Shown one piece after another: positions 1 through 64,000 of a stretch of 64,000 nt of DNA (within the stretch, counting starts at the first letter, position 1; every line of letters starts with the position of its first letter). The DNA comes from Tagaea sp. (lineage in GTDB: Bacteria; Pseudomonadota; Alphaproteobacteria; CACIAM-22H2): contig CBDIIB010000005.1 of assembly GCA_965279525.1 (NCBI GenBank), positions 672,001 to 736,000 of the forward strand. Reading direction: 5' to 3'. The notes under the pieces were generated by a model. That model made no database searches. It saw only the letters and a program-made list of their open reading frames with translations, and was not told where the DNA came from. The position numbers and the translations under genes were made by a program.

Positions 1-223
1 GGCCGGCAATGAAGACGCCGGCGGTGCCCGCACCCGTCCAGATCGCGTACGCGGTCCCGAGCGGCAGGTCGCGCACGGCAAGGCCGAGGAAGACGACGCT
101 CGCGACCATGCCGGCGACGGTCAGGCTCCAGACCACCGTACCCGGTGCCGTGGCCGCCTGCTTGAGCCCGATGGCCCAGCCGACTTCGAACAGTGCCGCA
201 ATCGCGAGATAGAACCAGGCCAT
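1..223 (-). CDS. SMR/DMT family small multidrug efflux transporter (SugE/Gdx-like), truncated by the window edge
   Basis: Manual translation from ATG at 223: MAWFYLAIAALFEVGWAIGLK...LPLGTAYAIWTGAG, with the TM1 Glu and the P.GTAYA.WTG.G SMR motif. Not in the ORF track because it is open-ended. Confidence 0.9.
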   Translation of the reverse strand, partial: MAWFYLAIAALFEVGWAIGLKQAATAPGTVVWSLTVAGMVASVVFLGLAVRDLPLGTAYAIWTGAGTAGVFIAG

Positions 224-242
224 GGCGCGCCCCTTCCGGCGT

Positions 243-1094
243 TCAGGAAACGGCCGGATCGAGCAGGACCGAGTCGAGAAAGCGCGAGATCCGCGCATGC
301 CCGTCCTCGGAAAGCTCGACGAAGGCGCGTCTGCGGTCGCTCTGGTCGGGAACGCGATGGACGAGGCCGCGCGAGACCAGGTCGTCGATCCGCCGCAACG
401 CCGTCGTCTGGGGAATCCCGGACGACAGGCACAGGTTCGATATCGAAACGCGCTGGCCGGTGATCTGGGAGTGATAGAGATCGAGCATCATGAACCAGAG
501 GGGTTCGTCGAATTCCGCAGGCGGCAGATGCGCATCGCGCAGCTTGCGGATCGACATGAAGTGGTTCGCTTTGCGAAGCCGGTCGCCGGCTCCGGTCGCG
601 GCCGGAGCCGGTGCTGCCTTGCCGCCGAGAATGAAGGATTTGAACTGCTCGACGATCTGCGCGAGATCCCGCGCGGCGGCACCGTCCAGCACGCGCCCTT
701 CCATTTCCTGGCGGTAATCGTCGGCCGCCTTGCGCACGGCGGCAAGCAGCTCGGCGGCCTCGACCGGCTTGGCAAGGAACTCCACCGCACCGAGGCGCAG
801 CGCTTCGACCGTGACCGCCACGTCCGCATAGCCGGTGCAGAAGATGATCCGGGCCATCCGGCCGCGATTGCCGATGGCGCGCAGCCCGCGCACGAACTCG
901 ATCCCGGAACGGCGCGGCATCCGGATGTCCGTCACCACGACGCCGATCTTCGGATCCTCGGCGAAGATGTTGATGGCCGCGGTCACGTCGTGCGCCTCGA
1001 CGACGGCAAGACCGGTGCGCGCTATGAGCGTCGCGAGCTCGGCCGCGATTTCGGGTTCGTCGTCGACGATCAGGATTTTGGGCTGGTCTGGCAT
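243..1094 (-). CDS. Response regulator (REC domain plus C-terminal winged-helix/MarR-like domain)
   Basis: ILIVDDE, VTDIRMP and FLAKP receiver motifs; C-terminal SISNLCLSSGIPQTTALRRIDDLVSRGLV...DRRR wHTH. Start at 1094 (ATG) or 1106. Confidence 0.88.
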   Translation of the reverse strand: MPDQPKILIVDDEPEIAAELATLIARTGLAVVEAHDVTAAINIFAEDPKIGVVVTDIRMPRRSGIEFVRGLRAIGNRGRMARIIFCTGYADVAVTVEALRLGAVEFLAKPVEAAELLAAVRKAADDYRQEMEGRVLDGAAARDLAQIVEQFKSFILGGKAAPAPAATGAGDRLRKANHFMSIRKLRDAHLPPAEFDEPLWFMMLDLYHSQITGQRVSISNLCLSSGIPQTTALRRIDDLVSRGLVHRVPDQSDRRRAFVELSEDGHARISRFLDSVLLDPAVS

Positions 1095-1134
1095 CAAGCG
1101 ACTCAATCGCGCCGTCCGAAGCGCTTGTCAACGG

Positions 1135-3297
1135 TCATTGGGCGGCCGCCCCGGCAAGCGCTCTCGACGCGCCCTTGTCGAGCAGGACCGTGAACTCGAC
1201 GATCGCTCCCCGGTCGGCATTGCGGATCGCGATCTCGCCGCCGAACGACTGCACGATGGTGCGGCAGATCGGAAGGCCGAGACCCGTCCCGCGCCCGACC
1301 GGCTTGGTCGTGAAATACGGCTCGAATGCCCGCGCCGACGCCTCGCCCGACAGGCCGGGCCCCGTATCCGACACCGTCACGCGGAAATGCGTGCCGTCGC
1401 CGAGTGCTGCGCCATCCACGACGATCTCGCCGCGGATTTCCGCTTCGTCCTTGCTGCCGCCGGAAACGATCGCGTCGCGCGCGTTCAGCAGCAGGTTGAC
1501 GGCCAGCTGCTCGAAGAGCAGACGGTCGCCCCGGACGAAATATGCGCCGGACACGCGGCTCGACACGCGCACGCCGTCGATCCGCAACTGGTCGGCGACG
1601 AACTCCTCGGCCGCGCGGATCGCTTCCGCGACGGCAAAACGGGCCGACGGATTGGCGCCGGCACCCGAGATATAGCGGCGCAGGCGGTCAAGAATGCCGG
1701 CGGCCCGCCCCACCTGCTGATCGATCCGGTCGAGCTTTCCGGAAACGTCGCCGGCAGAACCTGCCTGACCAAGCATCTGCCGGACATTCGAGCAGGCCAG
1801 ACCGATGACGTTGAGCGGCTGGTTGAGCTCGTGCACGATCGACGCGGCGATCTCGCCCAAGGAAGCGACTTTCTCGCTGCGGATTGCCGTCATTTCGCTG
1901 CGTCGGCGTGCCGTCACGTCGATGCCGACGCCGATGAAGGAGCGTGAACCCGCGACCGTCTTGTCGTCGGCGCTCCATATCCACAGGAACGAGCGCTGTT
2001 CGCCACGCGCATCGAGGAGATCCTGCTCGAACGAGACCGGTGCGGTTTCCGAAGCCCGGATGCGTTCGAGGAACAGTCCGGATGCGCCTTCCGTCGCGAA
2101 ACCGAGCATCGACCGGATGTGGGCGCCGCCGGCCGGCGCAGGGTCGGCGCCGGCAAACAGTTCGGCGCACCGTGTATTGGCGAAGTGCACGCGTCCGTCG
2201 CTCCCCACGGCGAGCAGCAACGCGTCGGATCTGTCGAGCAGGGCGCCGATGACGGCCATCCGTCGCGACAGCTCGCCCATGATGGTCCGCGACATGGCCG
2301 CTTCGTGCCGGCGCTTGAGCACGTGGACGATCGCGAGCGCGCTGAGACCTGTCAGCACGGTGCATATCCACGCGACTTTCCGAAGAAAATCGATCCCTTC
2401 CGATAGGATCGACGTTTCTCCGTGTACCGCGACGCCGACATAGACGACCAGGTCGTATTCCGGAAGCGTGCGGAAGGCGATGAACCGCTCGACGCCGTCG
2501 CTCTGGCCGATGCCACGGCCGGTCCCCGACCCTTCCTTCAGTATCCGGGCGAAAAACGGCGTGCCGGCATAGGAGCCTGCGACCGGCTGCACCGGACCCG
2601 AACGCAGCCGGATCGCGCCGTCGCGTCCGACAAGACTGATGACGTCCTGGTTGCGCACGCGCGTGCGCGAGATGAACCGGTCATAGTACTCGGCATCGAG
2701 GGATACGACGACGACACCCTGGAACGTCCCGTCCGGTCCGGCGATCCGGCGCGTCAACAGCAGCGACTCCCGGTTCGAGGTCCGCCTGACCACCGGAGTG
2801 CTGAGATGCGCCCGATCTCCGGACTGGCCCATGTGGAACTGCACATAGGTGCGGTCGCGGACATCGAGACCGACAGCAGTCTGGTCGCCCGTCGTCGCGG
2901 CGATCCGCCCTTCGGAATCGATGATCCAGTACTGGACCGCGATGGCGTTGCGCGCGTACTGGGTTTCGCGCCAACCGCGCAGGTCGACGCCCGTCCCGCT
3001 TCGCCGGTACACATCTCGCAACATCAACAAGTCCTGATCGAAATTCGTCAGCGTCTGCTCGACAAATTCTTCAACCAAGTCGGCGTAGATCTGCGCCTGG
3101 TTCTGCGACTGCTTCTCGCCCGTCGCCTCGATCTCCCGCGTTCCGGCGACGATGAAGAACCAGACAAATCCGATAAGCGTCAGCCACAGACCGACGACGA
3201 GGGAGTATTGCATCCACCCCGCCGACCGGGCGGCCGCCGCGCCCACGGCGGGTCGCGCGGTCAGCAAAGGCCAGATCGGAAGCCTGAAGGCTCGCAT
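1135..3297 (-). CDS. Membrane sensor histidine kinase (Cache-like periplasmic domain, PAS, HisKA, HATPase)
   Basis: Two TM segments; H-box IVHELNQPL, N-box NLLLNARDA, DTGPG, FEPYFTTK and GTGLGL. Start uncertain (3297-3366). Confidence 0.92.
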   Translation of the reverse strand: MRAFRLPIWPLLTARPAVGAAAARSAGWMQYSLVVGLWLTLIGFVWFFIVAGTREIEATGEKQSQNQAQIYADLVEEFVEQTLTNFDQDLLMLRDVYRRSGTGVDLRGWRETQYARNAIAVQYWIIDSEGRIAATTGDQTAVGLDVRDRTYVQFHMGQSGDRAHLSTPVVRRTSNRESLLLTRRIAGPDGTFQGVVVVSLDAEYYDRFISRTRVRNQDVISLVGRDGAIRLRSGPVQPVAGSYAGTPFFARILKEGSGTGRGIGQSDGVERFIAFRTLPEYDLVVYVGVAVHGETSILSEGIDFLRKVAWICTVLTGLSALAIVHVLKRRHEAAMSRTIMGELSRRMAVIGALLDRSDALLLAVGSDGRVHFANTRCAELFAGADPAPAGGAHIRSMLGFATEGASGLFLERIRASETAPVSFEQDLLDARGEQRSFLWIWSADDKTVAGSRSFIGVGIDVTARRRSEMTAIRSEKVASLGEIAASIVHELNQPLNVIGLACSNVRQMLGQAGSAGDVSGKLDRIDQQVGRAAGILDRLRRYISGAGANPSARFAVAEAIRAAEEFVADQLRIDGVRVSSRVSGAYFVRGDRLLFEQLAVNLLLNARDAIVSGGSKDEAEIRGEIVVDGAALGDGTHFRVTVSDTGPGLSGEASARAFEPYFTTKPVGRGTGLGLPICRTIVQSFGGEIAIRNADRGAIVEFTVLLDKGASRALAGAAAQ

Positions 3298-3454
3298 GGG
3301 ATGAGGATGGCCGCCCCTTGCGTTCCGGACAACCGGATTCGCGCGTCTGTGCCCTTCCGCCGGCAAGGTTAGATTTGCTCACCGGCCGGACCAGATTAAC
3401 TCGTTTGCCGCCCGTCCCGTCGTGCGCGAACCTGCTTATCAGGAGGTACGAGGC

Positions 3455-3652
3455 ATGGCACAGATCCGGACATTTCCCCTACGGCAAGCATTTCGTCCCG
3501 ACCCCGAGCCGCCGCTGGCCGAACTGATCGACGATCCCGTCACCCAGGCGGTGATGCGGCGCGACGGCGTCACGCGCGAGGCGCTGGTCCGGATGCTCGA
3601 GTCCGCGCGAAGCCGGATCGCGACGCCACCGATGACGCGCTGCTGCGCCTAG
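3455..3652 (+). CDS. Small hypothetical protein
   Basis: AGGAGG upstream of ATG 3455; EPPLAELIDDPVTQAVMRRDGV resembles a common small alphaproteobacterial protein motif. Confidence 0.7.
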   Translation: MAQIRTFPLRQAFRPDPEPPLAELIDDPVTQAVMRRDGVTREALVRMLESARSRIATPPMTRCCA

Positions 3653-3658
3653 TCGCGT

Positions 3659-3907
3659 TCAGGCGCGATCGGAAGCGGCCGGCTCGACAAGTCGCGCCAC
3701 AAGCCGGCGTACGATCGGGCCGAAGACGAGGATCGCGGGAAACGCGGCCGCCCAGGAGATCATCCACGAGCCGAACCATCGTGCCGGCATGCCGGGCACG
3801 AAGCCGATCGCGAGGACTGTCGCGATCAGGCTGACGATCGACGTCATCATGAAGGTAAGGATCAGTCCGAACAGGACCGACGCCATCCGGTTCGGCAGGC
3901 GGCGCAT
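3659..3907 (-). CDS. DUF2798-like small membrane protein
   Basis: MMTSIVSLIAT...WFGSWMISWAAAFP...PIVRRLV pattern. Confidence 0.8.
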   Translation of the reverse strand: MRRLPNRMASVLFGLILTFMMTSIVSLIATVLAIGFVPGMPARWFGSWMISWAAAFPAILVFGPIVRRLVARLVEPAASDRA

Positions 3908-4090
3908 CGCGTGAATTCCGGCTTTTGTTCCGATTTCCGGACCGGCACTCGCTGCCGGCCCGGGCGATGAGATTGGCTCATTTCCCGGTGAATGGAAAGC
4001 ATCGCCGATGTACATCGCGACACTTTCGTTTGCGGTATACATCTTGCTTAATGTTCGTAAGCATTCGCTTCAACCGAACAGGAGGCCCCG

Positions 4091-4930
4091 ATGAAGTCCG
4101 CACGTGTTCTGCTTGGCGCATTGGCCGCGATCGCGTTGGCGATCCAGACCTCCGCCGCATTCGCCCAGACATGCCAGCCCGCCGTGACGCCGCCGCGCAT
4201 CGCGACCGCCGGCAAACTGGTGCTTTCGATCAATCCGGTTCTTCCGCCCATGCAGTTTGTCGACGAGCGCGGCGTGCTGCGCGGCCTGAACGTCGAGCTC
4301 GCCGACGAGATTTCCAAGCGCCTCTGCCTGACGCCGGAGCATATCCGCATCGATTTCCAGGCGATGGTCCCGGGCCTGCAGGCCGGGCGCTGGGACGTGA
4401 TCAACACCGGCATCTTCTGGACCGAAGAGCGCTCGAAGATCATGTATCTCGTGAATTACGGCAGCCAGGCCGTCAGCGTGCTGACCCCGAAGGGCAATCC
4501 GCAGAATGTGCGCGCGATCGACGATCTCGCGGGCAAGAGCATCGCGGTGGAAACCGGGACCTACGCCGAGCGCAAGCTGCGCGACTTCAACACCGACTTC
4601 CAGGCACGCGGCCTGAAACAGATGACCATCCGCACCTTCAACACCGGTGCGGAAGGCTATCAGGCGCTTGCAGCCGGGCAGGTCGATCTTTCCGGCAGCA
4701 TCGACATCACTGCCGCCGAGATAGCACAGCGCAGCGACATGGTCTGGGCGATCAAGGGCGTCGGGGGCGCTCCCATCGCCTTCGCGTTCCGCGACAAGGC
4801 GCTGGCCGATGCCTTCGCGGGCATCCTCAACGCGATGAAGGCGGACGGAACCTACGACCGGCTGATGGACAAGTACGGGTTCGCCAAGCACGCCGGACAG
4901 TTCCAGATCAACGGCCCCGGCCCGCAGTAG
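4091..4930 (+). CDS. Amino-acid ABC transporter substrate-binding protein (family 3)
   Basis: GGAGG RBS, signal peptide, GLQAGRWDV, TEER, MKADGTYDRL. Confidence 0.92.
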   Translation: MKSARVLLGALAAIALAIQTSAAFAQTCQPAVTPPRIATAGKLVLSINPVLPPMQFVDERGVLRGLNVELADEISKRLCLTPEHIRIDFQAMVPGLQAGRWDVINTGIFWTEERSKIMYLVNYGSQAVSVLTPKGNPQNVRAIDDLAGKSIAVETGTYAERKLRDFNTDFQARGLKQMTIRTFNTGAEGYQALAAGQVDLSGSIDITAAEIAQRSDMVWAIKGVGGAPIAFAFRDKALADAFAGILNAMKADGTYDRLMDKYGFAKHAGQFQINGPGPQ

Positions 4931-4934
4931 GCCG

Positions 4935-5633
4935 ATGCGCGGATTCGACTGGAACGCATTCTTCGGATATCTCCCGAACCTGTATCTCCTCGAAGGCGTC
5001 GTCACGACGGTCTGGCTGACCGTCGCGGCGATCGCCGGCGGGTTCTTCGTCGGGCTGGCGCTCGCACTTGCCGTCGCGTCCGGATTCCGGCCGGCAGTCA
5101 GTGCGGCGAACGCCTATGTCTGGATCTTCCGCGGCACGCCGCTCCTCATCCAGCTGATCATCATCTATACCGGCCTGCCGCGCCTCGGGCTCAAGTTCTC
5201 GGTGATCGAATCGGCGCTCATCGGCCTGATCCTCAACGAGGGCGCCTATCTTTCGGAAATCATCCGCGCCGGCTTCCTGTCGGTGCCCAAGGGCCAGCGG
5301 GAGGCGGCGCGTTCGCTCGGGCTGTCGCCGTGGCACACGCTGCGCTTCGTCACGATGCCGCAGGCCATGCGGCTGATCGTGCCGCCGCTGGGCAACAGCG
5401 TGAACAGCCTCCTGAAGGCGACGTCGATCACGTCCGTCATCTCGATGGAAGAGCTGCTGCGCCGCGGGCAGGTGCTGATCCAGCTGCGTTTCGAAGTGCT
5501 GGAGATCTTCAGCGTCTGTGCGTTCTACTATCTCGTGCTCACCTCGCTGTGGGACATCGTCCAGCGCCGGCTCGAGCGGAACTTCGGGCGCGCCTATGCC
5601 GAGACGCGCCCGCCGCAACGTGACCAGGCCTAG
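4935..5633 (+). CDS. Amino-acid ABC transporter permease
   Basis: FRGTPLLIQL, AYLSEIIRAG, GQREAARSLG (EAA loop). Confidence 0.93.
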   Translation: MRGFDWNAFFGYLPNLYLLEGVVTTVWLTVAAIAGGFFVGLALALAVASGFRPAVSAANAYVWIFRGTPLLIQLIIIYTGLPRLGLKFSVIESALIGLILNEGAYLSEIIRAGFLSVPKGQREAARSLGLSPWHTLRFVTMPQAMRLIVPPLGNSVNSLLKATSITSVISMEELLRRGQVLIQLRFEVLEIFSVCAFYYLVLTSLWDIVQRRLERNFGRAYAETRPPQRDQA

Positions 5634-5651
5634 AACCGGACCGGGAGCATC

Positions 5652-6809
5652 ATGAGCACGACACGACGCATCGAGAGCATCCCGCTTGGCGACACCGTTC
5701 CGGGCATGCGGCGCACGCTGAAGGTCCTGCGTTACGGCAAGCCGGGTGCCCGGCCCAAGGCCTATCTGCAGGCCGCGATCCACGCCTGCGAGATGACGGG
5801 CACCGTGGCACTCGCAGCACTTGCCGACCTGCTGGATGCGGCCGAAGCGAAGGGGCAGATCAAGGGCGAGATCGTCGTCCTGCCGATGTGCAATCCGATC
5901 GGCTATGGCCAGTTCCTTTTCGGCGAACAGTCCGGCCGCTTCGAGCACGGCGGACGGGACAATTTCAACCGCGGGCACTACGAGATCTCGGATGCGGTCG
6001 CGCAGGCGGTCGAAGGGAAACTCGGCGCCGACCCTGCCGCCAACGTCGCGACGATCCGGCGCGCGGCCCTCGACGTGATCGCCTCGATCCCGGTCATCAG
6101 CGACATGACGAGCTGGCGCACGAAGCTGCTCGCGATGGCGATCGACGCCGACCTCGCGTTCGACATCCATTCCGATCTCGACGCGGCCGTGTTCATGTAC
6201 GTGAACAAGGACGATTGGCCGGGTGCGACGGACGTGGCGGGCTTCCTCGGCTGCGCGGCGACGGTCCTGAACGCGCCCTATACCGCGTCGACCAACTTCT
6301 CGGGCGTGGTCGGCTCGCTTTGGCCGCGGCTGGCCGAGCGGTTCGGCCCCGCCATACCGGTCCCCAACGCGTGCACGGCCGTGCTGCTCGAACTTCGCGG
6401 CCGCCACAGCGTGTCGCACGAGCTGGCGCAGGCCGACGCGCGGCGGTTCTTCGCGCTCCTGCAGCATCGCGGCATGATCGCGGGCGATCCCGGGCCGATG
6501 CCCGCCCTGCTCGCACCGGCCACGCCGATCCTGGGCATGGACGTGGGCTATGCGCCGTTCGCGGGGCCTGCGGTCTACCATGTGCGGCCGGGTACCCGCG
6601 TGAGCGAGGGAACCGCGATCTGCGACGTCCTCGACCCGCTGGCCGAAACGCCGGAGGCCCGGTGTGCCACGCTGCGCGCGCGGACATCGGGCATGCTCTA
6701 TGCCCGGCCCATCGACGGAATGGTCGTCTATCCCGGTCAGGTCATGTTCCGGATCGCCGGCCCCGAGCCGCTGGCACACCGCATGGGAAGATCCTGGCTC
6801 GACGACTGA
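5652..6809 (+). CDS. Succinylglutamate desuccinylase/aspartoacylase (M14) family hydrolase
   Basis: QAAIHACE, CNPIG, NFNR, DIHSD and ELRG zinc/catalytic motifs. Confidence 0.88.
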   Translation: MSTTRRIESIPLGDTVPGMRRTLKVLRYGKPGARPKAYLQAAIHACEMTGTVALAALADLLDAAEAKGQIKGEIVVLPMCNPIGYGQFLFGEQSGRFEHGGRDNFNRGHYEISDAVAQAVEGKLGADPAANVATIRRAALDVIASIPVISDMTSWRTKLLAMAIDADLAFDIHSDLDAAVFMYVNKDDWPGATDVAGFLGCAATVLNAPYTASTNFSGVVGSLWPRLAERFGPAIPVPNACTAVLLELRGRHSVSHELAQADARRFFALLQHRGMIAGDPGPMPALLAPATPILGMDVGYAPFAGPAVYHVRPGTRVSEGTAICDVLDPLAETPEARCATLRARTSGMLYARPIDGMVVYPGQVMFRIAGPEPLAHRMGRSWLDD

Positions 6810-6812
6810 AGC

Positions 6813-7805
6813 CTAGGGCCGGCGGAACCTAGCAAGCCGCAAGGCGGCGTCGGCGTTTACGGCATAATCCGGCATCTCGCCCCGGCCAAGCGATGCCACC
6901 TGCCGCACGGTGTCGAAGGCCTGATGCGAGACGGCCTGGGACGTCAACCCGCCGACATGCGGGGTGGCGATCACCTTGGGATGTGCCGCGACTTCCGGTG
7001 ACGGCATCTGGTCTGGCGCCATGCCGACATCGACGGCCGCGCCTGCGAGGTGGCCGGCGTCGAGGGAAGCGAGCAAGGCGGCTTCGTCGACAAGTTCGCC
7101 GCGGGCGAGATTGACGAAGAACGCGCCACGCCCCATCGCCGCAAATGCGGCGGCCCCCATCAGATTCCGGGTCTCCGGCAATGCCGGCGCCAGGCACACG
7201 ACGAACCGCGAGCGGCGCAGCAGCTCGGCCAGCTCGACGCGCTCGATGCCTTCGGGAACCGCGTCGGGATCGGGGTCGGCGGCAAGGACGGTCATGCCGA
7301 GCGTGCGCGCGATCGCACCCAGCCTGCGGCCGATGGCACCGCATCCCACGATGCCAAGCGTGGCGCCGGCAAGCTGGATGCCCATCCGGATGTCCGGCGC
7401 ACGGCCAGCCCGATATGCCGACACCGCCGCGCTGGTCCCGCGGCCGAGATCCACCATGCAGCCGATGGCGAGCTCCGCGACCGAATCGACGAATCCGGCC
7501 GAGGCACGCGTGACCAGCACGCCGGCAGCACTCGCCGCCACGACGTCGACATTGCGGATATCCATCGCGCAGCGCACGAAGGCGACCAGATGCGGCGAGC
7601 GGTCGAACAGCATCGCGGGAGCCGCTGTCTGACGGTCCGATACGATGACCTCGCAACCGCCGGCGATCTCGACCAGTGCCGCGGCCCCGAGCGGCTCTGC
7701 CGTCGGGTTGAGGCGGACGTCGCCCAACCGGCGCAACTCGGCAAGCGCCGCTTCGCCGTAGTAGCGGGTGCGCGCGTCCGGGGTATGGGTGAGCAGGATG
7801 CGCAA
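6813..7805 (-). CDS. D-isomer-specific 2-hydroxyacid dehydrogenase family
   Basis: GIVGCGAIG, NLARGELVDE, AAVDV, TPHVGG. Confidence 0.9.
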   Translation of the reverse strand: MRILLTHTPDARTRYYGEAALAELRRLGDVRLNPTAEPLGAAALVEIAGGCEVIVSDRQTAAPAMLFDRSPHLVAFVRCAMDIRNVDVVAASAAGVLVTRASAGFVDSVAELAIGCMVDLGRGTSAAVSAYRAGRAPDIRMGIQLAGATLGIVGCGAIGRRLGAIARTLGMTVLAADPDPDAVPEGIERVELAELLRRSRFVVCLAPALPETRNLMGAAAFAAMGRGAFFVNLARGELVDEAALLASLDAGHLAGAAVDVGMAPDQMPSPEVAAHPKVIATPHVGGLTSQAVSHQAFDTVRQVASLGRGEMPDYAVNADAALRLARFRRP

Positions 7806-7815
7806 CAGGAGGCCG

Positions 7816-8874
7816 CTAGCTGCGCCGCTTGCCGTGGCCGTTTGCCCTGCTTGGTGCCGCGACGGACCCGCGCAGCAGCATCGACGGCGCGAAGCGGAAC
7901 TCCGCCGGCGGGGTCTCCGGCTGTTTGAGGCGCAGCATGATGCGGTCGACCATCGTGCGCGCCAGTTCGGGCAAAGGCAGGCGCACTGTCGTCAATGGCG
8001 GCGAAGTGAACGCACCCAGCGGAATCCCGTCCATGCCGACGACGGAAGCGTCCGAGGGAACCCGGATACCGCACCGGGCAAGACCCGAGATCAGTCCGAT
8101 CGCCATCATGTCGTTTATCGCGATCGCTGCGGTCGGCCGGTCGGGATGGCGCGCGAACGGCTCCGCAAGGCCCTGCCCCAATTCGGCCATTTCCGCATCT
8201 GCGTAGATCGACGCGACGGCTCCCTCGATCACCACGCCCTTGAGGCCGCCCTCGCGGATCGCGGCAAGGAAACCCTTGCGCTTTTCGGCACGGCTGAAGG
8301 TCCAGATCTTCGGCGTCAGGAACGCGATCGTGCGATGGCCGGTCGCCGCCAGATGCTCGACCGCGAGACGCACGCCGGCGGCATTGTCCGCCGAGACATA
8401 ATCGAGGATCGGCCGCGCGTCGCGCCGCGTGTGGCTGTCGTAGCTGACCGCGACAAGACCGCGCTTGGCCGGCGCTTCGAGATGGCTCTCGTCGGCAAGC
8501 GAGGAGATGACGATCACGCCGCGCACGCCCTGTGCGGTCATGTCGTCGATGAAGGCGCGCTCATGGCGGGGGTCTCGGTTGGTGTTTCCGACGATGACGC
8601 GGAACCCGTAGCGGCGCGACTCCGTCTCGATCTCCCGCGCGAGCATGCCGTAGCTGGGGTTGCCGAGCGAGGGGACGAGCAGGCCGATCATCGACGCCTC
8701 GCCCGTCTTCAGTTGCCGGGCCGCGAGATTCGGGCGGTAGCCGAGCTGCGACATCGCCTTCTCGACGCGCGCCAGGGTCGCCTCGCCCATGCGGCCGGTC
8801 CGGCCGTTGAGAACGTTGGAGACCGTCGAGATCGAGACCTTGGCCAGCCTGGCCACGTCGGTGATGGTCGTCAT
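7816..8874 (-). CDS. LacI family transcriptional regulator
   Basis: MTTITDVARLAKVSISTVSNVLN HTH, YRPNLAARQLK, LTTV; true start is ATG 8874 inside the longer ORF. Confidence 0.93.
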   Translation of the reverse strand: MTTITDVARLAKVSISTVSNVLNGRTGRMGEATLARVEKAMSQLGYRPNLAARQLKTGEASMIGLLVPSLGNPSYGMLAREIETESRRYGFRVIVGNTNRDPRHERAFIDDMTAQGVRGVIVISSLADESHLEAPAKRGLVAVSYDSHTRRDARPILDYVSADNAAGVRLAVEHLAATGHRTIAFLTPKIWTFSRAEKRKGFLAAIREGGLKGVVIEGAVASIYADAEMAELGQGLAEPFARHPDRPTAAIAINDMMAIGLISGLARCGIRVPSDASVVGMDGIPLGAFTSPPLTTVRLPLPELARTMVDRIMLRLKQPETPPAEFRFAPSMLLRGSVAAPSRANGHGKRRS

Positions 8875-8939
8875 GCGCGTGTTCTTCGGTTCATGGTGAC
8901 GCGTCCGGATCCTGGGCCATTCGAGACCCGGACCATCCT

Positions 8940-10232
8940 CTACCCCAGGACCATGCGTGGAATCCACGATGCCAGTTCGGGAAACAGCACGACCAAGACG
9001 AGAACGGCGACTTCTGCGGCAATGAAGGCCCAGCAATACCGGATTGTTTCGCTGTACGAGCATCCGGCGATGCTGGTCGCGACGAACAGCAGGACCGCGA
9101 CCGGCGGCGTGGTCGAGCCGATCTGCGTCGCCATCACCATCAGCAGGCCGAGATGGAAATCGTCGATGCCGAACTTGCGCCCGATGATGACGGCGACCGG
9201 GATCATGATGATCAGGATCGCCATCGAATCGACGAACATCGTCAGGACCAGCATCACTGCCATCAGGATCAGCAGCACGGCGATCCTGGTTCCGGCGACT
9301 GACGTGATTCCGGACAGCACCGCGTCGTTGAAGTTCAGGTACGAGAGCAGCCAGCCGAACGCCCCGGCCACGCCGATGATCCCCGACACCAGCGCCGTCG
9401 TGATCCCGGCCTGGATGAAGATCTCGGGAAGGTCGCTCAGCTTGACGGTGCGGTAGACGAAGAAGCCGATGAAGAAGCTGTAGAAACACGCGACGACGCC
9501 CGCTTCCGTCGCGGTGAAGACGCCGCCGAGGATGCCGCCGAGCACGAGCACCGGTGCCAGCAGTGCCGGCCACACGAGGACCGCGGCGCGCATCACGACG
9601 GCCAGGACGAACCGGCCCGACGTGCGGCGCAACTCCGGATAGTCGGGGTGTCTCGAATAGATCGCGATGACGATCATCAGGCCGATGCCGATCAGGATGC
9701 CCGGAATGATGCCGCCCAGGAACAGTCCGCCGATCGACACGTTGGCCATCGATCCGTAGACGATCATCGTCATGCTGGGCGGGATGATGGCGCCGATCGT
9801 GCCGGCACACGCGACGAGGGCTGCCGCGAAGCCGGGCTTGTAGCCGCGCGACTTCATCGCGGGAACAAGGATCGAGCCGATCGCGGACGTGTCGGCGACG
9901 GAGGAACCGGACACGCCGGCGAAGATCATGCTCGAGACGACCGAGGCGTGGCCGAGGCCGCCGCGCCAGTGCCCGACGGCCGCTTCCGCGAACTCGACAA
10001 GACGCTTGGAAATGCCGCCGCGCGAGATCAGTTCGCCGGCCAGGATGAAGTAGGGCAGCGCCAGCAGGCTGAAATTGTCCAGCATGGCGAACATCTTCTG
10101 GGGAAACAGCGCCGGCACCAGATTGGGCTCGAGAAGGATGCCGGCAAGGCCGACGATCCCCATCACCAGCAGGATGGGGATGCCCAGCGTGATGAGGCCC
10201 AGCAGGAAGGCGAAGAGCAGGACGAGCATCAT
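8940..10232 (-). CDS. TRAP transporter large permease (DctM)
   Basis: LALPYFILAG, SGSSVAD, IIPPS, GVFTATEA, TPPV. Confidence 0.94.
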   Translation of the reverse strand: MMLVLLFAFLLGLITLGIPILLVMGIVGLAGILLEPNLVPALFPQKMFAMLDNFSLLALPYFILAGELISRGGISKRLVEFAEAAVGHWRGGLGHASVVSSMIFAGVSGSSVADTSAIGSILVPAMKSRGYKPGFAAALVACAGTIGAIIPPSMTMIVYGSMANVSIGGLFLGGIIPGILIGIGLMIVIAIYSRHPDYPELRRTSGRFVLAVVMRAAVLVWPALLAPVLVLGGILGGVFTATEAGVVACFYSFFIGFFVYRTVKLSDLPEIFIQAGITTALVSGIIGVAGAFGWLLSYLNFNDAVLSGITSVAGTRIAVLLILMAVMLVLTMFVDSMAILIIMIPVAVIIGRKFGIDDFHLGLLMVMATQIGSTTPPVAVLLFVATSIAGCSYSETIRYCWAFIAAEVAVLVLVVLFPELASWIPRMVLG

Positions 10233-10711
10233 GGCGTCGGCACCGCCGTCTCGGGACGGAAGAAGGCGACGAGCCGGCGGACCGCGATCAGCGCCAGGTA
10301 GGCCGCACCGATCACCATGCCCAGATAGACATGATCCATGCGCCAGCCGAGGCCGGGACTGTCCTGGAATTTCGCCACTTCCATCAGGCGCAGCGTGTAG
10401 ATGCCGATCGCGGCGGCAAGCACGAGCCAGAGGATCTCGATGGCAAGCTCGATCGTCCGGCGCGCCGGCCGCGGAAGGCGGACCAGCAGCGCGTCCATTC
10501 CGATATGGGCACCGCGCCGGTAGGCGACGGGGATTGCGATGAAGACCATCCAGACATGGCCGAACTTCTGGAATTCCTCGCTCCAGCTCAACGGCAGGCC
10601 GAGGACGAAGCGGTTGAAGACCTGCAGCCCGCCGACCAACGAGAACGCAAGGAAGATGAGGAAGAGCGCGAACTCCATCGCGCGGTCGACGGCGTGCAGT
10701 GCGGCTTTCAT
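10229..10711 (-). CDS. TRAP transporter small permease (DctQ)
   Basis: QVFNRFV...WSEE...HIGMD; stop overlaps the dctM start. Confidence 0.9.
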   Translation of the reverse strand: MKAALHAVDRAMEFALFLIFLAFSLVGGLQVFNRFVLGLPLSWSEEFQKFGHVWMVFIAIPVAYRRGAHIGMDALLVRLPRPARRTIELAIEILWLVLAAAIGIYTLRLMEVAKFQDSPGLGWRMDHVYLGMVIGAAYLALIAVRRLVAFFRPETAVPTP

Positions 10712-10772
10712 GTCGGTGTCCCTGGAGCCAGTGCGGCCGGCGGCGCGTTCGGCGCCGCCGGCCGGGGCTCGG

Positions 10773-11777
10773 CTACTTCGTCGCGCGGATCGTCCGGAGC
10801 AGATCTTCCGCGCCGATCTGCTTGGCAAGGTCGTCTTGCACCGGAGCCGCAGCCGAGATGAAAGGCTGCTTGTCAATCTGGTTGATGATCATGCCGCGCG
10901 CCTTGAGCGCCTCGAGCGCCTCAGCATCGCGCTGGGACGAGAGATTGCGGTTGACGTCCTGCGCCATCTTCGCCGCAGCGGCAAGAACCGTACGCTCCTT
11001 GTCCGTGTAGCCCGACCATTCCTTCATCGAGCACGCCGTGACGGTCGGTCCGAACAGATGGCCGGTGAGCGTCACGTACTTCGCGATCTCGTAGTATTTT
11101 CCGGTCAGCACGACCGGCGGCGCATGCTCGAAGCCGTCGAGCACGCCCGTCTGGAGCGCCGTATAGACCTCGCCGAACGCCATCGGCGTGGCGCTGGCGC
11201 CCATCGCGTTCAGCGCTGCGACGTACGTGGGCGTCTGGATGGTGCGGATCTTGAGGCCCTTGAGGTCGGCAGCCGTCTTGATTTCCTTCTTCGAGGTGAC
11301 GACGTTGCGGTAGCCCCAGCTGTCCTGCCAGCCGAGCACCTTGATGCCGCGACCCTCGTACTCCTTTGCAAGCGCTTGGCCGACAGGGCCGTCGAGCACG
11401 TTGTGCGCGTGGTCGTAGCCCTTCCACATGAAGGGCAGGTCGAGCACACCCATGCGGCGCACGAAGTTGTTGTGGATCGCGGTCCCGCCAATGTGGCACG
11501 TGGCGCCGGCACCCAGCTGCATGCCTTCGACGACCGCGCGCTCTTCGCCGAGCGCGTTCGCCGCATAGATGCGCGCATCCAATGTGTCGGAGTATTCGTT
11601 GATGTAGTTTTTCATCACCCACGCGACCATGTGGTTGTCGTTGCCGAGATCGGCAGCGGTCGCGTGGGACAGCTTGACCTGCTTCTTGGTCTGGGCGGTT
11701 GCGGTGTTCGGCGAGATGGCGGCGGCGGCAAGTGCCGCTGCGGCGACGAATCCGTACAGCATGGTCTTGCGGATCAT
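10773..11777 (-). CDS. TRAP transporter substrate-binding protein (DctP)
   Basis: Signal peptide, DLKGLKIR, MAFGEVYTALQTGVLDG. Confidence 0.94.
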   Translation of the reverse strand: MIRKTMLYGFVAAAALAAAAISPNTATAQTKKQVKLSHATAADLGNDNHMVAWVMKNYINEYSDTLDARIYAANALGEERAVVEGMQLGAGATCHIGGTAIHNNFVRRMGVLDLPFMWKGYDHAHNVLDGPVGQALAKEYEGRGIKVLGWQDSWGYRNVVTSKKEIKTAADLKGLKIRTIQTPTYVAALNAMGASATPMAFGEVYTALQTGVLDGFEHAPPVVLTGKYYEIAKYVTLTGHLFGPTVTACSMKEWSGYTDKERTVLAAAAKMAQDVNRNLSSQRDAEALEALKARGMIINQIDKQPFISAAAPVQDDLAKQIGAEDLLRTIRATK

Positions 11778-11842
11778 GGCGTTTCTCCCCTCTGGCGTTG
11801 GCTGCCCGGCTTATGCCGGATCTGCCTTGGTATATCGATTTA

Positions 11843-11856
11843 GTAGAACGTTACAC
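11843..11856. promoter_or_regulatory. Possible LacI-type operator upstream of the TRAP operon
   Basis: Imperfect palindrome GTagAACGTTacAC with a central CG, about 65 bp upstream of dctP in an operon that contains a LacI gene. Confidence 0.3.
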
Positions 11857-11916
11857 CAGAACGCCGCCGAGTCAAGCCGGCGGCGGGTGCCAGGAGGGCG
11901 GGGTGCTGAAACGCGA

Positions 11917-11945
11917 CCGGGAGCCCGCGCAAGGCAGGCTCCCGG
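11917..11945 (-). terminator. GC-rich hairpin downstream of the mddA-like gene
   Basis: CCGGGAGCC...GGCTCCCGG 9-bp stem; weak U-tract. Confidence 0.4.
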
Positions 11946-11966
11946 CCGCCGGAGAATTCGACGCGA

Positions 11967-12731
11967 TCAGTCGGCCTGGCGCTGGGAAGATTCCGCCGTA
12001 CCGCCCGCCTTCGGCCAAGGCAGGATCATCGAGACTCGGGCCTTGTAGCGACGGTACTCGTCGCCGAACACGTCGATCAGGTCGCGCTCTTCGAGGGCGA
12101 TGCCGACGAAGATGTACGCCGTGGTCACGGCCGCGAACAGGAGATGGCCGACCGTCATCGTGGGGGCCGCCCAGAACGCGATGATGAAACCCAGATAGAG
12201 CGGATGGCGGACGAACTTGTAGAACAGCGGCGTACGGAAGCGATGCCCGGCCATCTCCCGGCCGACGAGGTTGTAGGCAACCTGGTTCAGGCCGAACAGC
12301 TCGAAATGGTTGATCAGGAACGTGCTCGACAGCACGAGACCGAAGCCGGCGAACGACAGGACCGTGACCGCCATCGCGATCGACGGGTCATTGATCTGCC
12401 AGACCACGCCGGGGATCGGCTGCCAGTGCGCGAACAGGGCGATCAGCACGAGGCTGGAGAGCAGCACGTAGGTGCTCCGCTCGACCGTCTTCGGCACGTA
12501 CTGCATCCACCATTCCTTGAACTGCCGGCGGGCCATCACGCTGTGCTGGATCGCGAACAGCGACATCAGCGCCAGGTTCACGAGCAGCGCTTCGGATATC
12601 GGCCCGACGGCGCCGGAATCGATGTGCTTGGGCACAAGCATGCCTTCGACGAAGCCGATCGCGTAAAGGAACGTGACGAAGAACACGATGTAGGACGCGA
12701 CGCCATAAGCGAACGCGATGAAACGGGTCAT
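11967..12731 (-). CDS. mddA: Methanethiol S-methyltransferase (MddA-like, ICMT-family membrane methyltransferase)
   Basis: YAIGF, LFAIQHSVMAR, ERSTYVL, STFLINHFELFGL, FRTPLFYKFVRHPLY, EERDL; GGAG RBS before ATG 12731. Confidence 0.82.
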   Translation of the reverse strand: MTRFIAFAYGVASYIVFFVTFLYAIGFVEGMLVPKHIDSGAVGPISEALLVNLALMSLFAIQHSVMARRQFKEWWMQYVPKTVERSTYVLLSSLVLIALFAHWQPIPGVVWQINDPSIAMAVTVLSFAGFGLVLSSTFLINHFELFGLNQVAYNLVGREMAGHRFRTPLFYKFVRHPLYLGFIIAFWAAPTMTVGHLLFAAVTTAYIFVGIALEERDLIDVFGDEYRRYKARVSMILPWPKAGGTAESSQRQAD

Positions 12732-13093
12732 TGGCTCCTCCGATTTTGAAGTCGATCGAGTTGCCGGCGGGCACTGCGACAGCAAATGCTTCCGCGTGCG
12801 GGCGTATGCGACTCGAAAGAGGGTGGTCAGGCCGCAGTGAGTAAAGTGCGGGTCGACTCCGACGAATGACCAAACGTCCAAGAATCGATGCTCAAAATCC
12901 AGTTTTCAGCATGCAGCATATGATTGTATTGAATTTCGGGTGATTTTCCGATCATCGGCGCCAAAGGCTTTCCGAAGCGGCCGGGCGGTGTCTCGGCGCC
13001 AAGGAGAGTCCGTCGCGGGTGTGAATTCGTTTTACAGTGTGTATTCAATGGGGCGACATTGCGGGTCGCGACGGGTTGGAAAAGGAACAGGGC

Positions 13094-14395
13094 ATGGATG
13101 CGGCAACACGGGCACGAATGGCGGCGGAATCGCTGGGCGACGGCCCGGTCGGTCTGCTGCGCGAGATGATCGCCCGGCAGCGGGACGGCGAGGATGCCGT
13201 GCAGGCCTGCTTCGCTGCTGCCTGCGAAGCGGCCGGTGCCGAGGTCACACGCCATCGCTATCTGCCGTCCGACGTCCGGCCGCGCGAGGAATTTGCAGCG
13301 GGCCAGGTCATCGCGCCCGAGCCGCGCGAGGCGGTCGTCGCCCGCCTGAAGGGTACGGGCGGCGGGCGCAGCCTGCTGGTGTTCGCGCATCCGGACGGCG
13401 AACGGTTCGAGCCGGCACACGGCTGGCGCCATGATCCGTTCGGCGGCGCCATCGAGAACGGCCGCATGCATGGCTGGGGCATCGCCGACGATCTCGCCGG
13501 CGTGGCGACGATGGCCGGCGCGCTGCAGGCGCTGGCCAAAGGCGGGCTCAGGCCCGCCGGCGACGTGATCTTGTGCAGCACGCCGTCCAAGCGCCATGCG
13601 CGCGGCGTACATGCACTTCTCCAGGCAGGCATGCGCGCCGACGCTTCGGTCTATCTGCACCCGGCGGAATCGGGCAAGGGCATGCGCGAGGTGAAGACGC
13701 TCGCCCCCGGCCAGCTCGTGTTCCGGATCACCGTCGCCGGCCGACTGCCGGCCACGAACGAGCCCGACCACACGGCCTTCGCGCACAACGCCGTGAATCC
13801 GGTCGGAAAGGCACTGCTGGTCTGCCAGGCACTCGCCGCACTCGACGCAAGGCGTGGCACGCGCGTCGTGCATCCCACGCTGCAGGCGGCGATCGGCCGC
13901 TCGACGAACCTGCTGGTCGGCGATTTCGCCACGCTCGGCGACGGACGGGAGTCGCGCATCGCACCTAGTGTCCGCGTGTCCTGCGCGCTGTCGTTTCCGC
14001 CCGGCGAGAAGCTGGCCGACGTGCAGGCGGAAGTCGCCGCCGCGATCGCCGAGGCCGTCGCCGCGGATGCGTATATGCGCGATACGCCGCCGCTCGTCGA
14101 GTTCCTGTCGGGCGTGACCGGCGCCGAAGTGCCTGCGGGCCATCCGCTTCGCGCGGCCGTCGACGCCGCGATCCTGGAAGTGACCGGCAAGGCGCCGGTC
14201 GCCAATCCGCTGCACACGTCGTCCGACATCCGCAATCCGATCGTGCAGAGCGGCATCCCGTGCGTCGGCCTGGGCCCGTTGTGCGGCGATCTCACGCAGA
14301 ACGGCTCGCGCGACGAATGGGTCGATGTCGCGGACTACCGGCGCGGCGTGGGCGTGTTGGCGGGCGCCATCGCGCTGTGGTGCGGGCTCGCCTAG
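13094..14395 (+). CDS. M20 family metallopeptidase/deacylase (ArgE/DapE-like)
   Basis: FAHPD, W.HDPFGG.IENGRMHGWGIADD, NPV, DEWV; several canonical metal and catalytic residues look substituted. Confidence 0.82.
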   Translation: MDAATRARMAAESLGDGPVGLLREMIARQRDGEDAVQACFAAACEAAGAEVTRHRYLPSDVRPREEFAAGQVIAPEPREAVVARLKGTGGGRSLLVFAHPDGERFEPAHGWRHDPFGGAIENGRMHGWGIADDLAGVATMAGALQALAKGGLRPAGDVILCSTPSKRHARGVHALLQAGMRADASVYLHPAESGKGMREVKTLAPGQLVFRITVAGRLPATNEPDHTAFAHNAVNPVGKALLVCQALAALDARRGTRVVHPTLQAAIGRSTNLLVGDFATLGDGRESRIAPSVRVSCALSFPPGEKLADVQAEVAAAIAEAVAADAYMRDTPPLVEFLSGVTGAEVPAGHPLRAAVDAAILEVTGKAPVANPLHTSSDIRNPIVQSGIPCVGLGPLCGDLTQNGSRDEWVDVADYRRGVGVLAGAIALWCGLA

Positions 14396-14413
14396 ACGTC
14401 GAGGTTCGCCGGC

Positions 14414-14503
14414 TGGCCTGTGCCGGGTTCTGCGGACACCGAGATAGGTTCGATTACGGATCAGACACCACCCTCAACCGGGTGAGTTCACGGGCTCAGG
14501 CCA
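14414..14503 (+). repeat. 90-bp junction element, copy A (TGGCCTG...CAGGCCA terminal inverted repeats); left boundary of the accessory region
   Basis: Terminal IRs match at 11 of the first 13 nt; lies 18 bp after the M20 stop, where GC content drops; homologous to copies at 31378, 37448 and 45099. Confidence 0.85.
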
Positions 14504-14558
14504 CAGCAGTCATAGAAACTCGACGGTCATTGACCTCTGCCAGCAGGAAAGTACTTTC

Positions 14559-15497
14559 TTATTCTTCATCCTTTGACGAAGCGACCGCTGCGATCTGCTC
14601 TTCCTGCCAAGCGGCATATGACTTCTTTGTGCCTTTAACGCACCAAGAAGTACGGCCATTGTCCGGTCGCCCCACGATTACAGCTGAAGCGGCACTCGGG
14701 CTACGGAATGCGTAGTCGCGATAGAAGCGCAAACGCCCTGCCGCTCCGGGGATAAGCACACCCTCTTCGATAAGCCGCCGATGGAGTTCCTTGTAGTGGT
14801 GAGATGCAGTACCAATCCAAGATTCCTGCGCCTGAGAATTAGCGAAAACGACAAAGTCGCCGTCCATTTCACGTGCCTCGGCGCGAATATCATGCTTCTT
14901 GCTGATCAACTCGAAGATGGGAGATTCTGCTTCTATGACTTGATCAGCTCCCGCAGGCGCGATGGCTGCGGACTCGATTCTTGGCTGATCTTTCAGAAGC
15001 TCAAGTCCCAGTACTGGCAATACAATGCGTAATTGCTCAATGAAGAATTCCATATCGGAGAGATCGCCTTCGGGTAGTTGGCTGTGGTCCGGTGCCGTAC
15101 CGTTGAGCAGCTTGGCCCGCCCTGCCCCATTGGCTATGGCAATCAGACGGCTTTCCAAGTATCGCGCATGCGCCTTCGTCAGATTTTGATCCTTGCTAGT
15201 AACCACGCAAGTTCGCTCCCAGAATTCCTTGGCGTTGTCTTTGTTGTGCTGAACAAGTCTCTTGCCCACATTGTCGGTTTCGCCCACATAGACCAAAGGC
15301 TTGAGACCTTCCTCTGGGTCAGCTCCGGCCAGGATATAGATCCCGGTCCGCCCAACTTCGGGCCGCTGAATTAAATCGGCTAGACGCGATCGTGGGGCCA
15401 GAATTACGTGGCCGGTCCAATTCATGATCTCGGCGGTGATAATTCCACCCGGCGTTCCGTCAGCAAGAAAAAGACGGATGGATCGACCCTTTGTCAC
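14559..15497 (-). CDS. GIY-YIG nuclease with DUF4357-type C-terminal domain
   Basis: GIYIL...VYVGETDNVGKRLVQH, LTKAHARYLE; C-terminal F.SPSAASAVIVGR..NGRTSW; GTG start with GAGG RBS; lower GC. Confidence 0.88.
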   Translation of the reverse strand: MTKGRSIRLFLADGTPGGIITAEIMNWTGHVILAPRSRLADLIQRPEVGRTGIYILAGADPEEGLKPLVYVGETDNVGKRLVQHNKDNAKEFWERTCVVTSKDQNLTKAHARYLESRLIAIANGAGRAKLLNGTAPDHSQLPEGDLSDMEFFIEQLRIVLPVLGLELLKDQPRIESAAIAPAGADQVIEAESPIFELISKKHDIRAEAREMDGDFVVFANSQAQESWIGTASHHYKELHRRLIEEGVLIPGAAGRLRFYRDYAFRSPSAASAVIVGRPDNGRTSWCVKGTKKSYAAWQEEQIAAVASSKDEE

Positions 15498-15549
15498 GCC
15501 CTCACCTCAGTCAGCATGGCCCGAATGCGACATAGATGTAGCGATCCAC

Positions 15550-15671
15550 AGTAAGTGAGATTCGCCGGCGGCTAAGTTGTTGTTCGTGCTGTACGGCAAA
15601 AACTGCATGTCGTCGATGAATTGCAGAGTAAGTGAGATTCCGCGTTGTTGGAATCAGAGAACATGAGATTC
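15550..15671. repeat. Direct repeats AGTAAGTGAGATTC (15550-15563, 15627-15640) plus partial TGAGATTC (15664-15671)
   Basis: Exact 14-bp duplication in the divergent intergenic region. Confidence 0.75.
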
Positions 15672-15838
15672 GAAATTCAGCCTTCATAATTTCAACTATT
15701 TACGATCTTCAAAACGAGCAGTTACGAACTGCGATTTTCGCCGACGCTCTACGAGCATCCCGCAGTCGATACGAATAGAAGTTGACGACCTCTGCTTTAG
15801 AACATTCAGTGAACTCGTCTTTTGAAAACGAGGTTCAA

Positions 15839-16075
15839 ATGTTCACGCTGTCCTGCCGCAGCTGCCGCCACTGGGAGTGTCGCTCCGACGAGCGATCGGG
15901 TGTCTGCCGCTTTTCCCCGCCCCGCAGCCTCACTCTGCTCTCCGCCACCGACGATCCCGAGCTTCGGGTCGTCTGGCCCGTGACCCTTGCCGACGATCGT
16001 TGCGGAGCTTGGAACGGCAACGCCCATCGCTACCGTGGCACAGCCAACGCTGGCCGCACATCGGAGGCCGGGTAA
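15839..16075 (+). CDS. Small 4-Cys putative metal-binding protein
   Basis: GAGG RBS; CxxCxxW...G.CR..PP...WP.T...D.CGxW pattern; stop 3 nt before the AAA start. Confidence 0.7.
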   Translation: MFTLSCRSCRHWECRSDERSGVCRFSPPRSLTLLSATDDPELRVVWPVTLADDRCGAWNGNAHRYRGTANAGRTSEAG

Positions 16076-16078
16076 GTC

Positions 16079-17452
16079 ATGTTCATTCCCGATAACGAAA
16101 CCGAACTCGCCAAGCTGGTTCTCTGGACCAATCCTCCGAAGGACGAGATCAACGGGCGCCATCGCTCGAGATGGCTACTGGAGAACCTGGAGGAGCGACC
16201 GGCGCTCAAGTTCGTCGATGTGCCGAAAAAGGAAGAGGAGCTCTTCAAGTTTGCGCTAAAGCTCCGGGCTGTCGGCCGGCCAGGGCTCTATATCGCGTTT
16301 CTGGTCGTTCTGGCGCTGGGTGGGCATCCCTTCGCGTGCTTGATCACCGCCGGGATCCTTACCCAGCGGATCGCAGAGGGTACGTGTCGGAACGAGCGAG
16401 TCCTGAGGCGCCGGATCAATGGGTGGCTAAGCACCCCCAAGGCAGCCGACTTCACGAAGGCACTCGGTCTTCCGTCGATACTGTTCACATTGGATTTCGA
16501 CGAGAAGCGCATGGCCAGGGCTGCCGACCGGACAAGCGAACTCCGTCGCCAGATCGATCTTAACGAGCGGAAGGTCACGCTCATCGAAGGAACGCTCGAG
16601 AAGTGGAAGTCGGATGCGTCCAGTTCGGAGCGCTATGTCCGCCTCAACCGTTCACTGGACCTCAAAGGCAATGTCGATCGTGTCAGCAGCGACCGACTGA
16701 TCATTGCCCTACGCCACGAATACCCCTGGGCAGACGAACTTCTCCGGGATATCGGGATAGCCCTGACGCTCTCGATTTCCTCGGGCAAGCCGTGGCTTGC
16801 ACTCCCACCGCTCTTGCTCGTGGGGCCAGCGGGCGTCGGGAAGACCCGCTTCGTGCGGCGTCTGTCCGAACTCAGCGGTGTTCCCTTCCGAGTGGTCAAT
16901 GCCGGTGGCAGTTCCGACAGCCGGGACTTCTCCGGGACCGCCCGCGGCTGGGGAAGCGCCAAGCCGGCCCGGATCGTCGAGATCCTTCGCGAGACCGAGA
17001 CCGCCAATCCAATCGTCCTGATCGACGAGATCGACAAGGCCGGAGGCAGTGACCGAAACGGCCGAATGACAGCAACTCTGCTGACCATGCTGGAGCCAGA
17101 GACGCGCGGAAGGTTCTACGATGAGGCACTCGCTGCAAATGTCGACTTGTCGCACGTGAACTGGATTCTCACGGCAAACGACATCAGCTTACTTGGCCAG
17201 CCACTCCTGTCCCGCGTTCGGTTGGTCCGAATGCCGCAGCCGCCAGCCGCTCATGCCGGCCGGATCATCGAGACAGTCGTTGCTGACATCGGGCGCAAGC
17301 GCGGATGGCCGAAAGATGCCCTCCCCGAGCTTGAGGTGGAGGTGAAGTGCGCGCTGATCGCTGCAATAGAGAGGGGTATGTCGCCTCGGCGGCTCAATGC
17401 CGTTCTCGAAGAGATTCTTGCGATCGAGACGAGGCGGCGATTGGTATCATGA
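16079..17452 (+). CDS. AAA+ ATPase, Lon-type ATPase domain without a protease domain
   Basis: Walker A GPAGVGKT, Walker B VLIDEIDK, LLTMLEPE, DLSHVNWILTAN, PLLSRV; ends shortly after the AAA lid. Confidence 0.88.
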   Translation: MFIPDNETELAKLVLWTNPPKDEINGRHRSRWLLENLEERPALKFVDVPKKEEELFKFALKLRAVGRPGLYIAFLVVLALGGHPFACLITAGILTQRIAEGTCRNERVLRRRINGWLSTPKAADFTKALGLPSILFTLDFDEKRMARAADRTSELRRQIDLNERKVTLIEGTLEKWKSDASSSERYVRLNRSLDLKGNVDRVSSDRLIIALRHEYPWADELLRDIGIALTLSISSGKPWLALPPLLLVGPAGVGKTRFVRRLSELSGVPFRVVNAGGSSDSRDFSGTARGWGSAKPARIVEILRETETANPIVLIDEIDKAGGSDRNGRMTATLLTMLEPETRGRFYDEALAANVDLSHVNWILTANDISLLGQPLLSRVRLVRMPQPPAAHAGRIIETVVADIGRKRGWPKDALPELEVEVKCALIAAIERGMSPRRLNAVLEEILAIETRRRLVS

Positions 17453-17487
17453 TGGCCTGAGCCCATTGACTTCACATTTGGTCGAAG
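17453..17487 (-). repeat. Partial junction element, copy B, abutting the AAA stop codon
   Basis: TGGCCTGAGCCC is identical to the 12-nt terminus of copies A and C; degenerate similarity follows (CAC...GGTcGAAG). Confidence 0.6.
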
Positions 17488-17643
17488 CGGGACGATTAGA
17501 ACACGCGACCCCAGTCCCCCACGATTTCCGATTATTCGATGATTTCAATGTCGATTCCCACATTTCCCGGCATTTAAGGGAACCGATTGGAAATCAAGGG
17601 CAACGAATGCACGTCGCCAAATTTGGTACGGGCGGCAAGTCAC

Positions 17644-18831
17644 CTATCCAGGCTGTCCGTCAGGTCGGCTGAGGGCCAAGATGGGCAAGAAACGCACAAA
17701 GAATATCGCAAACCCGCTCGCCCAAAGCGCACCCGAAAATCCGATCAACTCTTGTCCAAAATCTCCGCCGAATATCGGGCCGACAATGGCGCGGCCAGCA
17801 GCCGCGGCACTTACAAGCACATAGGCCGAGACAAGCCAGCCATCGGCGAGAATCGGGCGCCCCGTGTGGCCAAGCGATGCACGCGACATCACGCCCAAGA
17901 TCATCGTTCCGAATGCGCCAAGTGTGATCGCATGGAGGGCCATGGTCTGCGTACCGATCCCAAGCCCTGCCGCCGATGCCCATATCGCAAATCCGGCGAC
18001 CAGCCACGCATAGCCGAGATGAAGGACCCAGACGATCGGCATGCCGACTGTTGCCATCGGCTTCCAGCCCAGCAGACGTACGAAGTTCAAGACAGTTGCC
18101 AGCGCGGCCAGCGCGGCGATCACGGAATCCGGAACGCTGGCGGCATCCGCAAGGAAGCAGAGCAGTACCGAGGCGATCGCCGCCTTGTCGAGGGCCGGTC
18201 TGCCGGCAAGCTCGATCTGTAGGCCTGCGCCCCGCAGTGCGTTCTGCGTAAATGCTGGGATGATCCGGCCGCCGATGGTCGCGACAAGCGCGGTGACGAT
18301 ACCGATCGCCAGATACAGGGATGGACGCGCCACGTCTTGCCACACGCCGGTTGCGTCGAGATGCACCACCAGATTGGTGCCGGAGAGCACGATGAGAAGC
18401 CCGACAATTGGGGCGTTTCGAAAGAGCCGCTTCTCCATGATCGCTCGCCCTGCCCAAATCGCGAGAGCCGGCAGAAAGCCAATATCGAGGAGAGCGAAGG
18501 CGATCGGGGTAGTTTCCGCAACGGTCCAGGCAGCGACCCGCCCTGTCGCCCATAAGAAAAACAGCAACGCGAGAGCAGATCCACGTAGCGGCGCCACGCC
18601 AGTCCAGTTCGGAACGGCCGTCAGCAAGAAGCCTGCAAGCGCGGCAGCGACGAACCCGAAGATCATCTCGTGCGCATGCCACAACATGGCCGGCAGGACC
18701 GGCTGGAATTCGACGTGCCCCACCCAAACGAGAATCCAGCCGACTGCTCCCCAAACCGCATAGAGAGCTGCGCCGAGGAAGAATGGCCGGAAACCATATG
18801 CGAAGACAGCAATACGCCCTTTTGGGGTCAC
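17644..18831 (-). CDS. nnrS: NnrS family protein (NO-response haem-copper membrane protein)
   Basis: GFRPFFL, WHAHEMIFGF, GFLLTAVPNWTG, IGGRIIPAFT, RASLGHTGR; GTG 18831 overlaps the upstream stop (GTGA). Confidence 0.93.
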   Translation of the reverse strand: MTPKGRIAVFAYGFRPFFLGAALYAVWGAVGWILVWVGHVEFQPVLPAMLWHAHEMIFGFVAAALAGFLLTAVPNWTGVAPLRGSALALLFFLWATGRVAAWTVAETTPIAFALLDIGFLPALAIWAGRAIMEKRLFRNAPIVGLLIVLSGTNLVVHLDATGVWQDVARPSLYLAIGIVTALVATIGGRIIPAFTQNALRGAGLQIELAGRPALDKAAIASVLLCFLADAASVPDSVIAALAALATVLNFVRLLGWKPMATVGMPIVWVLHLGYAWLVAGFAIWASAAGLGIGTQTMALHAITLGAFGTMILGVMSRASLGHTGRPILADGWLVSAYVLVSAAAAGRAIVGPIFGGDFGQELIGFSGALWASGFAIFFVRFLPILALSRPDGQPG

Positions 18832-19391
18832 CTGCGTCGGTCCCTTATGTTTCGCGAAAGACAACTTCTATCAGAATCTGTCAGCCGCCGCCGAGCCAGC
18901 GGCAGTACAATCGCATCTTCCAGTTCCAGCACGCGACGCTGAGACTCGATGAATCTTTTCAAGGCAGCGCGAAGGCTGTCGCCAATAGCTCGATCAATGC
19001 GAACAGTCTCGAGTTCGTTCACGATAGCCAAGCATTCGGCAGCGTCTCGCGCCGGCTCGTTGGCAACCATTTCGAGAATTCTCTCTAACCCATCTGCACT
19101 TCCGCAGCGTATCCGAAGCAGCGGAAACAGTCCTTCGTCCTCGTCCAGCACATGGCGCGCCAAGTCCGACAGTATGAAGTTGATCGCGAGATGCGCTATG
19201 GCAAAGCGAGAACCCGCTTTCGGCTCTGATCCAAGTCGCGCCAGCAACGAAAGGAGTGCGCGCACTCGATAGTTCTCGGTCTCGAGATAGTCGAGCGGCT
19301 CCGCAATAAGGCGCAGATCTGCAGCCCCGATGGCAAATACATCTCCGGCAATACTGCCTCTCGTACCTGCTCCCGCCATTCCGACATCCAC
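18828..19391 (-). CDS. Hemerythrin-like domain protein (degenerate)
   Basis: HVLDEDEGLFP and LEDAIVLP.ARRRL motifs; several His ligands are absent. Confidence 0.72.
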   Translation of the reverse strand: MDVGMAGAGTRGSIAGDVFAIGAADLRLIAEPLDYLETENYRVRALLSLLARLGSEPKAGSRFAIAHLAINFILSDLARHVLDEDEGLFPLLRIRCGSADGLERILEMVANEPARDAAECLAIVNELETVRIDRAIGDSLRAALKRFIESQRRVLELEDAIVLPLARRRLTDSDRSCLSRNIRDRRR

Positions 19392-19395
19392 CGTT

Positions 19396-20175
19396 TCACT
19401 GTTCGGTCACGCCCAATCCTTCGACGCGATAGCAGAACGCCAAGCCTTCAATATACGTCCGGAGTGCCTTGAGATAGGCACGCTCCTCAATCTGGCGGGC
19501 AATCTGGTCGCGGACGGTTGCGTAGGGCAAAGGTCGGCCGTCGGCGCGGCGCAGCAGGCGAACGATATGGTAGCCATAGCGCGTCGGCACCGGGGCAGCA
19601 CATGTCTCCCCTTCATCGAGGCTGAAAAGATAGGTCTCGAACTCCGGGACCGTCGTTCCCCGGACGATCTGACCAAGCCAGCCGCCTTGGCTTGCTGACG
19701 GGCAGGCGGAGTGCGCTTTCGCAAGGGCCTCGAACCGATCCGGCGTTCGCTCAATTTCGGCAAGCGTCGCTTGTGCTGCGGCAAGAGCAGCCGACCGTCC
19801 TTCCGGGTCATCCGGTGCTGCAGCAAACAGAATGTGCTGGGCTTCGAGCAGGTCGGGACTGCGCAAATCTCCGCCCTTTGCCTCGAACCACGCCCTGCAT
19901 GCCGCTTCGTCGGCCGGAGGGACATTTACCTCTTGTTCGAGGACGTCCTCGATCGCTTGTACGATCGCCGGCTCAGATATCGCATCGGTCGCGAGGAGGC
20001 CCAGCTCAACCGCACGACGACACAGGATTTCCCGGACGGCGACCGCACGGGCGGCCGCAAGGCGCGATTCGTCGAGCGACTTCGCCGGCCGATACTGCAT
20101 CTCGGCGGCGACGGCCGCGTCGGGCAACGCATGCCCATCGATCCGGATCGGATCGAGGCGGGGCTGGTCAGACAT
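19396..20175 (-). CDS. PpiC/parvulin-type peptidyl-prolyl isomerase (NifM-like, nar-associated)
   Basis: HILF, FEALAKAHSACPS...GG.LG, PEFE, TRYGYHIV; follows narI. Confidence 0.9.
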   Translation of the reverse strand: MSDQPRLDPIRIDGHALPDAAVAAEMQYRPAKSLDESRLAAARAVAVREILCRRAVELGLLATDAISEPAIVQAIEDVLEQEVNVPPADEAACRAWFEAKGGDLRSPDLLEAQHILFAAAPDDPEGRSAALAAAQATLAEIERTPDRFEALAKAHSACPSASQGGWLGQIVRGTTVPEFETYLFSLDEGETCAAPVPTRYGYHIVRLLRRADGRPLPYATVRDQIARQIEERAYLKALRTYIEGLAFCYRVEGLGVTEQ

Positions 20176-20863
20176 GGCGGGCACCTCCACGACGGCGGAC
20201 GACCTGATAGCTGCGGAACACGTAGCCGACCGGCGCGCTCCAGATATGGACCAGACGCGAGAACGGAAACACGAGGAAGAGCGTCATCCCGAGGACGAGA
20301 TGCAGCCGGTAGGGCCACGCCACGCCGGCCAGGAGCTCCGCATCGCCGCCGCGGAACGTGACGACATGCTGCACCCATTCTGAGAGAACCAGCATGACGG
20401 ACCCATCAGGATGCTGCAGCGAATACGGAATCGTCACAAGTCCGAGTGTGAGCTGGATCCAGAGCAGAGCCAGAACGACGATATCCATCGTCGAGCTCGT
20501 CGCGCGGATACGGCTGTCGGTCAGGCGCCTGTGCATCAGGATCGTCAACCCGATCCAGCACACGACGCCAAAGACGCCGCCCGCGACAATCGCGATCATC
20601 TGTTTGAGCTCCACGCCGAGTCCGAGCGACGTGTAGAACTCATGCGGTGTGAGCAAACCCACAAGATGACCCGCGAAGATCGCGAGGATCCCGATATGGA
20701 AGAGATTGGAGCCCCATCGCAGGCTTCGGCCGCGCAGCATCTGGCTGGAACCGGAGCGCCACGAATACTGTTCACGGTCAAATCGTATAAGGCTGCCAAC
20801 GAGGAAGACCGTAAAGCAGACATACGGATAGATCTCGAACAGGAATTTCTCGATCGCATGCAT
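20168..20863 (-). CDS. narI: Respiratory nitrate reductase gamma subunit
   Basis: YPY, QYSWRSGSSQML, SNLFHIGI..GH, FPFSRLVH. Confidence 0.97.
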   Translation of the reverse strand: MHAIEKFLFEIYPYVCFTVFLVGSLIRFDREQYSWRSGSSQMLRGRSLRWGSNLFHIGILAIFAGHLVGLLTPHEFYTSLGLGVELKQMIAIVAGGVFGVVCWIGLTILMHRRLTDSRIRATSSTMDIVVLALLWIQLTLGLVTIPYSLQHPDGSVMLVLSEWVQHVVTFRGGDAELLAGVAWPYRLHLVLGMTLFLVFPFSRLVHIWSAPVGYVFRSYQVVRRRGGARHV

Positions 20864-20878
20864 GGCGATTCCTCCCCT

Positions 20879-21556
20879 TCAACCGGCATTCATTCGGGCG
20901 ACCCAGTCGGCAGCCTTGCCGCACCCGGCACCGGCTGTACCACCAGGCCCGGCATCACCCGGCCCAAAGCGGACTTCGGATTCGGCCCAATCCCGGTCGA
21001 TCTCTTCCAGCGTGGGATCCCGTTCGGGAAGGCCGTCATCGGCAGGTACCGAATTCTCACCCGCCAGCTCGCGCACTGCCGAAAGCACCCCCGCATAGGG
21101 GCTGCCGCGCTTGGCAAGGCGCAACTGGATGGGGGCCAGCAACGGAGCGACTTCACGCAACATCGCGCGCGCGTCGACGACCGGTATCTGCGCAAGGAAT
21201 TCGAGGATTACCGGTAGATAATCCGGCAACTGCGATGCGGTGACCTCGAAGCCACTTTTGCGGTAGTGGGCGAGCAGGTCGACCATCGCGGGACCGCGTT
21301 CGCGCGAATCGCCATGGACGTGCTCAAACAGGTGAAGGGAAAGTGAGCGAACGCGATCGAACAACTCGACCCAGCGTTCCTGGATCGTCAGCAGATCATG
21401 CGCACCCAGCATCTCTGCTGCCGCTTCGACCCGGGCTAACGCCAGTGGCCCGAGCAGCCCCTCCGCACGGATAGCTTGCCGGATGTCCGGCAAGGCAGCC
21501 TGCATGTCTGCGCTTGGGTAGTCGAGCATCGCGCTCAGCGCCTTGAAGGTCTTCAT
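20879..21556 (-). CDS. narJ: Nitrate reductase molybdenum cofactor assembly chaperone
   Basis: LDYP, LFDR..SLSLHLFEHVHGDSRERGPAMVDL, LPDYLP. Confidence 0.96.
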   Translation of the reverse strand: MKTFKALSAMLDYPSADMQAALPDIRQAIRAEGLLGPLALARVEAAAEMLGAHDLLTIQERWVELFDRVRSLSLHLFEHVHGDSRERGPAMVDLLAHYRKSGFEVTASQLPDYLPVILEFLAQIPVVDARAMLREVAPLLAPIQLRLAKRGSPYAGVLSAVRELAGENSVPADDGLPERDPTLEEIDRDWAESEVRFGPGDAGPGGTAGAGCGKAADWVARMNAG

Positions 21557-21558
21557 CG

Positions 21559-23082
21559 TCAGACCTCCACCTTGCCGGGTGCGCCGACCCGCTTTCGCGG
21601 GCCGAAAAGGGAAGCTTCATTGGGTCCATCCGAGCAGCCGTTTCCGAACGTGAAACCACACGAGTTCTTGAGGTCGTAGGCATTCTCGGCGTATTCGCGA
21701 TGCGTCGTCGGAATGACGAAGCGGTCCTCGTAGTTGGCGATCGCCAGCGTGCTGTACATGTCCTCGACCTTTGCCTTGTCGAGGCCGACCCGCGCGAGTA
21801 CTTCGAGATCTTCACGCGATTCGACATGACGCGCACGCATGAAGGCGCGCATGGCAAGCATCCGCTCCAGTGCAAGCGCGACGGGCGCTTCGTCGCCGGC
21901 GGTCAGGAGATTGGCGAGGTAGCGGAGCGGGATGCGCAGCGAGCGCACGTCCGGGATGCCGCCATCCTGTTCGATCTTGCCAGCGTCCGCGGCAGCCTGG
22001 ATCGGCGACAGCGGCGGCACGTACCAGACCATCGGCAACGTGCGGTATTCCGGATGCAGCGGAAAGGCGATCTTCCAGTCGATGGCCATCCGGTAGACGG
22101 GGGATTTCCGGGCGGACTCCATCCATGCCTCCGGGATCCCCTCCGTCCGCGCCGCCGCAATCACCTCCGGATCGTTCGGGTCGAGAAAGACCGAGAGCTG
22201 GGCGGGATAGAGACCCTTCTCGTCTTCCACGCTCGCGGCAGCCTCGATCCTGTCGGCATCGTAAAGCATTACGCCGAGATACCGGATGCGTCCGACGCAG
22301 GTCTCCGAACAGACGGTCGGCTCTCCGACCTCAAGGCGTGGATAGCAGAGGATGCACTTCTCCGCCTTCCCGCTCTGCCAATTGTAATAGATCTTCTTGT
22401 AGGGGCACGCGGACACGCACATGCGCCAGCCGCGGCATTTGTCCTGGTCGACGAGGACGATGCCGTCCTCCTCGCGCTTGTAGATCGAACCCGAAGGACA
22501 GGCCGCCACGCAGGCAGGATTCAGGCAGTGCTCGCACAGGCGCGGCAGGTAGAACATGAACGTGTTCTCGAACTGACCGTGGATCTCCTTCTGGATGCCT
22601 TCGAAGTTGCGGTCCTTCGAGCGCTTGGCGAATTCGGTACCGAGGATTTCCTCCCAGTTCGGCCCCCACTCGATCTTCTCCATCCGCCGGCCGTCGAGCA
22701 GCGAGCGCGGACGGGCAGTCGGGAAGTTCTCCATCTGAGGCGCGCTCTGGAGATGTTCGTAGTCAAACGTGAAGGGCTCGTAATAGTCGTCGATTTCCGG
22801 AAGGTGCGGATTGGCGAAAAGCTGGGCGAGAATCCGCCATTTGCCGCCGAGCTTCGGCCGGATTCGGCCATTCGCTTGCCGGACCCACCCCCCCTTCCAC
22901 TTGTCCTGGTTTTCCCAGTCCTTCGGATAACCGATACCCGGCTTCGTCTCGACATTGTTGAACCAGGCGTATTCGACGCCCTCGCGCGACGTCCAGACGT
23001 TCTTGCAGGTGACCGAGCACGTGTGGCACCCGATGCACTTGTCGAGGTTCAGGACCATCGCGATCTGCGCGCGGACTTTCAT
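21559..23082 (-). CDS. narH: Respiratory nitrate reductase beta subunit
   Basis: MKVRAQIAMVLNLDKCIGCHTCSVTCK, CEHCLNPAC, CRGWRMC, CILCYPR. Confidence 0.98.
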   Translation of the reverse strand: MKVRAQIAMVLNLDKCIGCHTCSVTCKNVWTSREGVEYAWFNNVETKPGIGYPKDWENQDKWKGGWVRQANGRIRPKLGGKWRILAQLFANPHLPEIDDYYEPFTFDYEHLQSAPQMENFPTARPRSLLDGRRMEKIEWGPNWEEILGTEFAKRSKDRNFEGIQKEIHGQFENTFMFYLPRLCEHCLNPACVAACPSGSIYKREEDGIVLVDQDKCRGWRMCVSACPYKKIYYNWQSGKAEKCILCYPRLEVGEPTVCSETCVGRIRYLGVMLYDADRIEAAASVEDEKGLYPAQLSVFLDPNDPEVIAAARTEGIPEAWMESARKSPVYRMAIDWKIAFPLHPEYRTLPMVWYVPPLSPIQAAADAGKIEQDGGIPDVRSLRIPLRYLANLLTAGDEAPVALALERMLAMRAFMRARHVESREDLEVLARVGLDKAKVEDMYSTLAIANYEDRFVIPTTHREYAENAYDLKNSCGFTFGNGCSDGPNEASLFGPRKRVGAPGKVEV

Positions 23083-23110
23083 GTTCGTGTCCTCTTCGTT
23101 CGGGGGGTGA

Positions 23111-26100
23111 TCACTCTGCTGCCGCCGGCTTGTCCAGCCAGTCGACGGTCGCCATCTTCCGCACGACGACGAATTCGTCGCGGTTGGTGCCGATCGTGCC
23201 GTGATAGTTGAAGCCGTAGGCCTGTTGGGCGTAGCCGCCGATCATGTGCGTTGGCTTGATGCAGGTGCGCGTCACCGAGTTGTGGATGCCGCCGCGCGCG
23301 TGCGTCAGCTCCGAGCCCGGCACATTCACGATCTTCTCCTGCGCGTGATACATCATCACCATTCCCGCCGCGACGCGCTGGGAGACAACGGCGCGCGCGA
23401 CAAGCGCGCCATTGGTGTTGAAAACCTCGATCCAGTCGTTGTCCTCCACGCCGATCGACTTGGCGTCGATTTCCGAGAGCCATACGCACGGACCGCCACG
23501 CGACAACGTCAGCATCAGCAAGTTGTCGGTATAGGTCGAGTGGATGCCCCACTTTTGGTGCGGCGTTATGAAGTTGAGGGCGATTTCGCGGTTGCCGTTC
23601 GGCCGCTTGGCGAGAAGCGGCTCGATCGTCTTGGTATCGATCGGCGGCTTGTAGACGCACAGCGCCTCGCCGAATGCCCGCATCCAGGGATGATCCTGAT
23701 AGAGCTGCTGGCGTCCGGTCAGCGTACGCCACGGGATCAGTTCATGGACGTTCGTCCAGCCCGCGTTGTAGGTAATGTGTTCGCTCTCAATGCCCGACCA
23801 GATCGGCGACGAGATGATCTTGCGCGGCTGGGCCTGGACATCCCGGAAGCGGATCTTTTCATCCTCGCGCGCCTTGGCAAGGTGCGTGTGGTCGCGACCG
23901 GTGAATGTCCCGAGCGACTCCCAGGCCTTGACGGCGACGTGTCCATTGGTCTCCGGGGCGAGTGACAGCAGCATCTCCGCCGCATCGATATCGGTCTCGA
24001 TCCGCGCGAGCCCCTTCGACACGCCCTCTTCGGCGACCGTCCCATTGAGGGACTTCAAAAACTCGATCTCGGTTCCGGTCTTCCATGCCATGCCCTTGCC
24101 GCCGTTGCCGAGCTTGTCCATCAGCGGGCCGATCGAGGTGAATTTCTTGTAGGTGTTCGGATAGTCGCGCTCGACGACGATTACGGCGGGCATGGTCTTG
24201 CCGGGGATCGGCTCGACCTCGCCCTTCTTCCATTCCTTCGGCTCGAAGGCCTGGCCGAGCTCGGCCGGGGCATCGTGCAGCAGCGGCAAAAGCACGACGT
24301 CCTTCTCGACGCCGAGATGGCCGACGGCGAGTTCCGAAAACCGCTTTGCGAACCCCTTGAAGATGTCCCAGTCGCTTCGCGACTCCCACGCGGGGTCGAC
24401 CGCAGCGGACAGCGGGTGGATGAAGGGATGCATGTCGGATGTGTTGAGATCGTGCTTTTCGTACCAGGTAGCGGTCGGCAGCACGATGTCGGAGTACATG
24501 CAGGTCGTCGACATGCGGAAGTCGAGCGTGACGAGTAGGTCGAGTTTCCCCTCCGGCGCCTTGTCGTGCCAGGCGACGTCCTGCGGCTTGGTTTCGCCTT
24601 CCTCGCCGAGATCCTTGCCGAGCACGCCATGCTGCGTTCCCAGCAGGTGCTTGAGGAAGTATTCGTGTCCCTTGCCGCTGGAGCCGAGAATGTTCGATCG
24701 CCACACGAACATGTTTCGCGGCCAGTTCGCCGGATCGTCCGGATCCTCGCACGACATCACAAGGCTGCCCTTCTTGAGGCCACCCGCAACGTGTGCCGGG
24801 ACTTCCGATCCGGCTGCCGCCGCATCCTTGGCGACATCGAGCGGATTGCGCTTGAGCTGGGGAGCAGACGGCAACCAGCCCATGCGTTCGGCGCGCACGT
24901 TGAAGTCAATCAGCGAGCCTTCGTAGCCTTTGGGTGCCAGCGGCGAGAGGATCTCGTCCAGCCGGAGCTTCTCGTAGCGCCACTGGTCGGTGTGCGCGTA
25001 GAAGAACGACGTCGAGTTCATGTGGCGCGGTGGTCGATGCCAATCCAGCGCGAACGCCAGCGGCGTCCAACCCGATTGCGGGCGCAGCTTCTCCTGCCCG
25101 ACATAGTGCGACCAGCCGCCGCCCGGCTGTCCGACGCATCCGCACATCACGAGCATGTTTATCAGCGCGCGATAGTTCATGTCGGCGTGATACCAGTGGT
25201 TCATCGCCGCACCGACGATGACCATCGATCTGCCCTTCGTCTTTTCGGCATTGTCGGCAAAGCCGCGCGCGACCGCGATGATCCGGTCGCGCGGCACGCC
25301 GCAAATTTTCTCAGCCCAGGCCGGCGTATAGGGATGATCGTCGTCGTAGCTCTTCGCCGCATCGCCGCCAAGACCGCGATCGATGCCATAGTTCGCCATG
25401 AATAGGTCGTAGACGGTCGCGACCAGTGCTTCGCCGTCCTTCAGGTGCAGCTTGCGCGCCGGCACGTTACGCACGATCGTGCGCGCGTGGGCCGAGCCCT
25501 TGAAATGCGCCGAGCGGGGCGCGTCTTCGGCAGCGAAAAACGGGAACGAAACGCCTGCGACTGAATCGCGCGAGTCGATCAGACTGAGTGCAGGTGACGT
25601 CTCCGCGCCGGTCGCGGCGTTGCGGCCTTCGAGGTTCCATTTTCCCTTCTCGCCCCAGCGGAAACCTATCGTTCCGGTCGGCGCATAGGGCGTGCCCGTC
25701 GCCTCATCGATGGCCACCGGCTTCCAGTCCGGATTGTTGGTCTCGCCAAGACCGTCGGCAAAATCGGACGAGCGAACGAATCTGTCGGCAACCAGTTTCC
25801 CGTCCTGCTCGACCAGCCGGACAAGCATCGGCATGTCGGAGTAACGGCGGACGTAGTCCTCGAAGTACGGAACCTTCCGATCAAGGTGGAACTCCTTCAG
25901 GATTACGTGGCCGAAAGCCATGCCAAGTGCCGCGTCGGTGCCCTGCTTGGGATGAAGCCAGATGTCGGCGAATTTCGATGCTTCGCTGTAGTCCGGCGTG
26001 ATGACGACGGCCTTGGCACCCTTGTAGCGGGCCTCGGTGAAGAAGTGCGCGTCCGGCGTCCGCGTCTGGGGTACGTTCGAACCCCACAGGATGAGATAGC

Positions 26101-26842
26101 CGGAATTGTACCAGTCGGCGCTTTCCGGCACGTCGGTCTGCTCGCCCCATGTCTGCGGCGAGGCGGGCGGCAGGTCGCAGTACCAGTCGTAGAAGCTCAT
26201 GCACACGCCGCCGAGCAGCGACAGATAGCGCGAGCCAGCCGCGTACGAGACCATCGACATCGCCGGAATGGGCGAAAAGCCGATGATGCGGTCGGGTCCG
26301 TGCTGCTTGATCGTATGGACGTTTGCCGCCGCGACGATCTCGTTCGCTTCAGCCCAGCTCGCGCGGACAAATCCGCCCTTGCCACGGCTCTTGTGGATCG
26401 CGGAGCGCTTGGCCGGATCGTCAACGATCGACTTCCAGGCGACGACCGGATCCTTGTGCAGGGCCTTGGCCTCGCGCCACATGCGGATCAGTCGGCCGCG
26501 GATCAGCGGATACTTCACGCGGTTCGCGCTGTAGAGATACCAAGAGTACGAAGCGCCGCGCGCGCAACCGCGCGGCTCGTGGTTCGGCATATCGGGGCGC
26601 GTGCGCGGATAGTCGGTCTGCTGCGTCTCCCACGTCACGATCCCGCCCTTGACGTAGATCTTCCACGAGCACGAGCCCGTACAGTTCACGCCATGGGTAG
26701 AGCGGACGATCTTGTCGTGCGCCCATCGGCTGCGATAGCCCTCCTCCCAGTCGCGCTTCTCGTTGGTGACGGTGCCATGGCCGTCGGAGAAGCTTTCGAC
26801 ATTGCGGGCAAGAAAATTAAGACGGTCAAGGAACTGGCTCAT
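23111..26842 (-). CDS. narG: Respiratory nitrate reductase alpha subunit
   Basis: RSTHGVNCTGSCSW, PRGCARG, SFYDWYCDLPP, TPHQKWGIHS; 1243 aa. Confidence 0.98.
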   Translation of the reverse strand: MSQFLDRLNFLARNVESFSDGHGTVTNEKRDWEEGYRSRWAHDKIVRSTHGVNCTGSCSWKIYVKGGIVTWETQQTDYPRTRPDMPNHEPRGCARGASYSWYLYSANRVKYPLIRGRLIRMWREAKALHKDPVVAWKSIVDDPAKRSAIHKSRGKGGFVRASWAEANEIVAAANVHTIKQHGPDRIIGFSPIPAMSMVSYAAGSRYLSLLGGVCMSFYDWYCDLPPASPQTWGEQTDVPESADWYNSGYLILWGSNVPQTRTPDAHFFTEARYKGAKAVVITPDYSEASKFADIWLHPKQGTDAALGMAFGHVILKEFHLDRKVPYFEDYVRRYSDMPMLVRLVEQDGKLVADRFVRSSDFADGLGETNNPDWKPVAIDEATGTPYAPTGTIGFRWGEKGKWNLEGRNAATGAETSPALSLIDSRDSVAGVSFPFFAAEDAPRSAHFKGSAHARTIVRNVPARKLHLKDGEALVATVYDLFMANYGIDRGLGGDAAKSYDDDHPYTPAWAEKICGVPRDRIIAVARGFADNAEKTKGRSMVIVGAAMNHWYHADMNYRALINMLVMCGCVGQPGGGWSHYVGQEKLRPQSGWTPLAFALDWHRPPRHMNSTSFFYAHTDQWRYEKLRLDEILSPLAPKGYEGSLIDFNVRAERMGWLPSAPQLKRNPLDVAKDAAAAGSEVPAHVAGGLKKGSLVMSCEDPDDPANWPRNMFVWRSNILGSSGKGHEYFLKHLLGTQHGVLGKDLGEEGETKPQDVAWHDKAPEGKLDLLVTLDFRMSTTCMYSDIVLPTATWYEKHDLNTSDMHPFIHPLSAAVDPAWESRSDWDIFKGFAKRFSELAVGHLGVEKDVVLLPLLHDAPAELGQAFEPKEWKKGEVEPIPGKTMPAVIVVERDYPNTYKKFTSIGPLMDKLGNGGKGMAWKTGTEIEFLKSLNGTVAEEGVSKGLARIETDIDAAEMLLSLAPETNGHVAVKAWESLGTFTGRDHTHLAKAREDEKIRFRDVQAQPRKIISSPIWSGIESEHITYNAGWTNVHELIPWRTLTGRQQLYQDHPWMRAFGEALCVYKPPIDTKTIEPLLAKRPNGNREIALNFITPHQKWGIHSTYTDNLLMLTLSRGGPCVWLSEIDAKSIGVEDNDWIEVFNTNGALVARAVVSQRVAAGMVMMYHAQEKIVNVPGSELTHARGGIHNSVTRTCIKPTHMIGGYAQQAYGFNYHGTIGTNRDEFVVVRKMATVDWLDKPAAAE

Positions 26843-26872
26843 GGTCGTGTCCTCGGGCTCGATTGACTTCGA

Positions 26873-29626
26873 TTACTGGGCAGTGCCGGCAACGGCGGCG
26901 TGCGGCGCGCGCTCGATGTCGTAAAGGAGTCCGCCGCGGCGCGTGTAAACGCCCCACGTGATCGCAATGCAGCTCAGGTAGAAGGCCAGGAACCCGACGA
27001 GGGCCAGCTCCGCCCCGCCCGTCATCGCGATCGACGTACCGAAGCTTTTGGGGATGAAGAATGCGCCGTAAGCCGCGATGGCAGACGTAAAGCCGATGAT
27101 CGCGGCCGCTTCCTTGTCGGACTGGCGGATCCTGTCTGCCGGCGACAGATGTGGCTCCAGACGCGACACCTCCCGGCGCATGATCGCCGGGATCATCTGG
27201 AATGTGGAGGCATTGCCGACACCCGATGCGGCGAACAGAAAGAGGAAGCTTCCCATGAACACCGGGAAGGCCATCGCCTCCCCCTTCATGCCGATCGCAT
27301 AGAGGACGCCAAGGACACCGAGGCTCATCGCGGCAAAGACCCATAGCGTCACGCGCCCGCCACCAAGCCGGTCGCTCGGTGTTCCGGCCGCAGCCCGCGA
27401 AAGCGCACCGACCAGTGGTCCGAGGAACGCGTACTTGAGCGTGTTGACGTCCGGGAACAGGATTTTTGACAGCAGCGGGAATGCCGCCGAAAAGCCGATG
27501 AACGACCCGAACGTTCCCGTATAGAGCCAGCACATGATCCAGTTGTGCCGGCGGCGGAAGATCACCGCCTGATCGGCGAACGACGCCTTCATCGTCGCGA
27601 TGTCGCTCATGCCGAACCATGCAGCGAAGGCGCTCGCGACGATGAACGGAACGAAGACGTAGCCGGCGTTCTGCAGCCAGAGCGGCGAAGTAATGCCGCC
27701 TTGGACCGCGTTTTGCGGATCGCCACCCAGCGTGCCAAACACACCGGCCGTGATCGCGAGCGGCACGACGAACTGAACGACGCTGACACCGAGATTTCCC
27801 AATCCGGCGTTGAGAGCAAGCGCGTTCCCCTTCTCGGCTTTCGGGAAGAAGAACGAGATGTTGGCCATCGACGAAGCGAAGTTACCGCCGCCGAATCCAC
27901 ACAGCAGCGCGAGGCCGAGGAATATCCAGTAGGGTGTCTCCGGATTCTGCACGAGCATGCCGATTCCGACGGCCGGTAGCAGCAGGGACCAGGTCGACAG
28001 CGTCGTCCACAGACGCCCGCCGAAAATCGCCGGCATAAAGCTGTAGAAGATCCGCAAGGTCGCACCCGAAAGGCCAGGCAGGGCCGCGAGCCAGAAGAGC
28101 TGTTCGTTGTCGAACTTGAAGCCGACCGTCGGCAGCTTGGCGACGACGACTGACCAGACCATCCACACCGCGAACGACAGCAGCAACGCCGGGATCGATA
28201 TCCACAGGTTCCGCCGAGCGATCGCGCGGCCTTTGTCTTGCCAGAACACGCGGTCTTCCGGACGCCAGTCAGCGATGGCGCCCGTACCGGCAAGAACGCC
28301 TTCCTGGGCCTTACCGTGAATAAGCTGCATTTCGGGCAGTTCGGGAAGTGTGCTGATGGCGACTCCACGTGCCGATGCATCGCGTTCCATCTGGCGCACG
28401 GCGATGTGCATCCAAACGAGGGATACGGAGACGATCGCGAACAGTAGCCAGAAGCAACTCTGCCAGACGCCCGTTAAATCGTTGAGCGCGCCGAACGCGA
28501 TGGGAAGGACGAAGCCGCCAAGACCACCGACAAGGCCGACAACGCCGCCCACCGCTCCCACCCGGTCCGGATAGTAGACCGGGATGTGCTTGTAGACCGC
28601 TGCCTTACCCAGGCTCATGAAGAAGCCGAGAACGAATGCGACGAGAATGAAGCCGACCAACCCCATGCGCGTCGAGAACGCGACCGGGCCGGCAATGCCT
28701 TCGATCACGTACTGGGTCGGCGGATACGACAGGACGAACGTACAGGCGATCGAGACCAGGAAGGTCCAGTACATGATGCGGCGTGCGCCGTACTTGTCGG
28801 ACAGGTGGCCGCCGTAGGCACGGAAGACTGAGGCCGGGATCGAGTAGGCAGCCCCGATCATGCCCGCTGTCGTGATATCGAGTCCGTAGACGCCGATCAG
28901 GTAGCGCGGCAGCCAAAGCGCGAGCGCAACGAAGGCGCCGAAGACGAAGAAGTAGTAGACGGCAAACCGCCAGACCTGGATGTTCATGAGCGGCTCGAGC
29001 ATCGCGGAGAGCGGCTCCGGCTTCTGGCCCGACTGGCGCCTGCGTGCGAGATCAGGGTCGTCTTTGGTCGTGAGGAAGAAGGCGACAGCGATTACGGCAA
29101 GCCCTATTGCCCAGACGATCGCAACAGTCTTCCAGCCATAGGCGACCATGATCGTTGGGGCGACGAACTTGGTGACCGCCGCCCCGACATTTCCAGCGCC
29201 GAAAATTCCCAATGCCGTGCCTTGCTGGGATTTCGGGTACCACTTCGCGACATAGGCCACGCCGACTGAGAACGAACCGCCGGCAATGCCCACGCCAAGT
29301 GCGGCGAGCAGGAACGTCGGATAGTCGTAAGCATAGGTAAGGAGTGCCGTCATGACGGCGGCACTCAACATCGTCAGCGTATAGACGACGCGGCCGCCGT
29401 ACTGGTCCGACCATATGCCGAGGATCAGGCGGATCAACGAACCGGTCAGGATCGGCGTGCCGACGAGTAGGCCGAACTGCGTGTCGGACAGGCCCAGATC
29501 CTTTTTGATCTGGATCCCGATGATCGCGAAGATGGTCCAGACCGCAAAGCACGCGGTGAAGGCGATCGTGCTCATCCACAGAGCTGTCTGTTGGCCCGCC
29601 GGCTTGATGTCGATCACGTTCGTCAC
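26873..29626 (-). CDS. narK: Fused NarK1-NarK2 nitrate/nitrite MFS transporter
   Basis: 917 aa with two MFS units; GIFGAGNVG and GFGGGNFASSM nitrate signatures; WRPED...ARRNLWIS begins the second unit. Confidence 0.95.
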   Translation of the reverse strand: MTNVIDIKPAGQQTALWMSTIAFTACFAVWTIFAIIGIQIKKDLGLSDTQFGLLVGTPILTGSLIRLILGIWSDQYGGRVVYTLTMLSAAVMTALLTYAYDYPTFLLAALGVGIAGGSFSVGVAYVAKWYPKSQQGTALGIFGAGNVGAAVTKFVAPTIMVAYGWKTVAIVWAIGLAVIAVAFFLTTKDDPDLARRRQSGQKPEPLSAMLEPLMNIQVWRFAVYYFFVFGAFVALALWLPRYLIGVYGLDITTAGMIGAAYSIPASVFRAYGGHLSDKYGARRIMYWTFLVSIACTFVLSYPPTQYVIEGIAGPVAFSTRMGLVGFILVAFVLGFFMSLGKAAVYKHIPVYYPDRVGAVGGVVGLVGGLGGFVLPIAFGALNDLTGVWQSCFWLLFAIVSVSLVWMHIAVRQMERDASARGVAISTLPELPEMQLIHGKAQEGVLAGTGAIADWRPEDRVFWQDKGRAIARRNLWISIPALLLSFAVWMVWSVVVAKLPTVGFKFDNEQLFWLAALPGLSGATLRIFYSFMPAIFGGRLWTTLSTWSLLLPAVGIGMLVQNPETPYWIFLGLALLCGFGGGNFASSMANISFFFPKAEKGNALALNAGLGNLGVSVVQFVVPLAITAGVFGTLGGDPQNAVQGGITSPLWLQNAGYVFVPFIVASAFAAWFGMSDIATMKASFADQAVIFRRRHNWIMCWLYTGTFGSFIGFSAAFPLLSKILFPDVNTLKYAFLGPLVGALSRAAAGTPSDRLGGGRVTLWVFAAMSLGVLGVLYAIGMKGEAMAFPVFMGSFLFLFAASGVGNASTFQMIPAIMRREVSRLEPHLSPADRIRQSDKEAAAIIGFTSAIAAYGAFFIPKSFGTSIAMTGGAELALVGFLAFYLSCIAITWGVYTRRGGLLYDIERAPHAAVAGTAQ

Positions 29627-29685
29627 TCCCCAAATCCGTTTCGACTGGCTGTAGGGACGATGCGCGCGATGCCGATGCCGCCATC

Positions 29686-29699
29686 TTGATTCAGGTCAA
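29686..29699. promoter_or_regulatory. FNR/Crp-family box upstream of narK
   Basis: TTGAT-TCAG-GTCAA (consensus TTGAT-N4-ATCAA), about 60 bp upstream of the narK start. Confidence 0.85.
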
Positions 29700-29779
29700 T
29701 CTGTCGGGAGTGGCCTCAAACTATTTGCGCGTTACTTGATCGTGGGACCGGGTGCGCGCCACCGAAGTCAATTGCAGGC

Positions 29780-29793
29780 TTGATGGATATCAA
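29780..29793. promoter_or_regulatory. Second FNR box upstream of narK
   Basis: Perfect TTGAT-GGAT-ATCAA; overlaps the carbonic anhydrase stop codon. Confidence 0.85.
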
Positions 29794-30455
29794 GTGGCTC
29801 GCCCGGCGCGGGCGGACTCGATCTCGGGATCGAGAGGAGCGAAAACACCTGTTACCGGATCGAGAGTGTCGATGGCCCCGCTTGCGATATCGAAGTGCCA
29901 GCCGTGGATCGAGATATGGCCCGAAGTGATCCGCTCGGCGATCCAAGGATACGTGGCCAGATTGCGCACCGAGATGCAGATACCTCGCTGTTCGACCAGT
30001 CGCTCGCGCATCTCGATCGGCACCTCCGTTACGGCGCCGAGCGCTGAATCGCGCGCCTCTGCCGCGATTTCCACCCAGTCCGCGAGAAAGTCGAATCGCC
30101 GGCCATCGCGATACGGCCCCTGGATGAGTGCTCGGATGCCGCCGCACAGCCGATGGCCAAGCACGACGATGTGCTCGACCGACAGGCCCAGAACGGCAAA
30201 CTCAAGGGCTGAGGCCGTTCCATGCGCGCGACCGTCGGGCTCGTAGGGCGGAACGAGTGCAGCGACGTTCCGGATCACGAACAGGTCGCCAGGGGCCGAT
30301 TCGGTAATTATCGCCGGGTCGGTTCGGGAATCCGAGCAGGCAATGACCAGTACACGTGGAGCCTGACCATTGATCGCAAGCTCCTCAAAAAGCGTATGGT
30401 TTGTTTCAAAATAGTCTGCGCGAAAACTCCGGTAGCCTGAGAGAAGTCCTTCCAT
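29790..30455 (-). CDS. Beta-class carbonic anhydrase
   Basis: ACSDSR, PGDLFVIRNVA and LGHRLCGG zinc ligands, GWHFDIASG. Confidence 0.93.
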   Translation of the reverse strand: MEGLLSGYRSFRADYFETNHTLFEELAINGQAPRVLVIACSDSRTDPAIITESAPGDLFVIRNVAALVPPYEPDGRAHGTASALEFAVLGLSVEHIVVLGHRLCGGIRALIQGPYRDGRRFDFLADWVEIAAEARDSALGAVTEVPIEMRERLVEQRGICISVRNLATYPWIAERITSGHISIHGWHFDIASGAIDTLDPVTGVFAPLDPEIESARAGRAT

Positions 30456-30541
30456 TGCAGTTCCGCGTCGACACCCGGTGCACATTTTCCACTCCGCATG
30501 ATCGAATGCGGCGACGATGCATTTGCGCACTCGGCGTCCGG

Positions 30542-30555
30542 TTGATCTAAGTCAA
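30542..30555. promoter_or_regulatory. FNR-like box between carbonic anhydrase and the Crp/Fnr regulator
   Basis: TTGAT-CTAA-GTCAA; weaker matches at 30615-30628 and 30637-30650. Confidence 0.75.
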
Positions 30556-30670
30556 GGCAGACGGACGTTAGGTGAAATACCTTTGAGATAACTTGACATC
30601 TGCCAGCTGGTGGCCTGATCGCCGTCAACTCACCGGATGATGGCTGTCAACCGGTCTCAGGGAGCACGAG

Positions 30671-31360
30671 ATGAAGGCTTCGGATCGAGCGACACTGGGC
30701 CAGACTCCAATATTCCACGACGTCCCGCCGGAGATCTGCGACCGACTTGCGATTGGTGCCTTCGTGCAAACGCTTCCGAAGGGAGCGCTCTTGTTCGAAC
30801 AGGGTGGCGAGGCCGAGTTCCTTCACGTGCTCCTCGACGGACGGTGCGGTCTCGTCGGCGCCAGATCCGACGGCGAAGAGTGCGTCGTCGAGATCATGCA
30901 TGCCGGTTCCGCCTTCATCCTGCCGGCAATTCTGCTTGAAGCGCCCTATCTGATGTCGGCACGGGTCTTCGAAACCTCACGGATCGCAATGATCCCTGCC
31001 GGCCCGTTGCGCCGCGCGCTCGATCAAGAGCCGCTCCTGATGCGGGCGGCGGCCTTCGATCTCGCCCGCTACTGGCGGGTCCTCGTGCAGCAGATCAAGG
31101 ACCTGAAGCTGCGTTCGGCCCATGAGCGTGTCGCGGCGCATCTCAGTACAATGTGCCGTGAGACAAGCACTGGACCGGCAGTCTTGAATCTCGATCAGGA
31201 GTTCCGATCCATTGCCGCGAAGCTCGGCATGACGCCGGAATCCTGGTCGCGATCCATAAAGCAACTGGAAACGGTCGGCGTCCGGGCCGTCGGCCGACGC
31301 ATCGAGATCGAAGACATAATTCGGCTGAGAGAATTTGCGAGAGTTGACGGCTTACAATAG
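30671..31360 (+). CDS. Crp/Fnr family regulator (NarR/DNR-like, no N-terminal FNR Cys cluster)
   Basis: LFEQG cNMP-binding fold, PYLMSAR, HTH IAAKLGMTPESWSR; divergent from the nar operon. Confidence 0.88.
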   Translation: MKASDRATLGQTPIFHDVPPEICDRLAIGAFVQTLPKGALLFEQGGEAEFLHVLLDGRCGLVGARSDGEECVVEIMHAGSAFILPAILLEAPYLMSARVFETSRIAMIPAGPLRRALDQEPLLMRAAAFDLARYWRVLVQQIKDLKLRSAHERVAAHLSTMCRETSTGPAVLNLDQEFRSIAAKLGMTPESWSRSIKQLETVGVRAVGRRIEIEDIIRLREFARVDGLQ

Positions 31361-31377
31361 AAATATTGTACTGCTCA

Positions 31378-31467
31378 TGGCCTGAGCCCGTGAACTCACC
31401 CGGTTGAAGGTAGAGTCTGTTCCGTATTTGACCCTTTCTGGGTGGTTGTGGCAACGGGGCGAGGCGC
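31378..31467 (-). repeat. 90-bp junction element, copy C (inverted relative to A)
   Basis: Ungapped manual alignment to copy A gives 68/90, and 32/33 over the CAGGCCA-proximal end. Confidence 0.88.
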
Positions 31468-31524
31468 GAAGCCCCTTGGGTAGCGCAGCGCTTTGCTTCG
31501 TAAACAGACCTTCCGAAGCGAACC

Positions 31525-32334
31525 TCACGATCGATCGTTCATCCGATCAATATAGGCAACAGTCCCAGACAGCAGCCGATCAATGTGCGCACGCATACGT
31601 CGCTCTGCGGCGCCGGGATCGCGGCGTTGGATCGCGTCCGCAATGGCTTCGTGATCCTGCGCAAGTGCCTTTGCATCCTTTTCGGTCTCGCGCTTCGTCC
31701 GTCGTGTCACCCCTGGATTGTGCGAAATCTTGTCAAGCAGCGGCGTGTCATTCTGTTCGATTGCGAGCAAGCCAATTTCGATCAGGAACTTGTGATGTGA
31801 TGCCTGGATCAGCTGGCAATGGAAGCAAACTGCTGGTTCAACCCGGCTGCCGCCTTCTGTCGGTGCAGAACAATGTGCCCGCGCGAAACTGTTGAGCTGG
31901 CGTATATCCTCGTCCGTTGCGCGCGTTGCCGCCAGACGCGCAGCCTCAGGCTCGATGGCGCGCCGTACCAGCAACATGTCACGCAGAGATTCAGCGCTCT
32001 TGATCGACGCAACGTCCACCAGCCGCGCGGAACGCTGCCGACGGCTCATCCCCCGCTTCAAATCGTCGAGCATCTTCTCGCCGGCCGGCGTCAGGACACG
32101 CCCCCGCTTGCCCAACGTGCGCGCCAATCCGCGAGTAACGAGTTCACGCAGTGCGCGACCCGCCGTCGCCTCCGCCACGGCAATCCCCGCCTGCCTCAAG
32201 GCACGCACCAGCTTGTGGTTTCCGACAGGGCCGTCGTTATGCCTGAGCAACTCAAGAGCGATCAGATCGATCGCAGATCCGCGATCCTGATCAAATCCCA
32301 GAAGCTTGGAACGCTCGCGTTTCGCTCGCCGCAT
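31525..32334 (-). CDS. FCD-domain (GntR/FadR-like) transcriptional regulator with N-terminal winged helix
   Basis: VRRAIEPEAARLAA.RAT, FH..L..ASH, DHEAIADAIQRRDP.AAERRMRAH. Start uncertain. Confidence 0.82.
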   Translation of the reverse strand: MRRAKRERSKLLGFDQDRGSAIDLIALELLRHNDGPVGNHKLVRALRQAGIAVAEATAGRALRELVTRGLARTLGKRGRVLTPAGEKMLDDLKRGMSRRQRSARLVDVASIKSAESLRDMLLVRRAIEPEAARLAATRATDEDIRQLNSFARAHCSAPTEGGSRVEPAVCFHCQLIQASHHKFLIEIGLLAIEQNDTPLLDKISHNPGVTRRTKRETEKDAKALAQDHEAIADAIQRRDPGAAERRMRAHIDRLLSGTVAYIDRMNDRS

Positions 32335-32495
32335 ATGATTGATATTCCCCGTTAACTTCGAACCCACAATCGATGGCGGTGCAGCGCGACCGTGCAATCG
32401 AATCTGGAGCCGAATTGATTGATAAGTCATCTTCGCCATAACACGCAACGACGACGGCGGTCGGCCCACTTTCGCCGCAACGCACAATTCGGCCG

Positions 32496-32534
32496 TTGAC
32501 AGTCCAGAATCCTCATATCATCATCAATGATGAT
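32496..32534 (+). promoter_or_regulatory. Sigma70-like promoter with an overlapping palindromic operator
   Basis: TTGACA (32496), 17 nt, then CATCAT; perfect palindrome ATCATCA-A-TGATGAT at 32520-32534 over the -10. Confidence 0.55.
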
Positions 32535-32579
32535 CGATGTTCATTCGAATGTCGATCCTGCTTTGACAAACAGGTCGCC

Positions 32580-33155
32580 ATGCGCCGAGACAGTCCGCTC
32601 AATACGCTGCGCGCCGCCGTTGGCAGCTTTGTCGACCGGATCAACGCTACGATAAGGATCGCGATTGCGGCACTGCTTGCCGGCATGTGTGTCTGTGCGC
32701 TGCTTCAGGTTATTGTCCGGCTCGTGCTTGACTCGTTCGGCCTCAACCTCTCGGTACCGTGGAGCGAGGAGCTGAGCCGGTATTTCATGATCTGGCTCAT
32801 CTTTCTGGGCGCGGCTTACGCGTGCCGCCGCGATCAACTCATCTCGCTGACTGTCGTCGTGGACAACTTGCCCGTTCCGCTAAGGCGTATCGCAAATCTG
32901 GCGGCCGCCTTCGTCTGCATTGCCTTCTATGCAGTACTTATTCAGGTCGGTGTGACTTCCATCCGCTCCGGCTTTATCGAGATGAGCCCGGTCCTGCAGT
33001 TTCCAAAGGCTTATGTCTACGCCGCCATGCCGATCGGTGGCGCGGTCATGATCCTCAACACGCTGGCGTTCTTGGCCGAGAATCTGGGGTGGCTCGACGG
33101 GCCGACGAACGGCGGCATTCAGGGTGGCGTCGCTGCCCCGGACGCCCCGCCATGA
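32580..33155 (+). CDS. TRAP transporter small permease (DctQ)
   Basis: QVIVR...WSEELSRYFMIWLIFLGA. Confidence 0.9.
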   Translation: MRRDSPLNTLRAAVGSFVDRINATIRIAIAALLAGMCVCALLQVIVRLVLDSFGLNLSVPWSEELSRYFMIWLIFLGAAYACRRDQLISLTVVVDNLPVPLRRIANLAAAFVCIAFYAVLIQVGVTSIRSGFIEMSPVLQFPKAYVYAAMPIGGAVMILNTLAFLAENLGWLDGPTNGGIQGGVAAPDAPP

Positions 33156-34423
33156 TCGTAGCCCTTATCCTGCTTTTGGTTTTGTTTGCGATTGGTGTGC
33201 CGATCGCGGTGACACTGGGAGCGGCGCCGCTCTTGGCGATTTACGAACGCGGCATTTCGCTCGTCATCGTGCCGCAGATCGCATTCGAGGCACTCGACTC
33301 GTTTACGCTGATGGCGATCCCGTTTTTTGTTCTCGCAGGCAGGCTAATGCAAGCCGGCGGAATCGCAGGTCGACTTGTCGATCTCGCGGTCGCCCTTACG
33401 TGCTGGATGCGAGGCGGCCTTGCTAACGCCTCGATCGTCACGGCGATGATGTTCGCGACGATGTCCGGCTCGTCTTCTGCGACCGCCGCAGCCATCGGCA
33501 CGACATTGATCCCGGCAATGGGGAAAAGCCGCTATCCCAGACCTTTCGGTGCGGCGACGATCGCGGCCTCTGCAGAACTTGGCGCCATCATTCCTCCATC
33601 GGTGCCGATGATCGTCTACGCGGTCGTGGCAAATGTCTCGATCGCCGATCTGTTCCTGTCGGGCGTGTTTCCGGGACTGCTGATCGGCTTCTCGCTGATC
33701 CTGTTCGTCACCATCGTCTCCACCATCTACGACTATGGTATCGTCGAGCGGCCTGGCTTCCGGATTTGGGCCATCGGTGTCGTTACCGCAGCCAAGCGCG
33801 CGGCGCTGTCTCTGCTGATGCCACTTATCGTACTTGGCGGCATCTATGGCGGCGTGTTCACACCGACAGAGGCAGCAGTCGTCTCCGCCGCCTATGCTCT
33901 TGTCCTCGGGATGTTTGTCTATCGCAAGATCGGCATCAAAGACCTGCCGGAGATATTCTTCGTCAGCGGCCTCACCTCGGCAGTCGTGCTTCTGATCGTT
34001 GCCCTCGCATCCGTCCTCGCCTATGCGCTGGCGATCTATCAGGTCCCGCAGACCCTCGCTGCCGGCATCCGGGCGATTTCCGACAGCCCCTACGTATTCC
34101 TGCTGATCGTCAATCTGCTGCTGCTTGTCGTGGGCATGTTCATCGAGACGCTGGCCGCCATCGTTGTCGTGACGCCCATTCTGGCACCTATGGCGATGGG
34201 TCTGGGCATCGACCCGGTGCATTTTGGTGCGATCATCATCGTCAATCTCGCCATCGGCATGGTGACGCCGCCGGTCGGGGTGAACCTGTTCGTCGTCTCG
34301 ACGATCTCCGGATTGAACATCGAAGCGATGATCCGCCCGCTGCTGGGGTTCCTGGCAGTCCTGATCGTCGATCTAATGATCATCACTTATATTCCCGTGC
34401 TGTCGACCTTCCTGATCAGGTGA
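33152..34423 (+). CDS. TRAP transporter large permease (DctM)
   Basis: AIPFFVLAG, IIPPSVPM, GVFTPTEAA, TPPVGVNLFV; ATGA overlap with dctQ. Confidence 0.93.
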   Translation: MIVALILLLVLFAIGVPIAVTLGAAPLLAIYERGISLVIVPQIAFEALDSFTLMAIPFFVLAGRLMQAGGIAGRLVDLAVALTCWMRGGLANASIVTAMMFATMSGSSSATAAAIGTTLIPAMGKSRYPRPFGAATIAASAELGAIIPPSVPMIVYAVVANVSIADLFLSGVFPGLLIGFSLILFVTIVSTIYDYGIVERPGFRIWAIGVVTAAKRAALSLLMPLIVLGGIYGGVFTPTEAAVVSAAYALVLGMFVYRKIGIKDLPEIFFVSGLTSAVVLLIVALASVLAYALAIYQVPQTLAAGIRAISDSPYVFLLIVNLLLLVVGMFIETLAAIVVVTPILAPMAMGLGIDPVHFGAIIIVNLAIGMVTPPVGVNLFVVSTISGLNIEAMIRPLLGFLAVLIVDLMIITYIPVLSTFLIR

Positions 34424-34478
34424 CGTGCGGGCCGTCTCAACGACCAACGGAATCCACAGACCGAAAGGAGCTTTAAAA

Positions 34479-35468
34479 ATGATGAACCGCATCGCCGCAG
34501 CAGCATTGATCGGCCTGGCCGCCCTGCTGCCAAGCACCGAAGCCGCATCGCAGGCCCATCAGATGAATATCGGCCACGTGCTCAGCGACAAGAGTTCGTA
34601 TCAGGTCGGCATGAAATACTTCGCCGATGAGATGGCAAAACGCACGAACGGCCGCGTCAAGGTTAACATCTTCCCCGCAGGCGGTCTTGGCGGCGAACTG
34701 CGTCTGGTCCAGGGCGGCTCGACCGGCACGGTCGACGCCTTCATCATCGGCCAGCCGTCTCTCGAGGCGACGATCCCCGAGTTCAAGATACTGTCACTAC
34801 CTTACCTGTTCGATAGCGAGGCCGAAGCCATCAAGGTGCTGCGTGGCAGCTTCGGCAACAAGTTTCTGGAACTTCTGCCGAAGCACAACATGGTCGGCCT
34901 CGGCTGGGCGGGCGTGTTCACCCGCGGTATTCCCGCGACGCGAGCGGTCGAAACGGCCAACGATCTGCGCGGCCTGAAGGTGCGCGTGATGCAGTCACCC
35001 GGCTACATCTCGACCTTCAACTCTCTGGGCAGCCAGCCCACGCCGATCCCGTTCGGCGAGCTGTTCATGGCGCTGCAGACGCGCGTCGTCGACGCAACCG
35101 ATCTCAGCCCCGATCTCGTGATCTCGGGTCAGTTCCTCAAGGCGATTACCCATTATTCGCAGCCGGGCATCCATCAGCTCCCTTCGATTTTCATCATGTC
35201 GAAGGCCAAGTACGACTCGTTCCCGGAAGATATCCGCAAGATCGTCCTGGAAGTCGGGCGCGAAGGCGCGGCGGCGGCAACGGACGAACAGACCCGCCTG
35301 ATGGCCGCCGGTCTGGAGGAAATGCGCACGGCAGGCATCAAGATCAGCGCGCCGAATCAGGCGACGTTCCGTGAGGCGGCGATGAAGGCCTGGCCGTCGA
35401 TCACCGCCGGGGTTCCTGATGTAGATGCCTATCTCGCAGAACTGAAGACGGCCAAGGCGGCAAAGTAA
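34479..35468 (+). CDS. TRAP transporter substrate-binding protein (DctP)
   Basis: AAGGAG RBS, signal peptide, DLRGLKVR, PFGELFMALQT. Confidence 0.93.
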   Translation: MMNRIAAAALIGLAALLPSTEAASQAHQMNIGHVLSDKSSYQVGMKYFADEMAKRTNGRVKVNIFPAGGLGGELRLVQGGSTGTVDAFIIGQPSLEATIPEFKILSLPYLFDSEAEAIKVLRGSFGNKFLELLPKHNMVGLGWAGVFTRGIPATRAVETANDLRGLKVRVMQSPGYISTFNSLGSQPTPIPFGELFMALQTRVVDATDLSPDLVISGQFLKAITHYSQPGIHQLPSIFIMSKAKYDSFPEDIRKIVLEVGREGAAAATDEQTRLMAAGLEEMRTAGIKISAPNQATFREAAMKAWPSITAGVPDVDAYLAELKTAKAAK

Positions 35469-35473
35469 TCTTC

Positions 35474-35503
35474 AAGGACGTCGCCTGTTTCGGCGGCGCC
35501 CTT
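35474..35503 (+). terminator. Stem-loop after dctP (attenuating terminator or mRNA-stabilising hairpin)
   Basis: AAGGACGTCGCC-TGTTTC-GGCGGCGCCCTT, followed by pyrimidines. Confidence 0.45.
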
Positions 35504-35544
35504 CTCTCATCCATCCAGGACTGAATTCAAATGGAGAAGTATTC

Positions 35545-35931
35545 ATGCGGACGGCCGTAAATACCCCGCTCCCGCCCATTGACGCGCCACTCGAATGGGC
35601 GACCATGTCGAACGGCGCGTTCTATACCGCTGTAATCGGCACGCTGCCTGACGGCACGATGGATACCGGCGATATCCGCTCGCAGACCAAGTACACGCTC
35701 GACAATCTGAAGATCTGCATCGAGGCAGCGGGCGGTACGATGGATGACGTGACACAGGTGCTGGTCTATCTGACCGCTCGCAAGGACGCGAAAGGCATGA
35801 ATGAGGTCTACGCGCAGTATTTCAAGAAACCTTACCCCAACCGCGCGACCGTTGTGATCTCCGAACTTCTGGTGCCCGGCTGCATCGTCGAGATGGTGGC
35901 CTATGCGCATATCGGATCCCCCAAGGGCTGA
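35545..35931 (+). CDS. RidA/YjgF family protein
   Basis: QT..TLDNLK..IEAAG, MNEVYAQYF..PYPNRATV, VEM. Confidence 0.9.
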   Translation: MRTAVNTPLPPIDAPLEWATMSNGAFYTAVIGTLPDGTMDTGDIRSQTKYTLDNLKICIEAAGGTMDDVTQVLVYLTARKDAKGMNEVYAQYFKKPYPNRATVVISELLVPGCIVEMVAYAHIGSPKG

Positions 35932-35946
35932 TCCGGGAACCTTGAT

Positions 35947-37425
35947 ATGCGCGATCTTCTCTATATCGGCGGGAAGTGGGTGCCGCCTGTAAAGGGAGGC
36001 TCGATCCCGGCAATTGACCCGTCGACGGGGAAGGAATTCCACCGCATTGCCGCAGGTACGGCACCCGACATCGACGCGGCAGTGAAGGCCGCGCGCATTG
36101 CCTTCGACAAAGGTCCTTGGCCGCGAATGACGGGTAATGAACGCGCCGCCTTCCTGCGTGCCATCGCCGGCAGGATCAAGGCCCGACAGGGACAACTCGC
36201 CGCACTCGAGACACGTGACAACGGAAAGCCGCTGCCGGAAGCCGACTGGGACATCTCAGACGCCGCTGGCTGCTTTGAATACTACGGCAACCTGGCCGAC
36301 GGGCTTGATTCGCAACTTGCCGAGCCGATCTCACTTCCCGATGCGCGTTTCACGTCCAAAGCGGTCAAGGAGCCGGTCGGCGTTTGTGGCGCGATCGTCC
36401 CTTGGAACTATCCGCTCTTGATGGCTGCCTGGAAGGTCGCGCCTGCTCTCGCTGCTGGCTGCACGGTTGTGCTCAAGCCGTCAGAGCTTACTTCACTCAC
36501 GGCACTCGAGCTTGCGGCGATCGCAGCAGAGATCGGCATGCCTGAGGGCGTCCTGAACGTCGTTACCGGTACAGGGCCCGAGGCGGGTCAGGCGCTGGCC
36601 GATCATCCTGACGTCGATAAGCTGGCCTTCACCGGCTCCGAGGCCACCGGCTCGAAAGTAATGACGGCTGCGGCACGCGACATCAAACGCATCAGCCTCG
36701 AACTGGGCGGCAAGTCGCCCTTCATCGTGTTCGACGATGTACAGGTCGACGAGGCCGTCGAATGGATCATGTTCGGCATTTTCTGGAATCAGGGCCAGGT
36801 GTGCTCGGCAACGTCACGCGTCCTGATCCAGGATGGGATATACGAGCGCGTCCTCAATCGCCTGATCGAGGAAACGCAGAAGATCAAGATCGGCGCCGGT
36901 ACTGATCCGGGGGTGCTCCTCGGACCGCTTGTGTCAGAAGGCCAGTACGACAGGGTAGCTCGCTATGTCGATCGGGCCCGTGCGGACGGAGCGAAAGTTC
37001 AATGCGGTGGCCGGCGCCCCCCTGGCCTCGACAACGGATATTTCTTTGAGCCGACCGTCCTTACGGATGTGCCGCTCGACAGTGCTGCTTGGCGCGAAGA
37101 GATTTTCGGCCCCGTCGTCTGCCTGCGCGGTTTCGCAGACGAAGCCGAAGCCGTGCGCCTTGCCAACGACAGTCCCTACGGTCTGGCAGCAGCCGTAATG
37201 ACGGCGGATACGACACGCGCTGAACGTGTCGCTGCGACATTGCGTGCTGGCATTGTGTGGATCAATTGCTCCCAGCCGACCTTTACGGAAGCCCCCTGGG
37301 GCGGGTTCAAGCGATCGGGCATCGGCCGTGAACTCGGAAAATGGGGGCTCGACGCCTATCTCGAGGTCAAACAGATCACGCGCTATATCGCGCCCGAACG
37401 CTGGGGTTGGTATATCAAGAATTAG
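35947..37425 (+). CDS. Aldehyde dehydrogenase (betaine/amino-aldehyde dehydrogenase-like)
   Basis: PWNYP, KPSE, FTGS, LELGGKSP, NQGQVCSA, EEIFGP. Confidence 0.94.
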   Translation: MRDLLYIGGKWVPPVKGGSIPAIDPSTGKEFHRIAAGTAPDIDAAVKAARIAFDKGPWPRMTGNERAAFLRAIAGRIKARQGQLAALETRDNGKPLPEADWDISDAAGCFEYYGNLADGLDSQLAEPISLPDARFTSKAVKEPVGVCGAIVPWNYPLLMAAWKVAPALAAGCTVVLKPSELTSLTALELAAIAAEIGMPEGVLNVVTGTGPEAGQALADHPDVDKLAFTGSEATGSKVMTAAARDIKRISLELGGKSPFIVFDDVQVDEAVEWIMFGIFWNQGQVCSATSRVLIQDGIYERVLNRLIEETQKIKIGAGTDPGVLLGPLVSEGQYDRVARYVDRARADGAKVQCGGRRPPGLDNGYFFEPTVLTDVPLDSAAWREEIFGPVVCLRGFADEAEAVRLANDSPYGLAAAVMTADTTRAERVAATLRAGIVWINCSQPTFTEAPWGGFKRSGIGRELGKWGLDAYLEVKQITRYIAPERWGWYIKN

Positions 37426-37447
37426 CGGCTTGAGCTTGTTACACGAT

Positions 37448-37537
37448 TGCGCTTCCGCACGTTTTGTGGAAACGAAGATAAGCTCAAACGCAAAGCAGAC
37501 TCTGCCCTCACTCGAGTGAATTCGTTGCCTTAGCCCC
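37448..37537 (+). repeat. 90-bp junction element, copy D (degenerate)
   Basis: Ungapped 54/90 to copy A with many transitions; shares CAGACTCT with copy C. Confidence 0.65.
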
Positions 37538-37799
37538 TGTAATATAAGGGCTGACGCTGCAGTTTTTCGCTCACCAAAATTCCAGAATCACTAATGGTCA
37601 GTCATGCGACTCTTTAGCTACTTCCAATGGAATGGGTGACTCGCTCTGATCTGCCGGCCGAAGCGGACGCTTACGGTCCTGCAATTCTTGCTCGAGCTTT
37701 CGTGCGACCTCATCCAAATATCGCTGAGCAAGACAAGGGTCATATCCATGCATATGGCGTTTCCCTCGAAAAGGTTGCGATAGCCTATTCTTACTTTCT

Positions 37800-38573
37800 T
37801 CAGGCCGGAAGCATCCAGAAACGTTCGTTTGACACAAGCTTTGCTACAGCGTCAGCAGCTGCTTCCAATAGCCTCTCACCCTTCTCAGCAGTCGACGCAC
37901 GAGGATCCCCAATGGCACCATGCGTCGTGCGTGACTTGAAGGAGCGATAGCGAATTGCAGCATCCGTACCAGTAACGTCCTTGATCTCAGTTTCCGTCGG
38001 ACCAACAGCGTTCTGCGCCCGAGCCATATCGACGAACTGAGGGGCAAGATGAAGAAGCATCGACGTCTCGGCTTCGCATGCATGTCGGACGTTTGTCTGG
38101 CGCTCGAGGATTTTCCCGAACGCCTCCTGAGCCAGTAGCCAATACGAGGCGGTTGCTATCGGTGCGTCGAACTCAATCGCAAAATCATTCACGATCGCGG
38201 TCAGGGCTGCAATGTTGCCGCCGTGGCCATTCAACAAGAAGATACGCCGGAACCCGCCCTTCAGGATTGATCGAACAAGGCAACGGAGTACGGAGTGGAA
38301 TGTGGCAAGGTCGAGCGAAAGTGTCCCACCAAGCGATAGGTGGTGCTCGGCCAGGCCGTGCCAAACCGTTGGTGCGACGACGACCGGCGTCTGGTGTGCG
38401 ATCTTTCGCGCAGCTCGACGCCCTACTTCACCAGACAGCAGCGAATCCACTTGCGTCGGCAGGTGTGGGCCATGCTGTTCCGTCGAGCCGACGGGAAGGA
38501 TCACAACGGCGTTGCGTGCCGCAAGCGCATTCAGTTCGCTGGCCTTTAGTTTCCACCATTCGACTTCGATCAT
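37800..38573 (-). CDS. Creatininase family cyclic amidohydrolase
   Basis: [32 protein letters not shown]. Confidence 0.93.
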
Positions 38574-39364
38574 CGTACCCTCCGGGATCCGCCATCACGC
38601 TCAAGCAGCCGCTCCAGAAATGCCTGAGTACGCGCTTCAGCAGGAGCACTGAAGATCTGCGAGGGCGGCGCACGCTCCACGATTGTTCCCTTGTCCATGA
38701 AGATCACATCATCAGCCACATCGCGCGCAAAGCCCATTTCATGGGTCACGACCATCATTGTCATGCCCTGCTCTGCAAGCTGGCGCATCGTCTTCAGGAC
38801 TTCACCGACAAGTTCCGGATCGAGCGCGGACGTCACCTCGTCGAAGAGCATGATGCGCGGTCGCATGGCGAGCGCCCGGGCGATGGCCGCGCGCTGCTGC
38901 TGACCACCCGAGAGCCTCGCTGGATAGGCATCACTCTTGTCCTCAAGGCCGACCTTGCGCAGGAGCTCGATTGCAATATCCCGTGCCTCGTTCGGCTTCA
39001 TGCCACGAACCCGACATGGTGCGAGGGTGATGTTCTGGAGAACGGTCAGGTGCGGGAACAGATTGAAGCTCTGAAAGACCATGCCGACTTCCTGGCGCAG
39101 CTTTTCCCGGCCGGCCCTGTCGAGCTTGATCGAGTTTCCGTCTTCGCCGCCCTGCACGGCTGGCGCGCCATCGATCAGGATTCGCCCCTTCTGGATGGGT
39201 TCGAGCCCGGCAACACAGCGCAGCATCGTGCTCTTGCCTGATCCCGACGGACCGATGATCACCATTACCTGACCTGGATCGATGGCGAGCGAAATGTCAT
39301 CGAGGACCGTTTCTGTCCCGTATCTTTTTGTTACGCGTTCGATGACGACGTGAGGTTCAGGCAT
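38570..39364 (-). CDS. Amino-acid ABC transporter ATP-binding protein
   Basis: [28 protein letters not shown]. Confidence 0.95.
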
Positions 39365-40032
39365 TAATGGCTCCGGCTGGCGTTCAGGCGCTTCTCGATC
39401 GCTTGAAAGAAGAGTGCAATCGGATACGTCAGTACAAAATAGGCAACTGCGACGATCGTGAGTGTCTCGACCGGCCTGAAGGTTTCAAGCGAGATCAACT
39501 GCCCGACACGTAACAGTTCAGGCGTGCCGATCGCCGTGGCAAGTGCCGTACCCTTGATCAGATAGATGACGGTCGTGCCGGTCGGGGGCATCACGTTGCG
39601 GAATGCCTGCGGCAGAATCACGAATCGCAGCGTGTCGCCAAGGTTCAATCCAAGGACTCTTGAGGCCTGCCATTGGGTCCGGTCGATTCCGGCAATTCCG
39701 GCGCGGAATATCTCAGCGAAGAAGGCCGCTATGTTCAGCCCAAGAGCCAGTGCCGCAGACCAGAATTCATCGAGATCGTAACCGGTGATGACCGGCAGAC
39801 CGTAGAATATCCAGACGATCTGAACGAGCGGCGGGGTTGTACGAAAGAACTCGATAAAGACATAGGCTGGCCAATTGAGTACGGCGATGCCTGAGTAGCG
39901 CATAAGGGCAAGCACAAGCCCGAGCACGAGGCCCAGGCTTGCGCTCACTGCACTCAGCCCGATCGTCACCCGTACCCCGTCGATGAGGTCCGGGAGATAT
40001 TCGACGATCGGCGCGAAGTTAAGGTTGCCCAT
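39364..40032 (-). CDS. Amino-acid ABC transporter permease
   Basis: [21 protein letters not shown]. Start at 40032 (ATG) or 40044. Confidence 0.92.
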
Positions 40033-40052
40033 ATGCGTACTCAATCCGCGGA

Positions 40053-40871
40053 CTACTGGGCTGCGTTGATCTGGTCGGCCGTCATGAACTGCTTGACCAG
40101 TTCAGCCAGTTGGCCGGACTCGCGCAGCTTCTTGGTGAAGCCCGCAACATACTCGGCAAGCTTGGCATCACCCTTCATGTGGGCGTAGCCGACCTTGCAG
40201 GCGCGGATATCGAGCGGATTGTTGTGCCCCGGAAAGACCTTGATTCGATCGCCAAAGGCAGCAAGGGCGACAGTCGTCTGGATCGGCGTATCGAGTACGA
40301 CGGCATCGGCGCGGCCGGCGATCACTTCCTGAATGAGGTCAGCCGATGTCGACTGGCCGAATACCTTCAGCGTTGCCAGCGGTGCTGCTTCCTTTGCGAC
40401 CGACTCTGACCACGAACCGCCGGGCACCGCGAATACGACTTCCGGACGGTTGAACGCCGCCAAGTTCGTCAGCCCCTTCGTGTTGTTCGCCGCGATCGTC
40501 AGTGTCGCGCCGATGGTGATGTAGCTTTCGCTGAAATCGACCGATTCCTTGCGCCTGTCGGTGATGCAGAGCGCGGGAACGATATCCCACTTCTTCGTCT
40601 CGACACCGGCGACGGCCGTGGCCCACTCCGCGTTGACGACGTTGAGTTTCACGCCAAGATCGCTTGCCATCCGCTTCATTACCTCGACATCCATCCCGAC
40701 ATACTCGCCATTCGGCCGGCGGGAGATGAGGGGACGGTAGAGGACGCCGGCGACGCGGAGTTCTCCGCGCTGCTTGATTTCGTCAAGTACGCTTTGTGCA
40801 GCGACCGGCGCCGGTGCGCCGACTGCAACAGTGCCGAGAAGTAGAACCGCCAAAGTCAGGAGTCTACGCAT
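40053..40871 (-). CDS. Amino-acid ABC transporter substrate-binding protein
   Basis: Signal peptide, IKQRGELRV, ITDRRKESVDFS. Confidence 0.92.
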   Translation of the reverse strand: MRRLLTLAVLLLGTVAVGAPAPVAAQSVLDEIKQRGELRVAGVLYRPLISRRPNGEYVGMDVEVMKRMASDLGVKLNVVNAEWATAVAGVETKKWDIVPALCITDRRKESVDFSESYITIGATLTIAANNTKGLTNLAAFNRPEVVFAVPGGSWSESVAKEAAPLATLKVFGQSTSADLIQEVIAGRADAVVLDTPIQTTVALAAFGDRIKVFPGHNNPLDIRACKVGYAHMKGDAKLAEYVAGFTKKLRESGQLAELVKQFMTADQINAAQ

Positions 40872-40939
40872 CGTGATTCTCCTTGTTCATGCGGAGGCAT
40901 GTGGCCGCCGCGGGTTTTCGGTGGCCAGGCGGCCGCCGT

Positions 40940-41605
40940 TTATTCGGCCTTGAACGCAAGACTGCTTCTCTTTTCGAGGTTTGCTGAGAGCAGAACCAGC
41001 GGCCAAGTGAGGACGAAGTAGATGAGCGCCACGAATGTCAGGATCTCGAGCGGCCGGAAGGTTTCGGAGGCAAGTATCCAGCCGCGGTTCATGATCTCTG
41101 GCATTGCGATTACGGCAGCCAGCGATGACTGTTTCACCAGGCTGACCAAAGTGTTGCAGGACGGCGCAAGAATGAGACGCAGTGTCTGGGGAAGCACGAC
41201 CCACCACAGACGCTGGAAACTCGACAAACCGAGTACCTGTGCTGCATCCGACTGGCCGCGTGGCACTGCTGAAATCCCGCCCCGAAAAATCTCGGCCATT
41301 TGGGCGCTGGTGGAACAGGCCAGCGCGCCGGCGACGACCGTAAATGCATCGAGCTTGATGTCGGCGATTACCGGGAGCGCGTAGTAGGCCCAGACGATAT
41401 GCATCAAGGGCGGTGTCGTCCTGAAAAATTCAATCCATGCAAGCGATAACGTTGCCACAACGGGCACGCGCGCTATCCGGGTAACTGCAATGGGTAGAGC
41501 GGCAATGGTTCCGACAGCAAAGGCGACGACCGTGATTCCGATGGTCAACGGTACTCCGAGGAGAAGGGACGGAATGTCGCCGATGACTGTGTCGAATCGC
41601 AGCAT
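40940..41605 (-). CDS. Amino-acid ABC transporter permease
   Basis: FRTTPPL, AEIFRGG, VPRGQSDAA. Confidence 0.92.
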   Translation of the reverse strand: MLRFDTVIGDIPSLLLGVPLTIGITVVAFAVGTIAALPIAVTRIARVPVVATLSLAWIEFFRTTPPLMHIVWAYYALPVIADIKLDAFTVVAGALACSTSAQMAEIFRGGISAVPRGQSDAAQVLGLSSFQRLWWVVLPQTLRLILAPSCNTLVSLVKQSSLAAVIAMPEIMNRGWILASETFRPLEILTFVALIYFVLTWPLVLLSANLEKRSSLAFKAE

Positions 41606-41610
41606 GCCGG

Positions 41611-42408
41611 TCAGCCTTTCGGACCTTTGCGGCGATGCGGCCGTGCACTTGTGTCGGAAGTCCCAATTGGCAGAAGGTCTGCGCCCTTTGTCTTGTGCTC
41701 CTGAAGCTGGGCTTCGATCTCCGTCAAGGCAATCGGTCCGACCGTGAAGTGATCCTTGATCGCGCGCGCCGAGACATCGGCATCTCGCGACTCGATAGCG
41801 TCAAGAATCGCCTGATGCGCGTCCCACGTCCGCTTGCAGAAATCGGCGCTGAAACGGTGCTCCGCTCCCTCGGTATGAACATCCAGAAGCGGGCTTAGAA
41901 GATCCTCGAGCACTGCATTCTTGCTGGCGCGGGCAAGCGCCAGATGGAACTCGCGGTTCAGTTCTTGGCTGGCGGCGTAGTCGAGCGGAAGCGGTTCGGC
42001 TTTGCGAATGATCGCCGCCATCGCGTCGATATCGGCCTTCGTCGCCCGTTCCGTCGCCAGTTGCATGATCTGGCCTTCCAGAAGGCGCCGAGCCTCCCAG
42101 AGATCGCGGATCCCGATGCGCTGCATGGCGAGATGGAACAGTGCCGGATCGTAGATCAGCGGCATCCAGCGGAACGGCCGAATGACCGTCCCGCTCCCGT
42201 GATTGGCCTCGACGACATTGAGTGCGGCCAGACGCTGCACGGCCTCGCGGATCACTGCGAGACCAACCCGCATCGACCGGGCGAGTTCCCGCTGCGGCGG
42301 AAGCCTGTTGCCTGGAACAAGTTCGCCACTCGCGATCCGCTTGAGGATCGTCTGCGCGACCTGATCGGGAAGCGTCTGGATGGTCGGGGAAGGCCACGCT
42401 TTGGTCAT
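41611..42408 (-). CDS. GntR/FadR family regulator
   Basis: PGNRLPPQRELA...IREA HTH plus FCD domain. Confidence 0.92.
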   Translation of the reverse strand: MTKAWPSPTIQTLPDQVAQTILKRIASGELVPGNRLPPQRELARSMRVGLAVIREAVQRLAALNVVEANHGSGTVIRPFRWMPLIYDPALFHLAMQRIGIRDLWEARRLLEGQIMQLATERATKADIDAMAAIIRKAEPLPLDYAASQELNREFHLALARASKNAVLEDLLSPLLDVHTEGAEHRFSADFCKRTWDAHQAILDAIESRDADVSARAIKDHFTVGPIALTEIEAQLQEHKTKGADLLPIGTSDTSARPHRRKGPKG

Positions 42409-42440
42409 TGCAATCTACTCCAAGAGTGTTAGGTTGATAG

Positions 42441-42455
42441 AGTGTTCGGAACACT
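42441..42455. promoter_or_regulatory. Palindromic candidate operator between the divergent GntR and enolase genes
   Basis: AGTGTTC-G-GAACACT perfect 7-bp inverted repeat; extra half-site AGTGTT nearby at about 42425. Confidence 0.55.
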
Positions 42456-42492
42456 TTGTCAATCGATGACTTAAATCGAAACGGAGGGGAGA

Positions 42493-43623
42493 ATGAAGAT
42501 CACGGCAGTTCGTACGGTTCCAGTCTGGGGGCGCCGGAGGCGTCCATACGGAACCGTGACGCGTACCGCTCTGGGTGCCGCCCCTATCTCCGACTACACG
42601 ATCATATTCGTCGAAACCGATGCCGGCATAACAGGCCTCGGAGAGGTCTGCTCGGTCTTCAAGCGGCGTGGCGCCCTGCTCCGCTCCGACGTCGACCTGG
42701 CGCTCGCGCCGGCAGTCTTGGGCGAGGATCCTTTCCGGATCGCGCATCTGGTGGCCAAGATGGATGCGACACTCGACGGCGTCGAGGAAGCAAAGGCCGG
42801 CATCGAGATGGCCCTGTGGGACATAGTCGGGAAAGCGCTGAATACGCCTGTCTACAATCTGCTCGGCGGAAAGGTTCGTGATCGCATTCCGCTCAGCTAC
42901 TCGATTCCGTTTGGTACGCCGGAGCAGATGGCGGCACTTGCGGTCGAACGCGTCAAGTTTGGTCACAAGACCATCAAGGTGAAGGTCGGCAGTGAGGACG
43001 GGCCGCGCGACATCGCGGCAGTCCGCATGATCCGAGAAGCGATCGGACCGGCAATCAAGCTTCGCGTCGACGGCAACATGGGTTGGCCCACCGCCAAGCA
43101 CGCCATCCGGATGATCCGTGCGATGGAGCCCTACAATCTGGAGCTCTTCGAGCAGCCTCTTGCAGCTCTCGATCTCGATGGAATGGCGGAAGTCCGGCAG
43201 AACATCGGCGTTCCTCTCATGGCAGACGAAAGCATCCGGAATCCGCGTAGTGCCATGGCCGTGATCCGGCGGGGTGCGGCCGACATCGCGAATGTCTATG
43301 TCACCGAAGCCGGTGGAATCCTCAACGCGACCCGTATTTTCGCGATGTGCGAGGCCGCGTCGATTCCCTGCATGATCGGCTCGATGCCGGAGTTCGGGAT
43401 CGGAACTGCCGCACAGATCCATCTGGGCCTGGCAATGACCAATCTCGGGCCTGACAGCGACACGTGCGGTGTCCTCTACCACGAGGAGGATCTGCTCAAG
43501 ACTCCGCTTCGCTTCGAGGATGGCTTCGCTTATGCCCCCACTGGTCCAGGACTTGGCGTCGAAGTCGACATGGCTATTGTGGAGAAATGGAACAAGGCCG
43601 GTCCGGACGGGGCCAAGGGCTGA
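42493..43623 (+). CDS. Enolase superfamily enzyme, muconate lactonizing enzyme subgroup
   Basis: ALWDIVGK, KVK, DGN, EQP, DES, PTGPGLG. Confidence 0.92.
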   Translation: MKITAVRTVPVWGRRRRPYGTVTRTALGAAPISDYTIIFVETDAGITGLGEVCSVFKRRGALLRSDVDLALAPAVLGEDPFRIAHLVAKMDATLDGVEEAKAGIEMALWDIVGKALNTPVYNLLGGKVRDRIPLSYSIPFGTPEQMAALAVERVKFGHKTIKVKVGSEDGPRDIAAVRMIREAIGPAIKLRVDGNMGWPTAKHAIRMIRAMEPYNLELFEQPLAALDLDGMAEVRQNIGVPLMADESIRNPRSAMAVIRRGAADIANVYVTEAGGILNATRIFAMCEAASIPCMIGSMPEFGIGTAAQIHLGLAMTNLGPDSDTCGVLYHEEDLLKTPLRFEDGFAYAPTGPGLGVEVDMAIVEKWNKAGPDGAKG

Positions 43624-43635
43624 AGGGAGCGCGAA

Positions 43636-45054
43636 ATGGGACCCAGCACGCATCAGAATTGCGACATCCTGATCCGCAACGGCTACGTCGTGACGATGGA
43701 TGCTCGACGAACCCTGTTCCCCGCAGGGGCTGTCGCCATCCGCGGCCATACGATTGTCGACGTAGGGCCTGAGGCCACACTCACGAAGAAGTGGAAAGCC
43801 GTGCGGACGATCGATGCGGGCGGGAGCTTCGTGCATCCTGGCTACATCGATGCACACCTGCATGTGAATGCCCAATCCTGCCGCGGTTTCTTTCGGGGCG
43901 ATGCCAGCAAGGGAACGGCAAAAGGGCCCAGCTACGCCGACTGGAAGGCAGAACTGACGGGCGACGACGAGCAAGCAGCAACAGCGCTTGCATCGGTGGA
44001 GATGCTGCGCCACGGGATCACGACATTCGTCGAGCCAGGTAGTGCATTCGAACCGGATGCCGTGGCCGAAGCTGCAGGTGCTGTCGGAATCCGGTGCACC
44101 CTGTCTGATCCCTATCTATGGGACGAGACCGAGATCATGCAGACGATCCCGGGCCTGATGAGTCCCGCCCTCGCCCGCCGGGTCCCGCCGGAGCGAGGCC
44201 GCTGCATGAAGTTGCTGGGCGGTCAGCTATTCCGGAATCGCGATCCGGACGGAATCGCACATGGGCACATAGCGCTCTACGGCGAGGGAACGGCGTCGGA
44301 CGAGCTCCTGCGAGCATCGAAGTCGCTTGCCGACAAAGAGAATACCGTCGTCAACAGTCATATTGGTTACGATTTGGATCTTGCACAGGCCATGGAGAAG
44401 CGGTGGGGAAAGCCTCGCTTCGTTCATCTGCACGATATCGGCGTACTCGGGCCGAACCAGACCTTCGTCCACATGAACCTGATCGGGGAGCAGGAAGTAG
44501 ACCCGATCCTTTCAGCGGATATCGTCAGCGTGTGGTGTCCATTTGCCTATGCATCTCGTGCCACGGTAATGCGAATGCCAACGCCGCTTCCTGAATTGAA
44601 AAAGAAGGGGGCTGTAGTCGCACTTGGCACAGATTCGGCGCGCCAAAGCTCATCCGGCGATGCGGGCTTCCTTGCCTTCGTCTTGTCTGCAGAAGTCGGT
44701 CGCGGTCTCCAGGCTGAAGAAATTCTGGAGATGCTGACACTGGGAGGGGCACGGGCTGCGGGACTTCAGACGCTGATCGGTGCGCTGGCGCCCGGCATGC
44801 GAGCAGATGTCGTAATCCGTTCAAATCATTTCGCCGAAATTGCGCCCGGGGTAGACGCAGTCCATCAGCTCGTCGCAATCGCTCACGGAGCAACAGCTGA
44901 TACGGTGCTCGTCAATGGCAACCTCGTGCTACGTCACGGCCAACCAACAAACGTCGATGAAGGTGCAGTCATCGATGGAGCTCGGAAATCCGTAGCCGGT
45001 GTTGCCAAGCGGCTGGGGATATTCCCATCTGGTCTTTGGCCAAAGCAGAGCTGA
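43636..45054 (+). CDS. Amidohydrolase family protein (Atz/Trz/SAH-deaminase-like)
   Basis: PGYIDAHLH, EMLRHGITT, VHMN, ALGTD, G.LAPG.RAD. Confidence 0.9.
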   Translation: MGPSTHQNCDILIRNGYVVTMDARRTLFPAGAVAIRGHTIVDVGPEATLTKKWKAVRTIDAGGSFVHPGYIDAHLHVNAQSCRGFFRGDASKGTAKGPSYADWKAELTGDDEQAATALASVEMLRHGITTFVEPGSAFEPDAVAEAAGAVGIRCTLSDPYLWDETEIMQTIPGLMSPALARRVPPERGRCMKLLGGQLFRNRDPDGIAHGHIALYGEGTASDELLRASKSLADKENTVVNSHIGYDLDLAQAMEKRWGKPRFVHLHDIGVLGPNQTFVHMNLIGEQEVDPILSADIVSVWCPFAYASRATVMRMPTPLPELKKKGAVVALGTDSARQSSSGDAGFLAFVLSAEVGRGLQAEEILEMLTLGGARAAGLQTLIGALAPGMRADVVIRSNHFAEIAPGVDAVHQLVAIAHGATADTVLVNGNLVLRHGQPTNVDEGAVIDGARKSVAGVAKRLGIFPSGLWPKQS

Positions 45055-45098
45055 CTGCTGAATTGACTGGGGTGCATGGCATGATTTGCCCGAAGATC

Positions 45099-45188
45099 TG
45101 GTCTGCCCCGAGATCCGCGGACATCGAGATATGCTCTGAACCAACTCCATCGGAAGCGCAAAATCAGTGAGAATGGAGGCTGCGGAAG
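45099..45188 (+). repeat. 90-bp junction element, copy E (left half conserved, right half decayed)
   Basis: First 38 nt match copy A at 29/38; GTGAG and GGCT remain in register in the right half; preceded by a 17-nt tandem partial copy at 45082-45098. Confidence 0.65.
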
Positions 45189-45252
45189 TTGGCCCTACCC
45201 CGTCCCTGTAGCCGGGTTCACTCGGCGCAGGAATCTCGGCGCGACAGTATCA

Positions 45253-46362
45253 TCACGTCAAGAAGCCAACCTTCTTCCGCTTGATCAGGTCAAAGTCGAT
45301 CTGCGCTCCAAGGCCCGGCGCATCGAAGCAGTGGACGTATCCGTCCTTGTCGACTTCGATGTCCTGAATAAGCCCATACTTCTGAGCCGCATCTGGCAGC
45401 AGAACCTCGAAATAATCCGAGTTCTTGATCGCCATGATCAAATGAAGATTCGCGACATTCGCGAGCGAGTTGCCACCATGATGGACCTCAAGGTTCATCT
45501 GGAACCCCTCGGCAAGGTGGGCCAGCTTAATCATTGGCGTTAGCCCGCCCTTGATCGCAACGTCACCCCGCAGGTAGTCCGTTGCCTTGGCTGTGATCCA
45601 TGCGGCGTAGGCTTCGTAACCACCCGGCGCGTATTCCGTCGCCATGATGGGGATATCGAGCTTCGCGCAAAGCTTTGAGTAGTTGTAGATGTCGCATTCG
45701 TGCAGTGGGTCTTCGTACCAAAGGAAGTCCAACTCCTCGAGGACCCGCCCGAGGCGCATCGCCTGCGGAAAGTCGAACGCACCCGCCGGGTCGATCATCA
45801 ACTGGATGTCAGGTCCCACGAGCTTGCGAACGTCACGGCAGACTTTGATGCACTCGTCGAGCTCATGCGGCGGATGGAGCTTATAGGCCCGGAATCCACG
45901 GCCGAGGACGCGCTCGGCATCTGCCATGTATGCGGCATGGTTGGGCAGCGTAGAAGAGCTCGCATAGGCACGGACCTTGCGCCGATAGCCGCCAAGCATC
46001 TTGTGGATTGGCATTCCCGCGACCTTGCCTGCGATATCCCATAGAGCGAGGTCGACGGCGCCGATCGCACGGTACGAGGTGGCTCGCCAACGCTTGTACA
46101 GCGAACGATGAAGGCGTTCTCTCTCAAGAGGATCCTGCCCGATGACCAGCGGCTTCAGCTGATCGACGAGCGAATGGGCATCGAGTGCCGCACTGCGGAA
46201 CGAAGATCCGAGGAAGCTGTGCCCCTCAACACCGTCATCGGTGGTGACGGTAACCAGACCGATTTCGCTCTTGTTCGTCGTCTTCGGATTATGGGCGCCA
46301 TAGACAACCGGCGGAAGGTCATTCCACTCGAACATCGTAACGGTCAGATCCTTGATGCGCAT
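45253..46362 (-). CDS. Enolase superfamily enzyme, mandelate racemase subgroup (probable acid-sugar dehydratase)
   Basis: DLALWDIAGK, KLH, MID, EDP, TE, RGD/HH dyad, PGLG; AAGGAG RBS before ATG 46362. Confidence 0.9.
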   Translation of the reverse strand: MRIKDLTVTMFEWNDLPPVVYGAHNPKTTNKSEIGLVTVTTDDGVEGHSFLGSSFRSAALDAHSLVDQLKPLVIGQDPLERERLHRSLYKRWRATSYRAIGAVDLALWDIAGKVAGMPIHKMLGGYRRKVRAYASSSTLPNHAAYMADAERVLGRGFRAYKLHPPHELDECIKVCRDVRKLVGPDIQLMIDPAGAFDFPQAMRLGRVLEELDFLWYEDPLHECDIYNYSKLCAKLDIPIMATEYAPGGYEAYAAWITAKATDYLRGDVAIKGGLTPMIKLAHLAEGFQMNLEVHHGGNSLANVANLHLIMAIKNSDYFEVLLPDAAQKYGLIQDIEVDKDGYVHCFDAPGLGAQIDFDLIKRKKVGFLT

Positions 46363-46376
46363 CGCCTGATACTCCT

Positions 46377-47201
46377 TCAATGCTTTACGGCGCCATGGGT
46401 CAGCCCTGAAACCATCAGGCTTCCGAGCACCAGATAGACGAACAGGACAGGAATGATCGCGAGCGTCGCGGCCGCGGTCAGCGGCCCCCAGTCACGACCG
46501 AAGAAACCGATGAACTGATAGATCGCGACCTGTAGCGGCCTGAATTGCGGCGATTCGACCATGATCGAACCGGCGATGAACTCGTTCCACGCATGCATGA
46601 ACAGCATCAGACCGGCCGCACCCATGGCAGGCCGGGTCAGCGGCAGGATGACCAGCCGGTAGACCTTGAAGCTGGAGGCACCGTCGACATAGGCGGCCTC
46701 GTCGAGCTCGCGCGGGATTGATTCGATGCTGCCTTTGATAATCCAGATGGCCATCGGCAGCGTGTAGACCGTGTAGATCAGTACGAGAGTGAACCACTGA
46801 TTGGTCAGCCCGAAGTATGTGAAATACAGATAGTTAGGGATCAAGAGAGCGGCCGCACCGATCGACAGCGGAATGCTGGCGACGACGACAAGGAACAGGA
46901 TCTGCCGGCCCTTAAACTTGAACCGGTCGAAACCGAATGCGGCAAGTGACGCCAGAAAGACGCCGAGCACGACGGTTGCGATTGCGTAGACCGATGTGTT
47001 GCGCAGGGAGATCGGGAAATCGCTGCCGAGGACCGTCGCGTAGTGCTCCAGCGTCAGGTCAAAGGAGAAGACCCGCGGCGGATAGACCATGATCTGCGTC
47101 GTCGGCTTGAGCGAAGTGATTATCCCCCAGACGAGAGGCAACAGGTTGACCGTGACCAGGCAAAGGAAGGCAGCGAGTACGAGAAGGTTTTTCACGCGCA
47201 T
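46377..47201 (-). CDS. Carbohydrate ABC transporter permease
   Basis: IPRELDEAAYVDGAS, AWNEF. Confidence 0.92.
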   Translation of the reverse strand: MRVKNLLVLAAFLCLVTVNLLPLVWGIITSLKPTTQIMVYPPRVFSFDLTLEHYATVLGSDFPISLRNTSVYAIATVVLGVFLASLAAFGFDRFKFKGRQILFLVVVASIPLSIGAAALLIPNYLYFTYFGLTNQWFTLVLIYTVYTLPMAIWIIKGSIESIPRELDEAAYVDGASSFKVYRLVILPLTRPAMGAAGLMLFMHAWNEFIAGSIMVESPQFRPLQVAIYQFIGFFGRDWGPLTAAATLAIIPVLFVYLVLGSLMVSGLTHGAVKH

Positions 47202-47202
47202 C

Positions 47203-48057
47203 TCAGACCTTCCACTTCGCGAGGCGGACATACGCGACAACGAGAACGATGTTGGCGAGGAACATGCCGATGGCCATCGCTATCGCCGTGTTGAAGTCGA
47301 ACGATGCGAAGGCGCGCATATAGACATCGAGCGGGAGGATGTTCGTCGCTCCAGCCGGCCCGCCGCCGGTGACGATCAGGGGCGTTTCGACGTTGTTCAG
47401 GTTGCTGAGGGTCAGGATTACCGAAGTGACCAGCAGAGGGGTCTTGAGCTGCGGGATGGTCACGAATCGGAAGGACTGCCAGCGCGACGCCCCGTCCACA
47501 GCAGCAGCCTCGAAATAGTCCTTAGGTATGCTCTTGAGGCCCGCCAGAAGGATGATTACGGCGAATCCGAGGGCGCGCCAGGTCGCGAATGCGATCAACA
47601 GCACCATCGCTGTCGTTGAGTCCGCCAGCGGATTTATGCGGCCGAAGCCGATGGTCTCAAGAAAGTGGATGCCAAGCCCGATCTCGGTGACATAGACCCA
47701 GCGAAACAACAGCGCCTGCACGACGTGACTGACAACCCATGGAATGATGACGCAGATTTGCAAGGTCATGGCGAACCACCCGGACAAACTGTTGATCCAG
47801 GAGGCGAGCGCCAAGGCCACTGCCAGCGTCACGATGAGGGCGCCGGTCGTGAAGACGACGCTGATCCAGACGACGTGCAGGACCTCCGGATCACCGAGCA
47901 GGTGGCGATAGTTGTCCAGACCGACGAAGTCGGTCGGGAGCAAGAACTGCACGTCGAAGAGGCTGTAGTAGAACCCGTACAACGAAGGCAGATACAGGAT
48001 CGCAAACATCAGCCCAAGCGCAGGCGCGATGTAGGCGTAGGCGGCGCGCTGGTTCAT
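47203..48057 (-). CDS. Carbohydrate ABC transporter permease
   Basis: FVGLDNY, AGLKSIP..YFEAAAVDGAS, TGGGP. Confidence 0.92.
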   Translation of the reverse strand: MNQRAAYAYIAPALGLMFAILYLPSLYGFYYSLFDVQFLLPTDFVGLDNYRHLLGDPEVLHVVWISVVFTTGALIVTLAVALALASWINSLSGWFAMTLQICVIIPWVVSHVVQALLFRWVYVTEIGLGIHFLETIGFGRINPLADSTTAMVLLIAFATWRALGFAVIILLAGLKSIPKDYFEAAAVDGASRWQSFRFVTIPQLKTPLLVTSVILTLSNLNNVETPLIVTGGGPAGATNILPLDVYMRAFASFDFNTAIAMAIGMFLANIVLVVAYVRLAKWKV

Positions 48058-48077
48058 CGCTCAGATTCGCGCCTGTC

Positions 48078-49379
48078 TCAGCGACGATGCCGTCGGTTGA
48101 ACTCACGCTCCGCAGCGAGCAGGGCCTCACGAGTGTCCGTGCCACGCGTAAGGATCACCTGAGCGACTTTGTTGAGGTCTTCGCGATAGCCACCGATGGT
48201 GAAGTCGAGGGGTGCGAGCCAGCCGTACTTGACGGTCGCTTTGGCTGCGACAGCCAGATACTGCTTCGACGGCTCTTCCAGATAGTCCTTGAGGGTCGCG
48301 ATCGTTGACTGGCGGATCGGCACCGTACCGGATTCACGCGTCCACCAGACATCGGCCTCGCGCCCGCCCATGAACTCGACGAACTTTGCGGATTCCTTCA
48401 GAACCTTCGACTTCGACCAGATGCAGGTGCACCAGCCCGTAATCGAACCGGGCGAGTTGGTACCTTCCTTGTCGCCCGGCCACGGCAGGAACGCGATGTC
48501 GTTCGGATCGATCGCCTTTTGAAGGACGGGGATACGTACGGAAGACGCCGAGATTACGGCGTATCGGCCTGCGGCGAAGTGCTCGAAGAGTTCTTCCGAA
48601 TTGAGGGAGATCGCGCTGTCGGGTGTGACCTTGTGGACACGCACCATGTCGAGCTGCGCGTTCATCGCAGCGACGCCGACATCGCCCGACCATTTTGCGC
48701 GGCCGTCCTGCTCGAACAGGCTACCCTGTCGAGCCAGCATCATGTTGACCGCCATCTGCGGCGTTGCCTTGTCGGCGGAGAACGCCTGTCCATAACCCCA
48801 GCGCGAGACATTGCCGGCTGCGTCACGGACCGTGAGTTTCTTTGCCGCGTTGGTAAGGCGATCCCAGGTGCCAAGATCCTCGGGCGTCAGCCCAGCGGCC
48901 TTCAGCATCGAGGGGCGGTAAAGCATGCCGAAATAATTTCTGGAATGCGCGATCATGTATCGCTGCGTCGGCGTCGTTCCATAGTTCCAGAAGGCGTCGT
49001 TCAGATCTTCTCGATCCGCCGGCGACCAACCGTTCACGAACAGCTCGTTGATATTGGCAAAGGCGCCTGCCTTCACCCCGGCGGCAAGCTGTTCGTTATG
49101 GAACCAGGTTACATCGGGTGCGTTGCCGGCACCGTGCGCGGCAATGAACTTCGCCGACATCTGGTCCCAGACCTGAAGCTCGATTGTGACCTTGATGCCG
49201 GGATTGCGGGCTTCGAACTCTTTTATGATCTTCGCGAGCACCTTGCCGCGCGGATCGGCGCCATCCGGATTGATGAAACTCCACATCCGGATCTGAGTTT
49301 CTTGTGCATGGGCCTGCGGCGCCAGAATTCCAATGGCGATCAGCAGGGCGAATGTCACGCCGCGGAGCAATCTGATCAT
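48078..49379 (-). CDS. Carbohydrate ABC transporter substrate-binding protein
   Basis: GGAGG RBS, signal peptide, FEARNPGIKV, G.APDV, TWD.L..AAKKLT. Confidence 0.9.
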   Translation of the reverse strand: MIRLLRGVTFALLIAIGILAPQAHAQETQIRMWSFINPDGADPRGKVLAKIIKEFEARNPGIKVTIELQVWDQMSAKFIAAHGAGNAPDVTWFHNEQLAAGVKAGAFANINELFVNGWSPADREDLNDAFWNYGTTPTQRYMIAHSRNYFGMLYRPSMLKAAGLTPEDLGTWDRLTNAAKKLTVRDAAGNVSRWGYGQAFSADKATPQMAVNMMLARQGSLFEQDGRAKWSGDVGVAAMNAQLDMVRVHKVTPDSAISLNSEELFEHFAAGRYAVISASSVRIPVLQKAIDPNDIAFLPWPGDKEGTNSPGSITGWCTCIWSKSKVLKESAKFVEFMGGREADVWWTRESGTVPIRQSTIATLKDYLEEPSKQYLAVAAKATVKYGWLAPLDFTIGGYREDLNKVAQVILTRGTDTREALLAAEREFNRRHRR

Positions 49380-49446
49380 GTCGTTCCTCCCCTTTTTTCA
49401 GGCCGGCGCTTTTGCGCTCAACCTGTCGCCTGTCTAAAGTCCGGTA

Positions 49447-50154
49447 TCATTCCTCGAAGTAGAGTTCCTTTGCGCGTGAGAGCATCCGCGTCATGGCTGC
49501 GCGCGCTGCGTTGCTATCGCGCCGCCGCAGCGCGTCGATCAGCATTCGGCGACTTTCAATGGCGTGCTGGCGGTGGCTGGTCCGAAGCAGGCGGTTGCGC
49601 AAGGCGAACCACATCTCGCCACTGCGCAGGGTCCACAACTCTTCGACCGCGGCCGCGAGATAGCTGTTCCCGCAGGACTTCGCGAGCGTGACGTGGAATC
49701 GGAAACCTTCGCTGTCCGCCAAGCGCGCATGCGGGTAATTGCGCTCCATCTCCGCGACCAGTGCCTCAAGTTCGGCGATCGTCTCAGGGGTGATGAGCTG
49801 GGCAGCACGCGCAGCGACTTCGCACTCGATCAGTTCGCGCGCCTCGAACTGCTCGAACGGGCCAGGCCCCTGATCGTTGCTGCGCGCTTGCGCCGGCAGC
49901 GCAAGCACGAAGCTTCCGTTTCCGTTCCTGACTTCGACAACGCCCGCGACTTCGAGCGCAATCAATGCCTCCCGTATCGTGGGTCGGCTGACTTGGAACT
50001 GGCGAGAGAGCTCTTGCTCGGGAGGCAGTCGATCGCCGACCGCAAACGCACCTCCCAGGATCAGGCGCTCGATCTGCTGCGCAACCTGCTGATAGAGCCG
50101 CCGCGGACGAATGGCTTCAATCTTGAGATCTACGATCTTTGCTGCAGCCGTCAT
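49447..50154 (-). CDS. GntR/FadR family regulator
   Basis: RRLYQQVA, GDRLPPEQEL, VSRPTIREALIALE. Confidence 0.93.
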   Translation of the reverse strand: MTAAAKIVDLKIEAIRPRRLYQQVAQQIERLILGGAFAVGDRLPPEQELSRQFQVSRPTIREALIALEVAGVVEVRNGNGSFVLALPAQARSNDQGPGPFEQFEARELIECEVAARAAQLITPETIAELEALVAEMERNYPHARLADSEGFRFHVTLAKSCGNSYLAAAVEELWTLRSGEMWFALRNRLLRTSHRQHAIESRRMLIDALRRRDSNAARAAMTRMLSRAKELYFEE

Positions 50155-50285
50155 CGAACATCCAACTATTGAGCTTGACTGCCAAGCTATCTGACAGCTT
50201 GATAGGTGTCAATCGGGCGACTTGAGGCCTCGAAGCTGGGACCCGCGTCGAGCCTAAGCCAGTTCGATGGGTGGGGAGAGAAGCG

Positions 50286-51281
50286 ATGAAGATCTGCGTC
50301 TATGGCGCCGGGGCGATCGGCGGAACCATTGCGGCACGCCTTGCGATGGCCGGCCGTGACGTCACCGTCGTAGCAAGAGGGGCTCATTTGGCCGCGATGC
50401 AGTCCTCGGGTCTGGCCTTCCACGACAAGACAAGTGGTGAGCGGCACCAGATCCAGCTCCGGACAGCCGCCAACGCGGCGGAGGCGGGACAACACGACCT
50501 GGTAGTCTGTGCGGCGAAGTCTCACTCGCTTCCGGCGATGGCCGCCGAAATCTCGGCGGCGATGAAGCCAACGGCGGCGGCCGTGTTCGCCGTCAACGGC
50601 GTCCCATGGTGGTTCTTTCACAAGATCGGTGGCCCACATGATGGCGCCAAGGTCATAAGCGTTGATCCCCAGGGGTTGCTGACGCAGCACGTCCGGCCCG
50701 AACGCGCCATCGGCTGCGCCGTCTATCTGGGCGCTGCAATCGACAAGCCCGGCGCCGTTACTCAGGCCACGCGCGGAAAGCTCGTGCTTGGTGAGCCGGA
50801 CGGCTCGACTTCATCTCGCATCAAGCAAATCGAGGCCGCGCTTGCCGTTCCGGGCTACGAACTCGCACTGACCTCGAGAATCCGGGACGATGTCGCGACA
50901 AAGTTCATGGGGAACGTGGCGACCAACCCTCTCTGTGCACTTCTGCGAGTCCCAGTTAAGCGTATCTTCAACGATCCAATCCTGCAGCAATTCGGTGAAC
51001 GGGTGATGCGCGAGGCCGCCGCGATCGCTGAGGCCTATGGTGTTCGCCTCACGATCGATGTCGACAAGCGCATCGGGCAGTACCAGTCCGGACCGGTTGC
51101 CGAGTTTCGGCCGTCGACGCTTCAGGATGTCGAGCAAGGCCGCGCGCTTGAGATCGACGCCATTGTTCACGCGATCTCAGAGATTGGTCGCCGGGCAGGC
51201 ATGCCGACAGAGAACATCGATATGACCTACGCGATGATTCGGGCCATGGCAGATGGCTTAGGACTCTATCCAAATGTATAG
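50286..51281 (+). CDS. Ketopantoate reductase family oxidoreductase
   Basis: MKICVYGAGAIGG, NGVPWW, K..GN...NP, STLQDVEQGRALEID. Confidence 0.9.
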   Translation: MKICVYGAGAIGGTIAARLAMAGRDVTVVARGAHLAAMQSSGLAFHDKTSGERHQIQLRTAANAAEAGQHDLVVCAAKSHSLPAMAAEISAAMKPTAAAVFAVNGVPWWFFHKIGGPHDGAKVISVDPQGLLTQHVRPERAIGCAVYLGAAIDKPGAVTQATRGKLVLGEPDGSTSSRIKQIEAALAVPGYELALTSRIRDDVATKFMGNVATNPLCALLRVPVKRIFNDPILQQFGERVMREAAAIAEAYGVRLTIDVDKRIGQYQSGPVAEFRPSTLQDVEQGRALEIDAIVHAISEIGRRAGMPTENIDMTYAMIRAMADGLGLYPNV

Positions 51282-51494
51282 CCACTCAGCCGCCGACCGG
51301 AACATCGAGACTATCGTTGCAGATATCGGGCGGCAGCGCGGATGGCCGACAGACGCGCTTCCCGAGCTTGAGCCGGAGGTTCGGTGCGCGCTAATTGCTG
51401 CCATAGAGAGGGGAATGTCACCTCGACGGCTCAATACAGTTCTCGAGGAAATCTTTGCAATCGAGACAAGGGGGAGACTGGGATCCTGATGGCC
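51280..51494 (+). pseudogene. Remnant 3' end of the AAA+ ATPase gene (direct repeat of 17245-17457)
   Basis: 167/203 identical ungapped by manual count (about 82%); translates IETIVADIGRQRGWP...MSPRRLN..LEEI.AIETR; ends TGA-TGGCC like the intact copy. Confidence 0.92.
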
Positions 51495-51650
51495 GGGGTG
51501 ACGTCCTATCATTCTCCTCAGCCAACTTGAGAAAGGGGCCTGGAGGCGACAGCACCCTAAATTTCCCCATTGACCCCAAACGAAGACTTGATCCCGACGG
51601 CGAGCCGGAACCATTTAGACGCACACGTAACAATGCCGATCTTCACCTGA

Positions 51651-52880
51651 TCAGCTTTGCATCTGCATCGCAGCCTTCAGACTGAAACCGACATCGGCCG
51701 CCTGCGCAGGAAGGATCGGGAACTTCCCGGCGAGTAGCCGCCGGCCTGCCATGTGATCGGCCGGATGATTGAAGCTGTCAACGGCGAGCAGCCGGTTCCC
51801 GGCGAAGTGCCAGATAGAGAATTTCCCGCTTTCGGCGTCTCCGCGGATGATGCTCCGGTCGCAGCGTGTCGCGATGCCCACCATCTGGAGCTTCGTGTCG
51901 AACTGCTCAGACCAGAACCAGGGTACTGAATCGTAGCCGACTTCGCGCCCGAGAATCGTGCTCGCCGCAACAATCCCGTTGTCGACGGCATTCTGCACGC
52001 TTTCGAGACGCATCGCCGTCCCTGAAAACCGTTCGTCGTGAAGTGCGCAGTCGCCGATAGCCAGCACCGCTGGGTCGCCCGTCCGGAGCTGCCTGTCGAC
52101 GGCAATCCCATGCATTCCTGGAAGTCCGGCTGCGACCGCGAGTTCGGCATTCGGCAAGGCGCCGATCCCTACGACCACGATATCCGTAGACAATCGTTCG
52201 CCATTGGCAAGCTCGATCTCGGTGACTTTGGTACTATCATACTTCAATCGTACAACCTGACGATCGAGAAGGATCCTCACGCCTTTCGACGCGTGAAGGC
52301 AACGCAGATGCTCCGCTGCGACGGGTGACAGCGCCCGAGAAAGCAGCTGGCTTCCGGATTCAACGACCGTGACCGCCTTTCCCGCACAACGCGCCGTGGC
52401 GGCCACCTCGAGGCCGACAAACCCGCCACCGATCACAACGATTCTCTCGGCGACCGGTAACGCCTGGCGGAGACCTTGCGCGTCACGGATGGATCGCAGA
52501 TAGAAAAGGTTGTCGCATCTAACTGTATCCATGAGTAGCGACCGAGCGCGTGCGCCGGTTGCCAAAACCAGCCGGTCATATGCGTACTGGTTCCCGTTAC
52601 ATGACCTGATCGTTGTCGATGCGCGATCTATCGAGACAATAGGTTCGCCCAGATGCAGATCGATCTGGTTTTCCGAATAGAATGACTGGTTCGCGAATCC
52701 GAGATCGGGGATGTCCTTCCCAGTATCCAGAAAACCCTTCGAAAGCGGCGGTCGCTGGTAGGGGCTTTCCCATTCGTCGGAGAATATCCGGATGCCGCCA
52801 TCATATCCCTCGGCCCGTAGTGTCGAGGCCGTCTGATAGGCGGCCTGACCGCCACCCACGATCGCTACATGCCTAATCAA
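51651..52880 (-). CDS. Ferredoxin reductase (FAD/NADH, putidaredoxin reductase-like)
   Basis: GGGQA, PYQRPPLSK, LATGA, GGGFVGLE, AIGD, RLESVQNA, PWFWSEQ. Confidence 0.93.
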   Translation of the reverse strand: MIRHVAIVGGGQAAYQTASTLRAEGYDGGIRIFSDEWESPYQRPPLSKGFLDTGKDIPDLGFANQSFYSENQIDLHLGEPIVSIDRASTTIRSCNGNQYAYDRLVLATGARARSLLMDTVRCDNLFYLRSIRDAQGLRQALPVAERIVVIGGGFVGLEVAATARCAGKAVTVVESGSQLLSRALSPVAAEHLRCLHASKGVRILLDRQVVRLKYDSTKVTEIELANGERLSTDIVVVGIGALPNAELAVAAGLPGMHGIAVDRQLRTGDPAVLAIGDCALHDERFSGTAMRLESVQNAVDNGIVAASTILGREVGYDSVPWFWSEQFDTKLQMVGIATRCDRSIIRGDAESGKFSIWHFAGNRLLAVDSFNHPADHMAGRRLLAGKFPILPAQAADVGFSLKAAMQMQS

Positions 52881-52907
52881 GCGGACGGATCCCGGACCCG
52901 AAGCGCT

Positions 52908-53105
52908 TCATTCCTCATTGATCGTGATGGCGCTTGCCGGGCATAGGCGTGCTGCGAGTTTTACAGATTCCACCAAGGATTCTGGTGGATTCTCGTTCAG
53001 AAGGATGACGAGCCCGGTGTCTTCCTCCTGATCGAAGACGGAAGGAGACTTCACCACACAGTGGCCTGCCGCAATACAGCGGGCTTTATCGACGATCACA
53101 CGCAT
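52908..53105 (-). CDS. [3Fe-4S]-type ferredoxin
   Basis: CIAAGHC...P.VF...CPASAI; lies between the P450 and the reductase. Confidence 0.92.
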   Translation of the reverse strand: MRVIVDKARCIAAGHCVVKSPSVFDQEEDTGLVILLNENPPESLVESVKLAARLCPASAITINEE

Positions 53106-53122
53106 TTTGTACTCCGATTGAT

Positions 53123-54325
53123 CTACCAGGCGAGCGGGAGCTCGTGAATGCCGTAAATGAACATGTCGCTCCGGAAGCGAATGTCTTTGAACGGAACGGC
53201 GAGGCGCAGATCGGGAAGTGCTTTGAAAAGACTTTCAAACACGATCTGGAGTTCGGAGCGCGCGAGGACCTGCCCCAGACACTGATGGATTCCGTAGCCG
53301 AACGCGACATGGCTGGATGCGTCGCGCGTGATGTCGAAGCGATCAGGATCGGGAAACATCGCTTCGTCACGGTTCGCGGCGGGGATCGCACAGATGAATC
53401 CATCGCCGGCTTTGAACTGATGTCCGTTAGCCTCAAAATCCTCGCTGGCGACGCGGCGGGCACCCAGATGGAGAACTGTCGTATAGCGGAGGATCTCGTC
53501 GACGGCCTTAGACGCCAAGGAGACGTCCGACTTAAGTAGTGCCAGCTGGTCCGGGTGCTGAAAAAGCAGGGCAAGCCCCAGCGTAACCGTATTCTGAGTT
53601 GTCTGGTGGCCTGCACTCAAAAGCAGCCGGATCGTGCTGATGAGTCCGGCGCGGTCAATATTCCCTGGCAAGAGCTGCTCGTGAACCAGCCGCGAGATGA
53701 TGTCATCGGCCGGCTCCTTCTCTTTCTTGGTGATCATCCCGTCGATGTACTTAAACAGGTCGTCAAGCGACTGGCGAACCTGTTCCGTCGTTGACTTCAG
53801 GTGGAACTGGACACGCGTCGCTTCGTGAAAGAATTCGTGATCCTCGTACGGAACGCCGAGAAGGATCGAGATCACTTCAGTCGGCAGCGGTGCCGCAAAA
53901 TGCTCTACGAAGTCGGCACCCTGCGGAAGCTTCGAGAACTCCGCGATCAGCCGGTCGACGATCGATTGGACGCGCGGACGAAACTGTTCGACCCGCCTGA
54001 CCGTGAACTCCTTCATCACCATACGGCGCAGGCGCGTATGCTCCGGCGGATCCGTCCGGATGAAGGATCGGTCGGCCTGGTCCGAGACTTTTCGGCCTTC
54101 CAGGATATGCGGATAGCCTTCGCGGTTCGCACTCGTGCTGATCGCCGGGTTCGACAGGACGGCGCGGATGTCTTCGAAGCGCGTTAGCAGATACGGAGAC
54201 GTACCATCCCAGATCTTAACTCGCGCATAGGGCTCGTTTGCCTGCAGCTTCTTGTAGGCGTCCGGCGGATGGAAGGGACATGTCCGCGGCATCGGATACG
54301 AAAGTCCTGATTGTTCATCCGCCAT
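53123..54325 (-). CDS. Cytochrome P450 (CYP105-like)
   Basis: P.PR.CPF.PP, DPPEHTRLRR, AGHQTT, EILR, FGYGIHQCLG; AAGGAG RBS before ATG 54325. Confidence 0.95.
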   Translation of the reverse strand: MADEQSGLSYPMPRTCPFHPPDAYKKLQANEPYARVKIWDGTSPYLLTRFEDIRAVLSNPAISTSANREGYPHILEGRKVSDQADRSFIRTDPPEHTRLRRMVMKEFTVRRVEQFRPRVQSIVDRLIAEFSKLPQGADFVEHFAAPLPTEVISILLGVPYEDHEFFHEATRVQFHLKSTTEQVRQSLDDLFKYIDGMITKKEKEPADDIISRLVHEQLLPGNIDRAGLISTIRLLLSAGHQTTQNTVTLGLALLFQHPDQLALLKSDVSLASKAVDEILRYTTVLHLGARRVASEDFEANGHQFKAGDGFICAIPAANRDEAMFPDPDRFDITRDASSHVAFGYGIHQCLGQVLARSELQIVFESLFKALPDLRLAVPFKDIRFRSDMFIYGIHELPLAW

Positions 54326-54477
54326 GACAGCTCCTTCGAAATGGAGCGGACCGCCCGCATCGTATGGCGGTCCGTTCGGCTTGCACGCCGAAGATTTCGT
54401 AAGAGCGACAATCCCGCAGCGTTCCCGATAGTGCAATCTTAAAACATTAATAGCTTAGTAGTTAATATATAGGAATT

Positions 54478-55473
54478 TTACGAATTACCACGAGTACCGT
54501 CCCGCTCGATCCATGCGATCAGGCGGCGCAGCCCCTCCTCGATTCCAACCTCGGGCTCCCACCCGAGCAGTGCGCGTGCCTTCTCGCGCGAATAGCCCAG
54601 AGCGTGCGACGTCGTGAAACGTGGCTTGGACGGATCGCGGCGATACTCGGGCCTCACGTCCGTGCCAAGGATGCTCTGGAGGGTCGCGACGGCTTCGTTG
54701 AGCGAGACGTCTCGGCCGGAGACGATGTTCAGCGACTCGCCGGACGCGTCGCTTTCCATCGCGAGGACGTTGGCCCGTGCGACGTCGCCGGCATAGACAT
54801 AGTCATGCGCTTCTTCGCCGTCGTCTGGCAGAACGGGTGCGGCGCCACGACGAAGGGCTCTGTACGCGTCCGTCAAATAAAGGACGTTGATCCCGTGCCC
54901 GTGCTGGCGCTCTCCGTACACTGTCGAGTACCGGAGCGCCATAAAGTTGATTCCATACTTCTGCCGATAGAGCCGCAGTAAGATCTCTGCGACTGTCTTA
55001 GTCGCGGCATACAGCGCGCTTGCCGGCTGAAGTCCCTGCCATGCGAATGGCCGGTCCTCGGTATAGCCGGGGCGTTCGTCCTGTCCGTAGACGGCAATCG
55101 ACGACGAATAGACGACCTTGCGGACTCCCCGATAGCGGCAGGCGTCGAGCACGTTCATCATTCCGCTCACGTTGACGTCGACACCGAGTGATGGATTTTC
55201 GCCAAGCGGCATCGTCAACAAAGCGGCGACCGCGAATACGCCGTCTGCGGCTTCGAACGCCTCATAGAGATCGTTCGGCCGGAGGATGTCGCCACGAATC
55301 AGCCGCGCACGGCCGTCCTTCAGCAACGGCGAGATCGATGCCGCCGATCCGAGGGAAAGGTTATCGAACAGTGTCACACCGGCTGCACCGCATTCCAGCA
55401 ACCGTTCGGCAATATGCGAACCGATCAGACTCGCACCTCCCGTAATGACATACTTCTTGCCCTGCACACCCAT
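54478..55473 (-). CDS. NAD-dependent epimerase/dehydratase (extended SDR)
   Basis: TGGASLIGSH, SSSIAVYG, YAATK, RYSTVYG, DYVY..DVARAN. Confidence 0.92.
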   Translation of the reverse strand: MGVQGKKYVITGGASLIGSHIAERLLECGAAGVTLFDNLSLGSAASISPLLKDGRARLIRGDILRPNDLYEAFEAADGVFAVAALLTMPLGENPSLGVDVNVSGMMNVLDACRYRGVRKVVYSSSIAVYGQDERPGYTEDRPFAWQGLQPASALYAATKTVAEILLRLYRQKYGINFMALRYSTVYGERQHGHGINVLYLTDAYRALRRGAAPVLPDDGEEAHDYVYAGDVARANVLAMESDASGESLNIVSGRDVSLNEAVATLQSILGTDVRPEYRRDPSKPRFTTSHALGYSREKARALLGWEPEVGIEEGLRRLIAWIERDGTRGNS

Positions 55474-55674
55474 TGCCTGAATACCTCACTCATCGCAGTC
55501 GGGCTCCCGGCCCAACACGGCATCAGTCCGCGAAATTGTTCAAATTCACATCGATGCGCCTCGATATCCTTTCGTTGTCGATTTAGACTTGCCTCGACTT
55601 CGGATATTTCCGTCGAGCAAAGCAAGGCGGTCGCCGAAGCCGAATTGATCGAGCCCGGTGAAGGAGTGGCGCAT

Positions 55675-56418
55675 ATGAGTGACGTGAAGTCGGCGAAGCG
55701 GGTTTTCGAATTTCTCGAATACTTCTCCGAAGTTCAGCGTTCGGTGTCCGTCGCTGAGGTCGCGAACAAGTTCAAATATCCCAATTCGAGCGTTTCCTCG
55801 ATTCTCCGAACGATGGTCTCGCTCGGGTATCTCTCCTACGACAGATCCAAGCGCACCTATCTTCCGACGGCACGCCTTCCGTTCCTGTCGACATGGATCG
55901 GGACGCGACTTTTCGAGAAGGAGAACCTGCAGCGGATCATGGAGGATCTGAGCGCCGCCACCGGTGCCGCGATCATGCTGGCCACACTCAACGGCCGCCA
56001 ATGCCAGTATGTCCACATCCTTCCCGCGACAAGCGCCGTACGGCTTCACACCGCGCCCGGATTCCGTCCGCTGGCGCGTACGGCCGCCGGCATTGCCCTG
56101 CTCAGCAAGCTCGACGACGAATACATCAAGAAGCTGATGCGCCGGATTGCAGCGGACGCCCCCAAGGAAACCGTCAAGATCCCGGATCTGATGGCAAAGA
56201 TCTCCGCCGTCCGACGCAAGGGCTATTCGATGTCGATAGGACATATGTTTGCCGGCGGCGGCGCCATCGCCGTTCCGTTGCCGACTACGGCCGATTCGTC
56301 GCCGATGGTTGTCGCGATCGGCAGCGTCGAGTCGCTGCTGATCCGACACGAATCCGAGTATGCCAAACTGATCAAGGCAACGATTGCTAAGCATTTCGGC
56401 CGCAAGGCTGATGAGTAA
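55675..56418 (+). CDS. IclR family transcriptional regulator
   Basis: VKSAKRVFEFLE, P.SS...LRTMV..GYL, TAAG.ALL, R.KGY; AAGGAG upstream. Confidence 0.92.
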   Translation: MSDVKSAKRVFEFLEYFSEVQRSVSVAEVANKFKYPNSSVSSILRTMVSLGYLSYDRSKRTYLPTARLPFLSTWIGTRLFEKENLQRIMEDLSAATGAAIMLATLNGRQCQYVHILPATSAVRLHTAPGFRPLARTAAGIALLSKLDDEYIKKLMRRIAADAPKETVKIPDLMAKISAVRRKGYSMSIGHMFAGGGAIAVPLPTTADSSPMVVAIGSVESLLIRHESEYAKLIKATIAKHFGRKADE

Positions 56419-56420
56419 GG

Positions 56421-58142
56421 TCACGGCGGAGATGCGAGCATGTGTTGCACAGCCCGGTAGGCAAAGACGATCCCTGGCCCGAGATTGATGCCGCCGCCGG
56501 GATAGTATCCGCGCATGATCGACGCCAGATCCGTGCCGCAGGCATAGAGACCGGTCAAAGCATCACCGTTGGCGGCAACGACTTCAGCATCCCCTGTCGT
56601 CTTAAGACCTACCGCCGTACCGAGCGTGGCAGGATGGATCTTCAGTGCAATGAACGGCGGCTTCTCGATCGGAACGAGATTTGGATTTGGCCGGTCTGTC
56701 GCGTCGCCAAACTGCCTGTTGTAGGCGTTCGAGCCACGCCCGAACTCGCGATCGACGCCTTCGCGCGTAAAGACGTTGTAAGCGGCGATTGTGTCCACGA
56801 GACCAGAGGCGTTGACGCCGATCCGGTCCGCCAGTTCGCCGATCGATTCGGCAGCCGTGATGTAGCCGGACTTGACGAAAGGCCGAATGCTCGGTGTGAT
56901 CGGAAACGGGCGCATTAGCCCGAGGCCGTACTTCCGAACGAAGTTTATGTCACATACGAAATGGAAGTTCGCGCCAAGCCCGCGCTTCTGCTGATGAAGC
57001 GCCATGACGATATCATGATACGAGTTCGACTCATTGACGAACCGGCGCCCGTCCGGATCGACCGCAATTACGCCGGGACGGCCGCGATCGAGATATCCGT
57101 ACATGACGGTCGTCTCCTTGCCGTCGCGGCCGGTCAGTGCGGATGCAGGCGTCCATAGGCCGGTGCTGGCAAGTTCGGTATCGATCGAGGCACCCGCCGC
57201 CAGTGCCGCCTTGATGCCGTCGCCGACGTTACCGGCGAATGCCATCGTGTGCTTGTGTGGGAAGTCCTTGCTCAAATCCTTGTGCATGTCGAAGTTCCGC
57301 GGGAACCCGCCCGTCGCCAAGACGACGCCGCGGCGCGCACGGACTCTGACCGACTGCCCGTTCCGAGTGAGGACTGCACCGACGACACGGCCGTGCTCGG
57401 TCACGAGGCTTGAAAGGGGCGACGACGTCCATATCCGCGCATCCGTCTTGCGGAGGCTGAAAAGAAACCGGGCGACCAGCGCATTGCCGTTCCGGATGTC
57501 AGTTCCCCGCCGATACCTCAACCGGTCGATGGCATAGCGGCCAAGCTTCTTCGTGACGCGCTTGAACGCGCCGACCGAACGGAACGGATTCAGGAAGTCC
57601 TGGATTTCGTCCGGCGAGACCATGAGGCCGCCAAGAATCATCAGGCGATGGATCGGCGTTCTGACGAGATCGAAATCCTTACCAAGGGTCCTGCCGTCGA
57701 ACGGACGGGTCACGAGGGATCGGCCCTTGTCCATCCCGCCTTCTCGGTCGGGATGATAATCTGGCCAGTCGATCAGGTTGAACTGGACGTCCGTATTTGC
57801 GGCAAGGAATTCGACGGCCTCATTGCAGCTATCAAGATAGCCATCTATCAGATCGGCCCGGTAGAGATTGCCCAGCTCACCCTTCAGATAGCTTTTTGCT
57901 TTCTCGCGCGAGTCGCCGTATCCAGCAGCACGCGCTTGTGCGTTGTTCGGAATCCAGATGATTCCGCCCGACGTGGCCGTCGTGCCGCCAAGCTGGTCGC
58001 TCTTCTCGCACAGGATCGTCTCAAGACCCTGCTTTGCCGAGAAGAGGGCCGCAGCAAGGCCGCCGACGCCGCTACCGAACACGACGACATCCGCCGCTTC
58101 GTCCCAGTGACCTGCGGGGCCACTGTCTTTTGTGTGGTTCAT
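56421..58142 (-). CDS. FAD-dependent oxidoreductase (3-ketosteroid delta1-dehydrogenase-like family)
   Basis: GSGVGG, GGTTATSGG, DYHP, GVVLATGGF, RFVNES, GLYACG, YPGGG..LGP. Confidence 0.9.
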   Translation of the reverse strand: MNHTKDSGPAGHWDEAADVVVFGSGVGGLAAALFSAKQGLETILCEKSDQLGGTTATSGGIIWIPNNAQARAAGYGDSREKAKSYLKGELGNLYRADLIDGYLDSCNEAVEFLAANTDVQFNLIDWPDYHPDREGGMDKGRSLVTRPFDGRTLGKDFDLVRTPIHRLMILGGLMVSPDEIQDFLNPFRSVGAFKRVTKKLGRYAIDRLRYRRGTDIRNGNALVARFLFSLRKTDARIWTSSPLSSLVTEHGRVVGAVLTRNGQSVRVRARRGVVLATGGFPRNFDMHKDLSKDFPHKHTMAFAGNVGDGIKAALAAGASIDTELASTGLWTPASALTGRDGKETTVMYGYLDRGRPGVIAVDPDGRRFVNESNSYHDIVMALHQQKRGLGANFHFVCDINFVRKYGLGLMRPFPITPSIRPFVKSGYITAAESIGELADRIGVNASGLVDTIAAYNVFTREGVDREFGRGSNAYNRQFGDATDRPNPNLVPIEKPPFIALKIHPATLGTAVGLKTTGDAEVVAANGDALTGLYACGTDLASIMRGYYPGGGINLGPGIVFAYRAVQHMLASPP

Positions 58143-59758
58143 CGATCCACCGCGACGGTAACGGCGCGGTTGTATCCCCAGGGCATGGCGAGTGCCGACT
58201 GCACTCCCAAGCCGCCCGCGACGACAACATAGATATCCTTGGCGCTGTGGACGATCGGAACGCGTTCGAGGGAGTGGAATTCTTTGGGCCAGCTTGGCCG
58301 GATCCCGCGATTGGCAGTATGGCTACGTGGGACGCGCGCATTCTCGAATATGTAGTTCTGGATGTCGCGCTTGCCCCAACCGTTCTTGGCAAGGATGCGC
58401 GCATGCTCTCGACTTAGGATCACGAACAGGTCGCCGGCCGTAAACGCGTTGTTCGATGCACCGTTGGCGGCGGCCAGGACGAACCCGCGCAGGAGATTGT
58501 CAGGCGACTGGCTGACCTGATCGAGGATGTTGTGCGGAGCTTCGCACTTCGCGATCGTTACCGTACCGTTCTTGCTTCCGAAATCTTCGCACAGCGGAGG
58601 CCACGGGCTGTCATCCGCCTCGGCGAAGCAGTAGCTGATTTCGGCGGGCGTCCCGAGCACACCGAGATCGCCACGGCCGATCAGCGCGCGGCCGACATTG
58701 TTCGCGACAAGCGTCAGTGTGCGTCCGACTGCGAGGTTTGCCCGGTTTACGGCACCCGGGCCAAGACAGCCGGGGCCAGAGTTGATGCCAGCCTTGTGCG
58801 CTATCGGACCGCTGACGAGGAGGAGATTTCCCGATCCGTGTGTCGTCATGTTCGCGGCGGAGAAACGGTACCGCGGCTGCGAAGCCGCCCGGATTGCCGC
58901 CACCACGACCGGGAACTGGGCCGGCTCGCATCCGGCAAGTGCGGCGTTAGCGGCAAGGTCGCGAACGGTCAGCGGCGCGCCGGATGGTTCGAGCAATTCG
59001 ATCAGGACATCGTCCGCCGCAAGTGGCACGGATCCGACAAGCGCATCGACCTTACTCGATTCCGGCGGCAAGACCGGAAGGCCGTCGCCAAGTCCGTCGG
59101 CATTCATCGCCTCGAAGAGCTCGCCGGCCGGCATATCGAGCGTTCCTGATGCATTCTGCGCCGGAAGACGCGCTGCTCCGCCGGAAGCGCCTTGGCCGGT
59201 CGCGCCGCTGCCCTTTGCGAGGGCGTCGAGTATCGGGCCGGCGATTTCCTCGGCAATCTTCTTTGCGTCGGCATCGGCAGCGATCTGTGGAGCATCGAGC
59301 ATCAATAGCGGCAGCTGAACGCCGCGGCTTTCCGACATCGCGAGACCAAGCTGGATACCGATCGTCGTGCATAGCGACACCGTTCGGATCCCCGCATTCT
59401 CGAGTGCCAGCGCCAGCGCAATCGTCGGGAACGTCACGCCGACATCGCATATCGTCAGGACGACGGCCGTCGGCTTGGCTGCGATCAGCCGGGCCAGAAG
59501 CTCCTGGAACTCCGCCGGCTCGGGATTAAGGTGGCTGTATCCGCCGTCGCTCTCATAGTGGAACGGGGCCAGATCGACACCAAGTCGGCGCAGCGCTCCG
59601 TCAAGTTCGCTGAACAGCGGAAAGAAGGAGCCAAACTCCGGATGGCACTTGCCGTTGTCGAACAGGATTACCCGTCCCCGAACGGTGCCGTCGCGCCGCG
59701 CCAGTTTCATCTGCTGTGCGCTGCTGCGCTTGCCGCGCGGATCGATCATTACGGACAT
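58139..59758 (-). CDS. Fusion of a UGSC-like N-terminal domain and a conserved DGLP.LPP domain (function unknown)
   Basis: N-terminal LFDNGK...A.ALENAGI.TV; C-terminal GDGLPVLPP, AANAALAGC.P..FPVV, RAN..VGR, FAE, EHA, IYVVVAGG. Family recognised from motifs only. Confidence 0.65.
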   Translation of the reverse strand: MSVMIDPRGKRSSAQQMKLARRDGTVRGRVILFDNGKCHPEFGSFFPLFSELDGALRRLGVDLAPFHYESDGGYSHLNPEPAEFQELLARLIAAKPTAVVLTICDVGVTFPTIALALALENAGIRTVSLCTTIGIQLGLAMSESRGVQLPLLMLDAPQIAADADAKKIAEEIAGPILDALAKGSGATGQGASGGAARLPAQNASGTLDMPAGELFEAMNADGLGDGLPVLPPESSKVDALVGSVPLAADDVLIELLEPSGAPLTVRDLAANAALAGCEPAQFPVVVAAIRAASQPRYRFSAANMTTHGSGNLLLVSGPIAHKAGINSGPGCLGPGAVNRANLAVGRTLTLVANNVGRALIGRGDLGVLGTPAEISYCFAEADDSPWPPLCEDFGSKNGTVTIAKCEAPHNILDQVSQSPDNLLRGFVLAAANGASNNAFTAGDLFVILSREHARILAKNGWGKRDIQNYIFENARVPRSHTANRGIRPSWPKEFHSLERVPIVHSAKDIYVVVAGGLGVQSALAMPWGYNRAVTVAVDR

Positions 59759-60002
59759 CTACGAGGTTCCAATCTTTTTCCATGACTTGACGGATTGTCC
59801 GTCGATAGGTTGCTTCGCTTCATTCACTTGCACTTGCGGTGGGGCATTCGTGACGTGCTGCCGGCATCGTGCGGATGTCGAAGCAACTATTGCTCTCGCG
59901 TGAGTGCCTATAAATCAAAAACATGGATGCAAGCATAGTTCACATATAGAGCGTTTCATTTTTTGAGAGGACGCACGAGCTCTCGCATGTCCACGTGGCC
60001 AG

Positions 60003-60956
60003 TTAGCGGCTGAAATTTGGTTTCAGACCTGCGCGCGGCCACCGCGTCTTCGCGAGCCGTCCGGTGGCACTCAGCGTGACGAAGGCAGTCTGCATATCAG
60101 CACCTCCGAAGCAGAGATTCGTGACGAGAAAATCTGGGTAGGCGAACTGCTCGACGATCTCGCCCGATGGAGAAAAGACTGTGACGCCGCCATCCATGAG
60201 TGTACCGACGCAGATGTTTCCGTTCTCTTCGATCGCAATGGAATCGAGGAGCCGGTAGCCCGGAACGCTTCCCACGAATTTTCCGCCATGCGGCGACGGG
60301 AATGGCTCGCGCTCGATCTCGCCTGGGCCGACGATCTTGAAGCTCCAGACGCGCCCCGTCGCCGTTTCGGCGTAATAAAGGGTCTTCTCGTCAGGCGAGA
60401 GTCCGATGCCGTTTGGATGCGGATGGATGACCGGATGGACGACGCGCCGGATAAAAGATCCATCGGCCTTCGCATAGAACAGCGATCCGTGATCGCGATC
60501 GTTCTCGCGGACCTTGCCCGAGTCCGTGAACCAAAATCCGCCGCTACGATCAAAGACGAGATCGTTCGGCCCGCGAAGCGGCCCTTCGGGACTGCGGTCG
60601 TAGAGGATCTTGACCGCACCGGTCGACAGGTCGACGCGCTCAATGCGCCCGCCCGAGTAGTCGGCAGGCTGGCCGGCAACGGCCCAGCCATAACCCGGGT
60701 GGTTGTGCCACTTGAAGCCGCCGCTGTTGGTTATGTAGCAATGCCCATCAGGACCGAGGGCAGCGCCATTGGGGCTTCCGCCGAGTGTCGCTATCGGCTG
60801 GATGGTGCCCTCTGCGGTCACGCGCGAAAGGCGGCCGGCGGAAATCTCGACAACGATCAGGCTTCCGTCGGAAAGCGCGATCGGTCCTTCCGGGAAGGAC
60901 AGGCCCGATGCGATGACTTCGAATTCGGCCGGGGGCGTGTCGACTGTTTTCTTCAT
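60003..60956 (-). CDS. SMP-30/gluconolactonase family protein
   Basis: FPEGP, PNG, PND, PNGIGLSPDEKTLY, DS, TNLCFGG; ATGA overlap with the upstream gene. Confidence 0.92.
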   Translation of the reverse strand: MKKTVDTPPAEFEVIASGLSFPEGPIALSDGSLIVVEISAGRLSRVTAEGTIQPIATLGGSPNGAALGPDGHCYITNSGGFKWHNHPGYGWAVAGQPADYSGGRIERVDLSTGAVKILYDRSPEGPLRGPNDLVFDRSGGFWFTDSGKVRENDRDHGSLFYAKADGSFIRRVVHPVIHPHPNGIGLSPDEKTLYYAETATGRVWSFKIVGPGEIEREPFPSPHGGKFVGSVPGYRLLDSIAIEENGNICVGTLMDGGVTVFSPSGEIVEQFAYPDFLVTNLCFGGADMQTAFVTLSATGRLAKTRWPRAGLKPNFSR

Positions 60957-62698
60957 CCTGGGACTCCGGTCGATTCGAGTTGGTCGTGCATGGGTGTTCC
61001 GATGGACTCGTTGCTGCCGGCCAGATGCCGGGCGGCGATGTATCCGAACGTCATGGCCGGCCCGATACCGGAACCTCCGCCGATATAGTGCCCGCCCATG
61101 ACATGTGACATGTCGTTCCCGGCTGCATAGAGACCGTCGATCGGCGTCCCATCCCTCTTCAGGACGCGTGCGAACTCGTCGGTCGCCACGCCTTCGAAGG
61201 TTCCGAGCTCGCCCATCTCGATGCGCACCGCATAGAACGGCCCGTTCTCCAGCGGTGCAACGCAAGGGTTGGGCTGGTGATGGGGGTCGCCGGTATATCT
61301 GTTGTAGGCCGAGCTACCGCGGCCATATGCCGTGTCCTTTCCGTCCCGCGCGCCCGAATTGAACGTCTCGACGGTCTGCACGAACGCGTCAGGGTCGATG
61401 CCGGCATTCTGCGCAAGCTCGCGCAGCGTGCGGCCCCGGATCAGATAGCCGGATCGCAGATAGGGGAAGAGCGGTACCGGTGCCGGCTTCGCAAAGCCGA
61501 TCCCGTAACGGCGGATGGCTTTATGGTCTGCGACCAGGAAGCACTTGTGCTCCTGTTTGCCGAACCCTGCCGCGATCAGGCCGCGACCGAACTCGTGATA
61601 TGAATGGCTTTCGTTGGCAAAACGGTGGCCAGAACCAGTAACCGCGATGAAGCCGGGCTTCTGCCGATCGATGAGGTGCGGGAACACGCCCTCACGACCG
61701 CCAGCATAGCGGACTACCGATACGGGCGCCCAGCAGGCCGCATCCGCAAGCTCCGGGACATGGGCGCCCATCCTCTCCGCCATCCGGATGCCGTCCCCGG
61801 TGAGTGCGGCCGGTGCCGGCGAGCGATGCTCTGTTCCCGTAGGTGCGTGCGGGTAGCGCAACTTCCGACGGGCGATGTCGTGGGGAAACCCGCCTGCAGC
61901 CAGCACGACGCCAAGGCGCGCCGAGATATCCTCGTCGCCGGCCGGGCCGCGGCAGCGCACGCCACGTATCCGGCCGTCGTCGTGCAGAAGGTCGGTCACA
62001 TGCGAAGAGGTCCGGACGACGACGCCCGCATCAAGCGACGCCTTGAGCAGATGGGCGATCAGCGCATTCCCACCCGCAAGATCCATCGACCGCCCGTGAC
62101 GGATCTTGTCCAGAAGCAGAAGGAACAGCCTGCGCGTGACGAACGCAAATGATTCGAATGACCGGAATACGTTGAGGAAGTGGCGAAGATCCGAGGCCGG
62201 CCGCATCATCATGCCGAGAAATGTCGTTTCCCGTAGGGGCGGACGAAGTATGTCCAGCTGAACGCCAAGATCCCGTGCATCGAAGGATGCCGGCAACAGC
62301 ATCCGTCCACCGTTCGTACCGCCCGGTTCGTCGGGATAGTAGTCCGGCCTGTCGGCCGCGACGACGAATCGGATTCCGGCTTTCGATTCCAGAAACTCGA
62401 TCATGGCCGGAGCGGCCGAGATGAAGGCCTCGGCCCGTCGGGCATCATGATCCCGGCCGGTAACGGCACGGAAGTACGTGCGCGCGGCGTCGAGCGTGTC
62501 GGCGATGCCCTTACGGTGCGCCACTGTGCTGGCTGGAACCCAGATGCCGCCTCCGGAGATCGCCGTCGTACCGCCGACCTGCCGGTCCTTCTCGAGGACG
62601 AGCACTTCGAGACCGTGAATCCGCGCGACGAGTGCTGCCGTCAACGCGGCCGCCCCGGATCCGACAACCACTACATCAGGGACGGCGTCCCGGGTCAT
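60953..62698 (-). CDS. FAD-dependent oxidoreductase (3-ketosteroid delta1-dehydrogenase-like family)
   Basis: VVGSGAAA, GGTTAISGG, DYYP, GVVLAAGGF, RFANES, GLYAAGND, GPAMTFG; start ATG 62698 overlaps the upstream stop. Confidence 0.9.
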   Translation of the reverse strand: MTRDAVPDVVVVGSGAAALTAALVARIHGLEVLVLEKDRQVGGTTAISGGGIWVPASTVAHRKGIADTLDAARTYFRAVTGRDHDARRAEAFISAAPAMIEFLESKAGIRFVVAADRPDYYPDEPGGTNGGRMLLPASFDARDLGVQLDILRPPLRETTFLGMMMRPASDLRHFLNVFRSFESFAFVTRRLFLLLLDKIRHGRSMDLAGGNALIAHLLKASLDAGVVVRTSSHVTDLLHDDGRIRGVRCRGPAGDEDISARLGVVLAAGGFPHDIARRKLRYPHAPTGTEHRSPAPAALTGDGIRMAERMGAHVPELADAACWAPVSVVRYAGGREGVFPHLIDRQKPGFIAVTGSGHRFANESHSYHEFGRGLIAAGFGKQEHKCFLVADHKAIRRYGIGFAKPAPVPLFPYLRSGYLIRGRTLRELAQNAGIDPDAFVQTVETFNSGARDGKDTAYGRGSSAYNRYTGDPHHQPNPCVAPLENGPFYAVRIEMGELGTFEGVATDEFARVLKRDGTPIDGLYAAGNDMSHVMGGHYIGGGSGIGPAMTFGYIAARHLAGSNESIGTPMHDQLESTGVPG

Positions 62699-64000
62699 AG
62701 CCCGAATTTTCCATGCGCGACCCTCAGCATCGTCAGCACGACCGTGGCCGAAGCGACGGTCATGACCAGCGACAGGGCGGCGATGAGTGGATAGGAGCCG
62801 CTCACATACTGCTCGAGCAGGAAGTAGCCGGCCGTAGGCGTATTGTGACTTGCGAGGATGACGGACGCCGTCAGGTCGCCGACCGCGAACACGAAGACGA
62901 CCACCCATCCGCTGATGATGCCGGGCAGCATCAGCGGTAGCGATATCCGGCGGACCGTACGTGTTCCGCTCGCACCCGACATCAGCGACGCTTCGATCAG
63001 CTCGTCGCGTACCTGCGAGACGGCCGCGCCTGCCGATATCGACGCCTGCGGCAGGTAGATTACGAAATATCCGATCAGCAAGATGAAGATGGTCCCGCCC
63101 AGCCAGATCGGTGGACCAGCGAATGAGACAAGCATCGAGACGGCGATGACGACATGCGGGAAGCCGGCAGGCAGCTTCATGGCAGCATCGAGAATCCGGA
63201 CGATCGAGAACCGCTTGCGTCGAGCCAGCATCGCCTGCAGGACGGCAAGCGCCATGCAGGCCGACGCCGTCACGACGGCAAGCGTAATGCTGTTGATCAT
63301 TGCCTGCTTAGCACCCGTCGTGTTCTGGACGAATATTTCGGCATAGGCGCGCAGCGTGAAGGTGCTGGGGCGGATTGCCGCCGTCCAGAAGCGCTGGAGC
63401 GACACGACAATCAAGCCCACGATCGGGAACACTGTTGCAATGAGAACGAACAGAACAATTATGGCCCGCGCCGGCCAGCGCCAGACTCCCAGCCTGACGA
63501 TGCCGGCGCCCGACCACTTTCCGCCGACGCCCGCATACCGCCCCGAGCGAAGAACCTTCGTCTGGATCAACCAGGCGAGCGCAAGCACGACGAGCATTAA
63601 TCCGCTTAGAACCAGAGCTGGTCCCGTACGCGGGGGATACGAACCGTTCAGCAGCTCGACGATACGCGTCGATAGCATATCGATGCGTGCGGTTCCGCCC
63701 AGCACGGATGGGATCGACACGATTGACATGCCGATGACGAGGATAAGGAATGCACTCGATACGAGTGCGGGCTTGATCATCGGCAGCGTGACGCGCCGTA
63801 ACGTCGATAGGGCCCCGGCGCCCGAAAGGCGTGATGCCTGTTCGAGCGCCGGATCGAGGTTGCGCAACGCGGCCGCGACGATGAGATAGACGAACGGGAT
63901 CAGTTCGAGCGCGTAGAGGCCGATGATCCCATACCAGCTGAAGATATTGAGCGGTCCCTGGCTCGCCCCGATGTCGAAAGCGGCGCGCATGCCAACATTC
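62695..64000 (-). CDS. Iron(III)/FbpB-type ABC transporter permease, 5' part outside the window
   Basis: Two EAA-like loops (LEQASRLSGA, LIEASLMSGAS) in one polypeptide. Confidence 0.88.
   Translation of the reverse strand, partial: NVGMRAAFDIGASQGPLNIFSWYGIIGLYALELIPFVYLIVAAALRNLDPALEQASRLSGAGALSTLRRVTLPMIKPALVSSAFLILVIGMSIVSIPSVLGGTARIDMLSTRIVELLNGSYPPRTGPALVLSGLMLVVLALAWLIQTKVLRSGRYAGVGGKWSGAGIVRLGVWRWPARAIIVLFVLIATVFPIVGLIVVSLQRFWTAAIRPSTFTLRAYAEIFVQNTTGAKQAMINSITLAVVTASACMALAVLQAMLARRKRFSIVRILDAAMKLPAGFPHVVIAVSMLVSFAGPPIWLGGTIFILLIGYFVIYLPQASISAGAAVSQVRDELIEASLMSGASGTRTVRRISLPLMLPGIISGWVVVFVFAVGDLTASVILASHNTPTAGYFLLEQYVSGSYPLIAALSLVMTVASATVVLTMLRVAHGKFGL

Follow-up and report, generated by a model that had tools for sequence, protein, structure and literature searches.

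Composite structures bounded by MITEs, elements reviewed in PMC10969869, have been described: PMC3934969 reports a Tn402-like integron flanked by a pair of 439-bp MITEs, and PMC13367494 presents TIME-COMPs as MITE-bounded composite structures. According to PMC5821093, ISApl1-mcr-1-ISApl1 is a composite transposon that loses its flanking IS copies after mobilization. The window analyzed here (the whole 64-kb stretch of DNA) contains short repeated sequences at the joints between gene blocks. These are very probably non-functional terminal remnants, or scars, of two IS3-family insertion sequences (ISs), designated IS-1 and IS-2, that were left by IS-mediated mosaic assembly and are now inert.

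The sequence-only reading had reported four full-length copies of a single 90-bp element, A to D, and a 12-nt exact terminus at position 17453, which is indeed present. Its coordinates and identities were reproduced exactly, with ungapped matches to A of 68/90 for the reverse complement of B, 54/90 for C, and 48/90 for D (29/38 in the left part). When both strands of the window were scanned with A at every 90-mer, the highest unrelated score was 44/90 (mean 23.7, S.D. 4.1), so that B, C, and D are the top three non-self scores. The identities therefore stand, but the single element does not: B is 113 nt long and has only its final 67 nt in common with A (58/67, compared with 10/23 over the initial 23 nt), the likeness of D to A is confined to the first 33–39 nt, and A and C are the sole pair with one architecture across all 90 nt. 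D does exceed the best unrelated 90-mer, but its right half matches the IS-1 end consensus at only 21/54 positions, which is near chance. The fragments differ in length (113, 90, 55, about 36, and 12 nt) and their cut points are internal and different, yet they share exact outer termini; their orientation in the window is mixed. All copies are intergenic by the ORF list and Pfam, as had been claimed, and no rve, Phage_integrase, or tyrosine-recombinase match was found in the 64-kb window, in agreement with the reported lack of a transposase there. Searched against the whole genome, nhmmer profiles built with the sequence of this genome (G000) excluded recovered copies B, E, A, and C at E-values of 1.8e-33 to 8.5e-4, and the left parts of A and D at 3.8e-5 and 1.5e-3, respectively.

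Other species of the genus carry the two parent elements intact and in multiple copies; this genome has neither in intact form. IS-1 is intact in the congener G011 (L025:3661-4939), where it spans 1279 bp, has TG...CA inverted repeats whose first 17 nt are identical, and is flanked on both sides by a 4-bp duplication, ACAG. Its OrfA (101 aa) gives an HTH_Tnp_1 match of 1.6e-23, and its OrfB (301 aa) gives rve and rve_3 matches of 4.3e-22 and 1.6e-31 and scores 233.6 bits with NF033516, “IS3 family transposase” (cut-off 160 bits). The OrfA frame contains, 12 nt ahead of its stop codon, a G GGA AAC heptamer from which the -1 reading is open to the OrfB stop, making it a candidate frameshift site. 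This copy of IS-1 thus combines the features by which the IS3 family is recognized, namely OrfA/OrfB with HTH and DDE/rve domains, TG...CA repeats, and a target duplication of 3–5 bp. IS-2 measures 1248 bp between its inverted repeats in G015 and G008, the repeats matching over ~19 nt; IS3-type OrfA and OrfB frames are present, the OrfB frame in G015 carries a stop, and no target duplication was seen in the two copies read (G015 and G008). Both elements align at 65–75% with alphaproteobacterial plasmid elements annotated “IS3 family transposase,” at 72–75% nucleotide identity for IS-2. The sequence of B matches 12 of 20 congeners, and of the 39 places listed, at least 10 begin no more than 160 nt from the start of a contig, a pattern to be expected of a multi-copy IS that breaks assemblies. 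The IS3 origin proposed earlier for the termini is thereby supported, since they trace to IS-1 and to IS-2, a probable member of the same family, both of them intact in congeners.

The most complete remnant, B (31378–31490, minus strand), is a 113-nt 3' fragment of IS-1 comprising the last 34 OrfB codons and the right inverted repeat, with 98.2% identity along its 113 nt to the intact copy in G011 (nhmmer E 1.8e-33) and 88% identity to OrfB residues 268–301 by tblastn; its outer terminus, 31378, faces the nar block. A further right-end fragment of IS-1 lies at C5:1187282, and the 12-nt tip at 17453–17464 (plus strand) is an exact 12/12 IS-1 terminus (TGGCCTGAGCCC), too short for a profile match, from which the rest of the IS is gone. 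This tip directly follows the stop codon of an AAA-ATPase gene; in G006 the same junction of gene stop and IS tip is continued by 28 nt of the IS-1 right end, and homology to G019 begins at 17470, just past the tip. Copy D (45099–45137, plus strand) resembles the left end of IS-2 only, with 28/36 matches to the IS-2 left inverted repeat (IRL) consensus; the genome-wide nhmmer match covers profile positions 1–33, and that of model R1 positions 1–39 (E 1.6e-5 within the window). The remainder of the 90 nt assigned to it is not demonstrably related. D and the 17453 tip are short, and the genome-wide support for D is an E-value of about 1e-3. By sequence, IS-1 supplies the right-end or tip fragments at B, C5:1187282, and 17453, and IS-2 the left-end stub D. 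Copy A (14414–14503, plus strand) is a 90-nt hybrid mini-element in which positions 14414–14449 correspond to the IS-2 left inverted repeat (30/36 to the IRL consensus) and positions 14450–14503 to the last 54 nt of IS-1 with its right inverted repeat (46/54 to the end consensus; nhmmer E 7.8e-12 genome-wide). Copy C (37448–37537, plus strand) is a decayed hybrid mini-element with the architecture and register of A, matching in fixed register the IS-2 IRL at 25/36 positions (binomial P 1.7e-7) and the IS-1 end at 35/54 (P 8e-10), with a genome-wide nhmmer E-value of 8.5e-4. Its orthologue in G012 (L067:2407-2497) gives 28/36 and 30/54, respectively. On these alignments a single 90-nt hybrid, joining the left inverted repeat of IS-2 to the final 54 nt of IS-1, was ancestral to A and C. 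The hybrid junction common to both implies at least one event in which all 90 nt were copied together, which pure decay is insufficient to explain.

The remnants in the window all lie in a low-GC island of ~70.7 kb at the 3' end of gyrB, bracketed by the two copies of a perfect 17-bp direct repeat (AGACGTCGAGGTTCGCC; blastn-short). The left copy lies at 14394–14410 (plus strand), where the GC profile falls, and the other at C5:757077, the gyrB 3' end; the repeat occurs only twice in the 4.35-Mb genome with up to one mismatch allowed. By Pfam, block 1 (14559–17452) encodes a GIY-YIG/DUF4357 protein, a small ORF, and a 457-aa AAA ATPase. Block 2 (17644–31360) is a respiratory nitrate reductase cluster (NnrS, hemerythrin, PPIase, NarI, NarJ, NarH, NarG, a fused MFS NarK, carbonic anhydrase, and Crp/FNR) that forms a single block in G012, G019, G011, and G013 with 84–89% identity. 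Block 3 (31525–37425; FCD-domain regulator, TRAP transporter with DctM and DctP, RidA-like protein, and aldehyde dehydrogenase) is a single block in G009 (77%, window 31535–37419), and block 4 (37800–45054; creatininase, amino-acid ABC transporter, GntR/FCD regulator, MR/MLE enolase, and amidohydrolase) is a single block in G012 (86%, window 37467–45054). Block 5 (45253–51281; MR/MLE enolase, sugar-type ABC transporter, GntR/FCD regulator, and ketopantoate-reductase-like protein) is a single block in G011 (89%, window 45241–51257). The next joint after the end of the G011-shared block at 51257 is marked by an orphan 3' copy of the AAA-ATPase gene (51292–51494, plus strand; repeat family D1), 82% identical to the last ~200 nt of the gene at 16079–17452, matching residues 391–457 at 81% by tblastn and ending TGA-TGGCC.

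Remnants were found at every block joint examined, and each of the four blocks between them occurs alone in different congeners or loci, which bears out the placement at module junctions that had been proposed. Homology to G012 stops at 31377, one base short of the B terminus, and divergence between G012 and G000 sets in at position 1 of C. The block edges in relatives are mostly free of remnants, with only 1 of the 12 boundary loci scanned in congeners (L067) giving profile matches, both weak, indicating that the ISs are not obligatory companions of the blocks. The IS-1 right ends in A (plus strand) and B (minus strand) both point into the 16.9-kb segment between them (14504–31377), in inverted orientation, an arrangement that an inverted-IS composite transposon would show at its inner ends. 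In the proposed mechanism, IS copies would have inserted beside or between operon blocks of the island at the gyrB 3' end; the blocks may then have been joined by IS-mediated events such as composite or one-ended mobilization, inter-IS recombination, or adjacent deletion, and the transposase genes would later have been lost by deletion, leaving only the ends. The order of these events, and the IS process that joined each pair of blocks, are what we infer. No target-site duplication is present at A (GGC/CAG), C (GAT/TGT), or the G012 orthologue of C (ATT/GGT), so simple insertion is not shown for these three. The remnants are considered inert now because no cognate transposase is present.

The hybrid shared by A and C might instead be, or have been, a working MITE, with an IS-1 or IS-2 transposase acting in trans on pairs of copies and the DNA between them, such that the island arose from MITE-bounded composite transposons. 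A and C, together with the orthologue in G012, do show one architecture in one register, the ends of A still pair (fold z -2.7, the terminal stem being responsible), A and C flank 23 kb as direct repeats, C accompanies block 4 in G012, and composite structures with MITE bounds are already known from PMC3934969 and PMC13367494. However, the ends derive from different ISs, with tips agreeing at only 11 of the first 13 nt, C folds no better than its shuffles (z 0.0), G012 has nothing comparable at the far end of block 4, and the flanks of A, C, and the G012 orthologue lack target-site duplications. Across 21 genus genomes, the full-length hybrids recovered by model R1 were A, C, and G012:C213 alone, BLAST with A against 50 family genomes gave no match over positions 1–90 in the 49 others, and the exact hybrid junction is absent from 185,579 species genomes. 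A and C are thus short (90 nt) and non-coding, with IS-type terminal repeats at both ends, but they lack the target-site duplications and multiple dispersed copies of a MITE; the label given by the sequence-only reading suits their miniature two-ended build and is weak beyond it, resting on two copies and one orthologue. A working MITE in the past or present is improbable on this evidence, and it is slightly harder still to credit a functional non-autonomous transposon, served in trans by an IS3-family transposase, whose paired copies move operon-sized blocks and built the gyrB-linked island stepwise.

That the copies lie at block joints, and that the blocks occur separately elsewhere, would also be compatible with dedicated sites like integron attC or plasmid dif modules, through which a recombinase adds operon cassettes successively. 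This is highly implausible, as the copies align end to end with IS3-family termini, B retains the last 34 codons of a transposase gene, lengths (12–113 nt) and cut points vary from copy to copy, orientations are mixed, and B and the 17453 tip meet their neighboring blocks at internal truncation points with no common crossover. An integron attC/cassette array was rejected, the window holding no Phage_integrase or rve gene (nor any for a tyrosine recombinase) and the sites being non-uniform without a common crossover. A structured RNA or regulatory signal (a small RNA, 3' UTR element, or bidirectional terminator) kept between convergent genes would account for the location of every copy between gene 3' ends and for A folding better than its shuffles (z -2.7), but the stability of A comes from its inverted-repeat tips, B and C fold like shuffles on either strand (z -0.9 to +0.1), the whole window yields no Rfam family at or above its gathering score, and the sequence is that of a transposase gene end with an inverted repeat, leaving this reading barely tenable. 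By their sequence, the copies are fully explained by IS ends, and scars of two IS3-family ISs remain the preferred explanation. Of the earlier interpretation, the IS3 origin and the placement at joints are borne out, whereas the dedicated recombination or cassette system is not supported, given the heterogeneity of the fragments, the OrfB codons in B, the lack of a recombinase nearby, and the finding of no further hybrid in 21 genus genomes.

The locus has little importance beyond the genus. Within it, a metabolic island (nitrate respiration; TRAP transporter and aldehyde dehydrogenase; creatininase/ABC; enolase/ABC) is seen to be stitched from blocks that circulate separately in congeners, with an IS scar at each seam, and annotators can mask two unnamed IS3-family elements together with their remnants, which avoids misreading short repeats as new recombination sites or RNAs. 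Like integron attC and plasmid dif arrays, the island has short sites between gene modules, but here there is no recombinase gene, shared crossover, or uniform length, and the sequences are IS ends. MITEs and MITE-bounded composites resemble A and C in being short, non-coding, two-ended, derived from IS termini, and arranged as direct repeats bracketing cargo; A and C differ in the hybrid origin of their ends from two ISs, the absence of target-site duplications, their number (two copies and one orthologue), and the lack of any sign of activity. ISApl1-mcr-1-ISApl1 offers a parallel in its IS-flanked cargo and in ISs that decay to single ends or nothing, as in the inward-facing IS-1 right ends of A and B over 16.9 kb. 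The IS family is a different one, however, a third IS-1 tip (17453) lies inside the A–B segment, and the outer parts of A and B are gone, so that a duplication around the whole A–B unit is unreadable. Compared with IS3-family ISs themselves, the window keeps only fragments of 12–113 nt, from two family members. The parents, ~1.25–1.28 kb long, have the OrfA and OrfB frames of the family, to which IS-1 adds the HTH and DDE/rve domains, a candidate -1 frameshift heptamer, TG...CA repeats, and a 4-bp duplication, and it is with the termini of these elements that the window copies align.

The repeated sequences of the window appear to be scars of IS3-family ends that lie at the joints of a mosaic low-GC island near the 3' end of gyrB. 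When copy A (14414-14503, +) was compared with all 90-nt stretches of either strand of the window, the mean was 23.7 identities (sd 4.1) and the top unrelated score 44/90. The identities claimed in the sequence-only reading proved exact and ungapped, with 68/90 for the reverse complement of B (31378-31467, -), 54/90 for C (37448-37537, +), and 48/90 for D (45099-45188, +; 29/38 in the left part), so that no position of the window other than A itself scores higher than B, C, and D. A repeat finder, which is independent of the sliding comparison, returned A/B as the longest inverted repeat of the window (67 nt at 87%).

With B as query, matches were found in 13 of 41 genomes including the one bearing the window (G000); of the 20 further species of the genus 12 gave a match, and the 20 genomes from other genera gave none. 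Of the 39 listed places matching B, at least 10 begin no more than 160 nt from the start of a contig, as is typical of a multi-copy repeat that interrupts short-read assemblies. The true length of B extends to 113 nt (31378-31490), and in most relatives the similarity runs further inward, reaching ~1.28 kb in G011 and G005, with internally deleted versions in two further genomes. The G011 copy of this element, here called IS-1 (L025:3661-4939, 1279 bp), starts with TGGCCTGAGCCCGTGAA, carries these 17 nt in reverse complement at its other end, and has ACAG on both flanks. Its OrfA is 101 aa long with a match to HTH_Tnp_1 (1.6e-23), and its OrfB is 301 aa long with rve and rve_3 matches and an NCBIfam "IS3 family transposase" score of 233.6 bits (cut-off 160). 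In the OrfA frame lies a G GGA AAC heptamer, from which, in silico, a -1 shift would enter the OrfB frame without a stop. Judged from these features, IS-1 is an IS3-family insertion sequence. The idea of an IS200/IS605 right-end RNA was abandoned after the intact element was found to be IS3-type; an Rfam scan of the whole window at the gathering threshold found no family, and ARAGORN, run as a check on the origin of the core, found no tRNA or tmRNA in or beside the copies. B corresponds to the last 113 nt of IS-1 at 98.2% identity and retains coding sequence for the C-terminal 34 residues of OrfB (88%).

The first 36 nt of A have no match to IS-1. A pattern search for this left arm in the genus gave 12 matches, compared with 0 in a backward control, and at 9 of these loci the match belongs to the left end of another IS3-type element, IS-2 (L033:285-1532), which in G015 and G008 spans 1248 bp between inverted repeats with OrfA and OrfB frames. 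Both elements align at 65–75% with alphaproteobacterial plasmid loci annotated "IS3 family transposase," and the IS3-like ends proposed earlier are thus borne out by the ORFs, the inverted repeats, and the plasmid relatives of their sources. Scored in the register of the sequence-only reading, the left 36 and right 54 nt of A match the IS-2 left repeat at 30/36 and the IS-1 end at 46/54, those of C at 25/36 and 35/54, and those of the G012 orthologue of C at 28/36 and 30/54. B matches the IS-1 interior at 35/36 and the IS-1 end at 52/54. The left 36 nt of C score only 12/36 to the IS-1 interior, which ruled out a reading of C as another plain IS-1 right end. D matches the IS-2 left repeat at 28/36 and the IS-1 end at only 21/54, near chance, which excludes it as a full 90-nt copy. 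Two profiles, of the IS-1 right end and the IS-2 left end, were built from relatives only, without G000 sequence, and run on the whole 4.35-Mb G000 genome. The IS-1 profile found B (E = 1.8e-33), a further fragment E at C5:1187282-1187336 (7.4e-13), A (7.8e-12), and C (8.5e-4), with no other match below E = 3. The IS-2 profile matched C3:215183 (5.8e-18), A (3.8e-5), C5:1176878 (2.7e-4), and D (1.5e-3), in each case from profile position 1. By these alignments the same 90-nt hybrid mini-element is present twice, as A and C, with the IS-2 left repeat and the IS-1 right end meeting at the same junction. The similarity among the four supposed full-length copies of one element is real, but B, like fragment E, is by the same evidence a plain IS-1 right end, and D (45099-45137) an IS-2 left stub. 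The 12 nt at 17453-17464 are an exact IS-1 tip immediately 3' of the AAA-ATPase stop codon; this junction is also present in G006, with 28 nt of the IS-1 right end next.

By Pfam, the window holds coherent blocks consisting of GIY-YIG/AAA ATPase genes, a complete nar cluster, a TRAP transporter with aldehyde dehydrogenase, creatininase with an ABC transporter and amidohydrolase, and enolase with an ABC transporter. In DNA searches of congeners, each of the last four proved to be a separate unit: the nar block (from 17470-17657 to 31359-31377) in G012, G019, G011, and G013 at 84–89%, the TRAP block (31535-37419) in G009 at 77%, the creatininase block (37467-45054, or from 37448 with the model) in G012 at 86%, and the enolase/ABC block (45241-51257) in G011 at 89%. 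None of the matches listed has two blocks contiguous as in G000, and two of the blocks lie 567 kb apart in G011. Homology with G012 ends at 31377, one base before the outer terminus of B, and G012 and G000 diverge at position 1 of C. By our own count from the ORF list, 15 intergenic gaps of at least 50 nt lie between 14.4 and 51.5 kb, six of which are block joints, and all five remnants fall in joints, as expected from the claim that the copies mark module junctions; the chance of this is 6/3003, a rough and post hoc figure. Among 12 boundary loci scanned in congeners, profile matches to IS remnants at block edges occurred only at L067, the G012 copy of C, and both were weak, which argues against a tight link between remnants and blocks. 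At the next joint, an orphan 203-nt copy (51292-51494, 82%) of the AAA-ATPase gene 3' end terminates in TGA-TGGCC, like the original at 17450-17457. A ~140-nt intergenic stretch (17476-17616) recurs at G000:C4:43926-44066 (80%) and in G012, G007, and G013; the G013 copy adjoins a look-alike of a tRNA-gene 3' part, where ARAGORN called no tRNA. The stretch borders the nar block on the left and may be what remains of an old attachment site.

A dedicated recombination site, one of the two origins proposed in the sequence-only reading, would place the fragments at the joints, which is where they lie. The fragments have exact outer termini in common, but their internal end points differ (113, 90, 55, ~36, and 12 nt). 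Internal truncation points join B and the 17453 tip to adjacent blocks, orientations are mixed, one fragment retains transposase coding sequence, and the window contains no rve or tyrosine-recombinase match. These features argue for IS scars and against a dedicated site. The other proposed origin, an IS3-derived MITE, holds for A and C by their build from two IS-type ends, but no evidence for it came from their behavior: no target-site duplication was found at A, C, or the G012 orthologue, a sequence-only model of these three found no further full-length hybrid in 21 genomes of the genus, BLAST gave no 1–90 match to A in 49 other genomes of the family, and the exact hybrid-junction pattern had 0 matches in 185,579 species genomes. 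Only for A was the fold better than that of shuffled sequence (z -2.7), owing to base pairing between its tips; B and C showed no such advantage. Intact IS-1 or IS-2 was not found in G000 by blastn or tblastn. The remnants stem from insertions of different ages, in line with the earlier guess that decay records age, since B is 98% identical to a living IS, whereas identity to the consensus ends is 84% for A and 67% for C; congeners are 70–95% identical, a range from which the fine order of events cannot be read. The IS-1 right ends of A (+) and B (-) both point toward the intervening 16.9-kb segment, the geometry of an inverted-IS composite transposon, and we infer that A to B may once have been one, with the outer parts of both copies since deleted. 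The literature documents decay of flanking IS copies after mobilization for another IS family (PMC5821093) and describes MITE-bounded composites (PMC3934969, PMC13367494).

The GC content of the window falls from ~0.66 to 0.60 at 14.4 kb, and the low-GC tract continues to about C5:757 kb. A perfect 17-bp direct repeat occurs at only two places in the genome, at 14394-14410 (C5:686394), 3 nt before A, and at C5:757077-757093 (L052:5077-5093), where it forms the last codons of gyrB. The repeat brackets a ~70.7-kb low-GC island and therefore puts A at its extreme left. Composition and the repeat support the proposed host/accessory boundary at A, but not every comparison does: in G019 the gyrB flank is joined directly to the homologue of the window up to 11877, so that two further genes (11967-14395) are also extra in G000, and four other congeners have a different block beside the M20 peptidase gene. 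In these (G003, G004, G005, and G006), the DNA next to the 3' side of that gene is homologous to a block that in G000 lies at a distance of 682 kb. From comparison of 13037-14395 with C5:1364122-1368944, the arrangement fits a large (~682-kb) rearrangement with one break at the A site; at the other break, C5:1368944, no reciprocal IS remnant was seen by eye in 1.5 kb or among the genome-wide profile matches. A second low-GC island of G000 (C5:1163000-1208000) contains the same kinds of parts, with a 54% identical paralogue of the 457-aa AAA ATPase on the left, the IS-2 left-end stub at 1176878, fragment E, and a 709-aa rve ORF on the right; the two islands have no terminal sequences in common.

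Across the genus, the 3' flank of gyrB resembles a hot spot for insertions. The distance from gyrB to an IS-1 right end is 33 nt in G017 and 113 nt in G020, and directly beside gyrB in G017 two inverted IS-1 right ends with facing interiors bound 4.06 kb (L021, G017:C24:49563-53626). Several congeners have repeated GAGTCTCA-type motifs just outside the gyrB stop (L106, G008:C120:1504-1620; L099, L104, and L009), and the G008 DNA there is 80% identical to the right end of the G000 island. No inverted copies of the right-end motif were found near the left end of the island. Inward from gyrB, the island encodes a 254-aa protein followed by a 685-aa rve protein (L052:943-3834, G000:C5:752943-755834). 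The former has a weak match to TnsA-like endonucleases (1.7e-5, 25.8 bits, just below the 26.5 cut-off), and the cargo upstream of the pair includes a DUF4011/MTES_1575 helicase-nuclease (1946 aa) and an AAA_13 protein. This arrangement of a weakly TnsA-like and an rve protein at the island's right end resembles that of Tn7-like elements, which create a 5-bp duplication, shorter than the 17-bp repeat observed here.
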